A stretch of DNA of 64,000 bases, taken from a virus. Taxonomy: Duplodnaviria > Caudoviricetes. The stretch covers positions 1 through 64,000 of IMG/VR virus record IMGVR_UViG_3300031994_000045; one strand, given 5' to 3'. The notes under the pieces were generated by a model that was not told where the DNA came from, did no database searches, and saw only the letters and a list, made by a program, of their open reading frames with translations. Every line of letters begins with the position of its first letter. The first letter of the stretch is position 1. The position numbers and the translations under genes are program-made. This document shows, in pieces, positions 1-64,000 of this stretch.

Positions 1-3000
1 TGGCTGGCCGCGGCTGTTCCCGCGGACTGGCCGGCTCGCGCCGCCCGCGCGTCCCCGGTCCCGGCGTCCGCCACCTGGCCGAGAAGCGATTCGTCCGAGA
101 GGACTTCCTCGATCTGCCGCTTCCTCTCGAGTATCGCGTCGCGGGTCGCCTGCGAATCCTCGGGGTGCCGTTCCGGCTCGTACTCCCTGAAGTACCGTAT
201 CGCGTTCAGCAGTTCCCTGGAACGGCCCGAGATTATCGGCGTGTCGTACTTGCCCGGGTTGGCCACGAAGTCGTCGTACATCGCGTTGAACCCGGCCGGC
301 GTGCCGATATCGGTCGCGAAGTGCTTGTACATCGTCTTCCGCAGGTTGCCGAGCTCCGCCGCCATCTCCGCGTCGTTCGCGGCGTAATACAGCCCCCGCT
401 TCGACCACGTGTCCTCCGATCCCGGTATCTTCTCCTCCTGCGGATCGATCGGCTGCCCCGTCTGCCGCTGTATCAGGTTGAACCCGTGTCCAAGGACCTC
501 GTGAAACGCGGCGTCCAACTGCGAGGACGGCAAATAGGTGACCCCGCTCGTCCAGTGAGCCGCCCTGTCTTTCTTCCTGCCGCGTGCGCGGGCGATGACG
601 GAGTCCGCGTCGGAGCCCCGGACCACCGGGTCCCGCTCCGTGAAGACCTGCTTTAGCGGGTTCATCATGTCGAAGACGTAGTTGCCCGCGGATCCCTTCT
701 TGAACGTGCCGAAAACGTTCGACACGTTGCGCCCCGTCTTTCCGGACTTGTCCCTCCCGCCGGCCGCGAGCCGCTTTGCGACGACCGACTTCTGGATCTT
801 GTCCGCGTCGTCCCCGTAGAAGTAGGCCATCATGTCGTCCACGCTCGCCGCCGACTTCGGGTCGGCCAGCACGTGCGACAGGAGAGCCACGTCGTCCGGG
901 TGCTTGTATTGGCCCGTCCCCGGATACGTGGCGAACAGGTCGTCGCGCGGGTGCAGCGCCTTGTGCGCTTCCGCGACCGCACGGATCCCCGCGGCCCGGT
1001 CCGTCTCGTTGGCGATCTTCAGCTTGCGCATGTTGTCGATCGCCCTGAGGTACTTGGCTTTCTTTGGCGAGTCGCCGCCTTTGTTCGCGGCTTGGACCGG
1101 CGGCTCCTCGGGCGGCGGCTCCTCGGGCGGCGGCTCCTCGGGCGGCGGCTCCTCGGGCGGCGGCTCCTCGTCCCCGAGGTCGTAGAACCCGGCGGCCTTC
1201 GGGTTGCGCCTGAAGAACTCCAGGTCCTCCTCGGTATGGCCGCTCGACACGACCGGAATCCCGAACAGGACGTCAGGCACGTCGTCGGTCGCGAGGAAGT
1301 TCGAGAACGCCTCGCCTCCCTTGCGGTCCTGCTGGACGTCCACGGAGCGGAGCGGGCGGTAGGTCTCGTCCGCGAAGTGCCGCTCGAACAGGTCTTCCGT
1401 CAGCTCGTCCGACAGCCACGGGTCTTCGCGGGTCTTGCCGAGGAAGTCCTTGACGGCCGCCCTCACCTTCGCGTTCTTCTGCTGCGACCAGTCGACGTTC
1501 GCGTCCTTGTACTTCTTTTTGATCGACTGGAGTATGTCGCTGCGCTTGCGGTTCAGGCGATACAGCGAGCGAAGGGCGGCCTTGGCCGCGCGGGCGTTCA
1601 CCGTGTCGCGGGCGGTCCTCGGCAGCGCGTCGAAGAGCCGTATGTATTCCTGCGACGTGACCTGGCCTAGCGCCGACGAGAGGATCTCGTCCGGGTCGAG
1701 CCCGTTCATGCGGGCTTCCTTCATGACGAGCGTGCAGAGTCGCGCGAGCTTCGCCTTGTTCGACGGGAACGACCACGCGTCGTTGTGCCGCGAGTCGCGG
1801 ACGAAGTCCAGGAGGATCTTCTTGATCTCCTTCTGGGACCGCGTCTTGGACGTGCCCTGGTTGACCGGGCCCATCATGCCGAGGAATCCCGTGTCCGGAT
1901 GCCCGGCGACGGACGCGGCCGAAAACGGCAGGAACCCCGTGAGGAAGTTCGTCAACGCGTTCACGTCCGGGTCCAGGCGCATCGTGAAGACACGCTCGGC
2001 GAGGGTCAGGTCCTCGAACTTCTTTCCGAAGCTCTGCCCGCTCACGGTCCCCCATATCCCCTCGATCGTCTTCTGGAGCGGGATCGACGTCTTGCTCATG
2101 GCCTGCGACCATCCGTCCGTGAACCAGCGCCAGAACTCGTCGTTCTGCTTGCCGAAGTGCATGTACTGCCTGCGGAGCCCCGTCGTGTTCGCGTCCCTGC
2201 CGACGCCCTCGGACGCCGGGATGAGCGCGCCGATGTTCCGGCCGGCGAATCCGCCCGCCAGGGTGCCCCACCATTTCCTCGTCACGGCCGCGCCGGCGAC
2301 GGTGCCGAGGACCGTTGTCACGAACGGCCACGCCCCGCGCTTGTTCTTTATGTCCACGAGGGTGGACCCTTGCCCGGCGGCGGCGCCGGCGGCGGCGCCG
2401 GCGGCGGCGCCGGCCAGACGCATCCACCACGGCCCCCTTGCCGCCAGCGCTCCTATCGCGGCCCCCGCGGCGCCGGTGCCCCACGCCGCCGATCCGTCCG
2501 TGCGCCCGAGCAGGCGCGTGATCGGCGTGACGTCGAACGCGAGGGATCCGACCTTGGACTCGTTGAAGAAGCAGAGCCACGGCATGTCGTCGATGCCGAG
2601 CGGGTCCTTGTCGTCCTTGTCGTCGGGGTCTCCGACGGCGCCCGACTTCACGAGCGCCGTGGCGAGCGCCTTGATCCCCAGCTGCAGGAAGACCGGGACG
2701 CCGATTTTTATGATCCCAAGCATCCTCAGCCAGCGGATGAACGCGCGCTTCCTCGACGCTTCCGTCGTATGGTGCCCGCCGAACAGCAGGTCCGTCACGA
2801 CCTCGCCGGTGCCGGCCACCCACGCGCCGAGCGTCCACTGGTAGGAGAACATCCCGAGCCGCAGCAGCTGCTGCATCCCGGGGGTGAGGAACGCGTAGCG
2901 CTCCGGCTGGATGCCGCCGATCTCGGCGTTTATGTACGCGGAGTGCCTCCGGAGCTCCCGCACGGGGTCGAACGGACGGCCGGCCTTCTCGCATTCCTCG

Positions 3001-6000
3001 CGGAGACGGAACATGGTCTGCGCGACCACGGCCATCTTCACGCCGTTGAGGACGTTGGAGAACGCGTATTCGCCCGGGTTGTGGAACGCGGCCTTCATCG
3101 CCGAACGGACTTCCTTCGCCATCTTCGTGTGGCCTTCCGCCGCCAGCCAGCGGCTGATGCGGTCTATGTCCGCGTCGATCGCGCCCTGCCGGTTCGTGAG
3201 GGGGTTCATGACGGAGTCCGTGAGCGGCATGTTGATCATGTCGCAGAGTTCGCGCATGTACCGTATCGACGGGTCGTCGGACGTGATCGAGTTCAGGAAG
3301 TCCGCGAGGTACGGCAGGTTCTTCCTGAAACCGAGGAACTCCCCGACCTTCGTGCCCGCGAGCCGCCGCGCGAGCTCGGCCGTGTTCTTCCGGTAGCCCA
3401 TCGCCGTGTTCCAGAACCCGCACGCCGCGACCGGCGACTCGAACCTGGTCGCGAACGCGAAGAACGCCGAAAGCCCGACGGACGCCGCCTTCGAGTACGA
3501 CACCGCCCGGTCCAGCACGCGGTGCCCGGCCCACACGGTCGGGGCCTGCACCGACCCGAACAGCTGCCGCAGGTAGCCCTCGGCCTCGCTCCCGTTCGGG
3601 CGCATGATCCGCTCGCTCGCGAACTTCGTGAGTATGTTCACGTCGTCGCTCGCGCTGTCGTCCGCGCACCAGATCTCGTCGAAGAGGCCGCGCGCCCCGA
3701 TCTCGTCCGGCGGCAGGAGATGGTAGCGCGCCCTGGCGTCGTCCTTGGACTTGGCCTTCGCGAGCGCGCCGGCCGCGGTCGCGATCGTCTGCATGTTGGC
3801 GAACCCCGACTTGCCGGCGTCGTACTTGACCATCCCCTCGACGGACCGCAGCCTGTCGAGGACGAACCTCGCCGTCGCCTGCCAGAACTCGTCGGGGAAG
3901 AGCCCCTGGGAATCCTCGGACGGCTTGACGACGAAGTTCGGCGCGCCGTCCGTGCCGACCGTGGTCAGCATCTGCGCGAGGCAGCCCCGGAACCGCTCCG
4001 CGTGCGTGATGGACTCCGCCATCGACCGGAGGCGCTCCGTCGCGGACTTGGAGGATCCGAGCCTGCCCTGCGTCCGGAACATGTCCTGCTCGGACATGGA
4101 GCAGATCCTGCCGCGGACGGCCATGTCCGCCTCCTGGTCGTCCATGATCTTCTGCTGGAGCTGCCCGTGCAGGTGGTACACGTCCACGAGGTCCTGCCCG
4201 CCGTAGCCGCATCCTCCTTCGTCGTAGGCCATGGTGAGCGGGGTGTGCCCGGGGTCGCCCGGGTGCTGGGCCTCCGTGACGACGTGCGCCGTGATGATGT
4301 CGAAGACGAGCCGGTCGAACTCGAACACCGTCATGTCGGGACGGATGTCGAACCCGTAGATGCTGCTCGTGTTCGCCTTCGTGTACTGCCCGGCCAGGAT
4401 CTGCTTGAGGAAGCCCTCGACGTCCGCCACGCGGCGGCCGAGCCCGAGGACGCGGCCGAGGTACATGAGCTGCCTGTTCGAGATGTTGGCGAGCTGCCCG
4501 TCGCTCCCGCGCTCGAACGCGCGCAGGTTCCCGAGGATCTCCCTCTCCTCCCTCTGCTCCATGCGCCCGTCCGCGTTCCGCACGTAGTACCGGTGCGTGA
4601 CCTCCTTCGAGTGGCTCTTCAGCGTGTCCTGCAGCGCGGCGAACTTGTTCCTCAGGTATTCGTCCGTGGAGATCTCCCCGCGGAACAGCTCCCTCGCGTT
4701 CTTCAGCTTGTCTACGATGGCCTGGTGGTGTCCGGTGCCCGCCTCGAACCAGAGGCCCTGCGCGCGTCCCGACAGCGCGCGTCCGGCGTCGGACTCCGAG
4801 AGCCACCTCGACCGCCCCGCGATCCTGTTGAGCCTGTTGGCCTCCGCGGCGACGACCTCCGCGAGGTAGTCCATGTCGAGGAGCTCCGCGCGCCGGCCGC
4901 CGTTCCTGATTAGCTCCGTCCGGTAGGAGTCCTCGGACTCCCATGCGCGCTTCACCTCGGAGGCGGGGACCACGAGCACGACGCGGTGGGTCGCCGGGGA
5001 CTCGTCGGCGAGCCCGGCTTCCTTCAGGATCTTCGTGACGCGCTGGTGGAAGTCGGCGTCGCCGATGCTCACGCCCGCGGTCCTTGTCCGCCCGACGTCG
5101 TGGAACGCGTTCAGGATCTGGACGTAGATCCCGTCCGCCCTAAACGCCTTCCTCTTCGCGTCCCACCCGAGCACGGACCACGGTATGCCCTCGAGCATCC
5201 GGTTGAGGAGCTGGTCGAGGTTCGACGGGCGCCCGGCGCTCGCCACGTGCCCGTAGAGGCGGTTGAACACCGCGTCCGGAGAGTACGCGTGGCCCTCCGC
5301 CGTGGCCGAGGCCATGTCTCCTTCGGCCTCCCCGGCGGCCTCCAGCACCGACTTGAGGATCCTCCGGTCGACGTACGGGATGTCGTAGCCCGTGTACACG
5401 CCGTGCCCGTTGGCCATGCAGGCGACCGTCTGCGACACGAAGTGGACGAGGTTCACGTCCTCCTTCGTCATGGCGCGTCCGGCGGTCTTGGCCGCGAAGT
5501 TCACCAGCCCGAGGAGGATCCCCCGCACTCCCGCGACCTTCTTCACGGAATGGCGATGCCTTTCCTCCACGGTGAACAGGCCTTCCTGGCCCCCCTCCCC
5601 GAAGCCCAGGTCCGACGTGCCTTCCTCTATCTGGTTGGGCGACTCGCCCGGCATGCAGTTCGCCGCGAGGTAGAAGTCGATCATGTTCGCGACGCGGTTC
5701 GTCTCCTCGGTGGCCGCGTTCAGGGACACGTCCGTCATCATGTCGCGGAACGACCCGCCGTAGAACTGCTTTTGGAGATCCGACGCCTGCCACGAGCCGG
5801 GCAGCTGGAGTATGAGCTGCGGCGTCAGGTCGGGCTCCAGGACGCCCTCGGCCGGAGGGACCGCGAGCGGAACCTCCTGCGTCGGCGCTTCCCGCGTCGG
5901 GATCGTCGCGTCCTCCCCCGGCGCCGGCTGGTCCATGCCGTTCTCCCGCACGAACCTCCGCACGACCTGGGCGACGCCGAGCGCCTTCGCGGCCGCGTCG

Positions 6001-9000
6001 ATCGCGTCCTGCACGAACCGCGACGAGAAGTCCAGCGTCCCGTTGCTGAAGCCGAACGCCTTGCCGGGCTCGTACCGGACGGACCCGTCCGCGTTCCTGT
6101 GCATGGTGGCCGCGCCCGTCATGTACTGGAGGATGTATCCGAAATAGTTCGACGCGGCCTGCTCCTCCGTCCATCCGCGCCGGTCCGAAAGTCCCCAGAA
6201 CGACGGGATCATGCGCTTCAGGGGCTCGCCGTTCATGACGGCCGTGACGAATCTCACGACGTCCCGCGCCCTGTGCCTGCAGGCCTCGGCCTGGAGCTCG
6301 AACCGCTTCGCGTCGCTCTCCACGTCTGCGGGAACGTCTCCGTCCGGGAACCTGGCGCGGGCCGCTTTCGCGCGCGCCTCGAGGTCCTCGGCGGCCTTCA
6401 TGAACCAGTCCCGCGACGCTTCCGCGCGGCCGCGGCAGAACTTCGTCCACTCCGACGGAAGGACCCCGGCGAGCATGTTGCCCATCACGTAGTCGGCCGA
6501 CGCGAACTGGGCGGGGGACGACGGGACGTCTTCCGGCGTCCCGTATTCGTTCTCGGCCTTGCGCCGGACCGAATACTCGTGCACGAGCCTGACGACGAAG
6601 CCGGCGATCTTCTCGTCCGACATGAGCTGCCGGCCGAGGTCGTTCAGTGACTTCGTCCCGTCCTCCGCGTAGTCCCAGACGTCCAGCCCGAGCAGGTCGC
6701 ACACGTGCCCGAGGAGCCGGTGCGCGGTGTATGCCATGAGCTCGAAGTCCGGCCCGTCCGCCTCCCCTACGTCGGCCTTGTCCCTGAACTTCGCCACGGC
6801 CTCCGCGATCCCCGCGAGCTCCCCGCCCGCCGGGCTGCCCACGCGCTCCAGCGCCTCCCTGAACAGGAGGGACACGCGGTCTCCGACCGGGACGGACGGA
6901 TCCGATATCCGCTGGGCCAGCGTCGGGCCGGAGGGTTCCTCCGCGGGCGGCACCGGAGGCTCCTCCTTGCGGCCGAGCATGTCTCCCATGACGGCGTCGA
7001 ACGTCGTGCGGTTCTCCGGCTTCCTGCCGTCCCTGACGAACTTCGAGGCGGCAGCCTTCACCTCGTCGAACCCGCAGGCTCCCGCGCGGAACTCGGCGAC
7101 CAGCCCCGCGAGGTCCGTTCCGTCCGCCCCGATCTCCCCCTCCATCCGCTCCCACCTGTCGGGCGCGCCGAAGTCCACCTTTTCGCCGAGGAGCAGCTTC
7201 TCGAGCTTCTTCTCCTGCCCCGCGTCGAAGTCCAGGACCTCCTTCGCGTCGCGGCTCGAGAAGTCGGCCGAGATCATCATCTTCATGAACACCGGGACGC
7301 CCCGGGCGTCGTACGCGAGAGCGCAGGACAGGTACGCCTGCGCGGTCCTCCTGAACTTCTCGAACGTCCTCTCCGGGTCTCCGACCCCGGCGGCCAGGAG
7401 CTTGCCCCGGACGGTCCGCGCCTTGTCCCCCGTCACGTAGTCGGCGAACGCGTCCGCGGCCGCCTCCTCGTCGAAGCGGCCGTCGGCCGTCCGGTACTTC
7501 TTCAGCAGCGCGGCCTCGTCCTCGGCCGTGCAGACGCCGGTCTTGCGGTAGAAGTCCAGCATCTGGTGGAAGTACTCGTGGAAGAGGGTGTGGTAGGACG
7601 AGACGTCCGACAGCCTGATGACGCCCGAGAGGGCCATGAGGGCCCTCGTGCCGAGATACTTCTCGGCCTTCGCCGACGTGCCCTTCACGCGGAGCCCCGC
7701 GGCGTTCGCCATCGCGACGCGCTCCTCCTCGGTCAGGGACAGCAGTTGCTCCATCGTCATCTTCTGCCCGGCGCCGTCGTTCACGGCGTTGAGGATGGCC
7801 TGGTTGTAGTTGGCGTTGTTCGCCTTCATCGCGAGGAAGTCGCCGTAGGAAACGTACGTCACGACCTCCTTCGTCTCGGCTTGCCCGTTCTCCTCGACCT
7901 TGACCTTGCGCGTGATCCTCAGGAGGTTGGACGGGACGCCGTTCCCGCCGACGACCCGCTCGACCTTGCAGCCGGTCTCCTTCGACCAGTCCCCGAACAC
8001 GCGCTCGAGCGCGGCGCGGATGTTGGCCTCCGGGTTCGCGAAGAACCTGTCCTTGTCCTCGGGATGCTTCCCCTCGAGGAACGAGAACAACCCCGTCCGC
8101 CGCAGGCGCGTCGCGGCGAACGACGGATCGGCGACGCCGGACCGGATCGACGGGACGTCCAGCGCCGTCGCGGCGTGGGTCCGCACGAAGTCCTCCAGCT
8201 TGTCCCGCATCAGCGGGCTCGAGATCCGCGACAGCGCGTCGCCTCCGTCGAACGCCGCGCTCTGCGCCCACTCGGAGAACTGGCTCCCGTAGTCGGTCCA
8301 CGCCCGCTCGAGCACCTCGTCGATGGCCAGCCCGTAGTTGAGCAGCTCTCGCTTCCTCGCCTGGGCCCCGTGCCCGCCGGCGGGGGTGGCGGCGACAGTG
8401 CTTTCGCCGTACCTCCCCGTACGCATGCCGCGGGCGCGCCTGCCGAACTCCGTGAGGTCCCAGGAGAACGCCTTCGTCTCGTTGCGCGGGTCCGCGAGCC
8501 ACGCCGCCATCTTCTTGTCTGCCGCGAACGCCGCGAGCTTCTCCGACACGAAGTCGTTCACGGCCTCCTCGATCGTGAAGAACTCCCCCGACGGGCCCCT
8601 GAACCGGACGCCCTTGATCGACGTCTGCGGACGGAGCTTGTGGCTCTCGCCCTCCATGTACGCCGACACGATCCTCCGCCGGCCGGGGCCCCCGGGCGCG
8701 AAGCGCCCGTCGCGGACGGACGTGTCCCTGTGGATGGCGTGCGGCGACGTGTATTCGGCGCGCGCGATGTAGTGCAGGACGGAGAATGGGGTGACGAGCC
8801 GCTGCGTCGCGGGGTGGTCCAGGTCCTCGCGCGTCACGTCCGGCATGCCGGACAGCGCGGCCACCCTGCGGGCCAGCCGCAGGTCGAGGTCGGCATACGC
8901 GCTTCGGCGCGCGAACAGGTTGTATCCTGCGGCGCCCCTCGGGACCATGCAGAGCTGGCGCAGCACGGGATTCTGCGTGACCGCCGCGCCCCACCGCTCC

Positions 9001-12000
9001 CACTCGTCCACCCTGCTTCCGAACATGGCGGACACGTTGCCGCGGGCGTTCGAGTCCCGCGCGGGGTCGAACTCCTCGTTCGCGCACATCGAGAGCTGGA
9101 TGCAGGCCGCGAGCTCGGCTCCGGTGAACGTCGTCCCCCCGTGGCTGCACACCACGTCCTTCCTCGCCGCGAGCTCGTTGTACCCGGCCCGGAGGACCTT
9201 CGCCGCGTCCGCGCTCGCGCGGAGGACGAGCGACACCTCGTTATGCTCGCCGACCTTGACTTCCTCGCCGGTTTCCGGGTCCGTCTCCGTTATGTCGCGG
9301 GTGTCTGTGCGGAGCATGGTGAGCATGTCGACGACGTTCTGGGACATCCCCGCGGCCGTCCCCTTGTTCAGGGCCGACTCCACGAGGCCCTTCAGCGCCT
9401 TGGCGAACGACGGGTACTTGTCCTCGACCAGCTTCCGGTACGGGGCGTCGCCGAACTTCACGACGCCCGCGCGCACGCAGCCGAGCAGGTGGGACAGGTT
9501 CAGCCGGTTCGCCTGGATGGTGCCGAGGTCCGCGTAGTCGGCCGCGAACTCCCGCGCGACCGCGAACAAGACGGCCTCGTCGTTCGCGGGGTTCCCGTCC
9601 GAGTCCGCCACGGACATCGGCCGCTGCCCGGTGCGCCCGAGGTACCACGCCCAGTCGGAGGGGTCTTCGGTCGCCTCGGCGAAGTCGGCGTCGCCGCGGA
9701 CGCTGCGGTCCGACGCGAGCGGGTTCCGGCCGGCCGCGATGTCCTCGAGCCGCAGCGCGGAGGCCAGGTAGGCGACCGACATCGCGTCGCCGGTCGCCGC
9801 GCCTCCCTCGATCGCGCGGTCCATCTTGCCGAGGAGCCCGGTCGCCCGCGACCCGCCCATGCGCAGGGCCGTGTCCGGCGAGAGCCCGTCCTCCGCCTCC
9901 AGCAGGTCGTTCAGGGCCTGGAACATGGACAGGTCCTTCTTCGCCGCGGCGAGCGCGGAGCCGATGTCCGCGGACGACAGGAACCGCAGCCCGACGGCGA
10001 CCCTCGTCGCCTGGTCGACGCCGGCCGGACGGCCCTCGTTCTTCCCCTCGAGGACGTCGGCGATCGCGAGCGCGGTCTCCTCCCCGAAGATCTCGGAAGC
10101 CGGGCGCCATCCGAAGTTGTACGCCTCTTCACGCGCCTCGGCGTCGATGAAGTCGGCTTCCGTCATGCGGAGCGCCCTCGCGATCCGCTTCATCAGCCGG
10201 TCGATGCACGTCGGGACCATGTCGCCCCTGGCCGGACGCATGCTGTCGTTCGCCGCGTCGAACCAGGAGAGCTCCTTACTCAGGCTGGGCATGCTCGGGA
10301 CTGGCTTGGAGTACCGCCCGTACTGCCCCTCGCCGATGTCGAGCCTGCCGTCCTTGACGAGCAGGACGTCCTTGAACGCCTGCTTTGCGATGCACCCGCC
10401 CTTCGTGAGGACCATCGTGTTGTACATGCCGAGCAGGGTCTTCCGCTCGTGGCCCGGCAGGAACGTGTCCCTCGTCGAATGGTCGAAGAACGCGTTGGCC
10501 TTCGCGATCAGGCTCGGAAGCGTCGTGTCCGACGCGTGCAGGTCCCTGGCGAACCCCACGAGCTTCACGAAGAACCACTTGTCGTCCCACCGCGGCCCCG
10601 TGCCGGAGCGCTTCGGCGCGTCCCGCCACGCCTTGTATTCCTCGTTCGCGTCCGAGAGGAGCCTTGCCGTCAGGCAGTTGAGCAGCCCGGCCTGCCACCC
10701 GGCGCGCGGCGCGAACAGGTCCTTGACCACGTCGAAGAGCGCGTTCGAGATCTTGTCCAGGTGCCCGATGAAGTCCTCGATCGGGCGGTACCCGTCGCGC
10801 TCCTCGTAGAGCGCGGGGGCAAGCCCGCGGACGTAGGAATCCGTGTCCGCGTAGCCCGCGAGGTGCTCGAGGGCCGCCTGGAGAGACACCGCGACGCCCC
10901 GAGCCCTGTTCGCGTCGGCCGCGCAGCCCGAGAGATACGCGGCGACGCGCGGGTCGAGCAGGTCCAGCGTCGGCATCGTGTGGGACGAAAGCTTGTCGAT
11001 GCACCGCTGGAAGACGTCGTAGTACTTCTCTCCGGCGACCTCCGACTCGTCGACGCCGAGGACCTGGGCCGCAAGCGCCGCCGCCTGCCCTCCCGACTTC
11101 ATCTCGACGTCGCCCGAGACGACCTTCGTCCCGACGGGGCTGCGTCCGGCGAGCCCGTAGTCCGGGATCGTCCTGTCCCCCGCCATCGCGTTCACGTCCC
11201 TCGCCCCGAACTCGTCCTGCGTCTCGTTCGGCATGAGCCTGTAGTTGTCGATCTCCTCCTGGAGCAGCACGTTGCCGATGAGCTCGCGGAAGCGCCTGGA
11301 GGGCTTCACGATCTCCAGCCCGTCCTCGGTCGTCTCCGTCTCGAAATACTGGGGGAACCGCGTCCGGAGCAGGTTGACCGTGTCCTCGGCCCCGAGGAAC
11401 CTCTCCAGGTCGTCCGCCCCGGCGTCTTTGAGGCGGGCCGCGATCGTGGCGTGGATCTGGTCCAGTATCTCGCGGTCGTGCCGGTCGAGCCCCTTCCCGG
11501 ACATGACGGTGCCGGTCGTCGAGTCGCCGTCCGTGTCGGACCCCTGCGAGGAGTTCATCAGCGGAGGAAGGATGTACAGCGCGTGCTCGTCCACCTGCCC
11601 CGACGCCCGGTCGAACAGGACCGGGGCCTGGACGCGGATGAGGCCGCCCGCCGACTCGAAGTTCCCCGACGGACGCCGGTCGCCCGCGAAGAACGCGCCG
11701 CCGAGATAGATCGTGCGCGCCCCGTTCTTGTCCATTTTCTTCTGCGCGTCCCCGCGGAACTCGAACGCGGCGAGGTCGAACCTGTCGCCGCCGTACCGCT
11801 TCCCGAGGAACAGGTCGGAGAACGAGACCTTCATGAGGTCGCACGACGGGTTCTCGTTCAACGTCTTCCCCGTGTAGTCGGTGAACGCGGCACCCAGCGT
11901 CTTGGCCATGGCCGCCTTCACCTTCCTGTTCCGCATCCGGTCGAACGCCTCGATGTACGCGGCGAGGTACGCGACCGTCTCCATGTCCTCGTCGGCCGGT

Positions 12001-15000
12001 CCGTATGCCTGCTCCAGCCTCTCGAGGTTGGCCCGGTACGCGTCGGACCATTTCCGGCTCCCGTCCACCGCGGCCCGGATCTCCGAGAGGTCGGCGTTCT
12101 CCGCGAGGTGCCACCCGTAGCGGAACGACGGGTCCAGGACGTTCACCTGCCCGGACGAGTAGGACCGGCCGACGCCGAACGCCGCCTTTTCGGCGGCGGA
12201 GAGGACCCTCGCGTCGCGGAAGCAGTCCTTGTCGTACTCCGTGACCCCGGCCGAGTACGAGTATTTGACGGAGTACGTGCCGTCGGGGTTCCTCGTGACC
12301 TCGCTGGCCTTTATGCCCGAGCCCATGAGCACCGCGTGCATGGAGTTCACGTAAGGCTTCATCGCGCCCGCGTAGACCGTGTTCATCCTGCGGACGACCC
12401 GTTCCTGGACGTCCTGGCTGTTGGGATGGGCCCTGTACGCGGCGTACAGGTCCGGGTCCGTCTTGAGCAGCTCGTCGAAGAACCCGGGCTGCGCGCGCAG
12501 GAGAAGGTACGGGACCGCCCGCGACACGTTGATCGCCTTCGTCGCGTACCACGTGAAGTCGGCCTGCTCCGGAACCATCTTGCGGAGCCTGCCGGAGTTC
12601 GCGACGACGTCGCGCGTCCAGTTGGTCGCGGCCGGATGCTCGAGGGAAGGCCTCGCGCTCGCGTCCGAGTTGGCCATCACCTGGCCGGACATCGTCCGCG
12701 TGAAGTAGCGGACGCGGAACCCGCCGGACTCGCTCGCGACGACGGAGAGCTTGTCGCCGTCCTCCGTCCCGTAGTCCTGGAAGAGCCCCGACTCGGAGAG
12801 CGGCTTCGTCTCCGTGACCTCGCCCGTCGGCAAGGTCCACTCGGCCTCGATGGACCCGACGTCCTCCGCGGACAGCTCGGACTTTCCGAGGACCTTGGCG
12901 ATGACCGGGAGCATGGTCGTCACGGACGCCGCGGAGTTCTTGAACGCGGGAACGACATGCGACCCGCCGAGGAGGGATTTCGTTTCCCCGTCGACCCGGA
13001 CGTCGAACCTGACCACGTTCCCGCTGGCGTCCTTCTCAAAGCCGAACGTCAGCTCCTTCCCGCCGGCCTTGACGGTGAACGGCTTCCCGGATTTCGCGAA
13101 AAACCCGCACTTGTCGCTGACGGACCCGGTCTTCACCGTCTCCATGTCCGTGCAGAACGTGGTCGACGACTGGAAGAACGCCTCGACGAGCTTCAGCGCG
13201 GATTCCCTGTACGCCTTGTCCTCGTCCGAGAGCGGCGCGTCGGGGGCGGGAAGGTCGAGCGTCCCGGCCTTTATCCCCAGGACCTCCTCCAGCCTCCGGC
13301 GCTGTACGCGGCAGGCCTCCGCCAGGGCGCCGGACGCCGGGACCGGATCGGTCTCGTACATGCCGAGCCCGAAGTCGTGGCCCTGTCCCTTGAAGAACGT
13401 CGCCCCGAGCACGTGGTTCTTGAACGACACCGCGCGCGGATTGGTCGCCTGCGCGCGCTGCGACTCGATCAGGAACCCGTGGTTCAGGTACATGCCGAGG
13501 TTCTCGCCGGCGTCGTTCCCGGAGACCAGGATGTCGCAGTACAGGCCGGGCGTGACCCTCGTCTTCCCGTCCATCGCGGTCACGGCCGCGTCGACCTCCT
13601 CGACCTTCCCGTCGACGGTCTTGCGCATCCGGTCGCGGTAGGTGGAGAACGGGACGCCCTGCGCGAGCAGCACCTGGACACGCTTGGGGTCGATCTGGTC
13701 GCATCGCGCCGCCGACGCGACGACCGCGTATATCGCGCGGTAGAGCGCGTCACGGTCGGCGGACGTCCCGAGCTTCGTCCCGTCGTCGACCGACCTCGGG
13801 AGGACCCCGTCCTCGACCATCTTCCGCGTGACCTTGTTCATCGCCCAGTCCGCGCCGGCATGGATCCCGTCCAGGACCGCCTGCATCACGTCGTGCGGCA
13901 GGCAGACCGAGTACACCGTGGGCTTCTCGCCGTGGTACAGCTCGAAGTAGCCCGTCCTCGTGTCCCCGCGCACGAACCGCGAGATGTTCGCGTTCGCCAC
14001 GATCACCGACAGGTGCTGCTTGTCCACGAGCCTGTTGTTCTCGAGCCTCGCGCCCGCCGTCACGGCGACCAGCCGGGTCCCGTCCTCGAACCGGCCTCCC
14101 CTCTGGAGGTAGCCGTCGAGGACGCCGAGCGGGGCCAACAGCCTGTCCTCGATCGACATCATCATGACCGGGGGCGACGCCGGGGTCGCCGTGACCTGCG
14201 AGGAGTCCTCGATGGACTCCTGCCGCGTGCCGGACATGCGCTCCACGGAACGCGGGGCCGACGCCGCGTACAGCTTGAACACGGAATCGAAGTACGAGCT
14301 GACGGCGCCGCCCGTCATCGGGTTCTTGAACCACTGGTAGCGGGGCGCCGCCTGCGGCTGCGGGTTCCCTCTCGCGAACAGGCGCGCGATCACGTCGTCC
14401 GACAGCGCGCCCAGGAGGTCGCCGACCGAAAGCCCCGCGCTCACGATGTCGTCATACTGCTTTTTCTTTTCCCCTTCCTTGCTGAAGGTCGGCGTGCGGC
14501 CCTTCGTCCACGTCGCGCGCTGTATCGCGGCGATCGTCGGGTTCAGGACGGCGGAGCTCAGCAGCACGCACCTGGACTTGAGCTCGGCGCTGGCGGCGCA
14601 CGACCTGAACAGCTTCAGCAGGTCGTCCGCCACCCTCTCCATCGCGGCCCCGTCCTTCGCGTTGCGCACGGACCGCACGATCCCGCCCAGGAGATCGGGG
14701 CTCCGGAGCGCGTACGCGAGCTCGTTCCCGGGTCCGATCACGTAGTCGAGCGCGTCCGCGACGGCGGCCATCCGGCGGACGAGCGCGTTCGCGAACGCGA
14801 CGAGCGTCTTGTCGTCCCCGGGGGCCTTCTCGAACGCAGCCCCGATCTCCGCCCCTTCGTTCGCGGGGGCCAGTATCCGCTCGAGCTCGGCTATCGTCTT
14901 CGTCCTGAGCGGGGTCCCCGCCTTCTTTTTCTCGAACCATTTCGCGGACCCGGTCGAGAGCAGCAGGTTGTCGAGCGCGGACATGGTGTCGGACATCTGG

Positions 15001-18000
15001 GACGACGTCGACCCGGACGGGAACAGGCGCGACATCGCGTGCGCCACGGACGCGCGGACGGAAGACACCGACGCGAGGCCCGCGCTTCCGAACGTCTCGA
15101 GCGCGCCGACACCGTCGTAGTCGGCGACGGTGACGCGGTTGACGTCGAGGGGCGCCATCGTGCCGATGAGCGCGAGGGCCTGCGCGCGGCGCTTTCCGGT
15201 CGGCGGGATGTTCCGCACGCCGTTCAGGACGAACGCGAGCTCGTCGTGCCCGGCCGCGTGCAGCGCCGACACCGCCCTGGAGAGGACCGCTCCCGTCGTC
15301 TTCAGCTCCGCGGAGACCCGCGACGAGTCATTCCACACGCCGGTCGCGTCGGAGATCCTCCCGGCCGCCATGCCTTCGCGCATGGAGCGGAACACGTTGA
15401 ACAGCATCGCCAGCGGCTCCAGCGCGTCGGCGCGGGACAGCCTCGCCGACCTCTCGGCCTCCAGCTCGGCGATCGCCTTGGCGGGCGCGTCCGTCCCCTT
15501 CAGCCGCTCGGCCTCGGCGGCCAGCCTGTCCGCGGCCTCCCTCTCGGACCGGACGATCCTCGGGATCTCCGCGGACATCCGCGCGAGGACCTGCGTGAAC
15601 GCGCCGCCCTCGGACGGGAACACGTAGCTCCACTGCCGTCCGAGGTCCATCAGATCCTTGTTCTCTATCGCGGCGTTGGCGCGCTTCGCGTCGAAGAAGA
15701 TGTCCTGGTTCCCGGAGCCGTCCGAGATCGTCTCCGCGAGCGAGGCCCACTCCTCGTCGTCCTCCCTCTCCTCGGCGTTCCCCGCCCCGGCCGGCTCCTC
15801 GGCTCCCGCCGCGTCCACGAACATGGACCATATCCGGTCCGCGTTCGCCTTGTAGCATCCGCGCTCGAACAGGAACCGCAGCACGGCGAACCTGGACTTG
15901 AGGGCGAGCTCGCGCCCGCCGGCGCCCCCGGGCGGCGCGCTCATGAGCCCGGGGCTCAGGAACTGGAGGTTCCGCCCGGCCGCGAACGCGACGTCGTCCG
16001 GGACGACGTCCGCCGCCTGCGGGCGCACGACCTTCTTGTCGGTCTCCGAGGACACCCCGCCGAACCCGCTGCCGATGCTGGGGGCCTCGTCGCCCGCGTC
16101 CCCGCCGCTGTCGAGCGCGTGCTTGAGCACCCTGTACATCTCGGCGGAGCTGATCGTCCCGCCGGCCTTCCTGTACGCGTCGGCGAACGCCTTGCACTTT
16201 CCTCCCACGGCCCCGACGAGCAGGCGGACGCTGCGCTCTGCGACGTCGGTGAAGTTCGTCACGGTGGTGTCGTCGATGACCGGAGGGACGCCGGAGGCGA
16301 GGCCGGCGGCGCTCATGTCCCCGGGGACACCGTACCACTGGAACACGATGCCCGTCTTCCTGGCCCCCTCCCCGCCGTTCGTGAACATGGCGGACGCGCG
16401 CGACGCCATGAGGTCCGGGCCGGAAGGGGCGAACGCGTCGAGGAACCGTCCGAGCCCGTCGAGCCGAATCGTGCCGTCCGGACCCGCCGCGTCCTCGGCG
16501 AAGAACCCCCGGCCGCCCAGCGACTCGTCGAGGGCCGAGATGAACAGCGGGACCCACGGGCTGCGGCGGGCCCGGTCCGCCACGTAGGCGAGCTCCGGGC
16601 CGAAGAGGAACCCGTTGCCGTACTCGTTCAGCCCGCGCTCGTCGCTGAACACGGCGATCGCGGCGGCGATGGCGCCCATCCTGGACGGGTTCACGCGGCC
16701 CGGCGAGGAGGGCAGGCTCGCCATCGCGTCCCTCACGCGCTGCGCCATCTCGGGGTTGCTCTCCTCGAGCTCGGCGATCGCCTCGTCCGCGGCGCGGGTG
16801 AACGCCTTGTCCATCTCCCACAGGATCCCGACGAACGCTGACGGGTCGTCGAACGCCTTGCCCGGCTTGGTCGCGGCGTCGTAGATGGCGCGAGAGAACG
16901 CCGAGCGGAGCATCATCTCCGAGTCTCCGCCGGAATAGTAGTCGCTCTGGAGGTAGACCGTGTCGCCGAACGCTATGCCGTTCGGCCGGATCGAATAGCT
17001 CGCCTCCCCGCGGTACGTGTCGGTCGCGGCCGCGTCCTGCTTGCTCCTCGTGATCCCGAAGCGCTCCAGCATCAGCTCGGCCGCGCGCTCGTAGCCGACG
17101 GAGAACGGATCCCCTTCCTTTCCGGTACCGCGCACGTACCGGCGCGTGTCCGCGTCGTCGGCCGCGAGCTCGGCCGCGAGCGCGCGGGCCGTCGCCTCGT
17201 CGTCGTCCTGCTGCCAGTCGCCGTCCACGCGACGAAGCTGGGGCGGGTAGAGAAACTCGTCCACCTCGATGCCCTTCTCCCGATCCACCCCGTAGAACGC
17301 CTCGTACGCGGCGCGGGCCTTCTCCCTGGTCCCGTGCAGCAGGAGGACGAGGGACGTCGCGTCCTTCGACGAGATGCTGTCGTTCTGCAGGACCGCGAAC
17401 TCGCGCCACCTGGCGACGACGCCCCGCCGCACGGTCGCGACGCCGTCCGGACCGACCTGCGTCACGTCGCTGTACGTTCCGTCAGGCTTGGGGACGGGAA
17501 CCTCCTCGAGCATCCGGGTCGCCTCCAGCACGGTCGAGCCGGTGACGGACACTCCGTTCGCGGTCAGCGTGACGGTCCGGTTGCCGTCCTTGTCGCGACC
17601 GTACGACGTCGTCACCTCCGCGGTCGTCCCGTCGGCGTACTCGAACGCCATCGGCTCCGAGTTCTCCACGGCGAGCCGGAGCTGCGTGAGGTACTGCGCC
17701 GCGGCCTGCTGGTTCTGCGCCTCCGTGAACTCGCCGTAGTACCGTCCCATGGCGAACATTACCCGGCGGAGGTCGCCGGGGGCCAGCTGGCCGGAGGGGT
17801 CCAGGCGAAGAAGCTCGCCGACGTCCACCGTGCGGGCGAGGGCCGCGTCCTTCACGTGCCCGCCGTTCGACACGTCGTACACGGCGCGCATGTTGCGGAA
17901 GGCCGGCATCGCCCTGATCGCCGCGACGACCTCCGGCGTGTTGCCGTAGCGCATCGCGCGGTCGTAGCTGAAGGCTATGCTGGTCGTGTTGACATTGCCG

Positions 18001-21000
18001 AACCTCGAGTGCGTATTCATCGCCACCGCGTCGCTCGCGGCGATCCTCGCCAGGCCTTTCACGATCTCCGCCTTCGCCGCGGCCATCTCCTTGCCGGCGA
18101 CCGCGGCGCGGAACTTCTCGTCCCGGAAATCCTCCGTCGTCTCCGTCCCGAACCGGTACACGACCTTGCCGCCGGACTCCTCCCGGTGCTTGTGGGCGAC
18201 GACGCGCAGGGCGGCCTCGTTGACGTCGCCTTTCGACACGGCGAGGACGTTGCGGGCGGCGAGAAACGTCTGCGCGTACTCGCGGAGGGTCGTGCGGTAT
18301 TCCTCCTCCCCCTCCTTCTTGAACTCCTCCAGAATGTCGCCAGAGACGTCGCCGAGGGACCGGCGCCGCAGGGCCTCCGCGTCTTCCGCCGTCATCTTCC
18401 CGTCCCCGACCATCCGCTGGAGATACCGGTCCCGGCCGGCCTGGACGGAGCGCTCGTACAGCTGGCCGACCTCCCCCATGAGCTGCCTGGGGAGCTGCGC
18501 TTCCTCTATCGCCCACTGGACCGGGTTGCGCGCGGCGAGCTCCAGGCGGCCCGTCGTGATCGCATCCAGTATGCCGGTGACGCGCATGAGGGCCCGGCGG
18601 CCCCACCAGTGGCTCTGGCCGAGCTTGTACTTGAAGTCGAGCCACTTCTTGCCGAGCCTGCCCATGGCCTCGGCCGTCTCCCCCGCGTAGTCGGAGGAGA
18701 ACTGGTTGACCTGCACGCCCTCCCGGACCGAGAGCCGTTCCCTGACCTCGGCCGTCAGCGCGGCGTCGTTCGACACGAAAGGCAGCGCGGCCGTGATCTC
18801 GCTCGCGACGGTGCCCGCGTCGGCGTCGTCCGTCAGCTTCAGGTCCGGGCCCCGCCTGACGAACTCGGCGTACTCGCTCCCGTCGGCGAGGGCCTTCCGC
18901 TTCGCGGCGTCCATGTACCCGGGGTCCTTGCGCTTCAGCCGCTTGATCGCCTCGACGCCTTCCTTGCCGAACAGCGCCTCGGCCTGGTGGTCCGCAAGCT
19001 GCTTTTCCAGGTCCGCCTCGGTGTTCGAGAGGTCGATGATCCGCTGGGCCTTCTCCCGGAGAAGCGTCTCCATCTCGCCGTCGGAGATCTTGGCGTCGGA
19101 GATGTCCTTGTTCTTGTCGTTCGGCACGAACGACTTGTCCGCCAGGGCGGCCTTGACGGCCTGGGCCCGCGTGGGGGCGCGGGTGTCCTCCACGACCTCG
19201 CCGTCCACCTCCACGGCTCGTCCCGGCCGAGACTCCGGATGCCCCAGCACGTCGGCCCACGCCTTCTCCTCCCCGCCTTCTCCGACGGTCGCCTTCTCGT
19301 AGAGCGCCTGCGCCCCGGCATTGTAGTCCGAGAGCGCCTTGGCCGCGCCCTCGGAGCCGGCGGTCAGCGTGACGGTCGGCTCCGTGTTCTGGTTCTCCGC
19401 GATCAGCTTCGCGTCGTCCAGGGTCTCCGAGACCACCCCCGCCCCGAGGCGCGAGTAGAGGGAGTTCATCGTCAGCTGCGTCACCGCCGGGAACGAGAAC
19501 GACACCGCTTCCACGAGAAGCTGGTGCGGGTCCGGAAGCAGGCCGTGCATGGCCGCGGCCCACCGGTCTCGGGCCGTCGAGTCGGACGGTGAGTCGTCAA
19601 GCCCCATGAGCCCCTGGAAAAACCCGCCGTAGCGCTCCTCCGCCATCTCGGCGAGCACGCCGTCATACCCGACCCGCTGGAGCCACGACGCCATCTTCTG
19701 GGGCGTCCAGCCCTTCTCCAGCATGTTGTGCGCGACGAAATATGTCAGCCCGGCACGCATCTTGGTCAGCTTGAGCTGGTCCACCATCGCGGCCTTCACG
19801 AGGTCCTTCTCGCTCTTCAGCCCGAGCCTGGACAGAACCTCCTTGATGTTGCCGACCCCCTTCGCGCCGGCCACGATCTGCCCGACCTGCGTCTTCGACA
19901 TCGTCGGAAGCGCGGCCGAGGCGCCGCCGGTCTCGACAAGCCGCGCCGATCTCTTCCCCAGGTAGTCCGCGACGGCCTGCGTGAGCCGGGTGCGGTTGGC
20001 GGCCTCCATCATCTTCTTCGTCCCGAACACCGCCTCCAGCTTGCGGGACATGTACGAGCCGACCTCCCTCGTGGCGGCGAGGAAGGGCGCGTTCTTGAGC
20101 GTGGGCGCGGCGACGCCCTCGGCAAGGATGTTGAACCCCCGGCCGGACGATTCGGATATGTACTCGACGAGACCGGACCCGATGGCGATCGCGCGGGCAT
20201 GGTCCATCATTTCCCGGTCGCCGGTCTGCAGCGCCGTGGACTGGATGCCGAGCTGGCCCCGGACGACGAAGTCCCCCGGGCCGTTGCCGGTCGCGGCGGA
20301 CACCACGGGCCACAGCGGGACCTGCATCCCGAACTGCATCGCCCCGCGCACGGGCGCCTCGACGAACGAGGCCTTCAGCGCCTCCTTGAACGCGGCCATC
20401 TTCCCTCCGAGCACGGTTCCGCTGCGCATGATCGTCCCGGCCCCGTGGTAGATCGACGTGTCCCACCGCAGCATGCCGTCGAGGATGCCGTCCCCGACCC
20501 ACCGCGCCACGCGCTGCGCCCCGTTCACGAACCCCGTGCCCTTGTACTTGAGCATGAAGCTCCTGGTCGCGTTGTTCACCAGGTGCTCGGCCACGTCCGA
20601 GGCGTATCCCCGGCTGACGGCCTGGCCGCCCAGCGACTCGCTGATGGACCCGGTGACGGCCGTGACGGCAGACGGCCGACCGAGCGCCTTGTTCATCGTC
20701 GCCGTGAGGTACGACGCCTTCAGGTTGTTGATCTCCTCGCCGGTCAGCTTGTCGAGTCCCTTCCGCACCGCCGCACGGTCGGCCCAGTAGTTGGCGAAGC
20801 CTTTCCAGAACCCATCCTTGGCCCTGTCCGGCACGGTGCCGTACACCTTCGCGAGGGCCGCCCTCTCGAGCGACTGCACCCACCCCTGCTCGACCATGTT
20901 CGCGGCGTCCCCGTTCACCAGGAATATCTTGGCGAGCCTGGCGTCCATGGTCAGGTCGGCCACGTCCTTGAACGACTCCGCGGTCCACCTCGTGGCCTCG

Positions 21001-22286
21001 AACGAGGTGCGGCGCCGAAGCTCCGACTTCGCGGCGTTCTGCGTGGCGTATGCCGAGAACTGCTGGGACGTCCAGTCCTTCACCGCCTCCGCCCCGAGGT
21101 TCTTCTCGGCAAGCTCCCGGCCGACCGACTCGTACGCGCGGGTCTTGCCGACCTCGCGGGCGGCCTGGGCGACCTCGCGGACGGACTTGCCCGTCGCCTT
21201 GGCCGCGAAATCGACGGCGGCGGACCTCTCCGCCTTCTTGTAGCCTTCCGTGAACAGCCGTCCGGCGAGCCCTTCCATCATCGGGTTCGCCACGGATTTG
21301 GCCGCCAGTTTCCGAACCGCCCCCTTCACGCCCTTCGTGAGCAGCTTCGACAGCAGCCGGCCGCCCCCGAACACGAACCCGCCGACCGCGCCTATCGCCC
21401 CGCCGACGGCGGCTCCGATGCCCGTGCCTATGCCGGGGCCCAGAAGCGTGCCGATGGCGCCGCCGACCATCATGCCGGCCTTGGCGGCCATCGCCGTCAT
21501 CGCGCTCGCCCCGGCCACTTCCACGACGAACGGGACGGACGAGCGGATGGTCGATCCGATCTGGTACGAGGTGCTCCTGCGCGACTCGAGCTCCTGCTGG
21601 AGCATGAACCGGCGGACCGCGATCGCCTCCCGGTTCGTGACAGGCTCGCCGTCCTGCATCTTCCGCATGGCCTTCGAGATGGAAATGCTTTCGGACACGG
21701 TGGAACCCATGTCCATCATCCACCCGAGCCACGGGACGTTCCCCAGGTTGAAATCAAAAGCTCCCTTCCAGAACCCCTCCTCCTGGTAGGCTCCGGTCCG
21801 CTGGGCCTCCATGAGCTTCACGAGCTTGCGGCCCTCTTCGTCCTTGTCGAGCTCGGCGCGCGTGAACTGCCTGCCGAACACGTTGGCCGCCTCCACGTAC
21901 GACGTGCCCTTTCCGAGCTTGGCCCCGCGTTCTCCCCGCGGGTCGTAGTCCAGGTCGTAGAACCCGACCGTCGCCTGGAACGGGCGGGCCTCGTCCGACG
22001 TCCCCTCCGCCCACTTCACGCCGATCCTGTGCAGCGCGCCGGACCGAAAACTCGGATTCGCCTGCTCCTTCGGCTCGGAAAACTCGGAGTCGGGCGACCC
22101 AAGCAGGCCAAGGTCGCCGGTCAACGGGGAGAACGGGTCCGCGTGCTCGACGTCGCCGACCACCGGCTGCCGGACGGCAGGCCGGGCCTGCGGGGCCAGC
22201 GGGGAAAACGTCGTCTGTTCCTGTTCGTCGTCGAACGGGTCGGCAAATCCGTCTACCCGCGGGCGAAGGGGCTCGAATGTAGGCAT
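1..22286 (-). CDS. Giant virion (ejection) polyprotein, >7,400 aa, containing a two-barrel (DPBB) RNA polymerase and zincin-like domains; 3'-partial
   Basis: ATG at 22286 with AAGGAG RBS and an upstream promoter. The track lists no minus-strand ORF in this frame between 1 and 22286, implying no stop codon. The long plus-strand ORFs (165, 873, 1785, 4986, 6705, 17334, 19728) all sit in its mirror frame. Spot translations are protein-like throughout (MPTFEPLRPR...). Motifs: FFAGDRRPSGN (11664-11693), QGSDTDGDS (11520-11546), TLFHEYFH (7566-7589), FHEVLGH (486-506). Confidence 0.9.
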   Translation of the reverse strand, partial: MPTFEPLRPRVDGFADPFDDEQEQTTFSPLAPQARPAVRQPVVGDVEHADPFSPLTGDLGLLGSPDSEFSEPKEQANPSFRSGALHRIGVKWAEGTSDEARPFQATVGFYDLDYDPRGERGAKLGKGTSYVEAANVFGRQFTRAELDKDEEGRKLVKLMEAQRTGAYQEEGFWKGAFDFNLGNVPWLGWMMDMGSTVSESISISKAMRKMQDGEPVTNREAIAVRRFMLQQELESRRSTSYQIGSTIRSSVPFVVEVAGASAMTAMAAKAGMMVGGAIGTLLGPGIGTGIGAAVGGAIGAVGGFVFGGGRLLSKLLTKGVKGAVRKLAAKSVANPMMEGLAGRLFTEGYKKAERSAAVDFAAKATGKSVREVAQAAREVGKTRAYESVGRELAEKNLGAEAVKDWTSQQFSAYATQNAAKSELRRRTSFEATRWTAESFKDVADLTMDARLAKIFLVNGDAANMVEQGWVQSLERAALAKVYGTVPDRAKDGFWKGFANYWADRAAVRKGLDKLTGEEINNLKASYLTATMNKALGRPSAVTAVTGSISESLGGQAVSRGYASDVAEHLVNNATRSFMLKYKGTGFVNGAQRVARWVGDGILDGMLRWDTSIYHGAGTIMRSGTVLGGKMAAFKEALKASFVEAPVRGAMQFGMQVPLWPVVSAATGNGPGDFVVRGQLGIQSTALQTGDREMMDHARAIAIGSGLVEYISESSGRGFNILAEGVAAPTLKNAPFLAATREVGSYMSRKLEAVFGTKKMMEAANRTRLTQAVADYLGKRSARLVETGGASAALPTMSKTQVGQIVAGAKGVGNIKEVLSRLGLKSEKDLVKAAMVDQLKLTKMRAGLTYFVAHNMLEKGWTPQKMASWLQRVGYDGVLAEMAEERYGGFFQGLMGLDDSPSDSTARDRWAAAMHGLLPDPHQLLVEAVSFSFPAVTQLTMNSLYSRLGAGVVSETLDDAKLIAENQNTEPTVTLTAGSEGAAKALSDYNAGAQALYEKATVGEGGEEKAWADVLGHPESRPGRAVEVDGEVVEDTRAPTRAQAVKAALADKSFVPNDKNKDISDAKISDGEMETLLREKAQRIIDLSNTEADLEKQLADHQAEALFGKEGVEAIKRLKRKDPGYMDAAKRKALADGSEYAEFVRRGPDLKLTDDADAGTVASEITAALPFVSNDAALTAEVRERLSVREGVQVNQFSSDYAGETAEAMGRLGKKWLDFKYKLGQSHWWGRRALMRVTGILDAITTGRLELAARNPVQWAIEEAQLPRQLMGEVGQLYERSVQAGRDRYLQRMVGDGKMTAEDAEALRRRSLGDVSGDILEEFKKEGEEEYRTTLREYAQTFLAARNVLAVSKGDVNEAALRVVAHKHREESGGKVVYRFGTETTEDFRDEKFRAAVAGKEMAAAKAEIVKGLARIAASDAVAMNTHSRFGNVNTTSIAFSYDRAMRYGNTPEVVAAIRAMPAFRNMRAVYDVSNGGHVKDAALARTVDVGELLRLDPSGQLAPGDLRRVMFAMGRYYGEFTEAQNQQAAAQYLTQLRLAVENSEPMAFEYADGTTAEVTTSYGRDKDGNRTVTLTANGVSVTGSTVLEATRMLEEVPVPKPDGTYSDVTQVGPDGVATVRRGVVARWREFAVLQNDSISSKDATSLVLLLHGTREKARAAYEAFYGVDREKGIEVDEFLYPPQLRRVDGDWQQDDDEATARALAAELAADDADTRRYVRGTGKEGDPFSVGYERAAELMLERFGITRSKQDAAATDTYRGEASYSIRPNGIAFGDTVYLQSDYYSGGDSEMMLRSAFSRAIYDAATKPGKAFDDPSAFVGILWEMDKAFTRAADEAIAELEESNPEMAQRVRDAMASLPSSPGRVNPSRMGAIAAAIAVFSDERGLNEYGNGFLFGPELAYVADRARRSPWVPLFISALDESLGGRGFFAEDAAGPDGTIRLDGLGRFLDAFAPSGPDLMASRASAMFTNGGEGARKTGIVFQWYGVPGDMSAAGLASGVPPVIDDTTVTNFTDVAERSVRLLVGAVGGKCKAFADAYRKAGGTISSAEMYRVLKHALDSGGDAGDEAPSIGSGFGGVSSETDKKVVRPQAADVVPDDVAFAAGRNLQFLSPGLMSAPPGGAGGRELALKSRFAVLRFLFERGCYKANADRIWSMFVDAAGAEEPAGAGNAEEREDDEEWASLAETISDGSGNQDIFFDAKRANAAIENKDLMDLGRQWSYVFPSEGGAFTQVLARMSAEIPRIVRSEREAADRLAAEAERLKGTDAPAKAIAELEAERSARLSRADALEPLAMLFNVFRSMREGMAAGRISDATGVWNDSSRVSAELKTTGAVLSRAVSALHAAGHDELAFVLNGVRNIPPTGKRRAQALALIGTMAPLDVNRVTVADYDGVGALETFGSAGLASVSSVRASVAHAMSRLFPSGSTSSQMSDTMSALDNLLLSTGSAKWFEKKKAGTPLRTKTIAELERILAPANEGAEIGAAFEKAPGDDKTLVAFANALVRRMAAVADALDYVIGPGNELAYALRSPDLLGGIVRSVRNAKDGAAMERVADDLLKLFRSCAASAELKSRCVLLSSAVLNPTIAAIQRATWTKGRTPTFSKEGEKKKQYDDIVSAGLSVGDLLGALSDDVIARLFARGNPQPQAAPRYQWFKNPMTGGAVSSYFDSVFKLYAASAPRSVERMSGTRQESIEDSSQVTATPASPPVMMMSIEDRLLAPLGVLDGYLQRGGRFEDGTRLVAVTAGARLENNRLVDKQHLSVIVANANISRFVRGDTRTGYFELYHGEKPTVYSVCLPHDVMQAVLDGIHAGADWAMNKVTRKMVEDGVLPRSVDDGTKLGTSADRDALYRAIYAVVASAARCDQIDPKRVQVLLAQGVPFSTYRDRMRKTVDGKVEEVDAAVTAMDGKTRVTPGLYCDILVSGNDAGENLGMYLNHGFLIESQRAQATNPRAVSFKNHVLGATFFKGQGHDFGLGMYETDPVPASGALAEACRVQRRRLEEVLGIKAGTLDLPAPDAPLSDEDKAYRESALKLVEAFFQSSTTFCTDMETVKTGSVSDKCGFFAKSGKPFTVKAGGKELTFGFEKDASGNVVRFDVRVDGETKSLLGGSHVVPAFKNSAASVTTMLPVIAKVLGKSELSAEDVGSIEAEWTLPTGEVTETKPLSESGLFQDYGTEDGDKLSVVASESGGFRVRYFTRTMSGQVMANSDASARPSLEHPAATNWTRDVVANSGRLRKMVPEQADFTWYATKAINVSRAVPYLLLRAQPGFFDELLKTDPDLYAAYRAHPNSQDVQERVVRRMNTVYAGAMKPYVNSMHAVLMGSGIKASEVTRNPDGTYSVKYSYSAGVTEYDKDCFRDARVLSAAEKAAFGVGRSYSSGQVNVLDPSFRYGWHLAENADLSEIRAAVDGSRKWSDAYRANLERLEQAYGPADEDMETVAYLAAYIEAFDRMRNRKVKAAMAKTLGAAFTDYTGKTLNENPSCDLMKVSFSDLFLGKRYGGDRFDLAAFEFRGDAQKKMDKNGARTIYLGGAFFAGDRRPSGNFESAGGLIRVQAPVLFDRASGQVDEHALYILPPLMNSSQGSDTDGDSTTGTVMSGKGLDRHDREILDQIHATIAARLKDAGADDLERFLGAEDTVNLLRTRFPQYFETETTEDGLEIVKPSRRFRELIGNVLLQEEIDNYRLMPNETQDEFGARDVNAMAGDRTIPDYGLAGRSPVGTKVVSGDVEMKSGGQAAALAAQVLGVDESEVAGEKYYDVFQRCIDKLSSHTMPTLDLLDPRVAAYLSGCAADANRARGVAVSLQAALEHLAGYADTDSYVRGLAPALYEERDGYRPIEDFIGHLDKISNALFDVVKDLFAPRAGWQAGLLNCLTARLLSDANEEYKAWRDAPKRSGTGPRWDDKWFFVKLVGFARDLHASDTTLPSLIAKANAFFDHSTRDTFLPGHERKTLLGMYNTMVLTKGGCIAKQAFKDVLLVKDGRLDIGEGQYGRYSKPVPSMPSLSKELSWFDAANDSMRPARGDMVPTCIDRLMKRIARALRMTEADFIDAEAREEAYNFGWRPASEIFGEETALAIADVLEGKNEGRPAGVDQATRVAVGLRFLSSADIGSALAAAKKDLSMFQALNDLLEAEDGLSPDTALRMGGSRATGLLGKMDRAIEGGAATGDAMSVAYLASALRLEDIAAGRNPLASDRSVRGDADFAEATEDPSDWAWYLGRTGQRPMSVADSDGNPANDEAVLFAVAREFAADYADLGTIQANRLNLSHLLGCVRAGVVKFGDAPYRKLVEDKYPSFAKALKGLVESALNKGTAAGMSQNVVDMLTMLRTDTRDITETDPETGEEVKVGEHNEVSLVLRASADAAKVLRAGYNELAARKDVVCSHGGTTFTGAELAACIQLSMCANEEFDPARDSNARGNVSAMFGSRVDEWERWGAAVTQNPVLRQLCMVPRGAAGYNLFARRSAYADLDLRLARRVAALSGMPDVTREDLDHPATQRLVTPFSVLHYIARAEYTSPHAIHRDTSVRDGRFAPGGPGRRRIVSAYMEGESHKLRPQTSIKGVRFRGPSGEFFTIEEAVNDFVSEKLAAFAADKKMAAWLADPRNETKAFSWDLTEFGRRARGMRTGRYGESTVAATPAGGHGAQARKRELLNYGLAIDEVLERAWTDYGSQFSEWAQSAAFDGGDALSRISSPLMRDKLEDFVRTHAATALDVPSIRSGVADPSFAATRLRRTGLFSFLEGKHPEDKDRFFANPEANIRAALERVFGDWSKETGCKVERVVGGNGVPSNLLRITRKVKVEENGQAETKEVVTYVSYGDFLAMKANNANYNQAILNAVNDGAGQKMTMEQLLSLTEEERVAMANAAGLRVKGTSAKAEKYLGTRALMALSGVIRLSDVSSYHTLFHEYFHQMLDFYRKTGVCTAEDEAALLKKYRTADGRFDEEAAADAFADYVTGDKARTVRGKLLAAGVGDPERTFEKFRRTAQAYLSCALAYDARGVPVFMKMMISADFSSRDAKEVLDFDAGQEKKLEKLLLGEKVDFGAPDRWERMEGEIGADGTDLAGLVAEFRAGACGFDEVKAAASKFVRDGRKPENRTTFDAVMGDMLGRKEEPPVPPAEEPSGPTLAQRISDPSVPVGDRVSLLFREALERVGSPAGGELAGIAEAVAKFRDKADVGEADGPDFELMAYTAHRLLGHVCDLLGLDVWDYAEDGTKSLNDLGRQLMSDEKIAGFVVRLVHEYSVRRKAENEYGTPEDVPSSPAQFASADYVMGNMLAGVLPSEWTKFCRGRAEASRDWFMKAAEDLEARAKAARARFPDGDVPADVESDAKRFELQAEACRHRARDVVRFVTAVMNGEPLKRMIPSFWGLSDRRGWTEEQAASNYFGYILQYMTGAATMHRNADGSVRYEPGKAFGFSNGTLDFSSRFVQDAIDAAAKALGVAQVVRRFVRENGMDQPAPGEDATIPTREAPTQEVPLAVPPAEGVLEPDLTPQLILQLPGSWQASDLQKQFYGGSFRDMMTDVSLNAATEETNRVANMIDFYLAANCMPGESPNQIEEGTSDLGFGEGGQEGLFTVEERHRHSVKKVAGVRGILLGLVNFAAKTAGRAMTKEDVNLVHFVSQTVACMANGHGVYTGYDIPYVDRRILKSVLEAAGEAEGDMASATAEGHAYSPDAVFNRLYGHVASAGRPSNLDQLLNRMLEGIPWSVLGWDAKRKAFRADGIYVQILNAFHDVGRTRTAGVSIGDADFHQRVTKILKEAGLADESPATHRVVLVVPASEVKRAWESEDSYRTELIRNGGRRAELLDMDYLAEVVAAEANRLNRIAGRSRWLSESDAGRALSGRAQGLWFEAGTGHHQAIVDKLKNARELFRGEISTDEYLRNKFAALQDTLKSHSKEVTHRYYVRNADGRMEQREEREILGNLRAFERGSDGQLANISNRQLMYLGRVLGLGRRVADVEGFLKQILAGQYTKANTSSIYGFDIRPDMTVFEFDRLVFDIITAHVVTEAQHPGDPGHTPLTMAYDEGGCGYGGQDLVDVYHLHGQLQQKIMDDQEADMAVRGRICSMSEQDMFRTQGRLGSSKSATERLRSMAESITHAERFRGCLAQMLTTVGTDGAPNFVVKPSEDSQGLFPDEFWQATARFVLDRLRSVEGMVKYDAGKSGFANMQTIATAAGALAKAKSKDDARARYHLLPPDEIGARGLFDEIWCADDSASDDVNILTKFASERIMRPNGSEAEGYLRQLFGSVQAPTVWAGHRVLDRAVSYSKAASVGLSAFFAFATRFESPVAACGFWNTAMGYRKNTAELARRLAGTKVGEFLGFRKNLPYLADFLNSITSDDPSIRYMRELCDMINMPLTDSVMNPLTNRQGAIDADIDRISRWLAAEGHTKMAKEVRSAMKAAFHNPGEYAFSNVLNGVKMAVVAQTMFRLREECEKAGRPFDPVRELRRHSAYINAEIGGIQPERYAFLTPGMQQLLRLGMFSYQWTLGAWVAGTGEVVTDLLFGGHHTTEASRKRAFIRWLRMLGIIKIGVPVFLQLGIKALATALVKSGAVGDPDDKDDKDPLGIDDMPWLCFFNESKVGSLAFDVTPITRLLGRTDGSAAWGTGAAGAAIGALAARGPWWMRLAGAAAGAAAGAAAGQGSTLVDIKNKRGAWPFVTTVLGTVAGAAVTRKWWGTLAGGFAGRNIGALIPASEGVGRDANTTGLRRQYMHFGKQNDEFWRWFTDGWSQAMSKTSIPLQKTIEGIWGTVSGQSFGKKFEDLTLAERVFTMRLDPDVNALTNFLTGFLPFSAASVAGHPDTGFLGMMGPVNQGTSKTRSQKEIKKILLDFVRDSRHNDAWSFPSNKAKLARLCTLVMKEARMNGLDPDEILSSALGQVTSQEYIRLFDALPRTARDTVNARAAKAALRSLYRLNRKRSDILQSIKKKYKDANVDWSQQKNAKVRAAVKDFLGKTREDPWLSDELTEDLFERHFADETYRPLRSVDVQQDRKGGEAFSNFLATDDVPDVLFGIPVVSSGHTEEDLEFFRRNPKAAGFYDLGDEEPPPEEPPPEEPPPEEPPPEEPPVQAANKGGDSPKKAKYLRAIDNMRKLKIANETDRAAGIRAVAEAHKALHPRDDLFATYPGTGQYKHPDDVALLSHVLADPKSAASVDDMMAYFYGDDADKIQKSVVAKRLAAGGRDKSGKTGRNVSNVFGTFKKGSAGNYVFDMMNPLKQVFTERDPVVRGSDADSVIARARGRKKDRAAHWTSGVTYLPSSQLDAAFHEVLGHGFNLIQRQTGQPIDPQEEKIPGSEDTWSKRGLYYAANDAEMAAELGNLRKTMYKHFATDIGTPAGFNAMYDDFVANPGKYDTPIISGRSRELLNAIRYFREYEPERHPEDSQATRDAILERKRQIEEVLSDESLLGQVADAGTGDARAARAGQSAGTAAAS
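1099..1170 (-). repeat. 15-bp tandem repeat encoding a (EEPPP)n linker in the giant protein
   Basis: GGCGGCGGCTCCTCG x4 perfect copies (1111-1170) plus one partial copy. Confidence 0.95.
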
Positions 22287-22312
22287 GCGCGTGTCTCCTT
22301 GTCGTGGGACGT

Positions 22313-22341
22313 ATTATACCACACGACCGACGCGCGGTCTA
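22313..22341 (-). promoter_or_regulatory. sigma70-type extended -10 promoter for the giant gene
   Basis: TAGACC-17 nt-TATAAT, with TGTGG immediately before the -10, 26 nt upstream of the ATG. Confidence 0.7.
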
Positions 22342-24042
22342 GCCCGCTTCCTTTGCGCGAGCGTTCGCCAAGGCCCTGGCCTCCGTCTGCGCGGCAAGTT
22401 GCGCGTTCTTCGCGGCCGCCGCCTTCCGGAGCTGCTCCGTGACCGGGGCGAGCCGCTGGCGCACCTCGGCCCAGAGCGCCGCGTCGGTCGCCTCCTGGCC
22501 GAGCCCGTCGAGGTCCGCGACCGTCTTCCGGTCGTTCAGCGTCCGCTTCACGATCCCGTAGGCCCGGGCGACGAACGGGGCGATCGCCGGGTCCTTCATG
22601 CTCATGCCGGCCTCCATCGCGATCTGCTCGATGAACGGATACGCCATCTCGCGGACCGTCCGCTCGCCCTCGGCGGTGCCCATCATGAGGGACCTCGACC
22701 ACGTGGAAAGCGCGTCGGCCTGGTCCGGGGACACGTCTCCCGAGAGGGCGAGGGCGCGCGTCGCGTCCGTGACCGTCGTGGGCTGCCCGTCCATGACCCC
22801 CGCGATGACCACGTCCGCCAGCTTCAGGAAAGTCTCGTCCGCCACGTGCGCGGACCCTGTCGAGAACGTGCGGAACGAGTTCGCGAACTCCCTGCGGAGC
22901 GTCGACACGTCCGTGAAGTCGTTCGCCCCGCGCCCGGAGTTCACGGCGGACGCGCGGTGGCGGAACAGCGCCTGCCGAAGCGAGCGCACGAGCCCGAAGT
23001 CGCGGCCGTCGTCCTCCTGCTCGGCGCGTTCCCTGGCGGTCGTGGCCGCCGCGGGGGCCCCGAACGGGTTTCCGGCGGTGTCCTCGGGGAAGCCGGGGGC
23101 CAGCGCCAGGAGGCCGCGGTCCGCCGACCTCGAGCGCATGAGGTCCGTGACCGGCGCGGACAGCATCGCGTCGTCGTTCAGGGAGCCGTTCTCCTTCAGC
23201 GCCGCGCGCATGATCGCCTCGGCCCCGACGCTCTTCACGGAGAGCCCGGCGAGGTCGAGGTCGGCGGCTATGCCGCGGCACCGGTTGAACACGTCGCGGT
23301 ACGTGGCCTGGCTGAACTGCCAGTCGTACTGGTCCTCGATCTTCCCCAGCGCCGACAGGAGGTCCGTGAAGTTGTCGCGGATGTTCTCGTAGTGCGCGGA
23401 GTCCGGGGTGACCTTGCCGGAGAAGCCGTAGTCCGTGAGGTACCCCGCCGCGAAGTTCTTCTGGAGGTTCCAGAGCTCGTTCCCCGCGGCGTCGATGCCG
23501 ATGCCGCGCGTGGCGGCGTAGCGCCGCAGCTGCTCCGCGTTCTCCTCGACGTTCCCGTATCCTCCGAACACCCGTCCGACGGCGCCGATCGCGTGCGCCG
23601 CATCCTTGCCGTTCCATCCCTTGACGGTGAGCGCGCGGTACCCGTCCCTCATGCCGTCCATGTCCGCGAACGCCATCCCGGCCGCCTGGGGGTCCTTCGT
23701 CGCGAGGCCCGTCGCGTACGCCTTCTGCGCCTTCATGAGGTTGCGCATGTGCATCTGTCCGGCCCGCATTCCGTTGTCGTCCTCCGCGCCCGCGCTCGGA
23801 AACGGGGACAGCGCGGGGTTCATCTCGAACCTCGACGCCACGCCGTCGCCGTCGTACGTGTACGGCCCCGTCGGCGTGAAGTCGTTGAGAGGGTTCCTCG
23901 TCGGCACGGGGGGCCTCGCGCCGAAGTCGGACGGCCCGGGCCTGTGCTGCGCCGAGACCACGTCGGACTGCCACACGGTGGCCTCCGAGCCCTCCGGGAT
24001 GCTGTCGAGCAGGTCTTCTGTGTACAGGTTGCCCCAAGCCAT
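22339..24042 (-). CDS. Putative internal virion/ejection protein (567 aa)
   Basis: Start reassigned to ATG 24042 (MAWGNLY...) with AAGGAGG RBS. Ala-rich and helical; lies directly upstream of the giant gene. Confidence 0.6.
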   Translation of the reverse strand: MAWGNLYTEDLLDSIPEGSEATVWQSDVVSAQHRPGPSDFGARPPVPTRNPLNDFTPTGPYTYDGDGVASRFEMNPALSPFPSAGAEDDNGMRAGQMHMRNLMKAQKAYATGLATKDPQAAGMAFADMDGMRDGYRALTVKGWNGKDAAHAIGAVGRVFGGYGNVEENAEQLRRYAATRGIGIDAAGNELWNLQKNFAAGYLTDYGFSGKVTPDSAHYENIRDNFTDLLSALGKIEDQYDWQFSQATYRDVFNRCRGIAADLDLAGLSVKSVGAEAIMRAALKENGSLNDDAMLSAPVTDLMRSRSADRGLLALAPGFPEDTAGNPFGAPAAATTARERAEQEDDGRDFGLVRSLRQALFRHRASAVNSGRGANDFTDVSTLRREFANSFRTFSTGSAHVADETFLKLADVVIAGVMDGQPTTVTDATRALALSGDVSPDQADALSTWSRSLMMGTAEGERTVREMAYPFIEQIAMEAGMSMKDPAIAPFVARAYGIVKRTLNDRKTVADLDGLGQEATDAALWAEVRQRLAPVTEQLRKAAAAKNAQLAAQTEARALANARAKEAG

Positions 24043-24044
24043 CG

Positions 24045-24428
24045 TCAGATCCTCCTTGCCCTTTCCGCCCTGCGCTCGCGCGTCTTCGCTGCGAACTCCA
24101 TCGGGTCGACGGGAGGCTTGGCCACGAGGCTCGACGCCTCGTCGACGAACGACGCGACCTCGCGGCGGAGCGCCACGTCCGCGAGCGCGCTCGCGCGCTG
24201 CCCCGGCGTCATCTCCCAGTTCCACTCGTACCCGAAGTCGATGGCGGCGTTCTCCCCCATCCCGAGGACGTCCTCGTCCACGCGGCGCTTCCACTCGTCG
24301 TCCCCGAGCGCGTCCGCCGGGTTCACGAGCTCGGCGGGAAGGGACGCCTGCCGGGCGAGCTCGTACGCGCGGTCGTCGTCCGGAAGGTCCCAGTCGCGGG
24401 AGATGTTCGGGAGCTCGTCGTCCGGCAT
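24045..24428 (-). CDS. Hypothetical acidic protein (127 aa)
   Basis: AGGAGG RBS; tightly packed between its neighbours. Confidence 0.7.
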   Translation of the reverse strand: MPDDELPNISRDWDLPDDDRAYELARQASLPAELVNPADALGDDEWKRRVDEDVLGMGENAAIDFGYEWNWEMTPGQRASALADVALRREVASFVDEASSLVAKPPVDPMEFAAKTRERRAERARRI

Positions 24429-24429
24429 G

Positions 24430-26865
24430 TCAGCCCCTCCTTCTCGGCCGAAGCGCGGACACGCCGCCCCGCGCGGCGGCCTGGGCCTCGTCGGTCTTCT
24501 TTTTCCTCGGGATGACGGGAACCTCCGGCACGGGAGGAGCCGCGGTCTGCGTCACCGGAGCCGCGGCCTGGGCGGCCGGAGCCTGGACGGTCGAGGCCCT
24601 GTTTTTCGCGACCAGCGCGTCGTATTCGGCCTTGTTCGGGTTGTTCGCGTCGCTCAAGGCCTCGTTGATCGCGGACGATCTGTTCGCGGCCGTCTGCTGG
24701 TCGATCGACTGGTTGATCGCCTTCGCGGCGTCTCGCGCCTCCTGCGCGCTGTGGACGATGGTGACTCCGTCCGGGCCGCCGGCGCGCTTCGGCCTCAGCG
24801 CGCCCTGCACGTCGCCGGGCGACATGGACTGGGGGCCGCCCAGCGATTCCATCCTCGCCTGGTTCGCCTCGGCCTCCCCGCGGGAATTGAAGAGGACCTT
24901 CCGGCCCGGGAGGTTCTGCGCCAGCGTACCTGCGGCCATCTGCGCCCCGGCTTGTCCGCTCTCGCCGCCCGTTTGCTTTATCCCGTGCTCCTCCATGGCC
25001 TGGTTCATGATGAACCTGCGCCGGAGCTGGTCGCGCTTGTCAGCGGCGTCCGGATCGCTCGACGAAATCGAGGCCATGCCTTCCATGTACGCCTTCTTGT
25101 TGTCGGCGTTCTGCATCGCCTTCGCAAACATCGCCTGCGGGTCGAACCCGGAATCAAGGAGCTTCTGCCACTGTCCGGAGAACTTGGTCATCGCGGACTT
25201 GCCCTGCGCCTGCGCGTCCGGTCCCGCGCCCGGCGCGACCTGCATCCCCTTGAGGATCTCCGTCCGCGCAGCCTTCTGCTGGTTCTTGTGGTAGTCCATC
25301 ACATCCTTGTCCGAGATGGCCTGCTTGTCCGTCAGCCCGTACTGGCGCCGAAGGTTGCTAACCTGCTCGGCGTTGCGCATGTTCTGGTACGACTGGACCC
25401 GGGCCCCGCGCTCGTCCGCCTCGGCCTGCCACGAATCGAGTTTTTTCGTCGCGGCCTCTATCTGCGCGTCCGAGATCGTATTGCCCTCGGCGGCCGCGTT
25501 CACGAGCCTGCCGAGCGCGGCAAGCTCCTTCTGGCGGTTCGGGTCGTTCGCGTAGAACTTGTTGCCATAGGAGTACTCGCTCGGGCCGACCCCGCTGTCC
25601 TTCCGCTGGGCAAGCTCGTCGGCGCTCACGGCGTTGCCGTTCGCGTCCGTCACGACGGCCTTGCCGTTCTTCCACTCGTACTTCTCGCCTTCCTTCAGGA
25701 GCGTCTTGTCGCTCATTTGGGCAAAACGGTCCCGAAGCGCCGCTATCTGCTTGTTGCGGGCCTCGACCGCGGACTCGCGGTCCTTCCTCTGGTCGGCCGT
25801 CTCGTTCGCCGTGGCCTCGTAGTTCCGCCGGTTGCTCCCCTCGCGCCCGAGGTTGTTCCAGTCGTCGGCGTTCGACAGGTCGCGGTTCTGGAACCGGCGG
25901 TCCTTCCGGCGCTGCTCCTGCTCCTCGCGGTAGGCGCGCTTGCGCTCCTTGAGGTCGTCCATGCTCCTGTCGAGGTCGAACTGGTCGTTGGCGTACTTCT
26001 GGTAGTTGCGGCGAGTGTCGGACTTGGCGTCAGCCTGTTCGCGCTCGCGTTCGCGGCGCGCACGGATGGATTCGGTCTGCGTGGTCTCGCGCTGGGCGTC
26101 CTTGACATTATAGAGAGTCGCGTCATCGTTTCGGCTAACCGGTGCCCCGTTGACATAGATGCCAGAGTCGTCGGCTTTCGTACCATAGCGGCTCGTGCTC
26201 CCCGCGCTGACCGCGGAAGGCTGGGACCCCCCGGTTTTCGGACGCAACGGGCTGCCGCCGGCCTGCTGGCCGCCCGCGGGCTTCACCTGGCGGGTGCCGT
26301 TGGTCGGACCGGCAGATGGGGGTTGTCCGGCAACGGCGCCCGTCTCTTTACCTGGCGAGGCGTCACTACCCGCCCTTGGATAAGTCTTTCTCCATGTTGC
26401 TTCGTCTGACATGGAGACTTCTCCGTCACCCGTTGTATAATCTTCGACCTCTTGCAACGCAGCCTGTACTGACTTGCTCTTAAGCGAATCATGGTCCTTA
26501 CCTGAAAGATACGCATCCGCAATCTCGCCAAGTTCTTTAGCCGATTTACCCTGGAACTCCGGGTGTTGCCGAAGATTCTGACGAAACTGCTTGCGCAATG
26601 TATCCAACTGTCTATTGCGAAAGTCCTCTCGGTCAGACGCGTCGGACGCGAACCACTGCTGCTCACCCCCGTCAACGCCGTTTACAATGGCATTCTGTTC
26701 ATACTCTTCGTCAAGAGTCTTTTCATTGCTGGCGTTTTGCCACCAGTGTCCTCTATAGCGCTGGCTCGCTGTCTCCGCCACCGGAGACGTTCCGCCACGG
26801 GCCTTAGCGAATATATGTCGCTGATATTCCCGCTTGGACAACTTTTGTCTCGTACGATTCGCCAT
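24430..26865 (-). CDS. Putative ejection/pilot protein (811 aa, Q/A/R-rich coiled coil)
   Basis: ATG 26865 with AAGGAG RBS. Low-complexity helical composition typical of podovirus ejection proteins; follows the adaptor gene. Confidence 0.6.
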   Translation of the reverse strand: MANRTRQKLSKREYQRHIFAKARGGTSPVAETASQRYRGHWWQNASNEKTLDEEYEQNAIVNGVDGGEQQWFASDASDREDFRNRQLDTLRKQFRQNLRQHPEFQGKSAKELGEIADAYLSGKDHDSLKSKSVQAALQEVEDYTTGDGEVSMSDEATWRKTYPRAGSDASPGKETGAVAGQPPSAGPTNGTRQVKPAGGQQAGGSPLRPKTGGSQPSAVSAGSTSRYGTKADDSGIYVNGAPVSRNDDATLYNVKDAQRETTQTESIRARREREREQADAKSDTRRNYQKYANDQFDLDRSMDDLKERKRAYREEQEQRRKDRRFQNRDLSNADDWNNLGREGSNRRNYEATANETADQRKDRESAVEARNKQIAALRDRFAQMSDKTLLKEGEKYEWKNGKAVVTDANGNAVSADELAQRKDSGVGPSEYSYGNKFYANDPNRQKELAALGRLVNAAAEGNTISDAQIEAATKKLDSWQAEADERGARVQSYQNMRNAEQVSNLRRQYGLTDKQAISDKDVMDYHKNQQKAARTEILKGMQVAPGAGPDAQAQGKSAMTKFSGQWQKLLDSGFDPQAMFAKAMQNADNKKAYMEGMASISSSDPDAADKRDQLRRRFIMNQAMEEHGIKQTGGESGQAGAQMAAGTLAQNLPGRKVLFNSRGEAEANQARMESLGGPQSMSPGDVQGALRPKRAGGPDGVTIVHSAQEARDAAKAINQSIDQQTAANRSSAINEALSDANNPNKAEYDALVAKNRASTVQAPAAQAAAPVTQTAAPPVPEVPVIPRKKKTDEAQAAARGGVSALRPRRRG

Positions 26866-26877
26866 ATTCAAGTCTCC

Positions 26878-27864
26878 TTACAGGTTCCAGCTGGACTCGA
26901 CGTCGCCGCCGGAGCCCTCGAAAATCACGTTCTGCACCACGGGCGCCTGCACCGTGTTGTCGGCGACCTGCATCTGCTGCAGCCACTGGATCGCCTGCTG
27001 CATGTACTGCTGGGCCGACGCCAGCTCGTTCATCGCCACCTGGTGCTCGTAGAGCATCATGAGGCGTATCGGCTCGATCGACGGGATCGGCAGCACGTCC
27101 TCGTCGTTCACGAGCGGAAGCGGGTCCACCCGCACCTCCGCGAGGATGTCGTAGGGGCCGCGGCCGGACTTGATCCGGTACTGCCGGAACTTCGGCACCT
27201 GGACGGACGGATGGTAGTGCCCGAGCATCCGGACGCGTCCGCTCCGCCCCATGCCCCAGAGGGTTATGTAGTCGTCCGCGTGCGAATCCAGCACGACGGA
27301 CTCTATGTTCAGGAACGGCGTGCCCGAGTTGTCATGGAACGCCTCGTACTCCGGGGCGACGCCGGACGCCCCCTGGGCCACGTCCAGCCTCGCCGAGACC
27401 CGCTCCCCGTCCGGGGACATCCCGACGACGGAGACCGGAGCCTGGGGCCTCCCGTCCGAGACGTGCGGCGCGGTCGCCGCGAGCGTGACCGGCTCGTCCA
27501 GCGGGCGCAGGATCGGAGAGTACCCGAGGTCCGCCACGTCGCCCGCGGGCAACACGCTGAACCCCTGGCGCACGAAGCTGTCGAGGTCTCCCGGGCCCGA
27601 GTGCAGGAACTGGTAGTCCGTCCCGTGCAGCGACGCGGGGTTCCCGTTCAGGCAGACCCTCGTAAGTCCCGCCACGCCCTGCGGGAGGGAAAACACAGGG
27701 GTGGCGGAAAAGAGGCGGACGAGACGGCGGAGGAACTCCCACCCGCTCAGGCCGGCCAGCGCGGAGACCGCGTTGTTGATGAGCTCGCCGATGTCCGCCG
27801 TGCCGTGCAGGTACGGGGCCCTCGCGAGCATCTGCTTCGCCTGTCCGAAAGTGTAGTCCTTCAC
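26878..27864 (-). CDS. Putative head-tail adaptor / tail tubular protein (328 aa)
   Basis: GTG start with AAGGAG RBS, immediately after the capsid gene. N-terminal 'ELINNAVSAL' helix and C-terminal 'AQQYMQQAIQWL' helix flank a beta-rich middle, as in P22 gp4/T7 gp11-like adaptors. Confidence 0.6.
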   Translation of the reverse strand: MKDYTFGQAKQMLARAPYLHGTADIGELINNAVSALAGLSGWEFLRRLVRLFSATPVFSLPQGVAGLTRVCLNGNPASLHGTDYQFLHSGPGDLDSFVRQGFSVLPAGDVADLGYSPILRPLDEPVTLAATAPHVSDGRPQAPVSVVGMSPDGERVSARLDVAQGASGVAPEYEAFHDNSGTPFLNIESVVLDSHADDYITLWGMGRSGRVRMLGHYHPSVQVPKFRQYRIKSGRGPYDILAEVRVDPLPLVNDEDVLPIPSIEPIRLMMLYEHQVAMNELASAQQYMQQAIQWLQQMQVADNTVQAPVVQNVIFEGSGGDVESSWNL

Positions 27865-27879
27865 CGTCCCGTCTCCTTC

Positions 27880-27907
27880 GGGAGGCCCGGCGCGGGCCGG
27901 GCCTCCC
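27880..27907 (-). terminator. 12-bp perfect hairpin after the capsid gene (no U-tract; attenuator or mRNA stabiliser)
   Basis: GGGAGGCCCGGC-gcgg-GCCGGGCCTCCC. Confidence 0.6.
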
Positions 27908-27916
27908 TTCGCGGCG

Positions 27917-29950
27917 TTAGCTGTTGCTTACCGCGAGCGAGCTCTCGGCCGCGACCTTCACGCCGGACCCGCCCGGGACGGCGGAGAGGACCGCTACCGT
28001 AATGCGAGGCGCGGACGTCACGTCGACGACGATCACCTCGACCGTCGATTCGCCCACCGTGATGAAACGGTGCTCGCCGATCGCCAGCGGGCCGTAGCCG
28101 GCCGCGAGCGTCAGGTCGAGGGTATCGCCGGCGGCGAGGTTCGAGCCGATCGGAGCATCGACGGCGATCGTCGCGTCGGTGCCCTTCTTCGAGGCGTCGG
28201 GGTTGACGCGCGGGTTCTCGATCGGGCAGCGGGCGCGGATCGACTCCTTGCAGCGCCGGTAGATGAACGACGTGGTGTCGTACACGCGGGGCTCCGGACG
28301 CGGATGGATGAGGAACAGCCCGTAGAACTTGCCGGTCTGCTGGAACGGGTCCTCCGCGGTCTGCGGGCCGCGCACCCATCCCCACTGGCCGTTCAGCGCG
28401 GGGAACGCGCCGAAGTGCGTGCCGTTGCCGAGGTTGACCTGTCCCTGCGTCTCGAACTCGTTCGTGAACACGTTGTTCATGAACACCGGGGCGATCGCGA
28501 GCTCGGCGTCCACGTACTCGATGTTCTCCATCGGGATGGCGCCGCCGTTGATGCCCTTGCGGTCGGGCTCCGCGACGACCGGCTCGACGGCCAGGGCGAT
28601 GTACACCGGCTTGCCCTCGAGCTCCGACCCGACTCCGCCGTAGTTGGCGGAGGCGTACGACGCGACGTAGCGGTGGATCTTGAAGCGCAGCTGGCGAGGA
28701 TCGCTGACGACGCCCCAGTTCCGGTAGGTGCGGAACGAGAGCTTGTAGTCGTCGATCAGCGCCTGGGGCTTCGCCTCCAGCCACTCGCGGTACACCTTGT
28801 CGTCGCCCTCGATGGAGCGGACGACGTCGTCCGTGTTCACCATGAGGCCGAACACCGGCTCGCCGTTCTCGCTGCCGATGGCGGCGTCGGGGCAGCGGAT
28901 CTTCAGCATCTCGTGCATGCGGTCGAGGCTGTACCAGTTGAGGGGCTCGATCTCGACCGACGCGTCAATCACGACGAACGCGTGGGGCTTGCCGTCCTTG
29001 CCGGTGACGAGCGAGGCCTGCGCCGTCTTGGTGGCCGCGCTTCCGGTCGTTCCGAACTTCACGAACGGGTCGTAGAAGTAGCGGGGCGAGTCGGCCTGGC
29101 CGCGCATCACGCTGGACATCACGAAGGACCGGCCGAAGTTCGTCGACTGGGCCACGTACATGTCACGGTTGAACGTCTCCTGCATGTTGACGCCGACCTC
29201 CATGCCGGCCTCGAGGATGAGGGCGAGCTGCTGCGCGGCGTCCTGGATGTAGCGGAACGCGTTGGCGCAGATCGGATCGGAGCCCCAGGCCGAGCGCATG
29301 CCGGACCACGCGAGCTGGTCCCAGGCGTAGTCGATGGAACCGTGCTTCGGGAACTTGCAGGGGTCGTTCGTGAGGGACGGAATCGGGTCGATCGGCTCCC
29401 ACTCGTCGAGGCCCACGGTCTTGTAGATCGTGCCGCGGAAGATGCGGCGCTGGTGCACGAGGCCGTTGTGGAGCTGGAACTGGCCGCGGGGAATGCGGTC
29501 GTGCCAGAAGCGGGGCACCATGAGGAGCTTCTTCTCGATGAGCGGATCGACCGTCTGCACGGCGGCCCACATCACCTGAGAGAACCCGAGCATGTCGGTG
29601 GCGGCGCCGTTGGCGCCGTACGAGTACATCTCAGGCAAAGGGCCGAGGTCTCTCGCGCGGGTCGGGCCGACCTCGTCAAGCGCGGTACGGCGGGCCGGAT
29701 TGAGGTCGATCATCCCGACGCGCGCCTGGTTCGTGCGCGTGACGTCGGCGATGTAGGGGTTCGTCTGCGTGATGGGCGCGGTGATGCCGGGGACGTCGGT
29801 CGTGGTCGGAAGCGTGACGCGGGCCCCGTTGTTCACTTGTCCCGCGCTTGTCGCCGACGAACCGAGGGTGACCCCGGCCCCTGTGGAGGGATTGACGGTT
29901 CCGCCATTGAGAACTGCGGTTCCGTCGGGTTTGATGAATGCGTCTGCCAT
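27917..29950 (-). CDS. Major capsid protein (677 aa)
   Basis: Directly follows the scaffold-like gene, has its own promoter and RBS, strongly biased codons and a downstream hairpin. C-terminal ~90 aa is beta-rich and Ig-like. Confidence 0.75.
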   Translation of the reverse strand: MADAFIKPDGTAVLNGGTVNPSTGAGVTLGSSATSAGQVNNGARVTLPTTTDVPGITAPITQTNPYIADVTRTNQARVGMIDLNPARRTALDEVGPTRARDLGPLPEMYSYGANGAATDMLGFSQVMWAAVQTVDPLIEKKLLMVPRFWHDRIPRGQFQLHNGLVHQRRIFRGTIYKTVGLDEWEPIDPIPSLTNDPCKFPKHGSIDYAWDQLAWSGMRSAWGSDPICANAFRYIQDAAQQLALILEAGMEVGVNMQETFNRDMYVAQSTNFGRSFVMSSVMRGQADSPRYFYDPFVKFGTTGSAATKTAQASLVTGKDGKPHAFVVIDASVEIEPLNWYSLDRMHEMLKIRCPDAAIGSENGEPVFGLMVNTDDVVRSIEGDDKVYREWLEAKPQALIDDYKLSFRTYRNWGVVSDPRQLRFKIHRYVASYASANYGGVGSELEGKPVYIALAVEPVVAEPDRKGINGGAIPMENIEYVDAELAIAPVFMNNVFTNEFETQGQVNLGNGTHFGAFPALNGQWGWVRGPQTAEDPFQQTGKFYGLFLIHPRPEPRVYDTTSFIYRRCKESIRARCPIENPRVNPDASKKGTDATIAVDAPIGSNLAAGDTLDLTLAAGYGPLAIGEHRFITVGESTVEVIVVDVTSAPRITVAVLSAVPGGSGVKVAAESSLAVSNS

Positions 29951-30093
29951 TTTGGCCTTCCTTCTGCTCCTCTGGGAGCTTGCTGGTAGTTGTGGTTGGC
30001 ACGCGACGTCATGTCCGTGTCGTGTCGTGCGGGCACACGAAATATCCCGAGCTTGCTCCCTCGGCGGCAGAGGGCATTTATCCGCCGGTCGTG

Positions 30094-30123
30094 ATTATAG
30101 CACAAAGCCCCTCGCTCGCGCAA
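30094..30123 (-). promoter_or_regulatory. sigma70-type extended -10 promoter for the capsid gene
   Basis: TTGCGC-18 nt-TATAAT with TGTGC before the -10. Confidence 0.7.
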
Positions 30124-30154
30124 GGGGCTTTCCGAAAACTTATCCGCGCCGCGT

Positions 30155-31459
30155 CTAGGACCGCGGCGGGACAGCACGGCTGAGGACGTTCATGATCGTG
30201 CTCTCGACCGTGCCGGCGAAGCTGCCGCCCTTGTCCACGACGGGGTTCGGGGGAGGCGGCGGGGGAGGCGGCGGGGCGGACCTCGTCCTCATCGGGAGGG
30301 CGGGCGGGGCCCCGGCGCCGCGCAGCTTGTAGTACGCGTCCTGCATCGACTCGAGCGCCTCCGCAAGGTACGCTACCTGCCGCTGCATGACCGGCACGAG
30401 AAAGCCCTGGTACGCGACTCGCGCCAGCTCCTCCTCGTTCGCGACCTGCATGAAGCTCTTGAACTGCCGGTCAGCGTTCGCGACGTCCGTCGCGTACGTG
30501 GCTTCCGCGAGGACCGACGGCCGCTGGTCGCGGGGCATCGTGCGCTGGGTGAACTCGATCGCGCCGTCGGCGAGCTCGGACATCCGCTGGGCCCGGCGGG
30601 CCACCTGCTCCTGCTCGTCGACCTTCGCGATCCCGTCCTGCGTCGAGCGCCACTCCTGCATGGCGTGGCTTCGCGCGAGGTCCAGTTCCCGGAACCGGCG
30701 CCGCTTGTCCCAGAGCGACCCCTGCGCGGCCGCGTCGAGCTGGGCCACCAGGCGGTTGAACTCGGAGTCCGACACGGTCAGAAGCTTGCCGGCCGTGTCG
30801 TCGAGCGCGGCGTCGTCCAGCTCGGCCGACGCGGACAGGGCCGAACGGAACTCGTTCGCCACCTCCGCCATCGGCTCGTCGTACTGCCGGCGAAACTCCG
30901 GACGGTGCGCGAGATCCAGCTTTCCGAGGTCTTCCTCGAGCTGCCTGATCCGCTCGTCCCGGTTTCGCAGCTCTTCCGCGAACTGCTGCCTCTCGTCGGC
31001 GACCGCGCCCGCCTGCTTCCTGGCGTCGGCGAGCTGCCTCTGGAGCTCTTCCGCGGCGTGGCGGGACTGTCGCTCCCGGTCGCGGATGATCTCCCAGGCG
31101 CTCTTCGCCCTCTCGTTCGACTGGATCTCCTCCGGCGCGTCCACGGGCGTGTCCGGCGGGATCTCCACCTTCGGCTCCCCGTCGGCCGTCGGAGCAGGCG
31201 TCGTCGGATTCCGGAACCGGGACGCGATGTCGTCCACCGGACCGGTGGACAGCACCTGTCTCTGGTCTTCCTGCTGGACCGGCTGCTGGACCGGCTGCTG
31301 GACCGGCTGCTGGACCGGCTGCTGGACCGGCTGCTGTTCGCGGCTGTCTCCGGCGGGAGCGCTGGCCTGGCCGGCGGCCATGGACTGCATCGCCTGCGCG
31401 ATCATGTCGGCGGCGACGCCGCGAAACGACGCGTCCCCGCCCTGTTGGTCTGGACTCAT
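30155..31459 (-). CDS. Capsid scaffolding protein (434 aa)
   Basis: P/Q-rich disordered N-terminus with (QQPV)n, long coiled coil and Pro-rich C-terminus; lies between portal and capsid. Confidence 0.7.
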   Translation of the reverse strand: MSPDQQGGDASFRGVAADMIAQAMQSMAAGQASAPAGDSREQQPVQQPVQQPVQQPVQQPVQQEDQRQVLSTGPVDDIASRFRNPTTPAPTADGEPKVEIPPDTPVDAPEEIQSNERAKSAWEIIRDRERQSRHAAEELQRQLADARKQAGAVADERQQFAEELRNRDERIRQLEEDLGKLDLAHRPEFRRQYDEPMAEVANEFRSALSASAELDDAALDDTAGKLLTVSDSEFNRLVAQLDAAAQGSLWDKRRRFRELDLARSHAMQEWRSTQDGIAKVDEQEQVARRAQRMSELADGAIEFTQRTMPRDQRPSVLAEATYATDVANADRQFKSFMQVANEEELARVAYQGFLVPVMQRQVAYLAEALESMQDAYYKLRGAGAPPALPMRTRSAPPPPPPPPPNPVVDKGGSFAGTVESTIMNVLSRAVPPRS

Positions 31460-31469
31460 AAGTCCCTCC

Positions 31470-31853
31470 TTACATGCTGTCTATAACCTTGTCCGCGTTG
31501 TCGACGTACGACCCCAGGTCTCCGTCCGGCGCGGCGGCCGGATCGCGGAAAATCTCGGGGAACACGCGACGCGGGTTCGAGAGGAGCTTCACGGCGAGCT
31601 GGAGCCCGGTCGTGATCCCGTACTGCACGAGAAGGGTCTCCTTCGTGTCGCACGGGAGCGGCGCGGGGTTGTCGGCGAACTCCTCGAGCGCGCGGACCAT
31701 CCTCTGGGTGACCGGCAGCGTCAGCCAGTTCCAGAACTCGGTCTCGGCGGAAGCCCCGGACGACAGCAGCGCGCGAAGCTCCGCCGTCGCCGGGTAGACC
31801 GACGCGTCCGCGTGCGAGCGTACGCGGACCTGCTCGGGGGTGAGCTGCCTCAC
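31470..31853 (-). CDS. Small head-module protein (127 aa)
   Basis: GTG 31853 overlaps the upstream TGA (GTGA). 'EFWNWLTLPVTQ' helical protein in the slot between portal and scaffold. Confidence 0.65.
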   Translation of the reverse strand: MRQLTPEQVRVRSHADASVYPATAELRALLSSGASAETEFWNWLTLPVTQRMVRALEEFADNPAPLPCDTKETLLVQYGITTGLQLAVKLLSNPRRVFPEIFRDPAAAPDGDLGSYVDNADKVIDSM

Positions 31854-32104
31854 TTCGCCTCCGCCTCGGCCTTCTCCGGAGCCTTCGGTTCGGGGTACTC
31901 GACGCCGGCCTCGCGGCGATCGATGTCCGCGATCGTGGCGTCGCACTCGGCGATGTACATGCGCAGCTGTCCGATCGCGGCCTGATGGCGAGCGATCTCG
32001 AGCTCGTACTTCGCCTTGTCCTCGCGGACCAGGATGCGGATCTTGTCCGCCTCTTCCTTCGTCATCGCGTCGGACTTCTTCTCTTCCTTGTTGTTCTCGC
32101 CCAT
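31850..32104 (-). CDS. Hypothetical coiled-coil protein (84 aa)
   Basis: AGGAGG RBS; follows the portal gene. Confidence 0.7.
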   Translation of the reverse strand: MGENNKEEKKSDAMTKEEADKIRILVREDKAKYELEIARHQAAIGQLRMYIAECDATIADIDRREAGVEYPEPKAPEKAEAEAK

Positions 32105-32127
32105 TTCGGGTCCCTCCTGTGGTCGGG

Positions 32128-34812
32128 CTAGATCGGCACGACTTCGTCGAACCGGCCCGGATTGGTTTCAGGCGCCTGGGTTGCGATGGCCGACGGGGGC
32201 GTCTGGGGCCTGCCGGTCACGTTGTTCAAACGGTCGTAGTTCCTGAGGAGGTTCGCGGCCTGCGCCTGGTCCTGCTGCCGGCGGGCCAGCTCGTCGCGCG
32301 TCTCCTGCGTCCGGCGCATTCCCTCGATGCCGGCCTCGGACTCGGCCCTGCGGTTCTCGATGCCGGCGCGGGTCGCGGCGGCCTCGTTGGCGGCGCGGGC
32401 CCTCGCGGCCTCCGTCTCGATCCCTATCCTGCCCGCGTTGCTCTCGCGCTCGATCTGCAGCTTGCCGGAACTGACCTCGCGGTCGACCTGGAGGCGGGCC
32501 ATCGCCACCTCCTTCTCGGCCTGGACCTTCGCGAACCCGACCTCCTTGTCGGCCTGGACCTTCGCGAGGGCCTTCTGCATCTCGGCCTCCGACGCCTGCT
32601 TCTCGAGCGCCTCGAGCTCCCGCTGCTGCCGTTCCGCCTCCGCCTCGCGGACGCGGCGCTGCGTGGCTATCGCGAGGTTGAGCGCCTTGATCGTCGGGGC
32701 CAGGTCCTTCAGCATGTCGCGGACGTTCTGCGCGGCCTCCTTCATCCCCAGCTGCGTCTGGCCGAACTGGAGATGCTCCTGGATGTGGGCGGACGCGGCC
32801 TCCAGCACCTGGGCGATCTGCTCCGGGTTGTCGAGCTGCGGGGCGAGATCGCCCTCGGGGGACTGCTGGACGTCCTGGCCCTGCTCCGCCATCGACTGCG
32901 CCTCGGCGAGCCCCTGCTGGACCATCTGCTGGACCTCCTGCAGGACCTGCGCGTGGACGGGGATGTGCGACCAGTGCCACTGCTCCGGCCCCACCATGAC
33001 CGGCTTCAGCTCCTTCAGGAACGAGTTCTCGAGCGTCGCGAACGACGCCTGGTCGGACGGAGACTGGTCGCGGGAGACGAGCGGGCAGTACCTGTCGGCG
33101 GCCGCCCGCCCGAACTTCAGCCGGTACATGTCGTGGACGATCTCGCGGCGGCCGCTCTCGTCGAGATTTCCGGCCGTCACCTGGAGCGTGCCGGACAGGA
33201 GCTGGTACATGCCGTCCGCGCCGAGGGCGAGCTCCCGGCACATCTGGACCGTGAACCTGTCCGGAACTTCCCTCAGCATCGCCTTCGTGACGCCGTGGTC
33301 GGCGCAATATCCGACGAACTTCTCGACGACCGGATACTCGTCGGCCAGCGGCTTCGGCCCGTTCACGAGGTTCATGAACCGGCGAAACACCTCGCGGAAG
33401 ATCTTGTCGTGGACGATCACGCAGCTGTTGAACAGGTTCTCGTCGCGAAGCAGCCGGCGCCTTTCCTGGATCTCGGCCTCGGCCTTCGACATCTGCTGCC
33501 CGCCCTCCTGCACCTTGACCCCGGTCGAGAGCGGCGCGTAGTCCGTGCCGGCGACCGCGCCGGTCCCCATCTGGGACACGAACGTCCGGACCTGCGTGAG
33601 CGCCTGCAGGTTCGCGGCCGCGTTGGGGTTCGGGGCCGGCTCGAGCCCCGCCGCGATGATCGTGGCGTTCCCGTTCTCCGACAGCGACACGGCCGGCTGC
33701 ACGCCGGGGGCCGTCTGCTGCAGGGTGAGCCGCGTCGCGCGGAACGCCGCGTCGATGATGGAGCACGTCATGCGGTCCGACACGCGCTCGACCGGAACGA
33801 GGTACGTGGCGATCCCGCGGACGGAGCGGGCGAACCGCTCGCTCGACGACGCGGCGATCCACAGCATGCACTGGTCCATCGACTCGTACGCGTTCTCCTT
33901 GTAGTAGAGGAACTCCTTCGTCGTCAGGTCGGAGCCGGGCACTATGATGTGCGACACCTTCCGCGGAGGCTTCATCTCGCGGCAGTACACGTGCAGGACG
34001 CTGAACTTGTCGAACTGGTGCCGCTCGTAGAACGAGTTCATCTTCATGTACGAGAGGAAGGTCTCGTCCGGCGAGAGCCCGCCCTCGGAAGACGGGTCGT
34101 TCGTCTTGTCCGTGTGCCGCCCGAACACCTCCACGACGACGCGCTTCAGCGTCGCGACGTCCCACCCGGCGTCCCTCGCGAGGTCCTCGTTGTCGAGAAG
34201 CATGAACACGTACTCGGCCGGCAGCTCGGACTCGAACATGAACAGCTCGTGGTCGGACGACACCGACGGGCCGTCGCCCCTGAACTTGAGCTGGCCCCGC
34301 TCGAGGGCCACCGGGTAGAACGATATGTCGTCCGGCCACGTGACCGGCCCGAGCCCGTAGAGGTCGACCTCGCGCCTGGCGGTGGCCAGGGCGGGTATGG
34401 TGTGGCCGTCGTCGCGCACCGCCATCGAGAACGCCTCGGAGACTATCTGCGCCACGCGGGCGTCGTCCGGGCCGGCCTCGCCGCTCCGCTTGGGCGCGAG
34501 CGTGACCAGGTTGCACGTGTCCGTCGTGAGCTTCGTGATGGAGTCGCACCTCGCGTCGATCGTGCCCTTGAGCGCGTTGAACGAGAGGTTCGTCATGTAG
34601 GCGAGCCCCTTCGACTTGAGCTGCTCCTGCGAATACGGGAGCCCTCCCTCGTACGCGGTCTTGATCTTCGTGCGGCGCCGGGCGTCGGCCATGTCGTCGG
34701 TCTTGAGCTCGTCGTAGACGTCGTACACGGCGGTCGGCTCGGAAAACCTTCTCCTCGCCGGCGCGGCGGTCTTGTCCCCGGCGGTGGTATGGAAGCCTCT
34801 TATGCTTGTCAC
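32128..34812 (-). CDS. Portal protein (894 aa)
   Basis: GTG 34812 overlaps the upstream TGA, GGAGG RBS. Large alpha/beta protein with a Q/E/A-rich C-terminal coiled coil like the P22 portal barrel; lies between terminase and scaffold. Confidence 0.8.
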   Translation of the reverse strand: MTSIRGFHTTAGDKTAAPARRRFSEPTAVYDVYDELKTDDMADARRRTKIKTAYEGGLPYSQEQLKSKGLAYMTNLSFNALKGTIDARCDSITKLTTDTCNLVTLAPKRSGEAGPDDARVAQIVSEAFSMAVRDDGHTIPALATARREVDLYGLGPVTWPDDISFYPVALERGQLKFRGDGPSVSSDHELFMFESELPAEYVFMLLDNEDLARDAGWDVATLKRVVVEVFGRHTDKTNDPSSEGGLSPDETFLSYMKMNSFYERHQFDKFSVLHVYCREMKPPRKVSHIIVPGSDLTTKEFLYYKENAYESMDQCMLWIAASSSERFARSVRGIATYLVPVERVSDRMTCSIIDAAFRATRLTLQQTAPGVQPAVSLSENGNATIIAAGLEPAPNPNAAANLQALTQVRTFVSQMGTGAVAGTDYAPLSTGVKVQEGGQQMSKAEAEIQERRRLLRDENLFNSCVIVHDKIFREVFRRFMNLVNGPKPLADEYPVVEKFVGYCADHGVTKAMLREVPDRFTVQMCRELALGADGMYQLLSGTLQVTAGNLDESGRREIVHDMYRLKFGRAAADRYCPLVSRDQSPSDQASFATLENSFLKELKPVMVGPEQWHWSHIPVHAQVLQEVQQMVQQGLAEAQSMAEQGQDVQQSPEGDLAPQLDNPEQIAQVLEAASAHIQEHLQFGQTQLGMKEAAQNVRDMLKDLAPTIKALNLAIATQRRVREAEAERQQRELEALEKQASEAEMQKALAKVQADKEVGFAKVQAEKEVAMARLQVDREVSSGKLQIERESNAGRIGIETEAARARAANEAAATRAGIENRRAESEAGIEGMRRTQETRDELARRQQDQAQAANLLRNYDRLNNVTGRPQTPPSAIATQAPETNPGRFDEVVPI

Positions 34813-35375
34813 GGATCGTTCCTCCAGCAAGTGTCCGGGGCTCCCTCGAACCCGGGTTCATCCTTCCCGTAATCGACTGACGCGATCACGGCCTCGAAAG
34901 TCCCGACGCACGAGCAGCAGCCCGACGCCTCGTCCGCGGGCAGCTTCGGCCGACGCCCGCCGAACCTGTCCGAGATCCACTGGTCGTACCCGGTGCAGTG
35001 GAGGCAGAAGTCCCTGCGGTGCCTCGGGCACTCCTGGCACCTTTGCATCCTCGCGGTCACGACGTCGAACGTGACGAGCGGCCTGGCGAAGTACGGGGAC
35101 GCCTTCTCCGCAGCCATCCTGGCCGTTATCACCGGGGAATGCGCATCCGTCCCGGCACAGAACCACTCCGGCATGTGGGGGCACATGAACCTCGCCAGTT
35201 CGTCAGCCGCGTTAGCGTCCACCCCATGCCGCCTCAGGAGCTCGTCCACCCGTCGGACGGCCAGGTCGTATGTCGGGGAACTCACCCGCTCGTCGCCGAG
35301 CTGGTAGAACCATGTCCCTCCCGGCGGGACGGTGTACGGGTTCACGGAGCGAAATCTGGGGCGCATGTCCGCCAA
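34809..35375 (-). CDS. Cys-rich putative metal-binding protein (~188 aa)
   Basis: TTG 35375 (or ATG 35366) after GGAGG. Motifs PPGGTWFY, CQECP, CLHC, CCSC, CW. Confidence 0.7.
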   Translation of the reverse strand: MADMRPRFRSVNPYTVPPGGTWFYQLGDERVSSPTYDLAVRRVDELLRRHGVDANAADELARFMCPHMPEWFCAGTDAHSPVITARMAAEKASPYFARPLVTFDVVTARMQRCQECPRHRRDFCLHCTGYDQWISDRFGGRRPKLPADEASGCCSCVGTFEAVIASVDYGKDEPGFEGAPDTCWRNDP

Positions 35376-35377
35376 GG

Positions 35378-36010
35378 TTACTTGCCTCCATTCGACACGT
35401 GAGGTCCGGCGGACTTGCCGGCGGACTTGCCGGCGGACTTGCCGGCGGACTTGCCGGCGGACTTGCCGGCGGACTTGCCGGACGAGACCGACATCGACAC
35501 CATCGTCCCGCGCTCCATGTGCTCCGCCGCCAGCTTCTCCATCGCCTCCAGCGTCGCGTCGGAAGGCTCCGTGGCGGCGTCCGGCCTTGGCGCGGGTGGC
35601 TCGCGGACGCTCTCGGCGGCCGGCGGGGGCGCCGGACGGGAACGGGACGCGACCCCGTCCCTCATCGTGAGAAGATGCAGAAGCTCGTCGAGGTCCCGGT
35701 ACGCCTGCCGCGGGTTGAACCCGCCCGAATAGAAGTACCTTCCGTCCGGAAGCTCCTGCAGCAGGAGCTTCTCTCCCGTGTACGCGCACGTCGGGCGCCT
35801 GGCCCCGTCCGCCGCGCCGTGCACCCCGTTCCGCATGGACGCCCTATCCTGGAGCTCGGCGAGGCTTCCGACGGGCTCGCGGAGGGTGAACGCGCCGGGA
35901 CAGCTGTACAATACGCTCCCGTGCCCGACTGTCAGAAACACGTCGAGCTCTTCGCCCGTGTAGGGGCACTTTATCCCGCGGGCCCGCGGTACGGTTACCT
36001 TGTTCGTCAT
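35378..36010 (-). CDS. Hypothetical protein with duplicated CxYTGE motif and (KSAG)6 tail (210 aa)
   Basis: ATG 36010 with AAGGAGG RBS and a promoter just upstream. CPYTGEEL and CAYTGEKL repeats. Confidence 0.75.
   Translation of the reverse strand: MTNKVTVPRARGIKCPYTGEELDVFLTVGHGSVLYSCPGAFTLREPVGSLAELQDRASMRNGVHGAADGARRPTCAYTGEKLLLQELPDGRYFYSGGFNPRQAYRDLDELLHLLTMRDGVASRSRPAPPPAAESVREPPAPRPDAATEPSDATLEAMEKLAAEHMERGTMVSMSVSSGKSAGKSAGKSAGKSAGKSAGKSAGPHVSNGGK
35406..35477 (-). repeat. 12-bp tandem repeat x6 encoding (KSAG)6
   Basis: CCGGCGGACTTG x6. Confidence 0.95.
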
Positions 36011-36035
36011 TTGCCCTCCTTGCAGAAACTCTCCG

Positions 36036-36065
36036 ATTATAGCACACACCGGGCGGAGAAGTCAA
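36036..36065 (-). promoter_or_regulatory. sigma70-type promoter for the portal operon
   Basis: TTGACT-18 nt-TATAAT with TGTGC before the -10. Confidence 0.8.
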
Positions 36066-37903
36066 TCCATCGCGTCAATTCCGTCCACCCCGTCCTCTCC
36101 CTCCCCGATGGGATCCGACGGGGGAAGCGCCGCGGCCTGCCCGAACCGGCTCTCGCCGACAAGCGGGACCTTGGCGGTCGGAACCCACCCGTACGGAAGG
36201 ACGCCGAGCCTCTCCTTGACGGCGAGCGCGCCGAGCGCGCACGCGTCGGCCTCGTCGGGCGAACGCTTGAACACGCGCTTCTTAAAGTCCTCCTTCGGCT
36301 CGAGCGCAAGCGGCTTCCTCGGCGTCGACTGCCCTTTCACCGTCCTGAACCGGCGCTTCGTCAGGGCCTCCGCGGCGGCGCGCGGGAGGCCGCGCACCAT
36401 GCCGGCCTTGCAGAACGCGGCGAGCGTGCACCACGCCTCGGCGTTCCGGTCCGCGTATTCCTCGAAGCCCTTCACGTCCGTCTTCGCGTGGATCGGAAGG
36501 TCGGACGCCTTCTGGGAGTTGTTCACGTGCATGACGCGCACGGCTCCCTGGCCGATGTAGATGTCGATGTCGTCGGCGAGACCCTGGTTGGCGGACGAGT
36601 CGACGGCGGTCGCGTGCAGAGGGGCGGCGTACCCTCCGGGGTCGTCCGCGAGGACCCGCACCTGATCGAGCAGCTGCTGCGTCACGGGCCTCGGGTCCGA
36701 CGCCTTGATCTGCAGCTTGCGCAACTCGGAAAAGTCGAGGATAGGGTATCCGAGGGACGGCTGCCGGACCTTCACCTTGTCGTAGCACGCGCCGTCCCCG
36801 CCCTCGGACCACGCGGGGTCGAGGCCGGCGGCGACGGCGACGACCGGCGCGTCTGGAGGAGGCTCCGTGACGTGGTTCGCGCGGGCGACCGCCGGATCGA
36901 GGACGGTCGGGACGGCGACGCCCGTGGGAGGAGGGAAGCCGCGCACCATCTGCCAGAACACGGGCGCGTCCTCGTTCCCGTCGCAGTCGGCGAGGTTGGC
37001 CTCGATGACCTCCTTCGTGAGGAGGAACGGGTAGTCCTTCTCCTTCTCCGGGTCCGTGACGGTGACGCACTTGAGCCCGTCGTGGTGCCTCACGAGAAAC
37101 CCGCGGGTCGACGTCCAGAGCCCCGTGTCGACGTTCACGGAAGCGATGCCCTTCTCCGGTATGCAGTACTGGCACGACTCGTCCTCCCACGACCCCGGGT
37201 TCGCGAGCGCGAAGAACCGGAAGTCGGACGCGCCGACGCGGAGGTTCTGCATGGCCTTGCGGATGTTGTCGTGGTGCGTGATGGTCGCGAGCTCGTCGAT
37301 GACGATGCGCACGTACTTCGCGTGCGCGCCCTGCAGCTTGCCCGAATCCTCACTGTCGTTCACGGCGACTCCGACGATCCCGGTCTTCTCGCCGATCGAC
37401 TCCGGCGAGTCGTCGTCATCGTCGTTCAGGATCGCGTAGCCCGCCTTGGAGAACCTGCCGGGGATGGGTATCCTGCTCCTCCGCGACCATGCCTTCAGCG
37501 CGGCGAAATAGGTGACGACGGCGTTCCACGAGCGGGACTTGAGCGACTGCTTGTCGGTCGACCCGAGGCGGATCACGGTGTCGAACGGGTCCGTGATCCA
37601 GTCGAGGAGCATAAGGAGGCCGTAGTCGTTCGACTTCCCGCACGACGCGCACCCCCACGTGACGCAGCCCTTCTCGGCCATCGTCCAGTCGTGGAAGTGC
37701 TCCTCCGTCCACGGCGGGACCTTGAAGTACTGCTCGGGGATGAGCGCCTTCGCCGCGTCGATGAGGGGAACCCAGGGGTCCTTGAACTCGATCCCGTACT
37801 GCGCCTTGTACTCCCGCCACTTCTTCGCGACCGTGAGGTCGATGAAGATGTCGTGCATCTCGGCGGGCCAGTCGACGCCGTGCCTGGTCTTGAACGTCGT
37901 CAC
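36062..37903 (-). CDS. terL: Terminase large subunit (613 aa)
   Basis: GTG 37903 overlaps the upstream TGA. Walker A GCASCGKS, Walker B IVIDE, coupling motif ALANP, RNase H-like nuclease GLDPAWSEGGD ... VDSS ... SPDEADA. Confidence 0.9.
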   Translation of the reverse strand: MTTFKTRHGVDWPAEMHDIFIDLTVAKKWREYKAQYGIEFKDPWVPLIDAAKALIPEQYFKVPPWTEEHFHDWTMAEKGCVTWGCASCGKSNDYGLLMLLDWITDPFDTVIRLGSTDKQSLKSRSWNAVVTYFAALKAWSRRSRIPIPGRFSKAGYAILNDDDDDSPESIGEKTGIVGVAVNDSEDSGKLQGAHAKYVRIVIDELATITHHDNIRKAMQNLRVGASDFRFFALANPGSWEDESCQYCIPEKGIASVNVDTGLWTSTRGFLVRHHDGLKCVTVTDPEKEKDYPFLLTKEVIEANLADCDGNEDAPVFWQMVRGFPPPTGVAVPTVLDPAVARANHVTEPPPDAPVVAVAAGLDPAWSEGGDGACYDKVKVRQPSLGYPILDFSELRKLQIKASDPRPVTQQLLDQVRVLADDPGGYAAPLHATAVDSSANQGLADDIDIYIGQGAVRVMHVNNSQKASDLPIHAKTDVKGFEEYADRNAEAWCTLAAFCKAGMVRGLPRAAAEALTKRRFRTVKGQSTPRKPLALEPKEDFKKRVFKRSPDEADACALGALAVKERLGVLPYGWVPTAKVPLVGESRFGQAAALPPSDPIGEGEDGVDGIDAMD

Positions 37904-38709
37904 GCGTCCCACACCACCTTTGGCGCGCGCGTCGACGGGACCGTCACATGCCCCCGAAGCTGCGGCTGGTCGAAAATATGGACCTCGCCCGGGATCCATC
38001 CGTTGCAAAGGCCATGTACCGGGTCGTTGTACATCTTGGAGGGGTACGACGAAAGGTCGCTGGGCTGGTCCGCCACGCCATCAGTACTGCCATGGAGAAA
38101 ATCACCGGCCTTGATCGCGGTCAAATCAAGCTGGGCCAGCTTGCCGTCGAGCACGATGGTCAGGTCTGGCAGCAACACGGTCCCCATCTTGGAAACATAG
38201 CCGTTGTTCGCTCCCACCGCAGCGGCGATGCTGGCAGCTCGATTTGTTCCGGAATAAAACGTGTTAGGAATACCGCCCGTGACCCCAGAAGCAACTATAC
38301 TTGCTGGCATATCAGTGTAGCCAGACACTAGCCGCACAAACCCGGAATTGTCATAGGTATATTTAACGCCGGACCACGTTATCGTAAGACTCGTTAAGCC
38401 AGAAGGATAAGATACCGGATACGCAACATTAGGATCGAAGGGATCGTCGCCGCCAGACCCCCAAGCGCTGCCGCCACTAGACGTCCTATTAGACACGACC
38501 AGGGAAAACGTGTGGCCGGACGCTGCCGTCGCCAGCCCGACCAAGAACAGCCGCATCATGTAATAGCTGACAAAGGTGTAAGTAGTGCCCGCTATCGTCT
38601 CCTCGTCCGGGCCGTCGACGAGCCCGGGAACGAACTTTCCGGTGATGACGACCTTGGGCCTGCCTCTGCCCATGTACGGCGTCAAGCTGGTTCCAAGGGA
38701 AATCGCCAT
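37900..38709 (-). CDS. Hypothetical tail-associated protein (269 aa), lower GC
   Basis: GGAG RBS; S/T/G-rich beta-type sequence; middle visibly AT-richer than its flanks. Confidence 0.65.
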   Translation of the reverse strand: MAISLGTSLTPYMGRGRPKVVITGKFVPGLVDGPDEETIAGTTYTFVSYYMMRLFLVGLATAASGHTFSLVVSNRTSSGGSAWGSGGDDPFDPNVAYPVSYPSGLTSLTITWSGVKYTYDNSGFVRLVSGYTDMPASIVASGVTGGIPNTFYSGTNRAASIAAAVGANNGYVSKMGTVLLPDLTIVLDGKLAQLDLTAIKAGDFLHGSTDGVADQPSDLSSYPSKMYNDPVHGLCNGWIPGEVHIFDQPQLRGHVTVPSTRAPKVVWDA

Positions 38710-38727
38710 CCGTCAGCTCCCGTCAAA

Positions 38728-40511
<1,784 letters not shown>

Positions 40512-40512
<1 letters not shown>

Positions 40513-41237
40513 CAGACGTTGACCTCCGCGCTGACGACCGTGGCCCCGTCCGGGTCCGTCTCGGTCCCGCCGGGGACTCCGGCCCGCAGGTCGGCGTAGT
40601 ACGTCCCGGCGACCTTTATGATCCTGAGGAGCCACTTCCGCGACGGAAGCGCGAACGAGTCCTGGTGGCCCCACGTCGGGCGGGAACCTCCCACGAGCAC
40701 GTCCGAGAACGGAAACCGGCTTCCGTCCGTGGACTCGATCGCCACGTAGACGTCGAACGGGCCGTCCGGCGGGACGATGGAAAGCGGCTCGTACACGACA
40801 GGCGACGCGAGCCTGACCTGCGTCATGCTCGCCATCTGCACGACGCGGGACGAGATGACCCCGAGGTCGACCTCCGTCCTCTCCTGCGACGGCTGCCCCG
40901 GCGAAGACCCGGTCGGGAGCCCGGTCACGGACGCGTCGGCGAGCAGGATCGTGTCGCCGGCGAGGACGACGCGGAGCCTCGCGGAGGCGTCCTCCGCCCA
41001 CGAAGGGACGGAAAGCGTCCCGACGCGGACGCCCCGCCGGAGCGGATCCGCGGCCAGCGCGCAGGACGCGTGCTCGACGCCCGACGCCTCCAGGGCGAGC
41101 GACGCGTCGGACGACGTGTCCTCCCGGAACTCGGGGGCGTCGACGAAGATGCTGTACGTCGAACCGGCGAACAGCCTCTGCCCGCCCGGAAACGCGGCGA
41201 GCGAATCGTTCAGCTTCCGTAGCCTCAGCTCGGGCAT
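40512..41237 (-). CDS. Hypothetical tail-module protein (241 aa)
   Basis: ORF translationally coupled to the collagen fibre gene. Confidence 0.65.
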
Positions 41238-41244
41238 GGTGCCG

Positions 41245-41592
41245 CTACCCTTGCGCCCCGGTCCCGACGTAGTCGATCAGCCCGGTCAGGTCGTCCGCCG
41301 AGAGGAAGATCCCGAGCTTCCTCACGTACAGCTCCCCGCCGGCCGTCTCGACGCCGGCCTCGACGCCCTTGCGGACGAGGTCGAGGTCGATGTTGCCCTC
41401 CCCGTCCACGAGCCCGAGGTCCTTCATGTCCGCGAACTGCTCGTCCGTGATCCGGAGCATGCCCATCGCGTGGGCCCACCCGATCTTGAACCTGGCCGCG
41501 TTGTCGGCCTTCTTGTCCTTCAGCTTCGGCAGGAGGACCGTCGTCACGTACTCGTCCAACCTCTTGCCAGCCAGCTCTCTCGATACCTTCAT
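41245..41592 (-). CDS. Hypothetical protein (115 aa)
   Basis: ATG 41592 (MKVSREL...) with AAGGA RBS. Confidence 0.7.
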   Translation of the reverse strand: MKVSRELAGKRLDEYVTTVLLPKLKDKKADNAARFKIGWAHAMGMLRITDEQFADMKDLGLVDGEGNIDLDLVRKGVEAGVETAGGELYVRKLGIFLSADDLTGLIDYVGTGAQG

Positions 41593-41630
41593 TTCCGTTC
41601 CTTCATCTTCGTTCTCCTTCGTGCGGCCGG

Positions 41631-41684
41631 AAACAACCGGACGCCGGCGGAGGGAAGCCCGGGCTGCCTCCCGCCGGCGTCCGG
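41631..41684 (-). terminator. Intrinsic terminator-like hairpin
   Basis: 14-bp inverted repeat CCGGACGCCGGCGG (41637-41650) / CCGCCGGCGTCCGG (41671-41684) followed by TTGTTT on the minus strand. Confidence 0.6.
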
Positions 41685-41690
41685 ACCGTC

Positions 41691-42182
41691 TTAGCCCTGG
41701 CCCTGCTGCGCGGTCTTCGCGGCGGGCATCGCGGCGGCGATGGCCGCGGCGAGCGCGGTCACGTCGGGGACCGGAGGCGGGACGGGCACGACCTGCACCG
41801 GGCCGACGCCGGGGTTGAGGTTCCCGTTCGGGATCGTGAGCTGCGTCATGCCGTAGAGGCGGTCGACGGCCTTCTCGAGGCACGCGATCTTGCCCTCCTG
41901 GACGGCGTTCCACGCGACCTGGCGCGTGTTCAGCTCGTTCGCGTAGAGCTTCGACTTCAGCTCCTGGTTCTCGGTCGTGAGGTCGAGCACCTTCTGGGTG
42001 ACCGGCTCCATGCCGGGCGGAGGCGGAGGAGGCGGGTTGCCCCCGAGAACGCCGCCGAGGATTCCGCCGGGGCCGGAGACGGCCTTCGCGGCGACTGCCG
42101 TGGCGACCCCCGCGAGCCAGTACAGCGGGCCCTTGAGCCCGCCGCCGTCGTAGGCGGTCTCCTCGTTGCTGTCGGATCTCAT
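41691..42182 (-). CDS. Hypothetical protein with a hydrophobic Gly/Ala segment and coiled coil (163 aa)
   Basis: AAGGAG RBS; 'LYWLAGVATAVAAKAV...GGILGGVLGG' followed by a heptad region. Confidence 0.75.
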   Translation of the reverse strand: MRSDSNEETAYDGGGLKGPLYWLAGVATAVAAKAVSGPGGILGGVLGGNPPPPPPPGMEPVTQKVLDLTTENQELKSKLYANELNTRQVAWNAVQEGKIACLEKAVDRLYGMTQLTIPNGNLNPGVGPVQVVPVPPPVPDVTALAAAIAAAMPAAKTAQQGQG

Positions 42183-42243
42183 GCTATGATTCTCCTTGTT
42201 GGATGTTGCGTTGACTTCTCCCCGCCCACCCGGGCAGGGAAAA

Positions 42244-42609
42244 TCACTTCTTCGCCGCGGGCTCGGCCGGCACGGGCTCGGTTGGCGCCTGGTCCTCGGG
42301 CGCCTCCGCGTGCTCCTCGGGGGCCGACATCTCGGACTCGAGGATCTTCTCGGCGGCCTCGACGGCGGCGTAAGTGGCGCACTCCTCGTGGTAGTGGATC
42401 CACTTCATGACGGCCATGCCGGCGGCGGCCTTCTGCGGCGGCTTCCCGTGCGCGAGGACGTCCTCGTACATCGTCATCACGCCCTCCCACGAGCAAGGGT
42501 CCATGCCTTCGGGAAGCTCGGCTCCCATGGCGCGGAGGCACGTCACGGCCTCCTTCTTGCTCTTCATGAAATGGTCCTTCATGATCGTAGCTTCGGTCTC
42601 TGGCTTCAT
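42244..42609 (-). CDS. Hypothetical protein (121 aa)
   Basis: AGGAG RBS and a promoter directly upstream. Confidence 0.75.
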   Translation of the reverse strand: MKPETEATIMKDHFMKSKKEAVTCLRAMGAELPEGMDPCSWEGVMTMYEDVLAHGKPPQKAAAGMAVMKWIHYHEECATYAAVEAAEKILESEMSAPEEHAEAPEDQAPTEPVPAEPAAKK

Positions 42610-42639
42610 GGCTTTCTCCTATGGCTGGATGACGGTCCA

Positions 42640-42669
42640 ATGATACCACAAAAGGCGCGGCGGGGTCAA
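42640..42669 (-). promoter_or_regulatory. sigma70-type promoter
   Basis: TTGACC-18 nt-TATCAT with TGTGG before the -10. Confidence 0.7.
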
Positions 42670-42779
42670 GCGAGTCGCGAAAATTTTCTCAAGAATCTTT
42701 CACGCCCACCGATTGCCAATGATCGCCTTCCTGATCGCGTCTCTGTTCTCGGCCAGATTCGTAAGTTCTGATGCTATGC

Positions 42780-43544
42780 TCATGGCAGATTGAACCTCTC
42801 TTGGTCAATGGCGTAGTTCGCGGCGATCTCGTCGGCGGCGAGGGCTCTGTTATAGAACCTTAGGGCATACGCGTGTCCGTCGTCCGGCGGGGATGGCTCC
42901 CACCACCGTCCAGTTCCGCCGAAGAGGTTCGTCCCCGCCCCAAACAGAACTCCGTCAGAAGTGACTGTCACTGCCTGGACGGAACCAGAGCCGACGCTCT
43001 TATACGAGCCTGCGTCGTAGAAGATAGTCGTTACGCCCGTCCCTTCTATATGCTTGGTTATGGCAGTGCCTATTCCTGGTCTTGCGGCATTGTTCGCGTG
43101 GAACTCGTAATTCATCCCCATGCGGAACTTCATGTTGTTGGCTTCGCCAGACATGGACATCGCCCTGCTCGCATACACGTTCAGTCCGAAGAACGGCGTG
43201 GAGTCCACAAGCGAAGGCGTCCCGAGTTTTCTTACCACCTCAAGGGTGCAATCGCCTTTCACAGCATCCACAACCGAAGTCGACGCCGTGAAGGCCCAGC
43301 TGAATGTGCCGTCCATCGTGCACGAGTTTTCGTCGAACGGGCTAGACCTTGAATATCCGCTTCCTTTCACTATGACGGCGTCGTTTCCGTTGCCCGAAAG
43401 ATCCTTCCATGCCTCCGACCCGTTGTCGTGCTTTCCGCCAGCGACATTCCAGATTCCGTCCCACATGGCTATGAGCCCGTCCGTGACGTAGGGGTTTACC
43501 CATCCGCCGACCGCCATACCGTTCCTGTCGGCTATCAGCATCAA
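42780..43544 (-). CDS. LamG/concanavalin-A-like putative receptor-binding protein (254 aa)
   Basis: N-terminal YVTDGLIAMWDG...WKDLSGNGND and C-terminal LRFYNRALAADEIAANY are laminin-G-like hallmarks; lower GC. Confidence 0.8.
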   Translation of the reverse strand: MMLIADRNGMAVGGWVNPYVTDGLIAMWDGIWNVAGGKHDNGSEAWKDLSGNGNDAVIVKGSGYSRSSPFDENSCTMDGTFSWAFTASTSVVDAVKGDCTLEVVRKLGTPSLVDSTPFFGLNVYASRAMSMSGEANNMKFRMGMNYEFHANNAARPGIGTAITKHIEGTGVTTIFYDAGSYKSVGSGSVQAVTVTSDGVLFGAGTNLFGGTGRWWEPSPPDDGHAYALRFYNRALAADEIAANYAIDQERFNLP

Positions 43545-44164
43545 ATACCTCCTTCCACGGACGCGGAGAGAATCGCCTCTGCTGTCGCGTCGTCGATGCC
43601 GAGCGTCGTCTTTATCGCCGCGAGGAACGGCGCGAAGTACTCGTTGTCCTCCGCGAACGTGAGCGCCGTTGAGTACGCCCTGCGGAGCGGCATGGTCTCG
43701 CCCTTGTCGTTAGTTATGGTCTGAGCGTCGATGAACGCGTCTACTGCCGGAAGCAGGCCTGCCTTGAAAAGAGCGAGCTCAAGCCGTAGCTTTGAGAACA
43801 CGCGAGGCGGAGGCGGAGGGTCGTCCACGAGGACGTACTCCAAGAAGTAGTACGTGTCCGCGCCTTTTATCTTGCCCGTCTTCTGCCAGTGTTTCCCCTG
43901 CTCGTGCAGTCCGGGGGTCATGTCGTAGAGGCGGAGGTAGCCAGCCTGCGCCCAGTCTGCGGCCTCAGGCTGCTGGACGTACTTGTCCTCTATCCAGTCG
44001 GACTCGCGGTGTATCGTCTCTCCCGTTGGCTCTCCAGTCTCCGGGTCGATCACGTCCTCGTCCCAATCCTCGTGGTGCGGAATATGGAGGACGAGTGGGA
44101 TCGGGGCGTAGAGGGGATATCCGTTCTCGTCAGGCTTCGCGTAGTCTTTGTTGTACTTGATCAT
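43541..44164 (-). CDS. Tail-fibre-associated (chaperone-like) protein (207 aa)
   Basis: Lies within the fibre cluster; 'PPPPRVFSKLRLELAL...' helical C-terminal domain. Confidence 0.55.
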   Translation of the reverse strand: MIKYNKDYAKPDENGYPLYAPIPLVLHIPHHEDWDEDVIDPETGEPTGETIHRESDWIEDKYVQQPEAADWAQAGYLRLYDMTPGLHEQGKHWQKTGKIKGADTYYFLEYVLVDDPPPPPRVFSKLRLELALFKAGLLPAVDAFIDAQTITNDKGETMPLRRAYSTALTFAEDNEYFAPFLAAIKTTLGIDDATAEAILSASVEGGI

Positions 44165-44218
44165 GGCAGGTCGAACCTTTCATTTCGCATTCGCAGACGA
44201 GTCTCCAGGATCCGTTTT

Positions 44219-45643
44219 TTACGAAACCGTCCATCCCTTCGCCTCCGCTATGGCAATCTCAGACGCTGTGAGTTTCGCCTTGTTTGCAGACCCAAGAGTC
44301 ATTGTCTGCCCGCTGACAGAAGGGACCCAGTACATGATGTACAAGAGAGAGTCGTGACCGACGAGAGGAGAGCTGTCTAGCTTGAAGCTCACCTTCGGAC
44401 CCTTTCCAAAATACGCGGTCGATCCTTCGACGCTCCCATCCGACGAGACCGTCTTGGAACCGATTATCGTCTCCAAGGCGTAGCAGTTGGCGAAAGTGTT
44501 GTTCCAATTGGTCATTGAACTACAGTTCCACCCAGATATATCGAGCGTCTTCAGGTAGTAGCACGAGCTGAACATGCCGTCTACAGACGTGCAGACAGAC
44601 GTCTCGAACAAATTGCTCAAGTCAAGGCTCTCTACTTTCGTGTTCGTGAACATTAATCCTGCATTCGTCACAAGCGGCAGCCTCAAAGACGATATGCCGA
44701 CAATTTCGCGAAGGGCACAGCAATAACTGAAAAGGTTCCGGCAAGTCGAAGATACATGGCTCGTATCCCAGTCTGACATGTCAATCTTTGTCATGCTTGA
44801 ACATGAGTTGAACATGTTGTTAATGTTAGTGACCCCAGACACATCCCAACTCGACAAGTCAAGCTCCAAAAGAGATGCGCAGTTGTCAAACATGGATTCC
44901 AAGCTATTGCAGTTAGACTTGACCATTCCGTCTGGAAGCGCCAGCTCGACAAGAGAAGAGCATCCTTTAAACATGGACGAGAACGATGCACACGATGAAA
45001 AGTCCCAGCTCGAAACGTCTATCCTCCTCGTCTTGCAGTTTTGGAAGAAGGCTGTGGCTCCATTGACGGACGTGAACACAGGAGGACGGCCGATCTTGAA
45101 CGACCGTACTGAAGCCGTCTCGTAGAACATCGCGTTGTATGTCCGAATCTCGATGCCGCCTGCAACAAATCTAGCCAACGCCTTCCACCCGGACGTGTCA
45201 TGACTCGCGTCGTGGAACGTATGCTCAGGAGCGTGCACCCACAGCTGCCCAGAGTAGTTGTAAGGGCCAAAGCATGGCTCAGGGACTCGAGTGTCTGCGG
45301 CGGAAGTGTACGATATGATCCAGAACGGTCTACCATAGTCTAGGGGCTCGATAGACCTGTCGCTCGAAGTGATGGCCTTCTCTGCCGTGTGAAGGCCATC
45401 AGACACTCTGACGTAAACAGGCATGTACGAGTCGTTGCGGAACGTGTACTCCGTTGCGCCTCCTCCAGGAGGGCCTGGATTGCAGAGCATTATCCACTTC
45501 TTTGTCGCGCCAGCATCAATGGCTGCCTGCGGAGTAACGTCCTGCGAGAGGACAGCCTCGATGTCAGGCCATGAGTCAGGCTTGCACCAGTCTTCGTGCT
45601 TGTTTGCCATCATACTTCTCGCTCCTATCTTCCCAAGTGTCAT
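44219..45643 (-). CDS. BspA/DUF285-type leucine-rich repeat protein (474 aa)
   Basis: Repeats such as MFKGCSSLVEL, MFDNCASLLELDLSSWDVSGVT, MFNSCSSMTKIDMSDWDTSHV; C-terminal 'AKLTASEIAIAEAKGWTVS'; low GC. Confidence 0.85.
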   Translation of the reverse strand: MTLGKIGARSMMANKHEDWCKPDSWPDIEAVLSQDVTPQAAIDAGATKKWIMLCNPGPPGGGATEYTFRNDSYMPVYVRVSDGLHTAEKAITSSDRSIEPLDYGRPFWIISYTSAADTRVPEPCFGPYNYSGQLWVHAPEHTFHDASHDTSGWKALARFVAGGIEIRTYNAMFYETASVRSFKIGRPPVFTSVNGATAFFQNCKTRRIDVSSWDFSSCASFSSMFKGCSSLVELALPDGMVKSNCNSLESMFDNCASLLELDLSSWDVSGVTNINNMFNSCSSMTKIDMSDWDTSHVSSTCRNLFSYCCALREIVGISSLRLPLVTNAGLMFTNTKVESLDLSNLFETSVCTSVDGMFSSCYYLKTLDISGWNCSSMTNWNNTFANCYALETIIGSKTVSSDGSVEGSTAYFGKGPKVSFKLDSSPLVGHDSLLYIMYWVPSVSGQTMTLGSANKAKLTASEIAIAEAKGWTVS

Positions 45644-46464
45644 GGCAGGTTGAACCTCACTTTGTCGATTGCGCAGTTGTGGGCGATCTCGTCGGCGGTG
45701 AGCACGTGGTCATAGACCGACAGACGCATGACGCGAGCACCAGATGATAGGGAAAACGAGCATATCGCGTTATCCCCAAACACGCGCCCTCTTAGATCGT
45801 TAGCGAAACGGTCATACATTTGGCTGCGTGTATAAGCTGTTGTCGCAATGTTATTGCCGTCTATGTAACAACGACCGCGACTCTCTCTCCCAAGGGTGTC
45901 GCTCATCGTTGTGCCAACATATCCAAGGTTGCGATAATTGTCCGTCTGTATTTCATAATTCCCCATGCCTCCTGCAAGCATGCGAAGCATCGACAGACTA
46001 TAGAACGCTCGCGCGCCGACATAATAACCGGGATAACTGCTCAATCCGTTTTCGCCAACCCACCAGACTGCCCCAACACCATACGCCCCTTCGCCCATGT
46101 GTCCCAAGTCCGCTACCATCTCAACGGACGTGCCGAGAGTGTCATCGCCGCATTCGGCATATCCGTGAGACGCTATAGCACCTGCGAGGCCGCGCAATTC
46201 CATGTTCGCGGAGCATGTAATGTATGTGTCGCCAAAGACCGCAGTACCAGAATAAGCTGCCAACTCCAGCCTATTGACTAGGTCGATCCACGTCGTTGCC
46301 GCCGGGTCATGCGTCTTCCACCCCGCGTTCTCGATGCCGTCCCACATCGCGACGAGCCCGTCCTGCACGTAGTCTTTCGCGGTCTTCTTCTGTGACTTCA
46401 TGAAGTAAAGCCCCATGACCGGCACAGACGTCACGCCGCCTGAAGCTGACCTTGATCCGCTCAC
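45640..46464 (-). CDS. Second LamG-like putative receptor-binding protein (274 aa)
   Basis: GTG 46464 overlaps the upstream TGA. YVQDGLVAMWDGIEN ... VYDHVLTADEIAHNCAIDKVRFNLP; paralogue of 42780-43544. Confidence 0.8.
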   Translation of the reverse strand: MSGSRSASGGVTSVPVMGLYFMKSQKKTAKDYVQDGLVAMWDGIENAGWKTHDPAATTWIDLVNRLELAAYSGTAVFGDTYITCSANMELRGLAGAIASHGYAECGDDTLGTSVEMVADLGHMGEGAYGVGAVWWVGENGLSSYPGYYVGARAFYSLSMLRMLAGGMGNYEIQTDNYRNLGYVGTTMSDTLGRESRGRCYIDGNNIATTAYTRSQMYDRFANDLRGRVFGDNAICSFSLSSGARVMRLSVYDHVLTADEIAHNCAIDKVRFNLP

Positions 46465-48545
46465 GATCCGGCCTCCTGCTTCTCGACGACCTGCTTCACG
46501 ACCTTCCACGCAGGCTTGGCGGACGTCCCGAACGCCGTCATCGTGAAGTACAGCTCGCATTTCTCCCCGCCTTCGAACGTCAGTATGTCGGTCAGGAGAT
46601 TCTGGCCTTCTGGAGTAAACACGTCGAAAGAAGTCCCGAACCCGTTCAGCGTGGCCGTCGCGCTGTCCGAAGCGTTCGCCGAGTTGTCCACGTCGAGCAC
46701 GAAGTCTCCGACCTTTCCGCCTGGCACGGACGGCATGTCGAAAGCCTGCGTAGTCGTTCCTGACGCGAACGCGTAGAGGTTCACCCTCTCGCACGACAGC
46801 GAGACCGAAGATGCGGAAGACATGTCGTACCCTTGGATCCACAGCGTCTCGCCGCCGGCAGACACGACCTCAAGGCGCCCGTCCGACCTTATGTCAAGGG
46901 TCGCGTCCGGAGACGTCATGTCGACGTACTCCCAGTTCGAGGCACCCGTCCACTCGCCTGCGACTGCCACGGCCGTCTTGCACCTGTAGAGCGATCCTCC
47001 GTAAGTAACGTACTCTCCAACCAGATACGTGAGGGAATCGCTAAACGGAGGAGCCGCGGAAGAGGCGTCGAGCTTCCCGTCGAGAACGGCCGGGTCTATG
47101 CTTCCCCCGTTCGTGATGTCGGCCGCATGGAACACTCCGGGGGCGACCTCCGTAAAGCGGTAGAGATACGTCCCCGCCGCGAACGTGCCAGGCGGCGCGC
47201 CCGCCGAGTCCCAACTATCGCCCTGCGCGACGGCCCACGTCACCACGCTCGTCGCGCTCACAGACAGCCGCACCAACAGGTCGCGCGAATGGCCCGGATT
47301 CGCCGGAGGAAGCGTCAGCATCGTGGTTGTCGATACGGGAACCGCGTTCACAGCGCGGTCGGCGAGATGGTCGGGGAGAGACGCGCGAGTGGCGGTAATA
47401 TGACGAGATTCATACTGAAACATCACAGACAAATCGTTCTCGTGTGATTCATCGTACCACGAATCGCTGACAAAATCTTTCTGTATGGAATCTTCGGCAA
47501 TCACGAGCTGCCACCAATACGTTTCTCCGCTATTCCTGAAAGTCGGGCCGCTGTATATCGTCTCGTTTTCGCTAAGGCCGCTTACCGTCCATTCGCCCGG
47601 CACGACGAGCGCGTAGGGAAGCGCGTCCGCGTCCGCCTTCAGCGCGAGCGCCGCGTTCACCTCGCTCGCATTCGCCTTCCCGCTCACGTCCTGGTGCGCC
47701 GTCAGCACCGTCGCGCTCGTTCCGTCCTTCAGCCGTATCGTCGTCTTGTCCGCGTCCGCGCCGGTCCCGGGCGTCACGGACATCTCGCTCCTGTTCGCCT
47801 TGCCGCCGAGCGCGACGACCAGCCCGGTCACGTCGCTCATCCCGTGCACGTGCGACCCGGGCGGGAACGTGTCCGGCTTGTTCAGTATCCGCGCCTTCCC
47901 TTCCGTCGCGTTCCAGTCGGCGTTCACCTGCTCGGCGGGGATGGCCAGCGTCACCGCGCCCGTCTGCCCGTTGACGCTCGTCACCGGCGACGCCGCGATC
48001 TCGACGTACTGAGACCCGCTCCAGCGGTACGTCCTGTTCGTGTCCCGCGCGACGTAGATCTTGCCCGTCTCCCCGCTCCCGGGGAAGCCGCTCAGCGCGG
48101 AATACTCCAGCACGTCGTCCACGTAGGACGGGAGGAGCGAGGACTTTATCCGGCCCCCGTCGAACAGGCCGGAGGGCTGCACGGCCGAGTCGGCCTTGCC
48201 GAGGCTCTCCTGGACGGCCACGGCGAGGGCGGCCTTCGCGATGCCGGACGCGGGGGCGAACGTCCCGGACTCGACGATCCGGGCCAAGAAGGGCGCGAAA
48301 AGGTCGAGGTCGAGGAGCGCCCGGTCCAGGACGGACCTCACGTAAGGCCCGATGTCCACATTGCCGAAGCGGTCCGGAACCTCGCCGGACACGGACATGA
48401 CGGGCATCACGGGCGCGACGGGGACGAGGACGGGAGGGGCCACGACGGGCACCGAGCTCGCCGGGGGAGGCGGGGAGAACGGGGCGCACGCGCGGGGAAC
48501 GGACCCCGCGCCGCAGGGTATCTGGCATCTGTCGCTGTCTGTCAC
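46461..48545 (-). CDS. Tail fibre protein (694 aa) with a carbohydrate-binding-like module
   Basis: GTG 48545 with GAGGA RBS. Fibre motifs LPSYVDDVLE...GKIYVARDTNRTYRWSGSQY, VTSVNGQTGAV, QVNADWNA...ILNKP, HVHGMSDVTGL; CBM5/12-like TYLVGEYVTYGGSLYRCK. Confidence 0.85.
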   Translation of the reverse strand: MTDSDRCQIPCGAGSVPRACAPFSPPPPASSVPVVAPPVLVPVAPVMPVMSVSGEVPDRFGNVDIGPYVRSVLDRALLDLDLFAPFLARIVESGTFAPASGIAKAALAVAVQESLGKADSAVQPSGLFDGGRIKSSLLPSYVDDVLEYSALSGFPGSGETGKIYVARDTNRTYRWSGSQYVEIAASPVTSVNGQTGAVTLAIPAEQVNADWNATEGKARILNKPDTFPPGSHVHGMSDVTGLVVALGGKANRSEMSVTPGTGADADKTTIRLKDGTSATVLTAHQDVSGKANASEVNAALALKADADALPYALVVPGEWTVSGLSENETIYSGPTFRNSGETYWWQLVIAEDSIQKDFVSDSWYDESHENDLSVMFQYESRHITATRASLPDHLADRAVNAVPVSTTTMLTLPPANPGHSRDLLVRLSVSATSVVTWAVAQGDSWDSAGAPPGTFAAGTYLYRFTEVAPGVFHAADITNGGSIDPAVLDGKLDASSAAPPFSDSLTYLVGEYVTYGGSLYRCKTAVAVAGEWTGASNWEYVDMTSPDATLDIRSDGRLEVVSAGGETLWIQGYDMSSASSVSLSCERVNLYAFASGTTTQAFDMPSVPGGKVGDFVLDVDNSANASDSATATLNGFGTSFDVFTPEGQNLLTDILTFEGGEKCELYFTMTAFGTSAKPAWKVVKQVVEKQEAGS

Positions 48546-48591
48546 GGCGGTATCCTCTCGATGGAGGCCCTCCCTCCGAGAGCCGGGGACA

Positions 48592-48655
48592 ATTATACCA
48601 CGGCCCCGCGAACCGCGCAAGCGAAGTTGCGCGAGGCTCCGACCTTTGGTAGAAT
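48592..48655. promoter_or_regulatory. Back-to-back divergent sigma70-type promoters
   Basis: Minus strand: TTGCGC(48615-20)-17-TATAAT(48592-97). Plus strand: TTGCGC(48627-32)-17-TAGAAT(48650-55). Both have TG extensions. Confidence 0.75.
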
Positions 48656-48694
48656 ACGCGCGTCCCACAAGCACGAACACCGCGGGGAAATCCT

Positions 48695-51600
48695 ATGGAA
48701 AGCAAGACCACAGACATCGGCAAGGCGGCGCAAGCCAGGGCCTGGCTGGACATGGCGCAGTCGAAATGGCGCCTGCAGACGATGCAGCACCGGTCGAGGT
48801 ACAACCCGAAGACCGGGGAGTACCGGCAGCTGCCGACGAGGATCAGGAGGTTCCTGAACGGGACCCCGGTGGGGATGAAGTCCGAGGTCCTGGCGATCCT
48901 GAAGGAGTCCGCGCCGTACAGGTCCCCGGTGTTCGACTGCGAGACCGACGAGGGGCTCTCGTACGTCCCGACGAACACGTTCATCCGCAAGGACGGCGTC
49001 GAGCACACGACGGGCGGGAAGGACCCCACGTACACGATAATCCAGGACCTGCTCCTCGACGACGGGCTCGGGGACGCGTACTCGTTCGGCGACGAGTCGT
49101 CGTGCTCGCAGCTGGGGGAGACCGAGTACCACTGGGACGAGCCGTCGGTGATGGACTGCCCGGACGGGTCGCAGGGCGTCAGCTACCAGATAACGGACAT
49201 CAGCCGGGACAGGGAGTCGGACCTCTTCTCGTACCGCGTGAGGCGCGTCCAGGCGCTCACCGTGCACGTGCAGCCCCAGGTCGTGGAGTGCGACCGGCGC
49301 AAGAGGGTGACCGTCGAGACGTGGGACAACGTCTACGGGGAGCCCGGCGCGTTCAGGCAGGACCCGGCCAGGGGAGGCTCGGCGCCGATAGCGACGCCGG
49401 CCCCGTGCTCGCAGCCGGACGGGACGGCCGTCAAGGTGGACGTGTACCGCAACCCCGACTGCACGTACAGGCTGACCGTCCAGACGGTCGAGGCGAAGAC
49501 GGACGACCCGGCGCAGTTCTCCGTCTACATGGACCAGTACAAGAAGAACGAGTCCGTGCGCGTGGCGAACGCGGCCAGCGGCCTCCCGAGGCTCGGGACG
49601 GACTACTCCGGCGGCGTCATGACGAGATACACGTCGGAGCGGAACGAGGACGGGACGTGGAACAACACGACCGAGAAGGAGACCGAGCGCGAGGTCGTGT
49701 CGTCGACCGTGGAGCATAGGATCACGCCGAGGGGCACCGTGAGGATCGTCACGGACACGAACCAGACGTCGGCCGCGAGCAGGATCTCGACGGCGTTCGG
49801 GTCGTGGAAGTACACGAAGACCCCGGGCGGGCGCTACACGAACGAGTACGTCGAATACGTGAGGAACCGGACCGACAGGTCCGGGCTGGTCTGCTCGGAC
49901 ACGGCGTTCGTGAAGACGCACGAGGACCGGAGCGGGGCCGCCGGGCTCCCGGGCGCGTCGGCCCACGTGGCGGCCGCGTCCGGCGGGCTGGTGACCACGT
50001 GGACCTACGACACGGACTCGGAGGGGTTCGTGACGAAGAGCGTCCGGACCGAGCAGGAGCACACCGTCCTCAACGCGACGAGACGGAAGTCCTCCGGGCT
50101 GCTCGGCACGACGGTCGGATTCCAGCACAGGAGCGTGACCAAGACCGTCGCCGACGGGATCCTCGCGGGGGCCGGGACCGGGACGACGGTCGAGATGAAG
50201 CTCACGAACGGTAACCTGTGGGACGTGGACGTCCAGAGCTTCGCCAAGCTGGCCGGGGGCAACCTCGGGCTCTCGTGCGAGAAGACCGTGTTCCAGCACG
50301 CGCACGAGGCGTCCGAGGGAGCCTCCGCGATACCCCCCGACGTCCACGCCGACGCGGCGGGGGGCGGCCACACGTACAGGCGGTCGTACTCCGTCGACCC
50401 GTCGACGGGCGCGATAACCGTCAGGAGCCAGGACACGGAGGAGATCTACGTCCAGCAGTCGAGGAGGACGACGAGGGTCACGGCTCGGGGGACGGAGACG
50501 AGGACGACGTCGTCCAACGCGACGGACCGGCCGGCCGACGCCTCGGCGCCGGGCACGACGGTGGAGTGGGAGCTGACCCCCGGAGGCCGGTACAACGTGA
50601 CGACGGTCACGACCGCGCCGAAGGCCGGGTTCACGGGGGCCGGGTGCGAGCAGGACGCGTTCGTGCACACGGACAGCGAGACGAAGACGTCCGCGGACGC
50701 GCCTTCCGGGCACGTGCCGGGAGGATCGGGCGGAACGTACTCGGAGCGGACGGCCAGGCTCGGGGACGACGGGCTGTGGGAGATCTCGACGGCCACGCAC
50801 AACGAGAAGGCGTCCGTGGCCAACGGGACGGACGTGACGGTGACCGCGAGAGGGACGCGCAGGACCGTGAAGACGAGGAGCACGTCGGCGAAGACGGTGT
50901 CCTCCGTCGGGAGCTCGGCCAGGAACACGCGGACGAGGGGCGGGCTGTACGACACGGAGGTGACGACGTTCACCCCGAGGGCCGGAAACTCGGGGGTCAG
51001 CAGGTCGGTCGACGCGTACGTGTCGTCGGACGGGACGACGAGCATGTCGGCGGGCCCGAACCTCAACCTGGCCGGATCGGGCTCCGGGGGCATGTACTCG
51101 GAAGGGACGGCGAGGCTGGGGGACGACGGGGTGTGGGAGAACACGGTCGTCGACCACCAGGAGAAGCCCGCGTTCCTCGGCGAGGACGTCGTCGTCACGG
51201 CGAGGGGAATGCGCAGGACCGTGAAGAACAGGCAGGCCGACGGGACAAGCGGCCTGACGGCGGACGACGCGGGCCGGTCGTTCCGGTCGACGCTGACGAG
51301 GGGCGGCCTGTTCGACGCCGAGGACACGACGTTCGCGCCGAGAGAATCGGAATCCGGGAAAAGCAAGTCGGAAGACGCGTTCCTCAAGTCGGACGGGTCG
51401 ACGTCGCTGGCCAGGACCGGAAACATAACCCTGAACGGCACGGGCACGGGCGGGCTGTACTCGGAGGGATCGTCCAGGCTGGGCGACGACGGCCTGTGGG
51501 AAAAGACGACGGCCGACCACCGGGAGAAGACCGTCCCCAAGCAGCGGGTCGAGGAACGCGTGACGAGATACGGGATGGTGACCCGCGAGACCGACGTGCA

Positions 51601-52666
51601 GACGGACGGCACGGGCCAGGCCCTCCAGGCGACGACGGCGAACATCGGGAAGGAGCGCGTCGTCGAGAGGACGAGGGGAGGGCGGAACAACGTCACGACG
51701 ACGAAGGTCGAGGCCCTGGACGGGGAGACGGAGGTCTCCTGCGAGAAGACGGCGTTCCTCCACACGCACGTGACGACGGAACTCATGAGGCAGAAGTCAT
51801 TCGGCCACGTGGACGCCGCCGCCGACGGAACGTACCTTGAGGAGACGTGGCGGATAACCGACGTGGGGACGTGGGAAAAAAGGAAGGCGGAGAGGACCGA
51901 GGAAACGCCAAGCCTCAAGATCCGGCAGTACGAGGACGCGTTCGGGAAGACGGACGTGCACGAGGGCTTCTCGGTCAGAACCGAGGACGGGGACCAGGGA
52001 GGAAAGGCCTACTCCAGCGAAAAGCAGATCCGGTACGTCGAGTCCACCATGACGAACGGGAAGATGTACAACGTCCGCACGACGACGGAGACCCCGGAGC
52101 TGGTGGACTCCGGGTGGCTGCACACGGAGCGGAACGTGAGCGACGGCCTGTCGGTGTACTACGACTTCCGGGTGTTCCGCAACGCGAAGAAGAGCCTGGT
52201 CAGGGGGATCCTCGAGGAGGTCAACGGAAGAGTCGGTCGCTACCGGGGCGACAACGGGTCCCTCGCGACACACCCCAGCGTGAGCGTCGCCCCGAACAAG
52301 TTCGGCCTGTGGGACGGGACGGTCGGGATCACGACGACGTTCACGCCGAAGGCGTGGTCATCCGGCGGCTCCGTCGCCAAGGACAACTGGGAGCAGAAGG
52401 TGAAGATCAAGTCCGTCAGCTTCATCCCCATCGGAAACTCCAAGCTCCTGAAGGTCGTCACGACGGACACCCACCTGAGGGGAGGCGGCGTCGGGCAGGA
52501 CAGGCTCAAGGCGCTCACGGCGAGCGGCGTCATCAAGGGGTCGCAGTTCTCGTACCATCCCGGCGGGCAGGCGTTCTCGTACGACCTCATAACCGCGACG
52601 TCGAGCAAGGGCGTCATCATCGACATGCCCGGCGCGACCGAGAAGGAAATCTGGAACGGGCAGTAG
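48695..52666 (+). CDS. Thr-rich tandem-repeat putative virion/tail protein (1323 aa)
   Basis: Codon-biased ORF with its own promoter; ~120-aa internal repeats (GGxYSExxARLGDDGxWE); beta-strand-rich. Confidence 0.75.
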   Translation: MESKTTDIGKAAQARAWLDMAQSKWRLQTMQHRSRYNPKTGEYRQLPTRIRRFLNGTPVGMKSEVLAILKESAPYRSPVFDCETDEGLSYVPTNTFIRKDGVEHTTGGKDPTYTIIQDLLLDDGLGDAYSFGDESSCSQLGETEYHWDEPSVMDCPDGSQGVSYQITDISRDRESDLFSYRVRRVQALTVHVQPQVVECDRRKRVTVETWDNVYGEPGAFRQDPARGGSAPIATPAPCSQPDGTAVKVDVYRNPDCTYRLTVQTVEAKTDDPAQFSVYMDQYKKNESVRVANAASGLPRLGTDYSGGVMTRYTSERNEDGTWNNTTEKETEREVVSSTVEHRITPRGTVRIVTDTNQTSAASRISTAFGSWKYTKTPGGRYTNEYVEYVRNRTDRSGLVCSDTAFVKTHEDRSGAAGLPGASAHVAAASGGLVTTWTYDTDSEGFVTKSVRTEQEHTVLNATRRKSSGLLGTTVGFQHRSVTKTVADGILAGAGTGTTVEMKLTNGNLWDVDVQSFAKLAGGNLGLSCEKTVFQHAHEASEGASAIPPDVHADAAGGGHTYRRSYSVDPSTGAITVRSQDTEEIYVQQSRRTTRVTARGTETRTTSSNATDRPADASAPGTTVEWELTPGGRYNVTTVTTAPKAGFTGAGCEQDAFVHTDSETKTSADAPSGHVPGGSGGTYSERTARLGDDGLWEISTATHNEKASVANGTDVTVTARGTRRTVKTRSTSAKTVSSVGSSARNTRTRGGLYDTEVTTFTPRAGNSGVSRSVDAYVSSDGTTSMSAGPNLNLAGSGSGGMYSEGTARLGDDGVWENTVVDHQEKPAFLGEDVVVTARGMRRTVKNRQADGTSGLTADDAGRSFRSTLTRGGLFDAEDTTFAPRESESGKSKSEDAFLKSDGSTSLARTGNITLNGTGTGGLYSEGSSRLGDDGLWEKTTADHREKTVPKQRVEERVTRYGMVTRETDVQTDGTGQALQATTANIGKERVVERTRGGRNNVTTTKVEALDGETEVSCEKTAFLHTHVTTELMRQKSFGHVDAAADGTYLEETWRITDVGTWEKRKAERTEETPSLKIRQYEDAFGKTDVHEGFSVRTEDGDQGGKAYSSEKQIRYVESTMTNGKMYNVRTTTETPELVDSGWLHTERNVSDGLSVYYDFRVFRNAKKSLVRGILEEVNGRVGRYRGDNGSLATHPSVSVAPNKFGLWDGTVGITTTFTPKAWSSGGSVAKDNWEQKVKIKSVSFIPIGNSKLLKVVTTDTHLRGGGVGQDRLKALTASGVIKGSQFSYHPGGQAFSYDLITATSSKGVIIDMPGATEKEIWNGQ

Positions 52667-52682
52667 GAAGGAGGCTGGAGAG

Positions 52683-53099
52683 ATGCTGATACCTGAAGGA
52701 GCAAGCACGCCGGCGGCGGAGGGGTTCTTCATCCCTCCGATCGGCGGGGGAGGAGACTCGGTCACGTTCATGGGAGGGGGAGGAAGCGGCTCCGGCGCGT
52801 TCGACATCGAGGGCGGCAAGGTCGTCAGGTGCGGGCTCATGTTCGGGAGAAAGTGGCTGAAGTGCGAAGACAAGGAGCTCGGCGTCCTCAAGAACGGGAA
52901 CGCCCCGGCCGGCGTCATATACGCGACCGTGTCCCACGGGGGAGAGACGGCGGCCGAGCTGTCCGTCAACGCCGGGACGAGCCTGCCGGACAGCACGCTC
53001 GACGCGTCGCACCGCCTCCTCTACGCCGCGGAGGGGAGCAGCGGGGCGAAGTTCTGGGCGGACTACAGGAGCTGCATCACGGTCATGTCGATGGACTGA
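52683..53099 (+). CDS. Hypothetical protein (138 aa)
   Basis: GGAGG/GGAG RBS; co-oriented with the 1323-aa gene; overlaps the convergent gene by 17 bp. Confidence 0.7.
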   Translation: MLIPEGASTPAAEGFFIPPIGGGGDSVTFMGGGGSGSGAFDIEGGKVVRCGLMFGRKWLKCEDKELGVLKNGNAPAGVIYATVSHGGETAAELSVNAGTSLPDSTLDASHRLLYAAEGSSGAKFWADYRSCITVMSMD

Positions 53100-56000
53100 C
53101 GGCCGCCCACGTCTTCCTCCTGGCGACCCCGGCCGCCGCGTTCGCGGCCGACAACGCCTGAAACACCCCTCCGAACGCGTCCCCGTGCCCGTCCGGGGTC
53201 CCGCGCAGCGCCTCCAGCAACGCGTCCACGGCCCCCTCCGCCGCGTCCACGGCCCCCTCCGCCGCGTCCACGGCCCCTTCCGCGCCGGACGAGCAGGAAC
53301 GCGCCTCCCCCTCCGCGCCGGACAGCGCCTCGTCCGCGCCGGACAGCGCCTCGTCAGCGGCGCCCGACAGACCGGTCCCCGGCTCGTCCCCGTCCGGGGG
53401 CTCGCCGGCCCCGTCCAGGGCGCTCCCGAGGTCCCCTATCGCGGCCTCGAGCGCGTCGAGCGCGGCGGCGGCGTCCTCCAGCGACGCCTCTTCCAGGCCG
53501 ACGAGGCCGTCGAGCCTCGAGCGCGCGGCGGCGACGGCCTCCGTCCACGTGGCCACGACGTCTCGCGCGGCCGCGACGGCGGCCTCGAGGGAGGACCTGG
53601 ACGGATCGTCGGGAGGGACCGACGCCAGCTCCGTCTCCGCGGCCTCGAGCGCCTCCCGCGCGTCCTCGAGCTCCGTCTCCGCGGCCTCGAGCGCCTCCCG
53701 CGCGTCCCGCAGCTCGTCGGCGTACGCGGACTCTCCCGTCTCCAGGACCGTCTCCAGCGTCTCCAGGAGGCCCCGCAGCTCCTCGAGCTCGGCCGCCGCG
53801 GCCTCGAGGCCGTTGTCGGCGGACGCCTTCCTCCGCGAGGCCGCGGACAGCCTCCCCCTCAGCAGCGCGAGCTTCCTGGCGAGCTTCGCGCACCCGGACG
53901 CCTGGCCCTTCGGCTCCGGCGGATCGTCCGTGTCGAAGTCCCACTCCACGGACAGGAACAGCCTCGCGGAGACGACGCGCACGACGTGTCCCTCGGCGCC
54001 GCCGTGTTCTTCGCCGGACTCGACCGTGTTGCTGAAGTAGACGCCGTCCTCGCTCGTGCTCCTGGCCTTCTCGTACGAGTCGCAGGCGCCGGGAAAATAC
54101 GGCTTCGCGCCGGACGGAACGGCGCCGAGGCCGGCCCACGAGACGGCTCCGTCCAGCGTCCCGTTCCCGAGGTCGACGGACCCTAGCCTCACGACGGTCA
54201 TCTTCCGGTGCGACGTCCTCGACATGGAGGCGTCGACCGACTCCGTGTTCGCGACGAGGTCGGCCTCGCGGCGGTACCGTCCGTCGCCGTCTCTGGCGAC
54301 CGCCTCCACGTCGAGGAAGGCGATCAGCTCGGCGGACCTCGCCCACGCCGCCACGTCGGGGGAGACGAGGAGGTCCGCGTCGTCCGGGACCCACCCGTCG
54401 GCGTCGTCCCCCTCGTACCCGTAGACGCTCGCGGTCCGCTGGCCGTCGTCGTACACGGTCTCGCTGCGGGTCTCGCCGCCCAGGCGGAGCGACGGGTACG
54501 GGTCCTCGTGGGAAGCGTCCCTGTCCCTCAGCAGCACGATCCCGGTCGCGGAGAACTCGGTGGGACCGCGGGTGTACGCGTACGAGCTCACGGAAACGTA
54601 GGCTTCGGTGTCGGAAAACGGGTCGTCCCCGCCGTACGATTCGGACGACCGGGAGTCGACGGTGGACCGCTCGACGGCCGAGCCGGGAACGGAAAGGTCT
54701 ATGCGGCCGACACCGAGAAGTTCCCCGAAGGTGCCGAGAAAAGACCCGGCTTCCCGGATCTCCTCGGTCGTGGACCACGAAGAGTAGCTGGAGTCGTCGC
54801 CCACAAACGAGCTCCTGTACTTCTCGCTGTCGGTCCGGGAGTACGACACGTGCGCGAACAGCTTGCAGCCGGTTACCTCCGTCACCGTCCTGGTCATCTT
54901 GTCGAGCATGCCGGACACGTTGGACGGCTCGCACGGGCACGCCACGGGGTACGGTCTCCCGGGATCCGGCCGGCGGCTCTCGAAGATGGAGCCGGCAAAC
55001 GGGTTGTACGGCCTGGGGGAATCCTCGGTCTCGTTCCCGGCCGGCATCGTCCTCACGGCCAGGAGGGTCCACGGCGGGGGAGCCGGCTGCGCCCGGCAGA
55101 ACGCCGCCAGCTGCCTCCCGAACGGCGTGCCCGACAGGTAGGAGGGGATCTTCGGGAATCCCCACGCCGACCAGCACGTCGGCCTTCCGTCCCAGTCCGG
55201 GGACGGATGGAGCGACCCGCCGCCGTACGTCCCCACGCCTCCGCGCTCCGGGGCCGGAGGGTCGACGTGCAGCCCGACGTGGACCGCGCCATAATACTCG
55301 AAGCCGGATTTTCCGTGGCGGTTGAAGAGCGACGGCAGTCCGGGGAGATAGCTTTCTTCCTCCCCCTCCTCTCCCTCTTCCTCCCCTTCGCTCCCTTCGT
55401 TCCCCCCGGAGCGGTACGTTCCCTCGGCGTCGTCGAAGTTGGCGTCCGGTCTCCACGGGAACCCGAAGGAACCCGACAGCGACGTGAGGCCGGTCAGCCG
55501 AAGGTACCGGACGGTCCTGACCTCGCCGCCGGGATTCCCGGCCGTCGCGGTCCCCTCCTTCACGTACCCCTTCTCGGCGAACTCCCCGTACTCGCCGTAG
55601 CCCGGCCTCAGGGCCGCGGGGGACCTCGAGAAGTACGCCGTCCGGTCGACGTATCGCGCGGAGGCCGGGTCCCACACGGGCACCGCCACAGCGACCGGCG
55701 CGTCGTCCGCCCGGAAGTCCCCCAGCAGCCTGAACACGGGAAGGAAGCTCCACGGGCCCATCGGGGTCACGGAGACCTCCGACGAGTCGCGTCCCGAGAT
55801 GGTTCGCCGCTCCGACCCGTTTTCGGTCACCTTGTAGCTCATCGACGACGTCTCCGTCGCGCTCCCGGACGCGGTCTTGCCGGACGGGTCCGCGTCGTCC
55901 GGATCCCTGAACCAGTTCGCCCCGACGGCGCCGCCCATCGCGACGCCCGCCACCAGCCCGCCGAGATCCGCCGCGTGGCAGACGACGTCGAACGTCCCGT

Positions 56001-56445
56001 ACCGGGGGACCGCCCTGTACTTCTCTTCAGCCTCGCCCCCGGCCTCGCCCCCGGCCTCGCCTTCCTCCTCTTCCTCCCCGTCCGCCGGAACCCACAGCCG
56101 TTCCCCGGTCGGAAGCAACGTGGTCTGTCCGGGCAGGGCCCACCCCGGCTCGCAGAAAGCCGGGTCGCCGTCCCACCAGTTGCAGGCCAGGGCGGGCGCT
56201 CTCGTCCTCGGGACGTGGCGCAAGACGGAATACGCGCCCTTCCTGTCCGCCAGGTAGTCCGTCGGCATCTGCGCCGACATCGCCGCCAGCACCTCCCTGC
56301 GGCGCAGGTACCGCTCCCAGAGCCACTCCCACGACGTCCGCTCGAAGACCCTCGCGGGGGACTCGCCGCCGTAGGCGTCCCTGGTCCCCAGGGGCTCCGA
56401 GGGGTTCACGAAGTAGAAGTTCGACCTGGACGCCTTGGTTGCCAT
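53083..56445 (-). CDS. Large hypothetical protein (1120 aa) with an acidic Ala/Glu coiled-coil C-terminus
   Basis: ATG 56445 (MATKASRSNF), 7 nt downstream of a TATAAT box; beta-rich middle and heptad/tandem-repeat C-terminus. Confidence 0.7.
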   Translation of the reverse strand: MATKASRSNFYFVNPSEPLGTRDAYGGESPARVFERTSWEWLWERYLRRREVLAAMSAQMPTDYLADRKGAYSVLRHVPRTRAPALACNWWDGDPAFCEPGWALPGQTTLLPTGERLWVPADGEEEEEGEAGGEAGGEAEEKYRAVPRYGTFDVVCHAADLGGLVAGVAMGGAVGANWFRDPDDADPSGKTASGSATETSSMSYKVTENGSERRTISGRDSSEVSVTPMGPWSFLPVFRLLGDFRADDAPVAVAVPVWDPASARYVDRTAYFSRSPAALRPGYGEYGEFAEKGYVKEGTATAGNPGGEVRTVRYLRLTGLTSLSGSFGFPWRPDANFDDAEGTYRSGGNEGSEGEEEGEEGEEESYLPGLPSLFNRHGKSGFEYYGAVHVGLHVDPPAPERGGVGTYGGGSLHPSPDWDGRPTCWSAWGFPKIPSYLSGTPFGRQLAAFCRAQPAPPPWTLLAVRTMPAGNETEDSPRPYNPFAGSIFESRRPDPGRPYPVACPCEPSNVSGMLDKMTRTVTEVTGCKLFAHVSYSRTDSEKYRSSFVGDDSSYSSWSTTEEIREAGSFLGTFGELLGVGRIDLSVPGSAVERSTVDSRSSESYGGDDPFSDTEAYVSVSSYAYTRGPTEFSATGIVLLRDRDASHEDPYPSLRLGGETRSETVYDDGQRTASVYGYEGDDADGWVPDDADLLVSPDVAAWARSAELIAFLDVEAVARDGDGRYRREADLVANTESVDASMSRTSHRKMTVVRLGSVDLGNGTLDGAVSWAGLGAVPSGAKPYFPGACDSYEKARSTSEDGVYFSNTVESGEEHGGAEGHVVRVVSARLFLSVEWDFDTDDPPEPKGQASGCAKLARKLALLRGRLSAASRRKASADNGLEAAAAELEELRGLLETLETVLETGESAYADELRDAREALEAAETELEDAREALEAAETELASVPPDDPSRSSLEAAVAAARDVVATWTEAVAAARSRLDGLVGLEEASLEDAAAALDALEAAIGDLGSALDGAGEPPDGDEPGTGLSGAADEALSGADEALSGAEGEARSCSSGAEGAVDAAEGAVDAAEGAVDALLEALRGTPDGHGDAFGGVFQALSAANAAAGVARRKTWAAVSPST

Positions 56446-56452
56446 GGGACGG

Positions 56453-56482
56453 ATTATACCACAATTCCCCGCGTCCCGTCCA
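56453..56482 (-). promoter_or_regulatory. sigma70-type promoter, probably giving a leaderless mRNA
   Basis: TGGACG-18-TATAAT (TGTGG extension) followed by CCGTCCC-ATG; no RBS. Confidence 0.7.
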
Positions 56483-56707
56483 CGGGGCGGGGACCCTCCT
56501 GTGCGTGCCTTTATATCGGGACGACGGGCCGACATGGAAAATCGCGAAATCGCGCTCTCGTCGGCACTCCTCGCACGCGGCGCGCGACGGCCCCTCCCCC
56601 GGCGTGTGCGGCGGGCAACCGGTGCAGACCGCCCTCCCCACCCCGGTGAACGGAACGGAACGGAGCCGCCCGCCGAGCCGCCGCTGCGGAGCCCGGGGGA
56701 GACATCG

Positions 56708-56729
56708 TTTATTTTATCCTTGGTTGCGC
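56708..56729 (+). promoter_or_regulatory. 22-nt early motif, copy 1
   Basis: TTTATTTTATCCTTGGTTGCGC; the sequence repeat is certain, its promoter role is inferred. Confidence 0.75.
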
Positions 56730-56755
56730 AACAGCGCAGAAAGGAGCCGGTACCC

Positions 56756-56809
56756 ATGACGTACCAAGTCTTTCCAGACGGCACGGTGGTTATAATCCGC
56801 CGGGCCTAG
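56756..56809 (+). CDS. 17-aa micropeptide MTYQVFPDGTVVIIRRA
   Basis: AAGGAG RBS at 56741-56746, motif upstream and terminator downstream. Confidence 0.5.
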   Translation: MTYQVFPDGTVVIIRRA

Positions 56810-56816
56810 TCCCCTT

Positions 56817-56848
56817 CCCCGAGCCCGAGTGGGTTCGGGGTTTATTTT
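56817..56848 (+). terminator. Intrinsic terminator
   Basis: CCCCGAGCCC-gagt-GGGTTCGGGG followed by TTTATTTT. Confidence 0.7.
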
Positions 56849-56862
56849 ATCCTTAATTGCGC
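56841..56862 (+). promoter_or_regulatory. 22-nt early motif, copy 2
   Basis: TTTATTTTATCCTTAATTGCGC. Confidence 0.75.
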
Positions 56863-56953
56863 GGAGAGAATCTGCGCGTCGTTCGTGCTGTCCTGCGTCT
56901 CAAGTCGAGATGCACACGAAACGACGCGCAGCACAGCTCAAGAGCGCATCGTT

Positions 56954-57340
56954 ATGATGAACGAGTCCATCCCCACCCCGGAGTCCCCCGTCGCGGCCAC
57001 CGCGTTTGGAGCCGAAGTCACCGAAACGCCGAAGCGCGTCAAGAAGACTTTCGCGCTCGACGACCCTGGCTTCACCCGCGAGGCTCCGCGCACGAACATC
57101 ACACTCAAGATGGTGTTTAAGTGCGTGCTGTCCGGCAAGGGCAAGCCGTACTTCCGCTGCCCGGATACCGAGAACGGCACCGTCATGGTGTGCCCGAAGG
57201 ACACGCCCGACGGCCTGATCGGGAAGTGCGGGTACCTCACGATCGGATGCCTTCCTGGTACCGTATTCGAGGAGTCGGACAGGGTCGCCGGAGCCGTGAT
57301 GCCGTCCAAGCCGGTCACGTTCGTGTCGTTCCGCGACTAG
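56954..57340 (+). CDS. Early hypothetical protein (128 aa)
   Basis: Codon-biased ORF (MMNESIPT...) between a motif copy and a terminator. Confidence 0.75.
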   Translation: MMNESIPTPESPVAATAFGAEVTETPKRVKKTFALDDPGFTREAPRTNITLKMVFKCVLSGKGKPYFRCPDTENGTVMVCPKDTPDGLIGKCGYLTIGCLPGTVFEESDRVAGAVMPSKPVTFVSFRD

Positions 57341-57348
57341 CCGCCCCA

Positions 57349-57380
57349 GCCCCGTCGCGCCTCGTGCGCGGCGGGGTTTT
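57349..57380 (+). terminator. Intrinsic terminator (identical hairpin at 57777)
   Basis: CCCCGTCGCGC-ctcgt-GCGCGGCGGGG followed by TTTT. Confidence 0.8.
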
Positions 57381-57381
57381 C

Positions 57382-57403
57382 TTTATTTCATCCTCGACTG
57401 CGC
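57382..57403 (+). promoter_or_regulatory. 22-nt early motif, copy 3 (degenerate)
   Basis: TTTATTTCATCCTCGACTGCGC. Confidence 0.6.
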
Positions 57404-57479
57404 CGGAATCCGCGCTGTCCTGCGTCCCGCGACTGGGACGCACGCGAGATGAAGACGCCTTGCCGAAAGGAGCAAGCCT

Positions 57480-57770
57480 ATGTCGATCCCCCGTAAGTAC
57501 AAGTCGTTTTCGGATGTAAAGACAGGCGATGTCGTGTACATCGCCTGGTTCATCGCATCCGAGAACGGAGGACGCGAACCGTACGCCCCGAAGCTGGTCG
57601 TCCACGGGACGGACATGCTGGGCAATGTCGCCGTGCGCGACGCACGGCATACGGACCGCACATGGTACGACGGCGGCTGCGAGTGGACGCCGTTATGGCT
57701 GGCGCTGTACGCGACGCGCGAAGACGCGATCGCCGCACTAGAGCATGCCGCAAGCCACGGCGAAGTGTAG
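57480..57770 (+). CDS. Early hypothetical protein (96 aa)
   Basis: AAAGGAG RBS; bounded by a motif copy and a terminator. Confidence 0.8.
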   Translation: MSIPRKYKSFSDVKTGDVVYIAWFIASENGGREPYAPKLVVHGTDMLGNVAVRDARHTDRTWYDGGCEWTPLWLALYATREDAIAALEHAASHGEV

Positions 57771-57776
57771 CCGCCT

Positions 57777-57811
57777 GCCCCGTCGCGCCTCGTGCGCGGC
57801 GGGGCCTTTTT
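57777..57811 (+). terminator. Intrinsic terminator
   Basis: 28 bp identical to 57349-57376, followed by CCTTTTT. Confidence 0.8.
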
Positions 57812-58044
57812 CGCGTCGGGGAGAGACCGGTGTGGACCGCCCTCCCCGCCCGGTCTCCGGCTTGGGGAGCCTGGGGCTACCGGTTCCGGCCCGTCGGAAC
57901 CCGCATGTTAGGGTGGCTACCTGTCCGTTCGAGGTTCGGAACCGCGTGTCGGGGTGGCCACCTGCGACCGGTTCCGCCCGCCCACCCCACCCGCTCCAGG
58001 GCCCGCCGGAGCCACCGCCGCCGAGCCCCCACTTCCAACTCCCA

Positions 58045-58066
58045 TTTATTTTATCCTTGGTTGCGC
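58045..58066 (+). promoter_or_regulatory. 22-nt early motif, copy 4
   Basis: TTTATTTTATCCTTGGTTGCGC. Confidence 0.75.
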
Positions 58067-58150
58067 CACCGGGCTGGAAGCGCGTTTGTTCGTGTCCCGA
58101 GGTCGGGACGCGGCGCGTGGAAGCCTGGGAAGCGCAGTATAGGAGTCGTT

Positions 58151-58588
58151 ATGAAGGATGAAAAGATCGAGGTGAACGAGAACGCAGTCGAGACGAAGGC
58201 CGTCGAGACGAAGGCCGTGGCCGTGGCGGCCGAGGAGTTCGAGGAGTACGGGTCTATCGAGGTGACGGGCAACTTCCGCGGGTTCTGGAGGGATGTCCCG
58301 GTCCGCGACGAGGCCGGCAACCCGACGCTGGACGAGAACGGCGTACCGGTGAAGCGTCGCCAGTTCAAGATCTCGAGGACGGTCAAGCTGAACGACAAGC
58401 CCGTGCGGCAGACGGCGTGGCTCTCGGAGGCGGACGCGAAGGCGCACAAGCTCGAGGACGGGGTCAAGTACAACCTGACCTTGTCTGTCGGGGAGAACCT
58501 GACGCCGTCGAAGGGCAACGGACGCGACGGGTACCTGGACGAGTACGCGTTCGCGGACGCGACGATCGTGAGCGTCAACTCGAAGTAG
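58151..58588 (+). CDS. Early protein (145 aa), possible OB-fold ssDNA-binding protein
   Basis: TAGGAG RBS; beta-strand pattern SIEVTGNFRGFW...QFKISRT...YNLTLSV...ATIVSV. The fold is a guess. Confidence 0.7.
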   Translation: MKDEKIEVNENAVETKAVETKAVAVAAEEFEEYGSIEVTGNFRGFWRDVPVRDEAGNPTLDENGVPVKRRQFKISRTVKLNDKPVRQTAWLSEADAKAHKLEDGVKYNLTLSVGENLTPSKGNGRDGYLDEYAFADATIVSVNSK

Positions 58589-58603
58589 GCCAGTCGCCCG
58601 GGG

Positions 58604-58690
58604 CCCCGGGGATCCGCGAGGACAGCGCGGGTTCCCGGGGTTTTGCTTCGGTTCCTCGGGTTCCTTCGGGTTCCCGGGGTTTTTTTTTTC
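58604..58690 (+). terminator. Intrinsic terminator with a duplicated 3' arm and long U-tract
   Basis: CCCCGGGGATCCGCG...CGCGGGTTCCCGGGG-TTTT, then repeated CGGGTTCC units and a poly-T run. Confidence 0.7.
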
Positions 58691-58730
58691 CGCTCCGCCC
58701 GACCGGTCGTCGAAGGGTAGGGTGGCTACC

Positions 58731-59200
58731 ATGTGCTATAATTGCAAAAATGGGCATTTTTGGCGCCACGGGAGGGTTTGGCGTGATGTTATGTCAACTA
58801 GCGAATTTAGAGTTTTCTAGTTGCGCATACTTCACGCGGGGATTTGGCGCGAAAGCGCCCAAGTTTCCCTATGTGTCCGCTCATCCCGCTATTTTCTACT
58901 ATATATTATTTCTTAAGAGTGAAAAAATATATATAAATAAGAGTATAAGAGAGTAAAAAGCACCTATAAGAGAATAAGATTTTTTTTTCGATAGAATTTT
59001 CAGTACTGCCACAACGAATAAAATAAACGAATATCTTGGCAAGGTGTAGAGCGATAGTACATTTTCCGTGATTCATGAAATGCGCATATAGAGATTTCCG
59101 AATTGTCTCGGACGAGCTGTACGAATTGCAGTTTTGAGCACGGCAACCGATCCTTTACCCCACACCACATTTCACTTCCCATTTATTTTATCCTTAATTG
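58731..59200. other. AT-rich non-coding tract, candidate replication origin
   Basis: Sharp drop in GC, A/T runs, ATAAGA repeated four times at about 58937-58979, and TGTGCTATAAT at its left edge. Confidence 0.5.
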
Positions 59201-59203
59201 CGG
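59182..59203 (+). promoter_or_regulatory. 22-nt early motif, copy 5
   Basis: TTTATTTTATCCTTAATTGCGG. Confidence 0.75.
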
Positions 59204-59284
59204 GCTTGTCTCGGGGCGATGTCATGGGTCGTCTCGAGGCTTGTCCGCTTCGATTTTGGATGTCGACCGGAAAGGAACGGACAG

Positions 59285-59608
59285 ATGGCTGTTCGCAAAC
59301 CGACCCCAGCGGAAACCCGCGACCGCAGGTTCGGCCGCAAGATCGCGAAGATCGTCGCGCGCGAGCGCGAAAAGGCGTTCGCGGAGGGCGCCAATGCGGC
59401 TTGGCGCGCCTCGCAAAACCTGCGTCTCGAAGCGCTCGAGACGCTCGCGGCCGACCCCGGCTCCAAGTGGTCGTCGGCGTACGTGCGCCGCCTCGCGATC
59501 CTCGAGCGCTGCGACGAGGTCCTGGCGCTTCACCGCGCCGAGGCCGTCGCAAAGGCCGAGGGCCGCCGCGGCACGGTCGAGCCCGCGCTCGTCCGCGGAC
59601 CTTTATGA
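59285..59608 (+). CDS. Early hypothetical protein (107 aa)
   Basis: AAAGGA RBS; MAVRKPTPAE..., helical and basic. Confidence 0.7.
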   Translation: MAVRKPTPAETRDRRFGRKIAKIVAREREKAFAEGANAAWRASQNLRLEALETLAADPGSKWSSAYVRRLAILERCDEVLALHRAEAVAKAEGRRGTVEPALVRGPL

Positions 59609-59693
59609 TTTCCAACGCCCGAAAGGGCAGGCCAAGGTTCCCGCGGAGACCTTGGCTACCGCGTAAGCCCGCGATTAAAAAAGGAACTAGACG

Positions 59694-59984
59694 ATGAAAA
59701 TGGATTCTTTCTTCGGCGACAACGCCGAAATCGACATGGACGAGCTCCGCGAAGGGGCTGCCACGGCGAGATTGCTGACGGTGATGTCGGCGACCTCGTA
59801 CGAGGCGCTTCTGCGTCTCAAGGCCCGAAAAGACCTGCCGCTCCCGGTGCGCCTCGCCGCTTGCGAGGGCGTGGCGGAGTTCACGGAACGGACAGGTGCG
59901 GGAAAGCGCACCTGGCCGATGCGCCGCTGGGTCGACGAGGCCCTGCGCTCGATGATGGACGAGGCCGAGAGAAGGACACCATGA
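59694..59984 (+). CDS. Hypothetical protein (96 aa), possibly a small DNA-binding regulator
   Basis: AAAGGA RBS; ATGA-coupled to the next gene. Confidence 0.7.
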   Translation: MKMDSFFGDNAEIDMDELREGAATARLLTVMSATSYEALLRLKARKDLPLPVRLAACEGVAEFTERTGAGKRTWPMRRWVDEALRSMMDEAERRTP

Positions 59985-60334
59985 TGAGATTCAAGGTGAC
60001 GGCGGTCCGCGAACCGCGGTACGTCGAGTACAACGACTGGGACGGCAACTACGTCGTCCCTGGCTTCGCGCTCCTGCGCTCGGTCGAGCCCGTCCCCGTG
60101 GAGAAGCTGCCGGGCGCCGGGCTGAAGCAGTACGGGCACGAGACGGCGTTCGTCGCCGTCCGCATGCCGCTGAGGGACTTCCGGAGGTTCCTCGGCCCGC
60201 TGAGGAAGGGAGACCTCGTCGACCTTCCCGACGGGTGGCTGACGTTCCGGCACCGCTGGAACTCAGACAGAAAGCAGGGGCTTTGCCATGCCCGGATAAG
60301 CCCGGGCAACCTTGCGTCCTTCCCGTCCGCCTAG
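59981..60334 (+). CDS. Hypothetical protein (117 aa)
   Basis: ATG 59981 overlaps the upstream stop; AAGGA RBS. Confidence 0.7.
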   Translation: MMRFKVTAVREPRYVEYNDWDGNYVVPGFALLRSVEPVPVEKLPGAGLKQYGHETAFVAVRMPLRDFRRFLGPLRKGDLVDLPDGWLTFRHRWNSDRKQGLCHARISPGNLASFPSA

Positions 60335-60442
60335 GGGCGGCGAAGGACGCGATTCCTCGGGCAGTCGACGTTCGCCGGCTTCATGACTGCATGCCAAAAA
60401 GAAAAGCCGGACGACTTGCCGCCGTTAGCGGCCTTCGACTTT

Positions 60443-60588
60443 GGACACGGCACGGGTCCGCCGAGGCGGAAGGTTCGACTCCTTCCCGGCGGAGAATGGT
60501 GGTAGTCGAGGCGAGGGGACCCACTTACCCGACCCGAGGCCGGCCGGTGGCGCAGCGGCAGCGCGCGTGCGGCGTGCCGTGTCCTTTT
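60443..60588 (+). ncRNA. Circularly permuted tRNA-like RNA (YrlA-like topology)
   Basis: A 12-bp terminal stem encloses, in order, a T-arm (GAAGG-TTCGACT-CCTTC), an acceptor 3' strand, a linker, an acceptor 5' strand and U8-G9-D-arm (GCGC-AGCGGCA-GCGC); followed by TTTT. Confidence 0.6.
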
Positions 60589-60625
60589 CCCTCTTCAATC
60601 AACCGAATAAATGAAAGGAAAGCCA

Positions 60626-61015
60626 ATGCTGACAAAAGAAATGCTGGAAGCGCCGGCCACGATACACGCGCCCGTGACGCTGACGGAGAACCACGTGATC
60701 CACGTGGACGTGGACAAGTTCTTCCGCGACAGGTTCGTCGCGCACGACACGGTGGCGACGATCGAGAAGGAGTACTACTCCGGCGGGGCGCGACCCCTCG
60801 TCGAGACCGAAGCGTCGAATCCGACGTACCTCGCGAGGTTCATGTCCACGATAGCCGCCTTCCACGCGGCCGTTCGCGCGCCGATTACGGAGACGTGGAA
60901 GGGCCCCGGAGTGTACAGGGTGGCCGTGGAGTACGGCCTGTCGCAGTCGCAGGACTGGGACAAGCTCGACGACATCCTCGTGACCGCAAAGCGGATACGG
61001 GATCTGCCGTATTGA
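60626..61015 (+). CDS. Hypothetical protein (129 aa)
   Basis: AAAGGA RBS before ATG 60626. Confidence 0.75.
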   Translation: MLTKEMLEAPATIHAPVTLTENHVIHVDVDKFFRDRFVAHDTVATIEKEYYSGGARPLVETEASNPTYLARFMSTIAAFHAAVRAPITETWKGPGVYRVAVEYGLSQSQDWDKLDDILVTAKRIRDLPY

Positions 61016-61164
61016 CAACTTCGCCAGACCCGCAACACGCGTCTGGACGCTCGGGGAGCCGACGTGCGGTGGCGCGACGTCGGCCCGGAAAGTCGTCACC
61101 GACAGAAGACGCCGGGGCCAGCAGGACCCCGTGAAAGGCCTGCGCAAGGCGGTGGGAGCCCGCT

Positions 61165-61221
61165 TGCGCCTCTCAGGGAAAGCCCGGCGCCGGGCAGGCG
61201 GTTCGAGTCCGCGGAGGCGCA
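61165..61221 (+). ncRNA. D-armless tRNA-like element
   Basis: TGCGCCTC/GAGGCGCA stem enclosing a GCCCGG/CCGGGC hairpin and a T-arm GCGG-TTCGAGT-CCGC. Confidence 0.4.
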
Positions 61222-61593
61222 TCCTTGATTTTGGCCGGGATTCCGCTAACGGTACCTAATGCGGGGAGATTCCGGCCTTTTCGATTTCCTTCCCGTCCGG
61301 AAGGGACAGGAGCCGCGAGGACCCCGCGGCGCCGGCCATGTGAGCCTGAAACCACGGCAAGCGCCTCCGCGAGGGGGTTCCGTCGATACGGTCGACGGCG
61401 CATGACAGGCTAAAATTGCACTCGTGCCGCCCAGGGACGGTACATCCTGAAGGCGGGAAAGACGGATCCAGTCAGCCACGGACAAGTGCGTCTCCGTGCA
61501 ACTTTTCATGCAGACCGATGAACCCAGCCGGCCGGACGCGGCACGGAGGCGGAGGTCTGCGCCGGGAGCTATTTGACCTCACGAAAGGAGAAC

Positions 61594-61950
61594 ATGATGG
61601 ACAGGATGATAAAGTTCGAGCGCGTAAAGCAGATCGCGCTCGAGGACGTCCGGGCGATCTCGGACAGGCTCGGCGCAGGCGGAGGGTCGTTATGGTCTTC
61701 CGCGGCCCGTGCGCTGGTCGCCGCCATGAAGACGTACGTAGACGGCAAGCCGATCCGCGCCCGCCGCGTTGCGCTGATGATCCAGGACAAGGTTCGCGAG
61801 TTCATCCGCGGGCTCGACGTGCGCCGCGTCGGCGAGCTGATGGAGCTGATCCCGAAGGGCCTGGACGACAGGCTCCCGAGGTGGCTCTACGGCCCCGTGG
61901 ACGCGTATCTCGAGGACGAGGGCTGGGTCCTCGTGCCGGGAGCCGCGTAG
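61594..61950 (+). CDS. Hypothetical protein (118 aa)
   Basis: AAAGGAG RBS. Confidence 0.75.
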   Translation: MMDRMIKFERVKQIALEDVRAISDRLGAGGGSLWSSAARALVAAMKTYVDGKPIRARRVALMIQDKVREFIRGLDVRRVGELMELIPKGLDDRLPRWLYGPVDAYLEDEGWVLVPGAA

Positions 61951-62243
61951 ACCGCCAGGATCCCGCGCGACGCGAAACGCGTGGGAAAGCGCAGGACCTG
62001 CCGCCCGATGCGGCGCGGCCGCTCGCGTGAACCGGGCCGCGGAAAGGGCCGACCTGCCGCCGTAAGCGGCTCCCGTTTACCCGCCGCGCAAGGAACCGGG
62101 CGGTTGGGAGGAGTGAACCGATGCGCCGCTCCAAAGTACTGAGCGCCGGAGTCAGCCACGTACCGCCATGCGGTTGCGTGCAACCTTTCCGAGGTTCCCG
62201 CGGGTGCGGGGACTTCATCGTAAAAACGCAACCGGAGAAAGAG

Positions 62244-62573
62244 ATGACAAAGAAAAACCTAAAGGTCGGCGCCGCGTGGGCCCTGAACGCGTTCGTCGCC
62301 GCGGCGACGGCGCATTTCGCGGACTGCCCCGCCAAGGCGGCCCCATGGCTCGAGGCGGCGGAATACGTCCGCCCGGCCGTCGAGGCCGGCGACCGTCTCG
62401 CGACCCTGAAGGAGCTCAGGAAGCTCCCGACGTGGTCGCTCCAGTCCGTGGCCGAGGCCGCCGCGAAGATGCCGTTCCAGACGAAACGGTATCGCGCGAT
62501 CGCGTCCGGGCTCGTGACCGAGTTCGAGCGCCGTCGCGCCAAGGCCGCGGGCCCCGCGAAGGAGGGTATCTGA
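62244..62573 (+). CDS. Hypothetical protein (109 aa)
   Basis: GGAG RBS before ATG 62244. Confidence 0.7.
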   Translation: MTKKNLKVGAAWALNAFVAAATAHFADCPAKAAPWLEAAEYVRPAVEAGDRLATLKELRKLPTWSLQSVAEAAAKMPFQTKRYRAIASGLVTEFERRRAKAAGPAKEGI

Positions 62574-62574
62574 C

Positions 62575-62709
62575 ATGGGTATCCTCTCGGACGCCACCGT
62601 GCTGGCGCTCATGAACCACCCCGAGACGGTCGAGCCCGACGACCTGCGCATGCAGGACGAGATCGGGTTCGAGGCCTTCATCGAGGCCTGGAGAAGGGGG
62701 ATCCTGTGA
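62575..62709 (+). CDS. Small hypothetical protein (44 aa), not in the ORF track
   Basis: AAGGAGG RBS; MGILSDATVLALMNHPETVEPDDLRMQDEIGFEAFIEAWRRGIL; GTGA-coupled to the next gene. Confidence 0.65.
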   Translation: MGILSDATVLALMNHPETVEPDDLRMQDEIGFEAFIEAWRRGIL

Positions 62710-63107
62710 GCGCGAAGTTCACGCGTGTAGTGGAGGCCCTGGAGCGAGACTCCGGGGTCTCCGCGAGGACCGCGAACTGCCTGAAGAGGCTTTGCGCGGA
62801 GTTCGCGACGGAAGACGACTTCTTCCGGGCGACGAGGGGGGACCTGATGAGGGTCTGGGCCAAGCTCGAGCCGAACTCGAAGAAGGGCCTCGGCCAGAGC
62901 CTGTTCGACGCCTTCTCGAAGGCGTCCGCGCTCTGGACGTCGTCCGACGTCGAGAAGGCCGCGAGCCTCCCGGACCCGCTCGCGAGGCCCGCCACGCAGG
63001 AGCTTCTCCTGTGGATGGCGAGCTTCCTGGAGTCCAACAAGGTCGAGCAGATGTCCTTCGGGCGGCTGCTCGACATCTGGGACCAGGTCCAGGAGGCGAA
63101 GAGGTGA
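62706..63107 (+). CDS. RNA polymerase alpha-subunit CTD-like protein (133 aa)
   Basis: VSARTANCLKR...EDDFFRATRGDLM...KGLGQSLF resembles the alpha-CTD consensus LSVRSxNCLK...GDLVQxTExxLL...NLGxKSL. Confidence 0.55.
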   Translation: MSAKFTRVVEALERDSGVSARTANCLKRLCAEFATEDDFFRATRGDLMRVWAKLEPNSKKGLGQSLFDAFSKASALWTSSDVEKAASLPDPLARPATQELLLWMASFLESNKVEQMSFGRLLDIWDQVQEAKR

Positions 63108-63325
63108 GCCGCAGGAAGAATCCCCGGAAGCGCCCCTCGCGCACGAGGCGGCACCGCGAGTCGGTCGCCGCCAAGCGGCGGGCGCGCGCCTTCTGGGCGA
63201 TGCGCAGGAAGATGGAGTCGGCCGAGCCGCCGGAGCCCGCGTGGTTCAGGATCGCGCGGATATGGGCCGTGGCCCTGGCGGCCGGGTACTTCGCATGGAC
63301 AATCGTAAAGTGGGTAATGGAATAG
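63104..63325 (+). CDS. Small basic protein with a C-terminal transmembrane helix (73 aa)
   Basis: GTG overlaps the upstream TGA; Arg-rich N-terminus and IWAVALAAGYFAWTIV. Confidence 0.7.
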   Translation: MSRRKNPRKRPSRTRRHRESVAAKRRARAFWAMRRKMESAEPPEPAWFRIARIWAVALAAGYFAWTIVKWVME

Positions 63326-63337
63326 AAGGAGAAAGAC

Positions 63338-63829
63338 ATGGCAGAAAGCAGGTTTGACAGGTACGTCCGCGAGACTCTCGCGGACGAGACGAAGGCGCGC
63401 CGCGACGAGCTCGAGGCCGCCGTCGAGAAGGCGGAGGCCGACCTCCTCGCAAAGGAGAAGGCCTTCCAGGAGATCTCGGACGAGGCGTGCGCCGAGGCCG
63501 ACCGGAAGATCCGCGCCCTGGCGAGGAAGTGGGGATGGAAGACCGTCCCCGGCACGGAGGAGAGCCGGATCGTCGAGCCGTATTCCCTGAGAAACGGCCT
63601 CTCGAAGACGTTCGCCGATCTCCGCACCAGCTACGAACGCGTGAACGGCGTCTACGCGGACCGCTACGTCGGCGGCCCCGTGGCCGTCGCGCAGCGCAAG
63701 CTCGCCGAGTTCGACGAGGCCGTCGAGAAGGCCGCGCGCCGTCTCGTGGTCGTCAAGAAGGACCTCGGCATGAAGGCCGAGGCGTTCGACAAGGCGATGG
63801 CCGAGGCCGTCGCGAAGCTGCTCAAGTAA
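63338..63829 (+). CDS. Hypothetical coiled-coil protein (163 aa)
   Basis: AAGGAG RBS; strong codon bias. Confidence 0.8.
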   Translation: MAESRFDRYVRETLADETKARRDELEAAVEKAEADLLAKEKAFQEISDEACAEADRKIRALARKWGWKTVPGTEESRIVEPYSLRNGLSKTFADLRTSYERVNGVYADRYVGGPVAVAQRKLAEFDEAVEKAARRLVVVKKDLGMKAEAFDKAMAEAVAKLLK

Positions 63830-63843
63830 AAAGGACAAGAGGG

Positions 63844-64000
63844 ATGAAGCGCATAATCAACGGTCGTCTCTGGGACGACGCTTTCATGAACGACGTCGGA
63901 TCGCGGACCTTCGACAGGACCGACCCCGTGACGCAGGAGACCTGCACCTACCGCGAGGAGCTCAAGCGCGAGTACGTCCTCAAGGCGGGCCACACGCTCG
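63844..64000 (+). CDS. Hypothetical protein, 3'-partial (MKRIINGRLWDD...)
   Basis: AAGGA/GAGG RBS; open to the window edge. Confidence 0.65.
   Translation, partial: MKRIINGRLWDDAFMNDVGSRTFDRTDPVTQETCTYREELKREYVLKAGHTL

Follow-up and report, generated by a model that had tools for sequence, protein, structure and literature searches.

A tailed phage from the sheep (ruminant) gut, uncultured and with a genome of ~100 kb at 67% GC, encodes a 7,433-aa protein with a predicted two-barrel RNA polymerase in its middle part, and carries five copies of a 22-nt motif before its first small genes. Like crAss-like phages and the Thermus phage P23-45, it probably begins infection with a polymerase that it carries along. 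In the scheme that we favour, and consider reasonably likely as a whole, the giant protein would be made late from a host-type promoter and would most likely be packaged in the virion and be released from it along with the DNA. In the newly infected cell, the polymerase module of the protein would initiate at the five TTTATTTTATCCTTRRTTGCGC copies before the first small plus-strand genes. After that, the host RNA polymerase (RNAP), bearing the primary sigma factor, would use the TGnTATAAT promoters ahead of the replication genes (plus strand, 77-92 kb) and the structural genes (minus strand). The window, meaning the whole stretch of DNA that was analysed, had 64,000 nt and covered 64% of the genome (Table 1).

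Table 1 Features of the analysed window, ordered by position. Amino acid (aa) numbers refer to the giant protein.
Feature	Position	Strand	Basis or detail
Giant ORF	3..22286 (22286..3)	-	full length 7,433 aa, with 7,428 codons inside the window; GC3 0.94
Hydrophobic segment, aa 6520-6538	2673..2729	-	within aa 6400-6600, where the family is most conserved
HEYFH (aa 4903-4907), candidate zincin metallopeptidase	7566..7580	-	E4940/E4941 downstream
Predicted two-barrel RNA polymerase core, aa 2720-3900	10587..14129	-	AF2 fold, Foldseek, VIA, BFVD
DTDGD (D3584-D3588), predicted metal-binding loop of the beta-prime-like barrel	11523..11537	-	QGSD[TFM]DGDS invariant
R3537-R-P-S-G-N, R-x-P element	11661..11678	-	invariant columns; 47 residues before DTDGD
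K2956-N-H-x7-K2966-G-Q, candidate two-lysine element of the beta-like barrel	13383..13421	-	invariant
Gly-rich hydrophobic segment, aa 289-307, within the tape-measure-like stretch	21366..21422	-	phrog_167
Candidate host-type promoter of the giant gene	22313..22341	-	TAGACC-17-TGGTATAAT, then AAGGAGA and ATG 22286
Extended -10 promoter TGCTATAAT	30094..30102	-	sequence match
Promoter TTGACT-18-TGCTATAAT	36036..36065	-	sequence match
Probable large terminase (TerL)	36062..37903	-	>293 homologs, GCASCGKS and LVIDE motifs, atlas neighbours
Collagen-repeat tail-fibre-like protein	38728..41001	-	Pfam Collagen 3.8e-19; phrog_819 1.7e-35
Extended -10 promoter TGGTATAAT	48592..48600	-	sequence match
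First late-strand promoter TGGACG-18-TGGTATAAT	56453..56482	-	ATG 56445 7 nt later
22-nt motif, copy 1	56708..56729	+	before the 17-codon ORF 56757-56810
22-nt motif, copy 2	56841..56862	+	before ORF 56954-57340; T-run is the tail of terminator hairpin 56817-56840
22-nt motif, copy 3 (3 mismatches)	57382..57403	+	before ORF 57480-57770
22-nt motif, copy 4	58045..58066	+	before ORF 58151-58588
22-nt motif, copy 5	59182..59203	+	head of the long plus-strand gene run
Hairpin and T-run terminator	57348..57378	+	near-identical copy at 57777-57805
AT-rich non-coding stretch between motif copies 4 and 5	58700..59180	.	holds TGCTATAAT at 58734-58742 (+)
Long hairpin with T-arm-like stem-loop	60443..60588	+	T-arm-like hairpin GGAAGGUUCGACUCCUUCC
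Small early-side ORF with SARTANCLKR	62706..63107	+	sub-threshold PF03118 match

The giant ORF crosses the join of the contig, the ends of which share a 21-nt repeat overlap, and its last residues and TAG stop codon were found at genome positions 100043-100108. With the overlap collapsed, it ends at 7,433 aa, the length of database protein P0027. A joined ORF of 8,329 aa was ruled out by the same overlap; the true end is followed by a separate gene of 871 aa. Relatives of the giant protein formed at least 36 clusters (6.9-7.9k aa). The gene is real and conserved, and its product takes up about 22% of the phage genome. An earlier note, made from the sequence alone, had described an ORF of more than 7,400 aa with DPBB RNA polymerase motifs, and this description held: the motifs were invariant and the fold was confirmed by modelling.

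The giant gene stands at the end of the minus-strand late module, directly after the structural genes. Of the latter, only the fibre and the probable terminase were identifiable; the module is called late on the basis of gene order, strand and promoters. Pfam and PHROGs searches with the giant protein and ~45 other ORFs gave almost no matches. Eight structural ORFs matched no PHROG or Pfam family, and the portal and capsid candidates had no match in a PDB sequence search.

The polymerase core was modelled by AF2 with a pLDDT of 80.5 and a pTM of 0.80. Its top Foldseek match was 6vr4_A, the phi14:2 protein gp66 (E 4.1e-5), and the following rows were Pol IV, P23-45-type gp64, gp96 (E 0.21), QDE-1 and RDR2. 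VIA aligned the core with gp66 at Z 11.9 (rmsd 5.6, 604 aa; model 1-1162, chain 554-1641), as compared with Z values of at most 7.8 for other RNAPs, such as QDE-1 (7.8) and RDR2 (7.1), with ~440 residues each. Pol II Rpb1 and E. coli beta-prime were further high structural rows, and the BFVD matches were crAss-like phage proteins. At the sequence level, tblastn of the core against 50,697 GenBank phage records gave no match at E<=0.01, and PDB sequences, searched with a single sequence or a 5-sequence profile, gave none at E<=10. The modelled kinship to crAss-like RNAPs is seen at the fold level only.

Three features of the two-barrel superfamily were present in the core: DxDGD with the R-x-P element, a second barrel with two candidate conserved lysines, and the overall fold. 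QGSD[TFM]DGDS was invariant in all 18 long relatives (about 30-70% identity), the DxDGD loop being modelled with moderate confidence only (block 861-870, pLDDT 62). DxDGD, R-x-P and the two lysines stayed unchanged even in relatives with identities as low as about 28%. R-x-PSGN (aa 3537-3542) was invariant in the 18 relatives as well, and its spacing to DTDGD resembles the RpoC beta-prime arrangement, RAPTLH...NADFDGD. K2956 and K2966 were located in a beta-hairpin of the model (residues 235-251). As modelled, the core folds as a cell-type single-chain two-barrel RNA polymerase, for which catalytic activity is predicted. The proposal of the earlier note, a crAss-type enzyme within one huge protein, agrees with this two-barrel fold of the gp66/QDE-1 clade in a late-module protein.

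Both ends of the giant protein showed weak tape-measure matches, at aa 243-553 (E 2.6e-5) and about aa 6549-6939 (E 7.5e-6), in each case over a short Gly-rich part. Both are matches to phrog_167, and none of the neighbouring genes could be named. For the podophage label of the earlier note, no evidence on tail type was found in either direction. Together with published ruler-polymerase fusions (PMC10770324), the phrog_167 matches would fit a giant protein with a main role as tail tape measure or ejection scaffold and with the polymerase-like core as an inactive structural relic. We regard such a relic as highly improbable: the three aspartates, R-x-P and both lysines are invariant across relatives that are less than 30% identical, which is unexpected for a relic.

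The giant protein is thus made up of several modules: tape-measure-like and hydrophobic parts near both ends, a predicted complete single-chain polymerase between them (at about aa 2720-3900), and an HExxH module at about aa 4900. In this last module, H-E-x-x-H and EE were invariant in relatives. Its model was weak (pLDDT 61.9) and had no Foldseek match; the top rows of a VIA-wide comparison were weak too (Z 3.2-4.7) and mostly zincin peptidases, among them PprI, neurolysin, CapP, lethal factor and PPEP. The C-termini of relatives of the giant protein carried ART-PolyVal, lysozyme or PF04002 domains, and such C-terminal domains are borne by injected polyvalent proteins (PMC5512222).

Host-type promoters were recognised by an extended -10 element. 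Genome-wide, TGn precedes 9 of the 12 TATAAT hexamers (binomial p = 1e-9), and five TGnTATAAT sites were found on the minus strand (22313, 30094, 36036, 48592, 56453). The sigma70 extended -10 promoters reported in the earlier note across the structural module were thereby recovered, with TGnTATAAT standing before structural genes. Extended -10 promoters also precede the replication genes on the plus strand at 77-92 kb, outside the window. Judging by the distance to the start codon, the mRNA from the first late-strand promoter is probably leaderless.

The first small genes on the plus strand are preceded by a different signal. The five copies of the 22-nt motif in the 100-kb genome are all on the plus strand before these genes, with none elsewhere, against 0 copies expected by chance (100 shuffles). 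Every copy points toward a gene and is located 25-110 nt upstream of a ribosome-binding site and start codon. Four copies head one-gene cassettes, each closed by a hairpin terminator; the terminator at 57348 and its near-identical copy belong to repeat family D3 (89% over 38 nt). The earlier count of five copies of a non-sigma70 motif before the first early genes was correct. We also obtained 16 single exact matches to the motif in metagenome or viral contigs; they lay in unrelated DNA with other GC content and are chance matches.

Related motifs occur at the same position and in the same orientation in two relatives, with four copies in L030 (TerL 80% identical) and three in the distant G001 (RNAP about 27% identical). 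In L030, the TATCCT part of the motif reads TGTCCG, which loses the A and T needed by a sigma70 -10 hexamer, so that the L030 motif has no usable -10; the evident host-type promoters of our phage, by comparison, read TGnTATAAT. L030 also has a low-GC stretch at the place equivalent to the AT-rich stretch between copies 4 and 5.

On these sequence grounds, the 22-nt motif is a putative private early promoter. It might instead be the site of a regulator or of a replication or packaging protein (iterons near an AT-rich origin or a genome end), or part of a terminator. All copies cluster within 2.5 kb around the AT-rich non-coding stretch and other repeats are found nearby (families D2 and D5), as would suit such a site. 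Two copies begin in the T-runs of terminators, so part of the T-richness of the motif could serve termination; however, three copies have no hairpin upstream. The constant orientation and distance to the following genes also speak for a promoter. In addition, one motif copy of G001 is on the opposite strand, upstream of the first gene of that strand, which is the behaviour of a promoter and not of origin iterons. We consider a non-promoter role of the motif quite unlikely.

Supposing that the motif is a promoter, the question is how its polymerase reaches it. A real polymerase need not be injected. It could work in the very cell that produces it, in the manner of the non-virion RNAP gp64 of P23-45 and perhaps once cleaved from the giant protein, and the 22-nt motif could be read by the host RNAP aided by a factor of host or phage origin. 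Non-virion two-barrel RNAPs are present in P23-45 and many other phages (PMC10770324), and P74 gp62 (Z 7.0) and P23-45-type gp64 (Z 6.8) were among the structural matches of the core. We nevertheless hold this alternative to be unlikely, if somewhat less so than a non-promoter motif. The gene closes the late module and follows a host-type promoter, no phage-polymerase-type motif was found before the late genes, and no sigma-like or other transcription factor was found among the ORFs scanned. The early motif of L030 offers host RNAP no usable -10, and the fusion to hydrophobic and tape-measure-like parts, like the injected-effector domains in relatives, fits a delivered protein.

No other DxDGD ORF, and hence no second phage RNAP of this kind, was found in the genome. 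A sole phage polymerase that is made late, with candidate promoters before the earliest genes, makes no sense unless the enzyme travels on into the cell infected next. We infer packaging from the late-module position, the host-type promoter, the sole phage RNAP, the hydrophobic segments and the injected-effector domains in relatives. Ejection, catalytic activity, the pairing of enzyme and motif, and any proteolytic processing are likewise putative steps of the scheme.

Two smaller elements of the earlier note, an alpha-CTD-like early gene and tRNA-like RNAs, could not be substantiated. The PF03118 match of the small early-side ORF (62757-62849) reached 11 bits where the cut-off is 23.8, with an E of 0.03 per genome and coverage of positions 20-48 in a model of 67, and a control search gave sub-threshold matches in archaea, too. 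The protein had no Pfam match at E<=1 (hmmscan) and no PDB match at E<=10 (phmmer), leaving a helix-hairpin-helix-like sub-threshold match. ARAGORN found no tRNA in the whole genome, and Rfam gave no RNA at gathering score or E<=10, nor did RF00005 alone at E<=10, although a linear tRNA model would miss a circularly permuted tRNA form. The long hairpin at 60443 matched no tRNA, tmRNA or Y-RNA-like model, and the fold of 60435-60595 was not better than that of shuffled sequences (z -0.76). What is present is the T-arm-like hairpin.

Megablast of 20 kb gave matches to collagen repeats only, and a 1,120-aa protein adjoining the early region had a single distant homolog. Many of the more than 293 homologs of the probable TerL carry LAGLIDADG/Hom_end inteins, and its atlas neighbours include Terminase_6N/6C clusters. 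The protein itself had no match in Pfam, PHROGs or the PDB (the last searched with a single sequence and a 17-sequence profile), nor by tblastn in the 50,697 GenBank phage records, and the phage is therefore not recognisable as a member of Crassvirales. One distant relative was found in a metagenome bin labelled "Clostridiales", too weak a basis for naming a host.

A wider reading, which we offer tentatively and rate at somewhat less than an even chance, is that the phage and its relatives constitute an undescribed family-level lineage of the ruminant gut, with more than 293 terminase clusters and none matching a GenBank phage. Their late protein of 7,000-7,900 residues would be a complete delivery-and-transcription device, and the 22-nt motif, which changes along with the enzyme across relatives, would give polymerases of the gp66/QDE-1 structural clade their first promoter defined by sequence.

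To our knowledge, injected two-barrel polymerases are known from two studied systems only, phi14:2 and P23-45. A crAss-type enzyme, a type with no promoter defined so far, is paired here with a statistically unambiguous candidate promoter. Across relatives the motif stays in position as its sequence changes, and this makes the specificity between enzyme and promoter directly testable on a defined protein fragment (aa 2720-3900) and defined DNA templates (56.7-59.3 kb). If the wider reading is true, motif and enzyme would provide a ready system for studying how clamp-bearing single-chain enzymes recognise double-stranded promoters. The finding would also extend the injected two-barrel polymerase strategy to a widespread high-GC ruminant-gut lineage without a cultured or deposited relative, and add another case of a phage that spends about 22% of its genome on one presumably delivered protein.

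Among known systems, the virion RNA polymerase gp66 of the crAss-like Cellulophaga phage phi14:2 (PDB 6VR4) is the nearest solved structure to the core. In both phages, the structural module ends with a large protein that contains a two-barrel enzyme in one chain (predicted here), and later genes have host sigma70-type promoters. An HExxH module is associated in crAss-like fused RNAP/zincin polyproteins, and a candidate one here. The two differ in that sequence similarity between gp66 and the core is undetectable, and in size, with 2,180 aa for gp66 against a single 7,433-aa ORF in a phage with 67% GC. In phi14:2, the injected two-barrel polymerase reads the early genes and the host sigma70 RNAP the later ones (10.1101/2020.03.07.982082). 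The early motif is strict here, whereas no common motif was found upstream of the early transcripts of phi14:2, so a strict promoter for the gp66 clade is without precedent (10.1101/2020.03.07.982082).

P23-45 gp96 (PDB 8H2N), a virion RNA polymerase fused to a tape measure, is likewise a giant protein (5,002 aa) of a high-GC phage, with a two-barrel RNAP joined to membrane and metallopeptidase segments; the counterparts here are a putative virion location, hydrophobic segments and the candidate zincin. An AT-rich private promoter and a giant membrane/metallopeptidase fusion are described for gp96 (PMC10770324). As proposed for our phage, the conserved AT-rich private promoters of P23-45 stand at a few clustered pre-early genes together with conserved terminators, and the host RNAP serves later genes. 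In contrast, the polymerase is at the N-terminus of gp96 and in the middle of the giant protein here, and gp96 was only a weak structural match to the core. P23-45 has a second, non-virion RNAP, with no equivalent in our DxDGD scan, and the terminators here are ordinary hairpins with T-runs, unlike those of P23-45.

The virion RNA polymerase gp50 of coliphage N4 (Schitoviridae) shares with our scheme a giant ejected polymerase, a handful of early promoters and late genes read by the host sigma70 RNAP. The N4 enzyme has another fold, that of the T7-like single-subunit polymerases. N4 also reads its middle genes with a second phage RNAP, and its promoters are hairpins on single-stranded DNA. Gp50 is also fused to an HExxH module (PMC5512222). 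QDE-1 and RDR2 are single-chain two-barrel enzymes from the structural clade of the core, but they are eukaryotic cellular polymerases of RNA silencing, with another biological role. The earlier note had read the phage as a combination of N4-like logic with a crAss-type enzyme. The schemes described above are already published for phi14:2 and P23-45, and the transcription logic proposed here is that of these two phages, not a new N4/crAss hybrid.

The record is a single contig of 100,129 bases with 67% GC, of which the window covers bases 1-64000. Its source is a metagenome of sheep gut; bovine and goat gut runs contain parts of relatives. IMG/VR lists it as linear and CheckV as 100% complete. 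Its ends overlap by a 21-nt repeat (CAGTCCGCGGGAACAGCCGCG, with few differing bases beyond), so the record closes on itself despite the linear listing, and an end-to-end join that ignores the overlap throws the reading frame off. Real genes were told apart by a GC3 above 0.8. From ~56.4 kb down to base 3 the genes form a minus-strand block, which encodes a collagen-repeat fibre, a DUF285/BspA-LRR protein and a CBM/peptidase-like protein. The plus-strand block (56.7 kb to ~97 kb) encodes a helicase, a PD-(D/E)XK nuclease, a family A DNA polymerase and a D5-like primase-helicase.

Positions of the features discussed, in window/genome numbering
Feature	Position	Strand	Remarks
Contig-end regions with the 21-nt repeat CAGTCCGCGGGAACAGCCGCG	1-40; 100090-100129
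Giant gene	22286..3	minus	7,428 codons inside the window; GC3 0.94
871-codon gene immediately behind the giant gene	97426-100041 (L002:15426-18041)	minus	own AAGGAGA ribosome-binding site and ATG
Probable large terminase	36062-37903	minus	Walker A/B motifs; inteins in many of the >293 homologs; Atlas neighbours belong to terminase clusters
Low-GC island	42800-46850		52-61% GC
DUF285/BspA-type leucine-rich-repeat gene	44219-45643	minus	in the low-GC island
1,323-aa gene	48695-52666	plus	inverted within the late block; GC3 0.95; strong GC and AT skew
1,120-aa protein gene	53083-56445
TGnTATAAT sites	22313, 30094, 36036, 48592, 56453		ahead of minus-strand genes; one of the five serves the giant gene
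TGnTATAAT site	58737	plus
TGnTATAAT sites (three)	outside the window		ahead of replication genes
TGGTATAAT	56445-56461	minus
Early motif TTTATTTTATCCTTRRTTGCGC, copies 1-5	56708, 56841, 57382, 58045, 59182	plus
GC-rich repeat (..ACCGGT..GACCGCCCTCCCCRCCC)	56609-56643, 57817-57851, 57958-57992
TAGGGTGGCTACC	57909, 58718
AT-rich stretch	58700-59180		480 nt, non-coding; ~35% GC vs 67% in the genome
T-arm-like hairpin region	60435-60595
Candidate alpha-CTD-like ORF	62706-63107		contains SARTANCLKR

By tblastn, neither the probable terminase nor the polymerase core described below matched any of 50,697 GenBank phage records; judged by these searches, the lineage is undescribed. No paper on it was found, and eight further large ORFs of the minus block gave no family matches. 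About one third of the terminase homologs (database proteins P0066, P0071-P0076 and others) carry LAGLIDADG or Hom_end inteins and measure ~980-1,015 aa vs 613 aa; the copy in the window has no intein. Elsewhere in the late block, the low-GC island was probably acquired recently, as a host-binding cassette. The inverted 1,323-aa gene encodes internal repeats of ~100 aa (TARLGDDGLWE...) without a family match, and its counterpart in relatives (L028/L030; 1,101 aa) has the same inverted position.

Joining the contig ends head to tail left a frame open over 8,329 codons, which was rejected, as the 21-nt overlap must be collapsed. After collapsing, the giant frame terminates in ...GSARSKGDR followed by TAG, and its tail is identical to that of database protein P0027 (7,433 aa, from a contig version of 100,061 bases). 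The 871-codon gene behind it is separate, with a ribosome-binding site and ATG of its own; its product had no Pfam match. Relatives of the giant protein form at least 36 clusters (6,900-7,900 aa, contigs up to 101 kb). Conservation spans residues ~100 to ~7,050. Sequence varies over the last 330 residues; at this position relatives carry ART-PolyVal, lysozyme or PF04002 domains, which are characteristic of injected 'polyvalent' proteins (PMC5512222). Two segments that weakly match a tape-measure PHROG contain Gly-rich or hydrophobic stretches, at aa 289-307 and aa 6520-6538. The motifs HEYFH (aa 4903-4907) and EE (aa 4940-4941) are both invariant. Around them the model was mediocre (pLDDT 61.9) and had no Foldseek match; an exhaustive aligner reached Z scores of only 3.2-4.7, with mostly zincin peptidases in the top rows. 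The module is likely a zincin peptidase.

The RNA polymerase motifs that the earlier note had reported in the giant ORF were confirmed. Three elements are invariant in relatives down to 28% identity: QGSD[TFM]DGDS (here DTDGD, aa 3584-3588), R3537-x-PSGN 47 residues upstream, and K2956-x-H-x7-K2966-G-Q ~600 residues upstream. Residues 2720-3900, modelled in AlphaFold2 with 18 relatives, gave a pLDDT of 80.5 and a pTM of 0.80. [quoted passage not shown] Re-alignment with gp66 gave Z 11.9 and rmsd 5.6 over 604 residues (model 1-1162, chain 554-1641), well above QDE-1 (7.8), RDR2 (7.1), P74 gp62 (7.0) and Rpb1/beta-prime (~6.5-7). Among predicted viral structures, the best named matches were proteins of crAss-like phages and phi14:2. 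No sequence-level link to any solved chain was found, profiles included. The modelled core is therefore almost certainly a two-barrel RNA polymerase of the gp66/QDE-1 structural clade, in what is by sequence a separate family of its own. No other DxDGD ORF was found in the genome.

The 22-nt motif TTTATTTTATCCTTRRTTGCGC, described earlier as preceding the first early genes, was indeed present in five copies, all on the plus strand; none occurred elsewhere in the 100 kb or in 100 shuffles. Every copy lies 25-110 nt upstream of a ribosome-binding site and start codon. Copies 1-4 each open a one-gene cassette closed by a hairpin and T-run terminator, two of these terminators being near-identical. 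The relative L030 (TerL 80% identical), reached by walking along its ENA contig, has four TTTATTTTGTCCGTGTCTGCGT-like copies on the early strand of the same divergent junction, beside a similar AT-rich stretch. The distant IMG/VR relative G001 (RNAP ~27% identical, giant ORF 7,059 aa) has three copies of (C/T)ACTTTTTTCCTGATTCG at a divergent low-GC junction, two facing early genes and one facing the opposite strand's first gene. All twelve copies line up on a T-run, TCC and GCG. The 'TATCCT' of the motif reads TGTCCG in L030, which lacks both indispensable positions of a sigma70 -10 hexamer. Our impression, from three genomes only, is that the motif keeps its position and drifts in sequence between phages, as expected under co-evolution with the polymerase.

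Genome-wide, TGn precedes 9 of 12 TATAAT hexamers (binomial p = 1e-9), and all nine sites have a gene start 7-40 nt ahead. They look like promoters for the host RNA polymerase with its primary sigma factor, in agreement with the extended -10 promoters noted previously in the structural module. An ATG follows TGGTATAAT after 7 nt, which points to a leaderless mRNA encoding the 1,120-aa protein.

The only RNA polymerase gene detected in the phage would be transcribed late, from a host-type promoter where the structural block ends, and the candidate promoters of the enzyme stand before the earliest genes. Such an arrangement would work only if an enzyme made in one cell acts in the next, having travelled there in the virion. 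We consider the whole scheme, a virion-borne polymerase reading private early promoters and the host enzyme reading the TGnTATAAT genes, moderately probable.

Other elements surround the early region. Motif copies 1 and 4 each have the GC-rich repeat ~90-100 nt ahead of them; this repeat and TAGGGTGGCTACC may be upstream binding sites. The AT-rich stretch, located between copies 4 and 5 and carrying a TGCTATAAT at its start, may mark an origin or a physical end of the genome, or give rise to a non-coding transcript; L030 has a low-GC stretch at the matching place. Two further claims of the earlier note were not confirmed. The proposed alpha-CTD-like early gene contains a segment reminiscent of an alpha-CTD helix. 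PF03118 scored 11 bits vs a cut-off of 23.8 (a control search gave sub-threshold hits in archaea as well), and hmmscan and PDB phmmer gave no match; the product may be any helix-hairpin-helix protein. The tRNA-like RNAs were detected neither by ARAGORN and Rfam nor with RF00005 alone, and the hairpin region folded no better than shuffles, so that a T-arm-like hairpin is all that remains of the resemblance. A bovine metagenome contig (X4) keeps 60434-60587 at ~90% identity with the preceding 76 nt replaced, and in a contig from a further run (X3) 60461-61280 is missing; relatives thus differ in whether they have this hairpin element.

An injected two-barrel RNA polymerase inside a giant virion protein is already a known kind. 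In phi14:2, early genes are read by gp66, and middle and late genes by the host sigma70 polymerase (10.1101/2020.03.07.982082), the same scheme as proposed here; a sharply defined early motif was, however, not found for phi14:2. P23-45 follows the overall scheme as well (PMC10770324): its giant protein is a membrane/peptidase fusion, its AT-rich private promoters lie ahead of a cluster of pre-early genes, and its terminators are of a special type. Particular to this phage are the separate polymerase family in a widespread ruminant-gut lineage without deposited relative, the predicted mid-protein position of the polymerase in a chain of >7,000 aa, and the sharply defined candidate early motif with counterparts in relatives.

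Follow-up and report, generated by a model that had tools for sequence, protein, structure and literature searches.

A 7,447-residue predicted virion RNA polymerase polyprotein in an apparently undescribed lineage of ruminant-gut phages

Introduction

Injected polymerase polyproteins are already known in phages, the closest described systems being the gp65-67 fusions of crAss-like phages, the layout of phage N4 and gp96 of phage P23-45. The crAss proteins gp65, gp66 and gp67 are virion proteins, which some crAss-like phages encode as a single huge polyprotein; a zincin domain is present in gp65, and the activity of gp66 needs all three aspartates (Drobysheva et al., 10.1101/2020.03.07.982082). 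Phage crAss001 has a cargo of about 5 MDa, which includes three RNAP-associated proteins (694 kDa together) in six copies each, as well as two channel proteins of smaller size, 91 and 60 kDa (PMC10172136). The virion RNA polymerase (vRNAP) of N4 is ordered as a membrane N-terminal domain, the RNA polymerase, an HExxH motif and a helical C-terminal domain (PMC13434306), and P23-45 gp96 is a 5,002-aa giant virion fusion of a two-barrel RNA polymerase, a metallopeptidase and membrane domains (PMC10770324). Domains of the RadC and ART-PolyVal kinds are typical of injected polyvalent proteins, according to the survey by Iyer et al. 2017 (PMC5512222).

Here we describe a giant gene found in a 64,000-nt stretch of viral DNA (the window), taken from positions 1-64000 of a virus record of 100,129 bp (G000), and compare its product, gene neighbourhood and relatives with these systems. 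All features discussed below are located on the minus strand of the window, unless stated otherwise.

Results

The giant ORF is a single gene

Translation of the window confirmed a preliminary description in which the frame opening at the ATG at 22286 was claimed to be free of stops as far as the window edge: from 22286 to 3 it comprises 7,428 codons and zero stops (3..22286, residues 1-7428 of 7,447). Its absence from the ORF track, also pointed out there, is explained by open-ended frames being unlisted by default. The longest ORF in 200 shuffles of the same composition was 585 aa, the GC content of the giant ORF by codon position was 0.65/0.47/0.94, and its substitutions relative to a 69%-identical relative were distributed as 0.22/0.16/0.39, with third positions dominant. 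The long plus-strand ORFs at 6705-16841, 1785-4913 and 19728-22442, previously interpreted as shadows, are in exact antisense register to the giant ORF, and remain open because the giant gene has only six TTA/CTA/TCA codons in 7,428.

The final 21 bases of the record repeat positions 9-29, and the genome is therefore circular, the first 8 bases of the window being an artefact of the assembly end. When joined across the circle, the ORF terminates with a TAG stop at G000:100045, one base ahead of the ATG of an 871-aa gene, for a total of 7,447 aa and 809 kDa; the frame thus does continue past the window, as had been anticipated, albeit by merely 19 residues. The circular junction was matched by a loose end (X5) from an unrelated sample, and P0001, a 7,433-aa protein encoded on a 100,061-bp contig of another assembly, has an identical C-terminus and differs only by 14 residues, from short repeats on. 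The likely source run, a sheep gut metagenome, has also been assembled separately, and that assembly covered positions 7-1127 and 1141-20000 with no differences; as it was probably built from the same reads, it serves as a check on assembly with no independent sampling. The sole gap in that coverage lies in the EEPPP repeat, hence the length of the giant is uncertain by a few repeat units. Translation, the separate assembly and the 60 full-length family members described below establish the giant ORF as a real single gene.

An RBS and a promoter of its own had also been attributed to the gene, and candidates for both were located. The Shine-Dalgarno sequence AAGGAGA (22294..22300) lies 7 nt 5' of the ATG, preceded by a predicted sigma-70-type promoter (22313..22341), a consensus match whose extended -10 element (TGnTATAAT) reads TGGTATAAT at 22321-22313. 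Promoter and RBS recur 5' of the giant gene in six relatives (L003, L008, L009 and G002-G004). Extended -10 sites of this type number nine in the genome, including that of the giant gene, and the host-type consensus is also present at structural genes. No repeated 14-mers (at least 4 copies) that might represent early promoters were detected across 57-97 kb.

A family of giant proteins

A set of 60 family sequences, 58 of them distinct in the polymerase core, was assembled from 56 full-length relatives retrieved by protein searches, three IMG/VR genomes reached via their terminase, and the query. Their lengths ranged from 5,675 to 7,925 aa (median 7,233), with the giants of the three near-complete IMG/VR genomes (6,428-6,574 aa) forming a more distant clade, and core identities among the 60 descended to about 27%. 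The members, which mostly originate from other assemblies, align with the query in order along its length, and a single chain is therefore the normal state of the family. Split forms (P0066 and P0094/P0101) occur inside a cluster of otherwise full-length proteins, the split in P0066 being due to a single in-frame TGA directly 5' of the catalytic loop. Among the 8,000 candidates scored in a search for shorter relatives, a weak test, none was a polymerase standing alone; the search yielded one truncated and one split form only.

Related DNA was present in bovine and other gut samples from several studies. The sole clear BFVD match for both the polymerase and the C-terminal regions, in the same order, was A0A516MBM4 (BFVD/UniProt), an unnamed and uncharacterised viral protein represented by at least four fragments of 1,317 aa and, judging from these, about 5,300 aa in full length. 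Fragment 2 matched the RNAP core (E 1.5e-7, TM 0.40) and fragment 4 the C-terminal region (A0A516MBM4_4; E 6.5e-9), the latter being the only clear match of that region in BFVD, where no crAss match was found. This shared architecture and order suggests that the architecture extends past the gut. The phage family is apparently undescribed in the literature searched, which mostly excludes subscription journals.

A predicted two-barrel RNA polymerase core

The comparison with virion RNA polymerases made in the preliminary description was upheld, with the modelled enzyme being of the two-barrel phi14:2 gp66 type and not of the N4/T7 type. An AlphaFold model of residues 2751-3900 (10587..14036), built with 15 sequences, had a pLDDT of 81.8 and a pTM of 0.81. 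In a Foldseek search of the PDB with this model, phi14:2 gp66 (6vr4) ranked first (E 1.3e-3, probability 0.94), as it did in a second PDB structure search (Z 9.1, 608 residues aligned, rmsd 5.3 Å), and in an exhaustive search of 48,161 chains it was the only match with Z of at least 8 (Z 9.3, 600 aligned, rmsd 6.0 Å). The next matches were QDE-1, RDR2, P74 gp62 (Z 6.6), phiKZ RNAP, Rpb1 and beta-prime; cellular RNAP subunits reached Z 6.0 at most and P23-45 gp96 Z 4.6-4.8. With 6vr4, QDE-1 and RDR2 at ranks 1-3, the modelled fold appears closer to QDE-1/RDR than to cellular RNAP. The alignment spans residues 625-1641 of the 6vr4 chain, a stretch that includes both barrels. With a TM-score of 0.24 and an identity of about 10%, the structural matches are moderate, and the case for a polymerase rests on their consistency together with conserved sequence motifs.

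A beta-prime-type double-psi beta-barrel (DPBB) is predicted at residues ~3313-3595 (11502..12350), where isolated DPBB domains, as well as Rpb1/beta-prime, could be aligned to model residues 563-845. It contains an R-x-P motif (R3537, P3539), which is found 5' of the catalytic loop as R[RS]PSGN or RTPSYN in all 60 members. The putative catalytic loop itself, GSDTDGD (D3584, D3586 and D3588; model residues 832-838; 11523..11543), conforms to G[SAC]D[TFMH]DGD in 60 of 60, one member having the canonical DFDGD. The loop is modelled with low pLDDT and is lost from the fragment P0049; the area surrounding the motif is among the best conserved of the protein. About 620 residues N-terminal to the loop is a lysine pair within the invariant residues K2956, H2958 and K2966-G-Q (13383..13421), conserved in 28 of 28 alignment rows. 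By analogy with cellular RNAPs, we take the K2956, H2958 and K2966 region to hold the candidate lysines of the beta-type barrel. Taken as a whole, the model and motifs point to a two-barrel RNA polymerase with intact catalytic residues, whose activity would follow that of phi14:2 gp66. The core was not recognized by any profile library searched (Pfam, NCBIfam, PHROG), nor was it matched by tblastn against INPHARED.

Candidate membrane segments, zincin motif and inserted domains

The core model accounts for the assigned fold in the giant, at residues 2751-3900 of 7,447; about 5,000 residues fall outside any assigned fold. Towards the N-terminus, residues 270-309 (21360..21479) form an uncharged Gly-rich hydrophobic segment of candidate membrane-inserting helices; a hydrophobic segment was found within the first 450 aa of 58 of the 60 members, and within the last 1,500 residues of 59. 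Downstream of the core is a zincin-like metallopeptidase motif, HEYFH (residues 4903-4907), followed by an EE motif (together 7437..7604), an assignment made at motif level and with no profile match to the region. HEY[FY]H is present in 60/60 members and the downstream acidic motif in 59/60.

The most conserved part of the chain is a mainly helical C-terminal region (residues 5951-7040; 1167..4436), with a hydrophobic segment near 6516-6545 and a conservation peak at about residues 6200-7040. This region was modelled poorly (pTM 0.29), and its PDB matches, to TetR-like bundles with Z<7, were discarded as generic matches of a low-confidence model. It had no tblastn match in INPHARED. The whole giant returned nothing significant in Pfam, NCBIfam or PDB sequence searches, and none of the LPD Pfam families matches it. 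Searches against PHROG gave weak matches, mainly to tape-measure proteins (residues 243-554 and about 6550-6940, E ~1e-5), which were rejected as an identity since they are limited to low-complexity Gly/Ala-rich hydrophobic stretches. ESM Atlas matches were all below 0.9 and were treated as leads only (RdRP PF05183, 0.83; LPD22, 0.85).

In relatives, additional domains occur at fixed hinges of the chain, annotated in databases as RadC (PF04002), ART-PolyVal (PF18760) and a domain named NADAR-like by its source. Other hinge inserts may be SLOG-like, RelA/SpoT-like or GNAT-like, judging by their motifs. Domains of these kinds are among those recorded for injected polyvalent proteins (PMC5512222). 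Hinges of the chain lie at about residues 1040-1110, 2720, 4800, 5100 and 7050.

A variable, probably exchangeable C-terminal tip

The conserved C-terminal region finishes with an anchor of ~55 aa (residues 6986-7040; 1167..1331), which in relatives is also found in free-standing downstream genes. It is followed by a Pro/Glu-rich (EEPPP) linker of uncertain copy number (1092..1166), at which Logan contigs break, and by a variable tip (3..1091) that carries an HExxxH-type domain (H7262) common to the query and P0026 only. Across the family, the C-terminus past the anchor and the Pro-rich linker ranges in length from zero to over 800 residues. Phage lysozyme is the commonest tip, identified in relative G001 by Pfam (PF00959, E 2e-24).

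The distribution of tips disagrees with the core tree. P0011 and P0045 have 35% identity in the core and 99% in a 356-aa tip, and P0007 and P0042 have 34% in the core and 89% in the tip, whereas P0042 and P0043, at 94% identity in the core, carry tips that are unrelated to each other. Giants of the distant clade end ahead of the anchor, which there belongs to a gene of its own downstream. Anchor and tip together also form free-standing proteins of ~990 aa, with 94% identity to the tip that is fused to the chain in P0097. These comparisons suggest that the tip has been exchanged between lineages at the conserved anchor, an alternative source of the pattern being assembly chimeras, which a conserved anchor can produce when metagenomes are assembled from short reads. 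Between distant clades, the lysozyme tips are no more than 69-77% alike, which argues that chimeras are not the whole explanation.

Gene neighbourhood and phage lineage

The giant gene is the last of a conserved block of genes encoding the terminase, the putative portal, scaffold and capsid, a 328-aa protein, a low-complexity protein, a 127-aa protein and a 567-aa protein. The terminase large subunit (36062..37900) has ATPase and nuclease motifs and matched phrog_2 in one of eight relatives (E 8.8e-8); it is the only product of the virion block with a family match, the capsid, portal and adaptor having been placed by position and size. Thus, the putative portal (32128..34830; size and position) and putative major capsid protein (27917..29950; position) were assigned from conserved synteny and had no family match in profile searches, whilst the conserved 328-aa gene following the latter (26878..27864) is a candidate head-tail adaptor, whose product had no significant match in a PDB profile search. 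Two candidate ejection or cargo proteins are encoded between this gene and the giant: a low-complexity Q/R/A-rich protein of up to 813 aa (24430..26871) and, directly upstream of the giant, the 567-aa protein (22339..24042), placed by its size and by a position that is kept in L008 and L009.

The capsid, portal and terminase were not matched by tblastn in any of 50,697 phage records and gave no crAss PHROG, and the hallmark proteins had no match in a PDB profile search. As these proteins are unmatched in GenBank phage records, the phage is not crAss-like at the sequence level. Genes on the opposite strand resemble, by motifs, DNA polymerase A, primase, helicase, exonuclease and resolvase. No integrase was seen among the ORFs inspected and the phage is therefore probably lytic. 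The genome has a GC content of about 67% and no tRNA genes. A relative of the terminase was found, along with a giant frame of 7,364 codons, on a 91-kb contig of a MAG titled Anaeromicropila; this contig is probably a binned phage, and was rejected as evidence for Anaeromicropila as host.

Discussion

Comparison with known systems

Of the described systems, phi14:2 gp66 (6VR4) offers the best structural match to the giant, with a single-chain two-barrel fold as judged from the model; the two also have in common a DxDxD loop, a zincin motif outside the polymerase core, a host-type promoter and a genome of ~100 kb. They differ in the loop itself, which is DFDID in gp66 and GSDTDGD here, and in sequence, identity being about 10% and sequence searches giving no match. 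No homology between the flanks and gp65 or gp67 was detected, either with the poor C-terminal model or in the BFVD search of the C-terminal region. The upstream products of 567 and up to 813 aa may be compared with the 60- and 91-kDa proteins among gp47, gp49 and gp50 of crAss001, a likeness of size and position only. What crAss001 distributes over three proteins (694 kDa) is a single chain of 809 kDa here, six copies of which would amount to 4.9 MDa. The lineage is further set apart from crAss-like phages by a capsid, portal and terminase with no crAss PHROG match, by its ~67% GC and by the exchangeable tip.

As known from sequence and model, the giant has the same domain order as the N4 vRNAP (gp50), an analogy of layout. 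Like the latter, it appears as the third gene of an ejection operon and has lysozyme and ART domain associations (PMC13434306; PMC5512222). The N4 enzyme is, however, a T7-like single-subunit polymerase, in contrast to the two-barrel enzyme here, the giant is twice as long, and no structural match to N4 was found for its polymerase model. The size ratios implied by the preliminary description are right (2.1x N4 vRNAP and 3.4x phi14:2 gp66), but it omitted longer known cases, namely the 5,002-aa P23-45 gp96 and the crAss gp65-66-67 polyproteins. P23-45 gp96 likewise joins a two-barrel RNAP with a metallopeptidase and membrane domains in a giant virion protein; in that long-tailed phage, though, the protein is a tape measure and its RNAP is N-terminal, whereas the RNAP here is central, closer to gp66 and with no clear tape-measure context. 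Polyvalent proteins resemble the family in the zincin-like MPTase, the RadC, ART-PolyVal and lysozyme domains of its members, the virion-gene context and the insertion hinges, and differ in that the RNAP module described among them by Iyer et al. is N4-like only (PMC5512222).

Proposed function and alternative explanations

We consider it likely that the giant is an RNA polymerase polyprotein packaged in the virion and ejected from it, in a phage that is lytic and probably has a short tail, with packaging and ejection proposed from gene position and by analogy with crAss001 and N4. A fusion between polymerase and tail tape measure, similar to P23-45 gp96, seems an unlikely alternative; it would imply a tail of ~1.1 micrometres. 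The weak PHROG tape-measure matches and the shared composition of gp96 (PMC10770324) speak for it, yet those matches cover only Gly/Ala-rich hydrophobic stretches, the polymerase is central rather than N-terminal and scores far better against gp66 (Z 9.3) than against gp96 (Z 4.6-4.8), and the chain varies freely in length through insertion of globular domains. Furthermore, the upstream order of capsid, 328-aa, 813-aa, 127-aa, 567-aa and giant genes, in which most virion genes were placed by position, has no evident tail-tube or chaperone-like arrangement. That the giant is instead a non-virion polymerase or a cytoplasmic enzyme, made post-infection for middle or late transcription, would agree with its own host-type promoter and with the likeness of its fold to the non-virion P74 gp62 (Z 6.6). 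We judge this very unlikely, however, since the gene is located in the virion operon in all relatives examined, hydrophobic segments and lysozyme tips would be useless to a purely cytoplasmic enzyme, and structural genes carry host-type promoters too; gp66 is itself packaged although transcribed from a host-type middle promoter (10.1101/2020.03.07.982082).

It is also highly improbable that the polymerase domain is a catalytically dead scaffold within an ejection protein. The unusual DTDGD motif, its low pLDDT and the loss of the loop in P0049 could be so interpreted, but diverse members retain all three aspartates, together with the R-x-P motif and the candidate barrel lysines, the second position of the loop varies between T, M, F and H with the canonical DFDGD included, and the surroundings of the motif are among the best-conserved parts of the protein. 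An assembly artefact that fused several genes, a source of error already raised in the preliminary description, has a practically negligible probability: split forms exist, but in P0066 the split is a single TGA, the separate assembly is identical over both stretches that it covers, and the 59 colinear full-length relatives, mostly from other assemblies, rule out a fusion.

If the giant is an ejected polymerase polyprotein, it would be synthesized late, from a host-type promoter of conserved consensus and alongside the head genes, and a few copies would be packed in the capsid, to be ejected with the two upstream proteins at infection in the manner of crAss001 and N4. The hydrophobic segments near both ends may then anchor the chain in the cell envelope, with polymerase and zincin on the inner side and the lytic tip on the outer, a topology that would suit the anatomy, and the tip past the C-terminal segment, a lysozyme in many relatives and an HExxxH domain here, would open the cell wall. 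The central two-barrel polymerase would refold in the cytoplasm and, given an activity like that of gp66, transcribe early genes and perhaps draw the DNA in, whilst the zincin, as its motif hints, may act on the chain itself, either by cleaving it or by regulating it. The chain would also act as a carrier, with extra enzyme domains inserted at the fixed hinges and the tip swapped at the anchor. More tentatively, and with considerable doubt, we suggest that the 0.8-MDa chain could work largely intact as an all-in-one entry machine, in which membrane segments at the ends flank a cytoplasmic loop bearing the transcribing and genome-pulling polymerase, the outward-facing wall-degrading tip is swapped as a cassette, and the anchor doubles as a tag by which free-standing genes are loaded into the particle. 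Were this true, it would represent a polymorphic-toxin-like system within the ejection apparatus, in a family with no cultured member.

Implications

What appears to be new, on the sequence evidence, is a separate phage lineage set apart from crAss at the sequence level, with a giant single chain of 6.4-7.9 kaa as the rule, its own variant of the catalytic loop, a crAss-type enzyme set in a layout resembling that of N4, and a tip open to exchange. The core represents a well-modelled new polymerase family. With it, the crAss-type virion RNA polymerases, which have been proposed as relatives of the RNAi polymerases of eukaryotes, extend to a distinct phage lineage of the ruminant gut that has apparently yet to be described. 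Such genes escape standard profile annotation entirely, as illustrated by 22 kb with no significant Pfam or NCBIfam match and weak PHROG matches only. The combination of a crAss enzyme with the N4 layout suggests that the ejected-polymerase chassis accepts either type of polymerase, and a chain of 809 kDa bears on the amount of unfolded protein that a phage packs and threads through its tail. The exchangeable tip, finally, would offer a direct handle on how phages adapt their entry enzymes.

Variation within the giant gene family

Among members of the giant gene family, P0049 (L006:125-9199) has a polymerase region that can still be aligned, with all three aspartates of the catalytic loop lost, and this protein is possibly an inactivated form. 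The gene of another member, P0066, is split by one in-frame TGA (L009:20837-20839) just ahead of the catalytic loop, while its cluster mates of 7,873-7,910 aa are unbroken; the TGA may represent an error, a mutation or a site of readthrough. In sequencing run X3, which contains DNA of a close relative (about 98% alike), a 497-base replacement was found at window positions 14124-14139, corresponding to giant residue ~2720, the same hinge that is used by other family members for enzyme-domain insertions. The giant gene of a further relative (L003) is accompanied by shadow ORFs of 6,316 codons (3169-22119, plus strand) and 4,911 codons (7946-22681, minus strand), a caution for the use of ORF callers where giant genes are rich in GC.

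Neighbouring and tail-like genes

Directly after the giant lies a minus-strand gene of 871 aa (L001:17297-19912, equivalent to 97426-100041 of the full circular record, G000). It has no Pfam match, and candidate nucleotidyltransferase-like motifs were read by eye in its N-terminal region. A module of ~110 aa inside it is encoded in the related genomes G001-G004 by a conserved gene of its own, located downstream of the giant.

A variable, tail-fibre-like region of the window includes collagen-like repeats (38728-41001) and a minus-strand gene of lower GC (about 52% in this region; 44219-45643), which carries leucine-rich-repeat-like repeats and matches uncharacterised PHROGs. Two large Ser/Thr-rich genes, at 48695-52666 (plus strand) and 53083-56784 (minus strand), are both candidate tail parts; the former has the opposite orientation to the virion module in the window but directly follows the terminase in G001.

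Lineage, host and early transcription

The 63-kb record G005 (L025) is from a phage with a 26%-identical terminase, and no giant polymerase gene was detected in it, making it a possible outgroup for timing the gain of the giant gene. A 91-kb contig of the giant-bearing family (L047; G007:C18), with a giant frame of 7,364 codons, is among the contigs of a GTDB genome whose title reads uncultured Anaeromicropila sp., which may reflect either a host link or mis-binning.

The whole of G000 contains 12 TATAAT sites, of which nine are of the extended TGnTATAAT type and precede structural and replication genes. The early region (59-77 kb) has no such site, as its transcription by a phage polymerase would predict.

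What the first reader, a model, noticed from the sequence alone, without database searches (positions are those of the whole stretch)
11500..13450. Two-barrel RNA polymerase active site with an unusual DTDGD variant
Seen: FFAGDRRPSGNFES (R about aa 3537) ... ALYILPPLMNSSQGSDTDGDS (D3584-D3588, nt 11523-11537), plus upstream candidate second-barrel lysines SFKNHVLGATFFKG (~13386-13427) and CTDMETVKTG (~13125-13155). Established: R-x-P followed by DxDGD defines DPBB polymerases (cellular beta' NADFDGD, phi14:2 gp66 DFDID, RNAi RdRPs DLDGD). The context most resembles crAss-type 'RIP...S...VP...GSDFDID'. Thr at the usually hydrophobic position suggests a divergent lineage.
Basis: partly seen in the sequence, partly recalled or inferred. 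Interest (0 to 1): 0.9.

Follow-up and report, generated by a model that had tools for sequence, protein, structure and literature searches.

The report
Giant phage protein with RNA polymerase
A 7,447-residue gene of an uncultured ~100-kb cattle and sheep gut phage contains, in its middle, the catalytic core of a cell-type ("two-barrel") RNA polymerase; the core resembles the enzyme that crAss-like phages inject with their DNA, but sequence searches cannot link the two.

Summary
The minus-strand ORF starting at ATG 22286 has DTDGD at aa 3584-3588 (nt 11523-11537), RRPSGN at 3537-3542, and the upstream lysines at the stated places. The motif alone is weak evidence, because 0.23 DxDGD are expected by chance in this protein. 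However, QGSD[T/M/F]DGDS is invariant in all 52 giant homologues (27-72% identity), and it sits in the most conserved block of the whole protein. An AlphaFold2 model of aa 2700-3899 (pLDDT 82, pTM 0.82) matches the crAss-like phage phi14:2 virion RNA polymerase gp66 best (VIA-align Z 13.1, 667 residues). QDE-1, plant RDR2, P23-45-type phage RNAPs and cellular large subunits follow. No sequence method links the family to any known RNAP. The gene ends the late/structural module. A zincin-type HExxH lies ~1,300 aa after the active site, as in phi14:2, and relatives carry lysozyme or ADP-ribosyltransferase modules. Five copies of an AT-rich 21-nt motif mark the start of the early genes. I read it as a virion-delivered early-gene RNA polymerase fused into a polyvalent cargo protein, which makes it a new sequence family of a known kind. 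This scan has reported fused crAss-type virion RNAPs, and an 8,057-aa sheep-gut case, on other DNA.

The parts
3..22286 (-). Giant ORF. ATG at 22286; 7,428 codons lie inside the window, and the frame continues across the circular contig junction to a stop at codon 7,447.
   Evidence: GC3 is 0.94 against GC2 0.47. An independent assembly gives 7,433 aa with the same termini. 52 full-length homologues of 5.7-7.9 thousand aa are on file.
10590..14189 (-). RNA polymerase core module, aa 2700-3899 (both barrels, connector, bridge-helix-like and trigger-loop-like elements).
   Evidence: AF2 pLDDT 82.3, pTM 0.82. 6vr4 gp66 residues 541-1641 align at Z 13.1, 667 aa, Z 11.2 and Foldseek E 1e-6.
13383..13421 (-). 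Candidate second-barrel (beta-like, DPBB-B) basic hairpin: K2956-x-H2958 ... K2966-G-Q2968.
   Evidence: All five residues are invariant in 17-19 homologues. They lie on two adjacent strands of the model, E255-261 and E264-271. The assignment to DPBB-B is inferred.
13125..13148 (-). Invariant D3047-x-E3049-T-x-K3052-x-G3054 strand-turn-strand in the N-terminal barrel region.
   Evidence: Its role is not assigned.
11502..12350 (-). DPBB-A (beta-prime-like barrel), aa 3313-3595, with a ~180-aa mostly helical insertion.
   Evidence: Model residues 614-896 superpose on designed and VCP-type DPBB domains: 7dvc_A Z 6.0, 84 of 87 aa, rmsd 2.8 A; 7dbo_B Z 5.7. They also superpose on the beta'/Rpb1 barrel: 8cro_A 100 aa at rmsd 2.9 A, 6psq_J 96 aa at rmsd 3.1 A.
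11661..11678 (-). R3537-R-P3539-S-G-N3542 loop, the counterpart in pattern of beta-prime N-R-A-P-T-L and of crAss R-I-P-T.
   Evidence: R, P, S, G and N are invariant. Only the inactivated homologue P0008 changes R to H and G to C.
11520..11546 (-). Metal-binding loop Q3581-G-S-D3584-T-D3586-G-D3588-S3589.
   Evidence: Present in 52 of 52 giant homologues. hhalign places it on crAss T-G-S-D-F-D-I-D-K.
10851..10952 (-). Bridge-helix-like 34-residue helix, aa 3779-3812, with invariant R3796, V3800 and Q3803.
   Evidence: Model helix 1080-1113. It starts 195 aa after the first catalytic Asp, against 168 aa in gp66 (bridge helix 1529-1559). It lies inside the range aligned to gp66.
10695..10790 (-). 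Trigger-loop-like conserved motif, aa 3833-3864: Y...H3842-x-D3844-x-x-S-N-x-L-F-D-x-x-K-x-x-F-A-x-R-A-G-W.
   Evidence: Invariant columns. H3842 and D3844 are lost together with the three catalytic Asp in P0008.
7464..7580 (-). Zincin-type signature H4903-E-Y-F-H4907 ... E4940-E4941, 1,319 aa after the first catalytic Asp.
   Evidence: H, E, H, E and E are invariant in 19 sequences. phi14:2 has HEIMH 1,064 aa after its DFDID, in the next gene. The AF2 model is weak (pLDDT 58.7), and the zinc-peptidase fold hits reach only Z 4.2-4.9.
21360..21425 (-). Glycine-rich hydrophobic segment, aa 288-309.
   Evidence: Kyte-Doolittle scan. Weak PHROG tape-measure-like hit over aa 243-553, E 2e-5.
2646..2741 (-). 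Hydrophobic segment, aa 6516-6547, in the most conserved C-terminal region.
   Evidence: Weak PHROG tape-measure-like hit over aa 6551-6939, E 2.6e-5.
56708..59202 (+). Five copies of TTTATTTTATCCTTRRTTGCG at 56708, 56841, 57382 (3 mismatches), 58045 and 59182: candidate promoters for the phage polymerase.
   Evidence: These are the only matches in the 100-kb genome. All are on the + strand at the head of the plus-strand early module. It is the top AT-rich repeated 12-mer of the genome.

Best explanation
The giant gene encodes a single-chain, two-barrel, DNA-dependent RNA polymerase of the crAss/QDE-1 structural clade (aa ~2700-3900), embedded in a 7,447-residue polyvalent virion cargo protein. 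D3584, D3586 and D3588 on the beta-prime-like barrel hold the catalytic Mg2+. The R-x-P-S-G-N loop, an upstream lysine hairpin on the second barrel, a bridge helix and a trigger-loop-like H-x-D...SNxLFD motif complete the active centre. The protein is made late, packed into the particle, and ejected into the cell with the DNA. Its glycine-rich hydrophobic segments probably help it cross the envelope, and its zincin domain may cut it. It then transcribes the first early genes from five AT-rich 21-nt promoters at 56.7-59.2 kb, independently of host RNA polymerase. Shown here: the motif, its conservation, the fold, the collinearity with phi14:2, and the restricted motif copies. Inferred: catalysis, DNA template, packaging, ejection, processing and promoter use.
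For: 1) Conservation. QGSDxDGDS is present in 52 of 52 giant homologues at 27-72% identity. aa 3501-3600 is the most invariant block of the protein. 2) Fold. The model has pLDDT 82.3 and pTM 0.82. The best match in every library search is the experimentally proven virion RNAP gp66 of phi14:2: Foldseek E 1e-6, prob 1.0; Z 11.2 over 655 aa; Z 13.1 over 667 aa. Only three of 48,161 chains reach Z>=8, and all three are two-barrel RNAPs of this clade (gp66, QDE-1, RDR2). Nearly all further hits are RNAP large subunits or isolated DPBB domains. In BFVD, crAss phage proteins follow an unnamed top hit. 3) A natural loss-of-function contrast. The 3,024-aa homologue P0008 keeps the other invariant residues but has lost R3537, D3584, D3586, D3588, H3842 and D3844 together, as expected if these residues form one functional site. 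4) Context. The gene is the next-to-last gene of the minus-strand late block, which contains a collagen-like tail fibre, a peptidase/decoration-like protein and a probable podovirus-type portal (ESM lead). Replication genes lie on the other strand. phi14:2 has the same layout: a ~100-kb genome, three giant virion proteins ending the structural block, the RNAP in the middle and HExxH next. gp66 is virion-packed and transcribes early genes. 5) Relatives carry Phage_lysozyme, ART-PolyVal or RadC-type domains in the same giant protein, at variable hot spots. This is typical of injected polyvalent proteins. 6) The 21-nt AT-rich motif occurs five times, only at the start of the early module. P23-45 vRNAP likewise uses an AT-rich pre-early motif.
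Against: No sequence method connects the family to any RNAP. Pfam gives nothing even at E<=10. PDB phmmer and profile searches give nothing. tblastn against 50,697 phage records gives nothing. hhalign against a crAss RNAP alignment aligns only the Asp loop, at E 0.46. The RNAP call therefore rests on a predicted structure plus motifs. Z 13 over 667 residues at rmsd ~5 A and 10% identity is a distant match. The PSGN loop and some linkers have pLDDT<50. Model coordinates could not be inspected, so the closeness of the lysines to the Asp triad is not shown. There is no proteomic or transcript evidence for packaging or early-gene use. phi14:2 early transcripts showed no common upstream motif, so the promoter analogy is with P23-45 and N4, not with the closest structural relative. 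Terminase and capsid genes were not identified, so the virion type is uncertain.
Confidence: 0.72

Rival explanations
1. Tape-measure-fused polymerase. The giant protein is the tail tape measure of a very long-tailed siphovirus with an RNAP module fused in, as in Thermus phage P23-45 gp96, and it works while lining the tail or membrane channel.
For: Weak PHROG hits to a tape-measure family (phrog_167) at aa 243-553 and 6551-6939, E ~2e-5. Glycine-rich hydrophobic segments. The precedent of a 5,002-aa TMP-RNAP fusion. gp96 appears among the fold hits at Z 6.2.
Against: The RNAP is in the middle of the protein, not at the N-terminus. The fold match to gp66 (Z 13.1) is far better than to gp96 (Z 6.2). 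The genes just upstream encode 696-, 815-, 349- and 725-aa proteins, not the small tail-tube and chaperone pair that precedes tape-measure genes. The probable portal resembles podovirus (SU10/P22) portals by ESM features. Both PHROG hits cover only the glycine-rich part of the profile.
Confidence: 0.1
2. Non-virion polymerase. The protein is an active RNAP but is not packaged. It acts in the cell where it is made, for example on middle or late genes, and the rest of the giant chain has unrelated roles.
For: There is no direct evidence of packaging. Phages such as P23-45, phiKZ and AR9 encode non-virion two-barrel RNAPs.
Against: It lies at the end of the late/structural block, not among the early genes. 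It is fused to hydrophobic, zincin and, in relatives, lysozyme or ART modules typical of ejected proteins. Its closest structural relative is a virion enzyme. A polymerase first made late could not read the early-module motif at the time it is needed.
Confidence: 0.1
3. Catalytically dead relic. The barrel pair is kept as a structural or DNA-binding part of an ejection protein and no longer makes RNA.
For: One homologue (P0008) has lost the Asp triad yet keeps the rest of the core, so the scaffold can persist without catalysis. gp66 itself crystallised in a self-inhibited state.
Against: The three Asp, the Gly between them, R3537, P3539 and the H-x-D motif are invariant in 52 giant homologues down to 27% identity. 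That is hard to explain without selection for catalysis.
Confidence: 0.05
4. Chance motif in an unrelated giant protein.
For: 0.23 DxDGD are expected by chance in a protein of this size and composition. There is no sequence-profile hit to RNAPs.
Against: The motif is invariant in all homologues. It sits at the end of a confidently modelled double-psi barrel. The whole 1,200-residue model retrieves RNAPs as its top hits in three independent structure searches.
Confidence: 0.02

Closest known systems
Virion RNA polymerase gp66 of Cellulophaga crAss-like phage phi14:2 (PDB 6VR4; GenBank KC821624 locus gp077)
   Same: Best structural match: Z 13.1, 667 aligned residues covering gp66 541-1641, which includes both barrels, the connector, the bridge helix and the trigger loop. 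Same motif style, R-x-P-[ST] ... G-S-D-x-D-x-D. Same genome size (~100 kb) and the same place at the end of the structural block. A zincin HExxH lies ~1,100-1,300 aa downstream of the Asp loop.
   Different: No detectable sequence similarity: tblastn finds none, and hhalign gives E 0.46 on the loop only. The loop is DTDGD with the canonical Gly, not DFDID. The module sits inside one 7,447-aa chain instead of a 2,180-aa protein flanked by separate 1,797- and 1,421-aa proteins. The genome is 66% GC from ruminant gut, and its structural genes give no crAss PHROG hits. A repeated early-region motif is present here, whereas none was found for gp66 transcripts.
Fused RNAP polyproteins of Crassvirales (e.g. 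cr1_1 4,551 aa, cr10_1 4,460 aa, Fpv2 4,401 aa, crAssphage 4,091 aa)
   Same: The RNAP core is fused to neighbouring cargo proteins in one giant virion-protein gene. The literature expects cleavage by a zincin domain.
   Different: This protein is 1.6-1.8 times longer and appears to join the whole cargo set. It belongs to a separate sequence family.
QDE-1 / RDR2 eukaryotic RNAi polymerases
   Same: Second-best fold matches: Z 8.8-8.9 over 431-461 aa and Z 8.2 over 434 aa. They are single-chain two-barrel enzymes with DxDGD.
   Different: They are eukaryotic, ~1,000-1,400 aa, RNA/DNA-templated and unrelated to virions. Identity is 8-10%.
P23-45 gp96 tape-measure-fused vRNAP and gp64-type non-virion RNAPs (PDB 8H2M/8H2N, 8F72, 8F5M)
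   Same: A two-barrel RNAP fused to a giant virion protein. An AT-rich promoter motif sits at the pre-early genes. Fold hits at Z 6.1-7.5.
   Different: There the RNAP is N-terminal, the rest is a tape measure, and the structure is flat and lacks a clamp. The structural similarity is weaker than to gp66.
N4-type virion RNAP (Schitoviridae, ~3,500 aa)
   Same: The same strategy: a giant polymerase packed in the capsid, ejected, and reading private early promoters (established knowledge; one search lists the papers).
   Different: The N4 enzyme is a T7-like right-hand polymerase, an unrelated fold.
Cellular RNAP beta-prime / Rpb1 catalytic barrel
   Same: The barrel carrying the Asp loop superposes at rmsd 2.9-3.2 A over 96-100 residues, 16-18% identity (8cro_A, 6psq_J, 2pmz_A). 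The N-A-D-F-D-G-D pattern is matched by G-S-D-T-D-G-D.
   Different: Here both barrels are in one chain. There is no Pfam RNA_pol_Rpb1 match even at E<=10.

Membership tests
Two-barrel (DPBB) RNA polymerase superfamily | A double-psi beta-barrel ending in a DxDxD metal-binding loop | tested here: met
   Model residues 614-896 superpose on isolated DPBB domains (Z 5.7-6.0, 83-84 aa, rmsd 2.8-2.9 A) and on the beta'/Rpb1 barrels. D3584, D3586 and D3588 are invariant.
Two-barrel (DPBB) RNA polymerase superfamily | A second barrel facing the first and carrying conserved basic residues | tested here: inconclusive
   Whole-core superposition on gp66, QDE-1 and gp64-type enzymes spans both barrels. 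K2956, K2966 and K3052 are invariant on beta-strands. No domain-level match for this barrel alone was obtained, and the coordinates could not be inspected.
Two-barrel (DPBB) RNA polymerase superfamily | A bridge helix and trigger loop after the catalytic barrel | tested here: met
   A 34-residue helix (aa 3779-3812) and the conserved H-x-D...SNxLFD...RAGW element lie at gp66-like distances, inside the range aligned to gp66 1529-1641. This is met at fold level only.
Two-barrel (DPBB) RNA polymerase superfamily | Mg2+- and template-dependent RNA synthesis abolished by Asp substitutions | not testable with these tools
   Needs biochemistry.
crAss-like (Crassvirales) virion RNAP, gp66 orthologues | Significant sequence or profile similarity to gp66 orthologues | tested here: not met
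   tblastn of the core against phage records finds no match. hhalign of family against family gives E 0.46 over 27 columns. hhalign against gp66 alone gives E 0.52.
crAss-like (Crassvirales) virion RNAP, gp66 orthologues | A DFDxD loop with a non-glycine fourth residue | tested here: not met
   All nine crAss-type sequences aligned have D-[FY]-D-[IV]-D. This family has D-[TMF]-D-G-D in 52 of 52.
crAss-like (Crassvirales) virion RNAP, gp66 orthologues | Closest structural neighbour is gp66 | tested here: met
   Ranked first in Foldseek and in both VIA-align searches.
crAss-like (Crassvirales) virion RNAP, gp66 orthologues | Encoded at the end of the virion module, next to a zincin-bearing cargo protein | tested here: met
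   Late-strand position after the tail genes. HExxH lies 1,319 aa after the Asp loop, against 1,064 aa in phi14:2.
crAss-like (Crassvirales) virion RNAP, gp66 orthologues | Genome carries Crassvirales-type capsid, portal and terminase genes | tested here: inconclusive
   No PHROG, Pfam or PDB sequence hit for the candidate structural genes. There is only an ESM-feature lead to SU10/P22-type portals. No structures were predicted for them.
P23-45-type tape-measure-fused vRNAP | RNAP at the N-terminus of a tape-measure protein, in a siphovirus tail gene set | tested here: not met
   The RNAP lies at aa 2700-3900 of 7,447. The upstream genes are large (349-815 aa) and show no tube or chaperone signal. 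Only weak hits to the glycine-rich part of a TMP profile were found.
N4-type (T7-like) virion RNAP | Right-hand single-subunit polymerase fold | tested here: not met
   The model is a two-barrel fold. No T7-like polymerase appears among the listed hits.
Polyvalent proteins of phages and conjugative elements | A very large chain joining several unrelated enzymatic or effector domains, with variable domain content among relatives | tested here: met
   This protein combines the RNAP core, the zincin signature and hydrophobic segments. Relatives add PF00959 lysozyme, PF18760 ART-PolyVal or PF04002 (precomputed Pfam), at insertion hot spots and at the C-terminus.
Zincin-like metallopeptidase (the domain downstream of the RNAP) | HExxH helix plus a downstream Glu ligand on a zincin fold | tested here: inconclusive
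   H4903, E4904, H4907, E4940 and E4941 are invariant. The model is poor (pLDDT 58.7). Several zinc peptidases (lethal factor, PPEP-2/3, lugdulysin, Dcp) match residues ~95-310 only at Z 4.2-4.9. There is no Pfam hit.

The most novel reading that the evidence does not exclude
These ruminant-gut, ~66-70% GC, ~100-kb phages are a lineage that sequence searches cannot tie to Crassvirales. They have merged the entire ejected cargo into one ~7,400-residue chain: envelope-spanning segments, a canonical-loop (DxDGD) two-barrel RNA polymerase, a processing protease and swappable effector domains. The polymerase may work while still tethered to the ejection conduit, reading five private AT-rich promoters on the leading end of the genome, so that transcription helps pull the DNA in. 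If so, the crAss-type virion polymerase would be an old, widespread podophage invention that extends beyond Bacteroidota phages, with this family closer to the ancestral DxDGD state.
Probability: 0.25. Interest if true: 0.8.

Novelty: new variant of a known kind. Interest (0 to 1): 0.62.

Why it matters
Virion-packed two-barrel RNA polymerases are known from crAss-like phages (Bacteroidota hosts) and from one Thermus phage group. This family shows the same solution in GC-rich ruminant-gut phages whose proteins are invisible to Pfam, PHROGs and BLAST, so the strategy is probably much more widespread than annotation suggests. The family keeps the canonical DxDGD loop that gp66 lacks. It therefore offers a natural comparison for the odd, self-inhibited DFDID site of gp66, and a further branch for tracing the origin of the QDE-1/RDR clade. 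It provides 52 full-length sequences, a confident model, a natural catalytic-dead variant and a candidate promoter. Together these make a testable system for asking how a 7,400-residue chain is packed, ejected, possibly cut, and switched on.

Tried and rejected
- Pfam on the whole protein in three pieces gave nothing relevant. At E<=10 on the core and on the 160-aa loop region it also gave nothing.
- PHROGs gave only weak tape-measure-like hits on the glycine-rich parts.
- PDB phmmer with the core gave no hits.
- PDB hmmsearch with a 4-sequence profile gave only insignificant hits: inteins at E ~0.2 on model residues 390-483, and others at E>=1.
- tblastn of the core against 50,697 phage records found no match.
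- hhalign of the family against gp66 alone and against a 9-sequence crAss RNAP alignment was not significant, although the second put the Asp loops in register.
- The search for related loci with the single protein in IMG/VR found nothing. With the alignment it found one IMG/VR contig, two JGI metagenome contigs and one MAG contig.
- The look-up of encoding contigs refuses proteins over 5,000 aa, so the context of most relatives could not be read.
- Candidate portal, capsid and terminase ORFs gave nothing in PHROGs, Pfam or PDB sequence searches.
- Six-frame searches of the genome with Terminase_6N, TerL_ATPase and SU10_portal gave no match.
- ESM Atlas on the 434-aa ORF returned only unnamed viral clusters.
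- The second AF2 job, on the zincin region, gave a poor model (pLDDT 58.7). Its fold search stayed below Z 6, so the protease assignment remains a motif-level inference.
- The 21-nt motif was not found in two distant relatives. A k-mer scan of the 77.6-kb relative gave no clear equivalent.
- A literature search for DTDGD returned only oligonucleotide notation. No paper on this lineage was found.
- Complex prediction and read laying were not used. No claim here depends on them.

Full report
**What the window is.**
- The window is the first 64 kb of a single 100,129-nt virus record at 66% GC. CheckV rates it 100% complete.
- Its ends overlap by about 29 nt with two mismatches, so the assembly is circular or terminally redundant.
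- Late genes fill the minus strand from about 56.8 kb down through the origin. They include a collagen-like tail fibre at 38728-41001, with PHROG E values down to 1.7e-35. A protein at 46464-48692 carries peptidase, decoration and carbohydrate-binding-like pieces.
- The plus strand from 56.8 kb onward carries an SF2 helicase, a PD-(D/E)XK nuclease, a family A DNA polymerase and a DUF5906 NTPase.
- The same DNA occurs in sheep and cattle gut metagenomes from 11 studies.

**The observation.**
- A minus-strand frame opens at ATG 22286 and stays open to the window edge, 7,428 codons.
- Read across the contig junction it stops at codon 7,447. An independent 100,061-nt assembly encodes a 7,433-aa protein with identical termini. 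GC3 of 0.94 against GC2 of 0.47 marks it as the coding frame.
RRPSGN is at aa 3537-3542. DTDGD is at 3584-3588 (nt 11523-11537). The K-x-H...KGQ stretch is at 2956-2968. The D-x-E-T-x-K-x-G stretch is at 3047-3054.
- The bare motif proves nothing, since 0.23 DxDGD are expected by chance in this protein.

**Conservation.**
- An exhaustive phmmer search of 1.84 billion representatives with aa 2850-3999 found 23 proteins. Seventeen are giants of 5.7-7.6 thousand residues, at 30-71% identity. A second search found 41 clusters at 90% identity.
- None is named as a polymerase by any source.
- All 52 giant proteins on file have QG[S/A]D-x-DGD[S/T], with x = T in 48, M in 3 and F in 1. The Thr is therefore just a tolerated side chain, while the Gly, which crAss enzymes lack, is fixed.
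- In a full-length alignment, aa 3501-3600 has 20 invariant columns, more than any other 100-residue block. The pattern is G-G-S-x-F-x3-R-x-P-S-G-N-x-E-A-x2-G-x2-R-A-x2-P ... Y-x-L-x-P ... Q-G-S-D-x-D-G-D-S. From established knowledge, this mirrors the beta-prime barrel pattern N-R-x-P-T-L-H ... P ... H-P-L ... N-A-D-F-D-G-D. It also mirrors the crAss pattern Y-R-I-P-T ... G-S-D-F-D-I-D.
- K2956, H2958, K2966, G2967, Q2968, D3047, E3049, K3052 and G3054 are also invariant.

**Structure.**
- AlphaFold2 on aa 2700-3899 with a 19-sequence alignment gave mean pLDDT 82.3 and pTM 0.82.
- Foldseek against the PDB put phi14:2 gp66 (6vr4) first at E 1e-6, probability 1.0. The weaker hits were almost all two-barrel polymerases.
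- VIA-align on those candidates gave gp66 Z 11.2 (655 residues, rmsd 4.9 A, model 2-1186 on gp66 542-1645). QDE-1 scored Z 8.9, RDR2 8.3, gp64-type phage RNAPs 7.5 and Rpb1 7.6.
- A search of 48,161 representative chains that does not use Foldseek gave gp66 Z 13.1 (667 residues, rmsd 5.1 A), QDE-1 8.8 and RDR2 8.2. These were the only three chains at Z>=8.
- The aligned range of gp66 includes its two barrels, the connector (1095-1238), DFDID (1361-1365), the bridge helix (1529-1559) and the trigger loop (1598-1636), as defined in the gp66 paper.
- Model residues 614-896, which end in the Asp loop, superpose on stand-alone double-psi barrels: 7dvc_A with 84 of 87 residues at rmsd 2.8 A, and 7dbo_B. 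They also superpose on archaeal and bacterial beta-prime barrels at rmsd 2.9-3.2 A and 16-18% identity. The catalytic barrel carries a ~180-residue helical insertion.
- A 34-residue helix (aa 3779-3812) and the invariant Y...H-x-D-x2-S-N-x-L-F-D-x2-K-x2-F-A-x-R-A-G-W element (3833-3864) sit where the bridge helix and trigger loop sit in gp66.
- In BFVD, an unnamed viral protein is the top hit (E 2.9e-9). Proteins of crAss phages cr50_1, cr124_1 and cr118_1, and of phi14:2, follow.

**A natural control.** P0008 is a 3,024-aa homologue on a 9.2-kb contig of 59% GC. It retains the other invariant positions checked. It has changed R3537 to H, D3584 to S, D3586 to G, D3588 to N, H3842 to R and D3844 to N, plus four residues beside them: G3541, G3582, S3583 and S3589. 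The joint loss ties the trigger-loop-like His/Asp to the Asp triad as one functional site. It also shows what a dead copy looks like, and none of the 52 giants looks like that.

**Relation to known families.**
- No sequence method sees the relationship. Pfam is silent even at E<=10. PDB sequence and profile searches are silent, and so is tblastn against phage genomes.
- I built a crAss RNAP alignment from nine phage records. hhalign aligned only 27 columns, at E 0.46. These were the two Asp loops, correctly in register.
[quoted passage not shown] Structurally it is nearest to the crAss/QDE-1 clade. It is not a member of the crAss gp66 orthologue family by sequence or by loop type.

**Whole-protein architecture.**
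- The protein is collinear with the phi14:2 cargo block. In phi14:2, three giant virion proteins of 1,797, 2,180 (the RNAP) and 1,421 aa end the structural module of a 100.4-kb genome. The last carries HEIMH 1,064 aa after DFDID.
- Here an invariant HEYFH...EE lies 1,319 aa after DTDGD. Its model is poor, and zinc peptidases match it only at Z 4.2-4.9. The protease remains a motif-level inference.
- Crassvirales already contain fusions of up to about 4,550 aa. This chain is 1.6 times longer.
- Relatives add lysozyme, ART-PolyVal or RadC-type domains, at a few insertion hot spots and at the C-terminus. This is the behaviour of injected polyvalent proteins.
- Two hydrophobic segments (aa 288-309 and 6516-6547) flank the whole protein.

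**How it probably works.**
- By analogy with gp66, which is virion-packed, rifampicin-resistant and transcribes the early genes, I infer that the protein is made late, packed, ejected and then transcribes the first early genes.
- One independent observation supports this. The sequence TTTATTTTATCCTTRRTTGCG occurs five times in the 100-kb genome, allowing up to four mismatches. All copies are on the plus strand between 56,708 and 59,202, each ahead of one of the first plus-strand genes. It is the top AT-rich repeated 12-mer in the genome.
- P23-45 vRNAP uses an AT-rich pre-early motif. phi14:2 early transcripts showed no shared motif, so this is a difference from the closest structural relative.

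**What remains open.**
- Catalysis, template type, packaging, cleavage and promoter use are all inferred.
- Virion morphology is unknown. A tape-measure-fused arrangement like P23-45 gp96 is the main rival. It fits poorly: the module is in the middle of the chain, the upstream genes are large, the probable portal looks podovirus-like (a lead only), and gp96 scores far below gp66.

**Verdict.** The protein is a new, sequence-orphan family of a known kind (a virion two-barrel RNAP in a polyvalent cargo protein), with the canonical DxDGD loop and an exceptional size. Earlier reports of this scan describe fused crAss-type virion RNAPs and an 8,057-aa sheep-gut case on other DNA. I did not test whether that one belongs to this family.

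Noticed in passing
L017:125-9199 (protein P0008, Logan ERR12318434): A 3,024-aa homologue of the polymerase region has lost the three catalytic Asp, R3537, H3842 and D3844, but keeps the other invariant residues. It looks like a naturally inactivated, shorter derivative on a 59% GC contig.
   Followed up: partly
Proteins P0032, P0034, P0040, P0041, P0046, P0056 (relatives): Some relatives carry extra precomputed Pfam domains inside the giant chain: PF00959 lysozyme, PF18760 ART-PolyVal and PF04002. Their unaligned insert segments cluster just before the RNAP core, around aa ~4,800-5,500 and at the C-terminus. The last ~450 aa of the window's own protein are also not conserved.
   Followed up: partly
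L005:13429-16041 (-), i.e. genome 97,429-100,041: The gene after the giant ORF (871 aa) overlaps its stop. It has no family hit. It ends in several P-G-S-L-S-Y-R-G-P-R-x-G-A-I-E-like repeats and an Arg/Lys tail (RRRRRKRR), so it may be a DNA-binding internal protein.
   Followed up: no
window 1-29 and genome 100,101-100,129: The contig ends repeat about 29 nt with two mismatches. A naive end-to-end join puts the giant ORF in the wrong frame and would extend it falsely to 8,329 codons.
   Followed up: yes
window 16196-22286 (-), aa 1-2030 of the giant protein: There is no cysteine in the first 2,030 residues, while 40 cysteines are spread over the rest.
   Followed up: no
window 22342-38080 (-) and 53086-56805 (-): The large late proteins (696, 815, 349, 725, 434, 900, 227, 672 and 1,240 aa) have no Pfam, PHROG or PDB sequence match, and no terminase profile hits the genome. 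Only ESM features hint that the 900-aa protein (32131-34830) is an SU10/P22-type portal.
   Followed up: partly
window 44001-48000: GC drops to 57% here, against 66-70% elsewhere, over genes next to the tail-fibre region. This may be a recently exchanged host-recognition cassette.
   Followed up: no
window 12741-13020 (-), aa 3089-3182 (model residues 390-483): A beta-rich insert between the first barrel and the connector gives weak, insignificant profile hits to mini-inteins (Hint fold, E ~0.2). No splicing motifs were seen.
   Followed up: no
L021 (G001:C1, genome positions 68,992-69,245): The 77.6-kb relative has five copies of GACAACGTCATATCGAAC spaced 39 or 78 nt apart. They look like replication-origin iterons.
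   Followed up: no
window 57340-57383 and 57768-57811: Two near-identical GC-rich hairpin-plus-T-run elements follow the first two small early genes. Each is followed by the next gene's leader, and the first runs straight into the next copy of the 21-nt motif.
   Followed up: no

Follow-up and report, generated by a model that had tools for sequence, protein, structure and literature searches.

An uncultured high-GC gut phage (IMG/VR record IMGVR_UViG_3300031994_000045; 100,129 bp, 66% GC) carries five plus-strand copies of a 22-nt motif, TTTATTTTATCCTTRRTTGCG(C), which are very probably promoters. By analogy with other phages, we put the chance that these promoters are read by a virion polymerase, the phage itself encoding an RNA polymerase of virion type, at about even. 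We propose, tentatively and with somewhat less than even confidence, that the motif, written as TTTATTT-ATCCT-N4-TGCG, may be the first promoter consensus to be recognised for a sigma-less, single-chain virion RNA polymerase of the gp66 type (crAss-like); the phage would belong to an undescribed family of high-GC gut phages of ~100 kb whose polymerase polyproteins have ~7,400 residues. To our knowledge, no promoter is known for gp66-type (crAss-like) single-chain virion polymerases. The window analysed here comprises positions 1 to 64,000 of the record, and its features are collected in Table 1.

Table 1. Motif copies, neighbouring genes, terminators, host-type promoters and the polymerase in the 64,000-nt window
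Feature	Position	Strand	Remarks
Giant ORF carrying the polymerase, at least 7,428 codons	3..22286	-	
Two-barrel RNA polymerase core (predicted), residues 2900-3700	11187..13589	-	DTDGD begins at 11537
Divergent host-type promoter, TGGACG-18-TGTGGTATAAT	56453..56482	-	ATG 7 nt past the -10; leftward gene leaderless
Motif copy 1	56708..56729	+	TTTATTTTATCCTTGGTTGCGC; precedes the 17-codon ORF
17-codon ORF, first cassette	56757..56810	+	Ribosome-binding site AAAGGAG; read directly in the sequence
Intrinsic terminator hairpin, 10 pairs	56817..56840	+	Closes the 17-codon cassette
Motif copy 2	56841..56862	+	TTTATTTTATCCTTAATTGCGC; T-rich half doubles as U-tract of the preceding terminator
Cassette gene, 128 aa	56954..57340	+	No Pfam family; allele in L035 only 60% identical
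Intrinsic terminator hairpin, 13 pairs	57348..57378	+	3' of the 128-aa gene
Motif copy 3, degenerate	57382..57403	+	TTTATTTCATCCTCGACTGCGC; terminator directly 5'
Cassette gene, 96 aa	57480..57770	+	No Pfam family
Terminator	57777..57805	+	3' of the 96-aa gene; 28-nt core identical to 57349-57376
Motif copy 4	58045..58066	+	Same sequence as copy 1; 100% conserved in L035
Cassette gene, 145 aa	58151..58588	+	No Pfam family
Terminator hairpin and run of ten T	58664..58679	+	3' of the 145-aa gene
Host-type extended -10 promoter, TGTGCTATAAT	58734..58742	+	Directed into the AT-rich island; contrast to the motif
Motif copy 5	59182..59203	+	TTTATTTTATCCTTAATTGCGG; sole promoter-like element ahead of ~17.7 kb of rightward genes
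Attenuator-like hairpin, then TTTTGG	59234..59253	+	Within the leader of copy 5
Opening gene of the long rightward block, 107 aa	59285..59608	+	Behind copy 5

Sequence and setting of the motif

Copies 1, 2, 4 and 5 match exactly and copy 3 carries three mismatches; an earlier, sequence-only reading had placed the same five sites on the plus strand and called the third degenerate. Positions 1 to 7, 9 to 13 and 18 to 21 are invariant across the five copies, conservation among them drops off sharply at both edges of the 22-mer, and no dyad symmetry or inverted repeat is present inside it. That reading had seen the motif nowhere else, and wider searches bear this out: the whole 100,129-bp record holds no further copy at up to three mismatches, 100 dinucleotide-preserving shuffles gave no match, and with a position weight matrix built from the five copies, which themselves score 34.5 to 43.1 bits, no other site in the genome exceeds 19.6 bits. 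A sixth matrix match, at 85273, was rejected, since it combines the T-run of a terminator with a sigma70 promoter ahead of the DNA polymerase gene. The output of an unbiased 16-mer repeat search was dominated by GC-rich noise, and in an intergenic 12-mer search the motif was hidden under long spurious ORFs.

A promoter role is well supported by the anatomy of the region, namely the position and single orientation of the copies, their edges, the terminators upstream of them, the leaders, the ribosome-binding sites and the situation of copy 5. Every copy precedes a ribosome-binding site and a start codon, with 27, 91, 76, 84 and 81 nt between motif end and start codon for copies 1 to 5, in agreement with the ~25 to 90 nt estimated at first reading. 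At copies 2 and 3 the motif comes straight after a terminator hairpin. When the leader RNAs were folded, the GCGC of the motif closed a stem, with structure beginning at G19, in four of the five (copies 1, 2, 4 and 5), compared with about 25% of random GCGC starts; the fold z-scores were −3.8 to −4.2 in three of these four. Searches of 56 to 64 kb for tRNAs and Rfam families gave no match, and the cassette and early proteins tested belong to no Pfam family except for DUF6926 in one ORF of the early block. An alpha-CTD-like reading of 62706-63107 found no Pfam support.

Host-type promoters are well defined in these genomes, since the phage and its relatives contain many near-consensus TTGACA-N17/18-TGnTATAAT promoters, and the motif is distinct from them. 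A sigma70 scan found no plus-strand site at any of the five copies: at none is there a −35 hexamer 16 to 18 nt before a −10, nor does a −10 element lie 17 to 18 nt after TTGCGC, as the sequence-only reading had also noted for a TATAAT 17 nt past TTGCGC and a −35 before TATCCT. The −10 pattern TAnnnT is present, as TATCCT in four copies and as CATCCT in copy 3, and the TG extension is absent. Between 59.2 and 76.96 kb no plus-strand sigma70-like promoter was found.

We propose that transcription would start at about G19 to G21 of the motif, 5 to 7 nt past the invariant ATCCT. This would yield four short transcripts of one gene each, with a terminator closing every one of them, and a long transcript that begins at copy 5 and runs into the early gene block. 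The enzyme most likely to read the motif would be the two-barrel RNA polymerase, which is sigma-less and forms part of the giant virion-module protein; it would enter the cell alongside the DNA and recognise the easily melted AT-rich 13-nt block together with the start region. The host RNA polymerase would act next, at the replication and structural genes, whose promoters are of sigma70 type. The sequence-only reading had described the sites as candidate promoters read by an injected RNA polymerase; its promoters hold up in their anatomy and the polymerase is encoded, while the pairing of the two is our best guess, reached by analogy and exclusion.

A two-barrel RNA polymerase in a giant protein

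The premise that the phage encodes an RNA polymerase of its own stood up to structural modelling. An AF2 model of core residues 2900 to 3700 has a pLDDT of 84 (a model made from a 5-sequence alignment reached only 40) and matches phi14:2 gp66 (PDB 6VR4) with Z 12.1 over 380 aligned residues, QDE-1 with Z 8.3 and P23-45 gp96 with Z 5.0; at the level of predicted structure, this confirms a two-barrel RNA polymerase. Across 22 homologues, QG-DTDGDS does not vary. Homologues of the giant ORF number 42, of 5.7 to 7.9 thousand amino acids, and the polymerase gene sits within the leftward structural block, a position that hints at packaging of the enzyme in the virion. Foldseek against the PDB gave no significant match for the core, and neither phmmer nor a profile search against the PDB gave any match; no sequence-level link to gp66 was found.

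No sigma factor or second polymerase was found in the genome, where the T7-type search had a failed control: PF00940 matched nowhere in the genome, but the search control also matched nowhere. A weak Sigma70_r2 match at 46.3 kb was spurious, lying inside a tail-fibre-like protein.

Distribution among relatives

By sequence comparison, the motif is lineage-specific. For the neighbouring protein of 1,233 aa there is no homologue, so that it could not serve as an anchor, and relatives were reached via the DNA polymerase. Closer homologues include polymerase cores that are 64 to 72% identical (P0002 to P0017, on contigs of up to 101 kb) and DNA polymerases that are 85 to 93% identical (P0045 to P0068). 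Among GenBank phages there was no DNA or DNA-polymerase match, and a profile of the polymerase core found no relative in IMG/VR. A scan of the genome and its relatives, envisaged in the sequence-only reading as a check, came out unevenly: the motif is unique in the genome and is present in a near-identical 1.7-kb fragment (L035), but is absent from five relatives with a homologous giant protein (G001 to G005). In L035, copy 3 reads TTTATTTCATCCTAGATTGCGC, which is nearer the consensus. The polymerase cores of G001 to G004, those measured, are 24 to 30% identical to that of this phage; these same four, which were fully examined, contain no private repeated motif of their own, and pairwise alignment of G002 upstream regions gave nothing above shuffles. 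In the place that corresponds to copy 5, G002 carries a promoter of the sigma70 type, and a TTGACA + TACCCT pair is present in G004. A metagenome scan returned 15 motif matches, of which L035 is the only related one. In IMG/VR the exact motif has no match, and a degenerate pattern gave 87 unrelated matches, each the only copy on its contig.

Alternative readings

It is possible, though in our judgment rather unlikely, that the motif is an unusual promoter of the host RNA polymerase, in which TATCCT would serve as a −10-only element and the T-rich tract as a UP-like element, with the start at G19 to G21 and the copies kept alike by duplication or gene conversion of promoter-terminator cassettes. 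Promoters of the −10-only kind are common in actinobacteria, and leaderless genes lie behind several promoters of this phage family, which hints at an actinobacterial host. TATCCT retains T−12, A−11 and T−7 and lies 5 to 7 nt ahead of G19 to G21, and this −10-like element at a proper distance from the putative start keeps the host enzyme in play; copy 3, however, has a C at −12, and sigma contacts would explain neither the invariant CC at −9/−8 nor the TGCG at the start. The −35 and the TG extension are absent at every copy, whereas other promoters of the phage are near consensus, and a phage with its own polymerase is expected to carry matching promoters on its first genes. The comparison with L035, in which a gene only 60% identical abuts a terminator-motif boundary 96% identical, resembles a cassette junction and fits the host-promoter explanation, as do the sigma70-type promoter of G002 and the TTGACA + TACCCT pair of G004 at the place of copy 5. 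The relatives that have the homologous protein and lack the motif (the four fully examined also lacking one of their own), together with the promoter in G002, also count against a virion polymerase as the reader, and so does the lack of a common motif at the early transcripts made by gp66 of phi14:2, the closest polymerase. If the host polymerase does read the motif, it would merely be an odd promoter in a cassette-shuffling region.

We regard it as improbable that the motif is no promoter but is bound by a DNA-binding protein, such as a repressor, a loader of an antiterminator or a protein of the origin/iteron kind. The five direct repeats do adjoin a family-wide AT-rich island with TAAGAG-type boxes, to which the reverse complement of the motif, TTAAGGATAAAA, is loosely similar, and an inverted half-copy, TTTATTTTATTC, lies at 59016-59027. 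Yet the motif has no dyad symmetry, its copies span 2.5 kb in a single orientation with each paired to one gene, and such a role would leave the terminator-backed cassettes and the 17.7-kb block without a promoter. More doubtful still is an element acting in RNA, either as an AU-rich single-stranded cleavage site before a stable hairpin, at which a longer transcript would be processed, or as an anti-Shine-Dalgarno UCCU. RNase E-type sites consist of an AU-rich stretch followed by a stem, which the motif and its leader resemble, and at copies 1 and 4 UCCU, if transcribed, would pair with the ribosome-binding site; but the terminators directly 5' of copies 2 and 3 should block read-through, no plus-strand promoter lies upstream of copy 1, and the invariant TGCG block would go unexplained.

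Comparison with known phage systems

The promoter of the AR9 virion polymerase is AAATATATATTAT-(6N)-G+1 (PMC5312081), and the virion-polymerase motifs of jumbo phages are generally AT-rich stretches of ~10 nt that centre near −10 and are phage-specific (PMC7598289). AR9, phiKZ and phiR1-37 share with the present phage a highly conserved AT-rich block of ~10 to 13 nt, a position before early genes and a sequence private to the phage; their block is centred near −10 with a conserved start ~6 nt further on, to which the putative start of our phage would correspond. The layout here, TTTATTTTATCCT-(5N)-G, in which a 13-nt AT-rich block is followed after ~5 to 6 nt by the G of the putative start, mirrors that of AR9 and phiKZ. 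These phages differ in having a split beta/beta' enzyme, whereas the core here is a single chain within a 7,428-codon protein, and AR9 has 34 to 41 motif copies as against five in this 66% GC genome.

Thermus phage P23-45 offers a second parallel. Its virion polymerase, gp96, is a two-barrel enzyme fused to the tape-measure protein and uses a conserved AT-rich motif at pre-early genes (bioRxiv 10.1101/2022.12.01.518664). Shared features are a single-chain two-barrel polymerase in a giant protein, with a putative virion role in our phage, and an AT-rich motif limited to a short block of first genes in a GC-rich phage, arranged in units with their own terminators. The structural match of gp96 to the core is weak (see above), and P23-45 possesses, besides gp96, a non-virion polymerase with GC-rich promoters; no such second enzyme was found here, where later genes have sigma70-type promoters.

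The closest structure to the core is gp66, the crAss-like virion RNA polymerase of phi14:2, whose middle and late genes, as here, are on host sigma70-like promoters. In that phage, the gp66-made early transcripts have no common upstream motif, and gp66 in vitro is efficient on single-stranded DNA only, native phi14:2 DNA being weakly transcribed. For phi14:2 no promoter could be defined, and the motif would bear on how sigma-less, single-chain two-barrel polymerases of the gp66/QDE-1 type locate the sites at which they start. Being short and sharply bounded, and occurring beside a polymerase of the gp66 fold, the motif would provide a defined template for in vitro work with single-stranded, double-stranded and supercoiled DNA and with point mutants. 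For a large uncultured phage family, it would also suggest a temporal programme in which the phage's own polymerase acts first and the host polymerase second, on sigma70-type promoters.

Coliphage N4 has a few promoters (P1 to P3) that sit together where its early region begins and are read by an injected enzyme, and the arrangement proposed here is similar. In N4 these promoters are DNA hairpins, and the enzyme is T7-like and consists of a single subunit. The N4 hairpin (5- to 7-bp stem, 3-nt loop) has no counterpart in the 22-mer, which lacks an inverted repeat, and the polymerase here is of the two-barrel type.

The cassettes also recall the composite promoter-terminator cassettes (PeSL) of T4-like phages (PMC2839356, PMC4122927), in which a repeated unit of stem-loop and early promoter lies beside small variable genes. 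Here a stem-loop lies directly before the motif at copies 2 and 3 only, and the promoter type differs. PeSL promoters are reportedly sigma70 early promoters. By analogy with these cassettes, the high identity among the motif copies could come from copy-to-copy exchange, and the one junction with L035 at which the 60% identical gene meets the 96% identical boundary looks like a cassette swap.

A repeated motif at the divergence of two gene blocks

The IMG/VR virus record (100,129 bp; GC content, 66%; CheckV completeness, 100%), of which the window covers bases 1-64000, comprises a leftward block from 48.7 kb to base 1 and over the contig junction, holding structural genes and a giant open reading frame of 7,428 codons, and a rightward block from 56.7 kb encoding a helicase, a PD-(D/E)XK nuclease, a family A DNA polymerase, and a D5-type primase-helicase. 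A cluster of 22-nt AT-rich repeats marks the exact divergence point and faces a leftward sigma70-type promoter at 56482-56453. The pattern TTTATTTTATCCTTRRTTGCG had five matches in the window, all on the plus strand, and none in any of 100 shuffled sequences. The sequence-only reading had placed five copies at these positions and had noticed none elsewhere, and both claims held: the rest of the record contained no further copy, and a position weight matrix of the five scored them at 34.5 to 43.1 bits and the next best site at 19.6. When the flanks were aligned (120 nt upstream and about 30 nt downstream), conservation stayed within the 22-mer, where positions 1-7 (TTTATTT), 9-13 (ATCCT), and 18-21 (TGCG) are invariant and positions 15-16 vary (GG, AA, or GA). 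The motif is very probably a promoter.

Coordinates of motif copies and related features (G000, the whole genome of this record; G001 to G004, IMG/VR relatives)
Feature	Genome	Position	Strand	Remark
Motif copies 1, 2, 4, 5	G000	56708, 56841, 58045, 59182	+	exact
Motif copy 3	G000	57382	+	3 mismatches
Intrinsic terminators, genes of copies 1-4	G000	56817-56840, 57348-57378, 57777-57805, 58664-58679		
Leaderless sigma70-type promoters	G000	56453-56446	-	
Leaderless sigma70-type promoters	G001	15381, 54299, 54356		
Leaderless sigma70-type promoters	G002	6390, 44400, 77480		
Leaderless sigma70-type promoters	G003	88843		
Leaderless sigma70-type promoters	G004	7719		
Palindromic-spacer promoters	G001	44299, 48214, 53672, 54299 (-)		
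Palindromic-spacer promoters	G002	8164		
Palindromic-spacer promoters	G000	76983, 91536		beyond window
AT-rich island	G000	58887-59039		
AT-rich island	G001	76977-77094		
AT-rich island	G002	78753-78817		
AT-rich island	G003	6481-6710		
AT-rich island	G004	9395-9505		

Probable transcription units and inferred start site

A ribosome-binding site and start codon lie 27 to 91 nt 3' of each copy, in agreement with the approximately 25 to 90 nt first estimated. Copies 1 to 4 each head one small gene (17, 128, 96, and 145 codons, respectively; no family in a Pfam search) closed by an intrinsic terminator, and the T-rich half of motif copies 2 and 3 doubles as the terminator U-tract. Copy 5 leads a gene at 59285-59608 and then about 17.7 kb of rightward genes, in which a scan found no sigma70-like promoter before a strong one at 76,962-76,991. 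The copy 5 leader also contains a terminator-like hairpin (59234-59253, followed by TTTTGG), which may be an attenuator gating entry to the long early block.

When RNA was folded from motif position 19, the first GCGC and a distant partner closed the whole leader stem in copies 1, 2, 4, and 5 (leader fold z-scores of -4.2, -4.0, and -3.8 for copies 2, 4, and 5). Because about 25% of random GCGC-started windows close in the same way, the agreement of four of the five copies is only suggestive (p ~0.016); it suggests a start at G19-G21 and thus the layout TTTATTTTATCCT-(5-7 nt)-G.

Which polymerase may read the motif

The sequence-only reading had proposed that an injected virion RNA polymerase uses these sites. 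For the giant protein, 42 homologues of 5.7 to 7.9 thousand residues were found, with QG-DTDGDS invariant across those aligned (11 in one alignment, 21 in another), and Pfam, PHROGs, and PDB sequence searches detected no polymerase in it. The premise of a phage polymerase gene was borne out by an AF2 model of residues 2900-3700 (22-row alignment; pLDDT, 84; pTM, 0.84), which predicts a two-barrel polymerase fold. In a VIA-align comparison against 48,161 chains, the top match was phi14:2 gp66 (6VR4; Z 12.1, rmsd 4.3, 380 residues aligned) and the second QDE-1 (Z 8.3); P23-45 gp96 (Z 5.0) and RDR2 (Z 4.1) came lower, with unrelated helical matches interspersed. All four are single-chain two-barrel polymerases. 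Genome searches found neither a sigma factor nor a further DxDGD protein; a T7-type polymerase search gave no match, though its control failed. An open reading frame (62706-63107) first read as alpha-CTD-like had no Pfam match at E <= 0.05, the RNA polymerase alpha C-terminal domain included.

The virion polymerase of AR9 uses promoters of the form AAATATATATTAT-(6N)-G+1, and in all phiKZ-type phages transcription starts 6 nt 3' of an extended AT-rich early motif (PMC5312081). Such motifs span about 10 nt, are centered near -10, and are phage specific in sequence (PMC7598289). In P23-45, the gp96 polymerase is part of a giant tape-measure fusion protein, and the pre-early genes, close to one end of the genome, carry the strongly conserved AT-rich motif that it uses (bioRxiv 10.1101/2022.12.01.518664). 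Unlike these systems, phi14:2 shows no common motif at the early transcripts made by gp66. The polymerase described here is of the gp66 type, a class without any known promoter, and hence the specific interest of the finding.

Reading of the motif by the phage's own polymerase is the best single explanation, and we give it an even chance. Its main rival, which we consider rather unlikely, is that the host polymerase reads the motif as a -10-only promoter. The internal TATCCT satisfies the minimal pattern TAnnnT, and TTGCGC, the 3' end of the motif, is also the -35 hexamer of three sigma70-type promoters in the genome. On the other side, the scan found no plus-strand sigma70-like site overlapping any copy, and no -10 element follows at 17 to 18 nt, in line with the earlier remark that no conserved TATAAT lies 17 nt after the terminal TTGCGC. 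Near-consensus TTGACA-N17/18-TGnTATAAT promoters are numerous before replication and structural genes in this genome and its relatives, so host-type promoters are well defined here and the motif differs from them. In many sigma70-type promoters of the family, ATG or GTG lies 6 to 7 nt after the -10 element; the mRNAs are therefore leaderless, which hints at an actinobacterial-type host. Motif-driven genes differ: their leaders are long and structured, and they have ribosome-binding sites.

A common palindromic spacer (CACCGACGTCGGTG or similar) separates -35 from -10 in the replication-gene promoters and may be a built-in operator. GGGTGGCYACC, with palindromic core GGTGGCCACC, occurs exactly three times (57911-57921, 57952-57962, and 58720-58730), one copy covering the -35 position of a promoter at 58734, and may also be an operator; at one mismatch its count is no higher than chance.

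Distribution among relatives

At up to three mismatches, the motif was absent from four IMG/VR relatives (DNA polymerase 60 to 76% identical) and one MAG-binned contig. This absence weighs little because the polymerase cores of the four are only 24 to 30% identical to that of G000; the sole over-represented AT-rich word in them is the extended -10 element of sigma70. Even so, the position matching copy 5 is occupied in G002 by a sigma70-type promoter, and the early upstream regions of G002 yielded no private motif. Phages with closer polymerases (P0002 to P0017) occur in ENA/Logan only. The sole other carrier found was L035, a 1,749-bp metagenome fragment that keeps copy 4 exactly and whose copy 3, TTTATTTCATCCTAGATTGCGC, is nearer the consensus than that of G000. 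Between the two, identity is only 60% in the gene that precedes copy 3, versus 96% for terminator, motif, and leader, a junction that looks like a cassette swap of the type reported for T4 PeSLs (PMC2839356, PMC4122927).

An AT-rich island just 5' of the early block is common to all five family genomes and may mark the replication origin or a genome terminus. Its sequence is recognizably alike in G000, G001, and G002 (…AGAGTGAAAAAAT…, followed by recurring TAAGAG/TAAGGG boxes). In G000 the promoter at 58734 (sigma70 type) is directed into it, and an inverted half-motif (TTTATTTTATTC; 59016-59027, minus strand; 19.1 bits) lies at its edge, 155 nt upstream of copy 5. A relative, L048 (CAYPEJ010000018.1; 91,134 bp), was binned in a MAG labelled Anaeromicropila; family GC is roughly 65%, and the placement is probably a binning error and no host clue.

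The contig ends of G000 (9-29 and 100109-100129) overlap by 21 nt, the giant open reading frame runs past base 1, and G001 to G003 have end overlaps too; the assembly behind the record is probably circular or permuted, without a true linear end. The minus-strand region 38731-46842, which includes a 51 to 60% GC part (~43 to 46 kb), codes for collagen-repeat, BspA-LRR/DUF285, and lectin-like proteins that are probably tail fibers, and two copies of a 59-nt repeat lie at 42780 and 45640.
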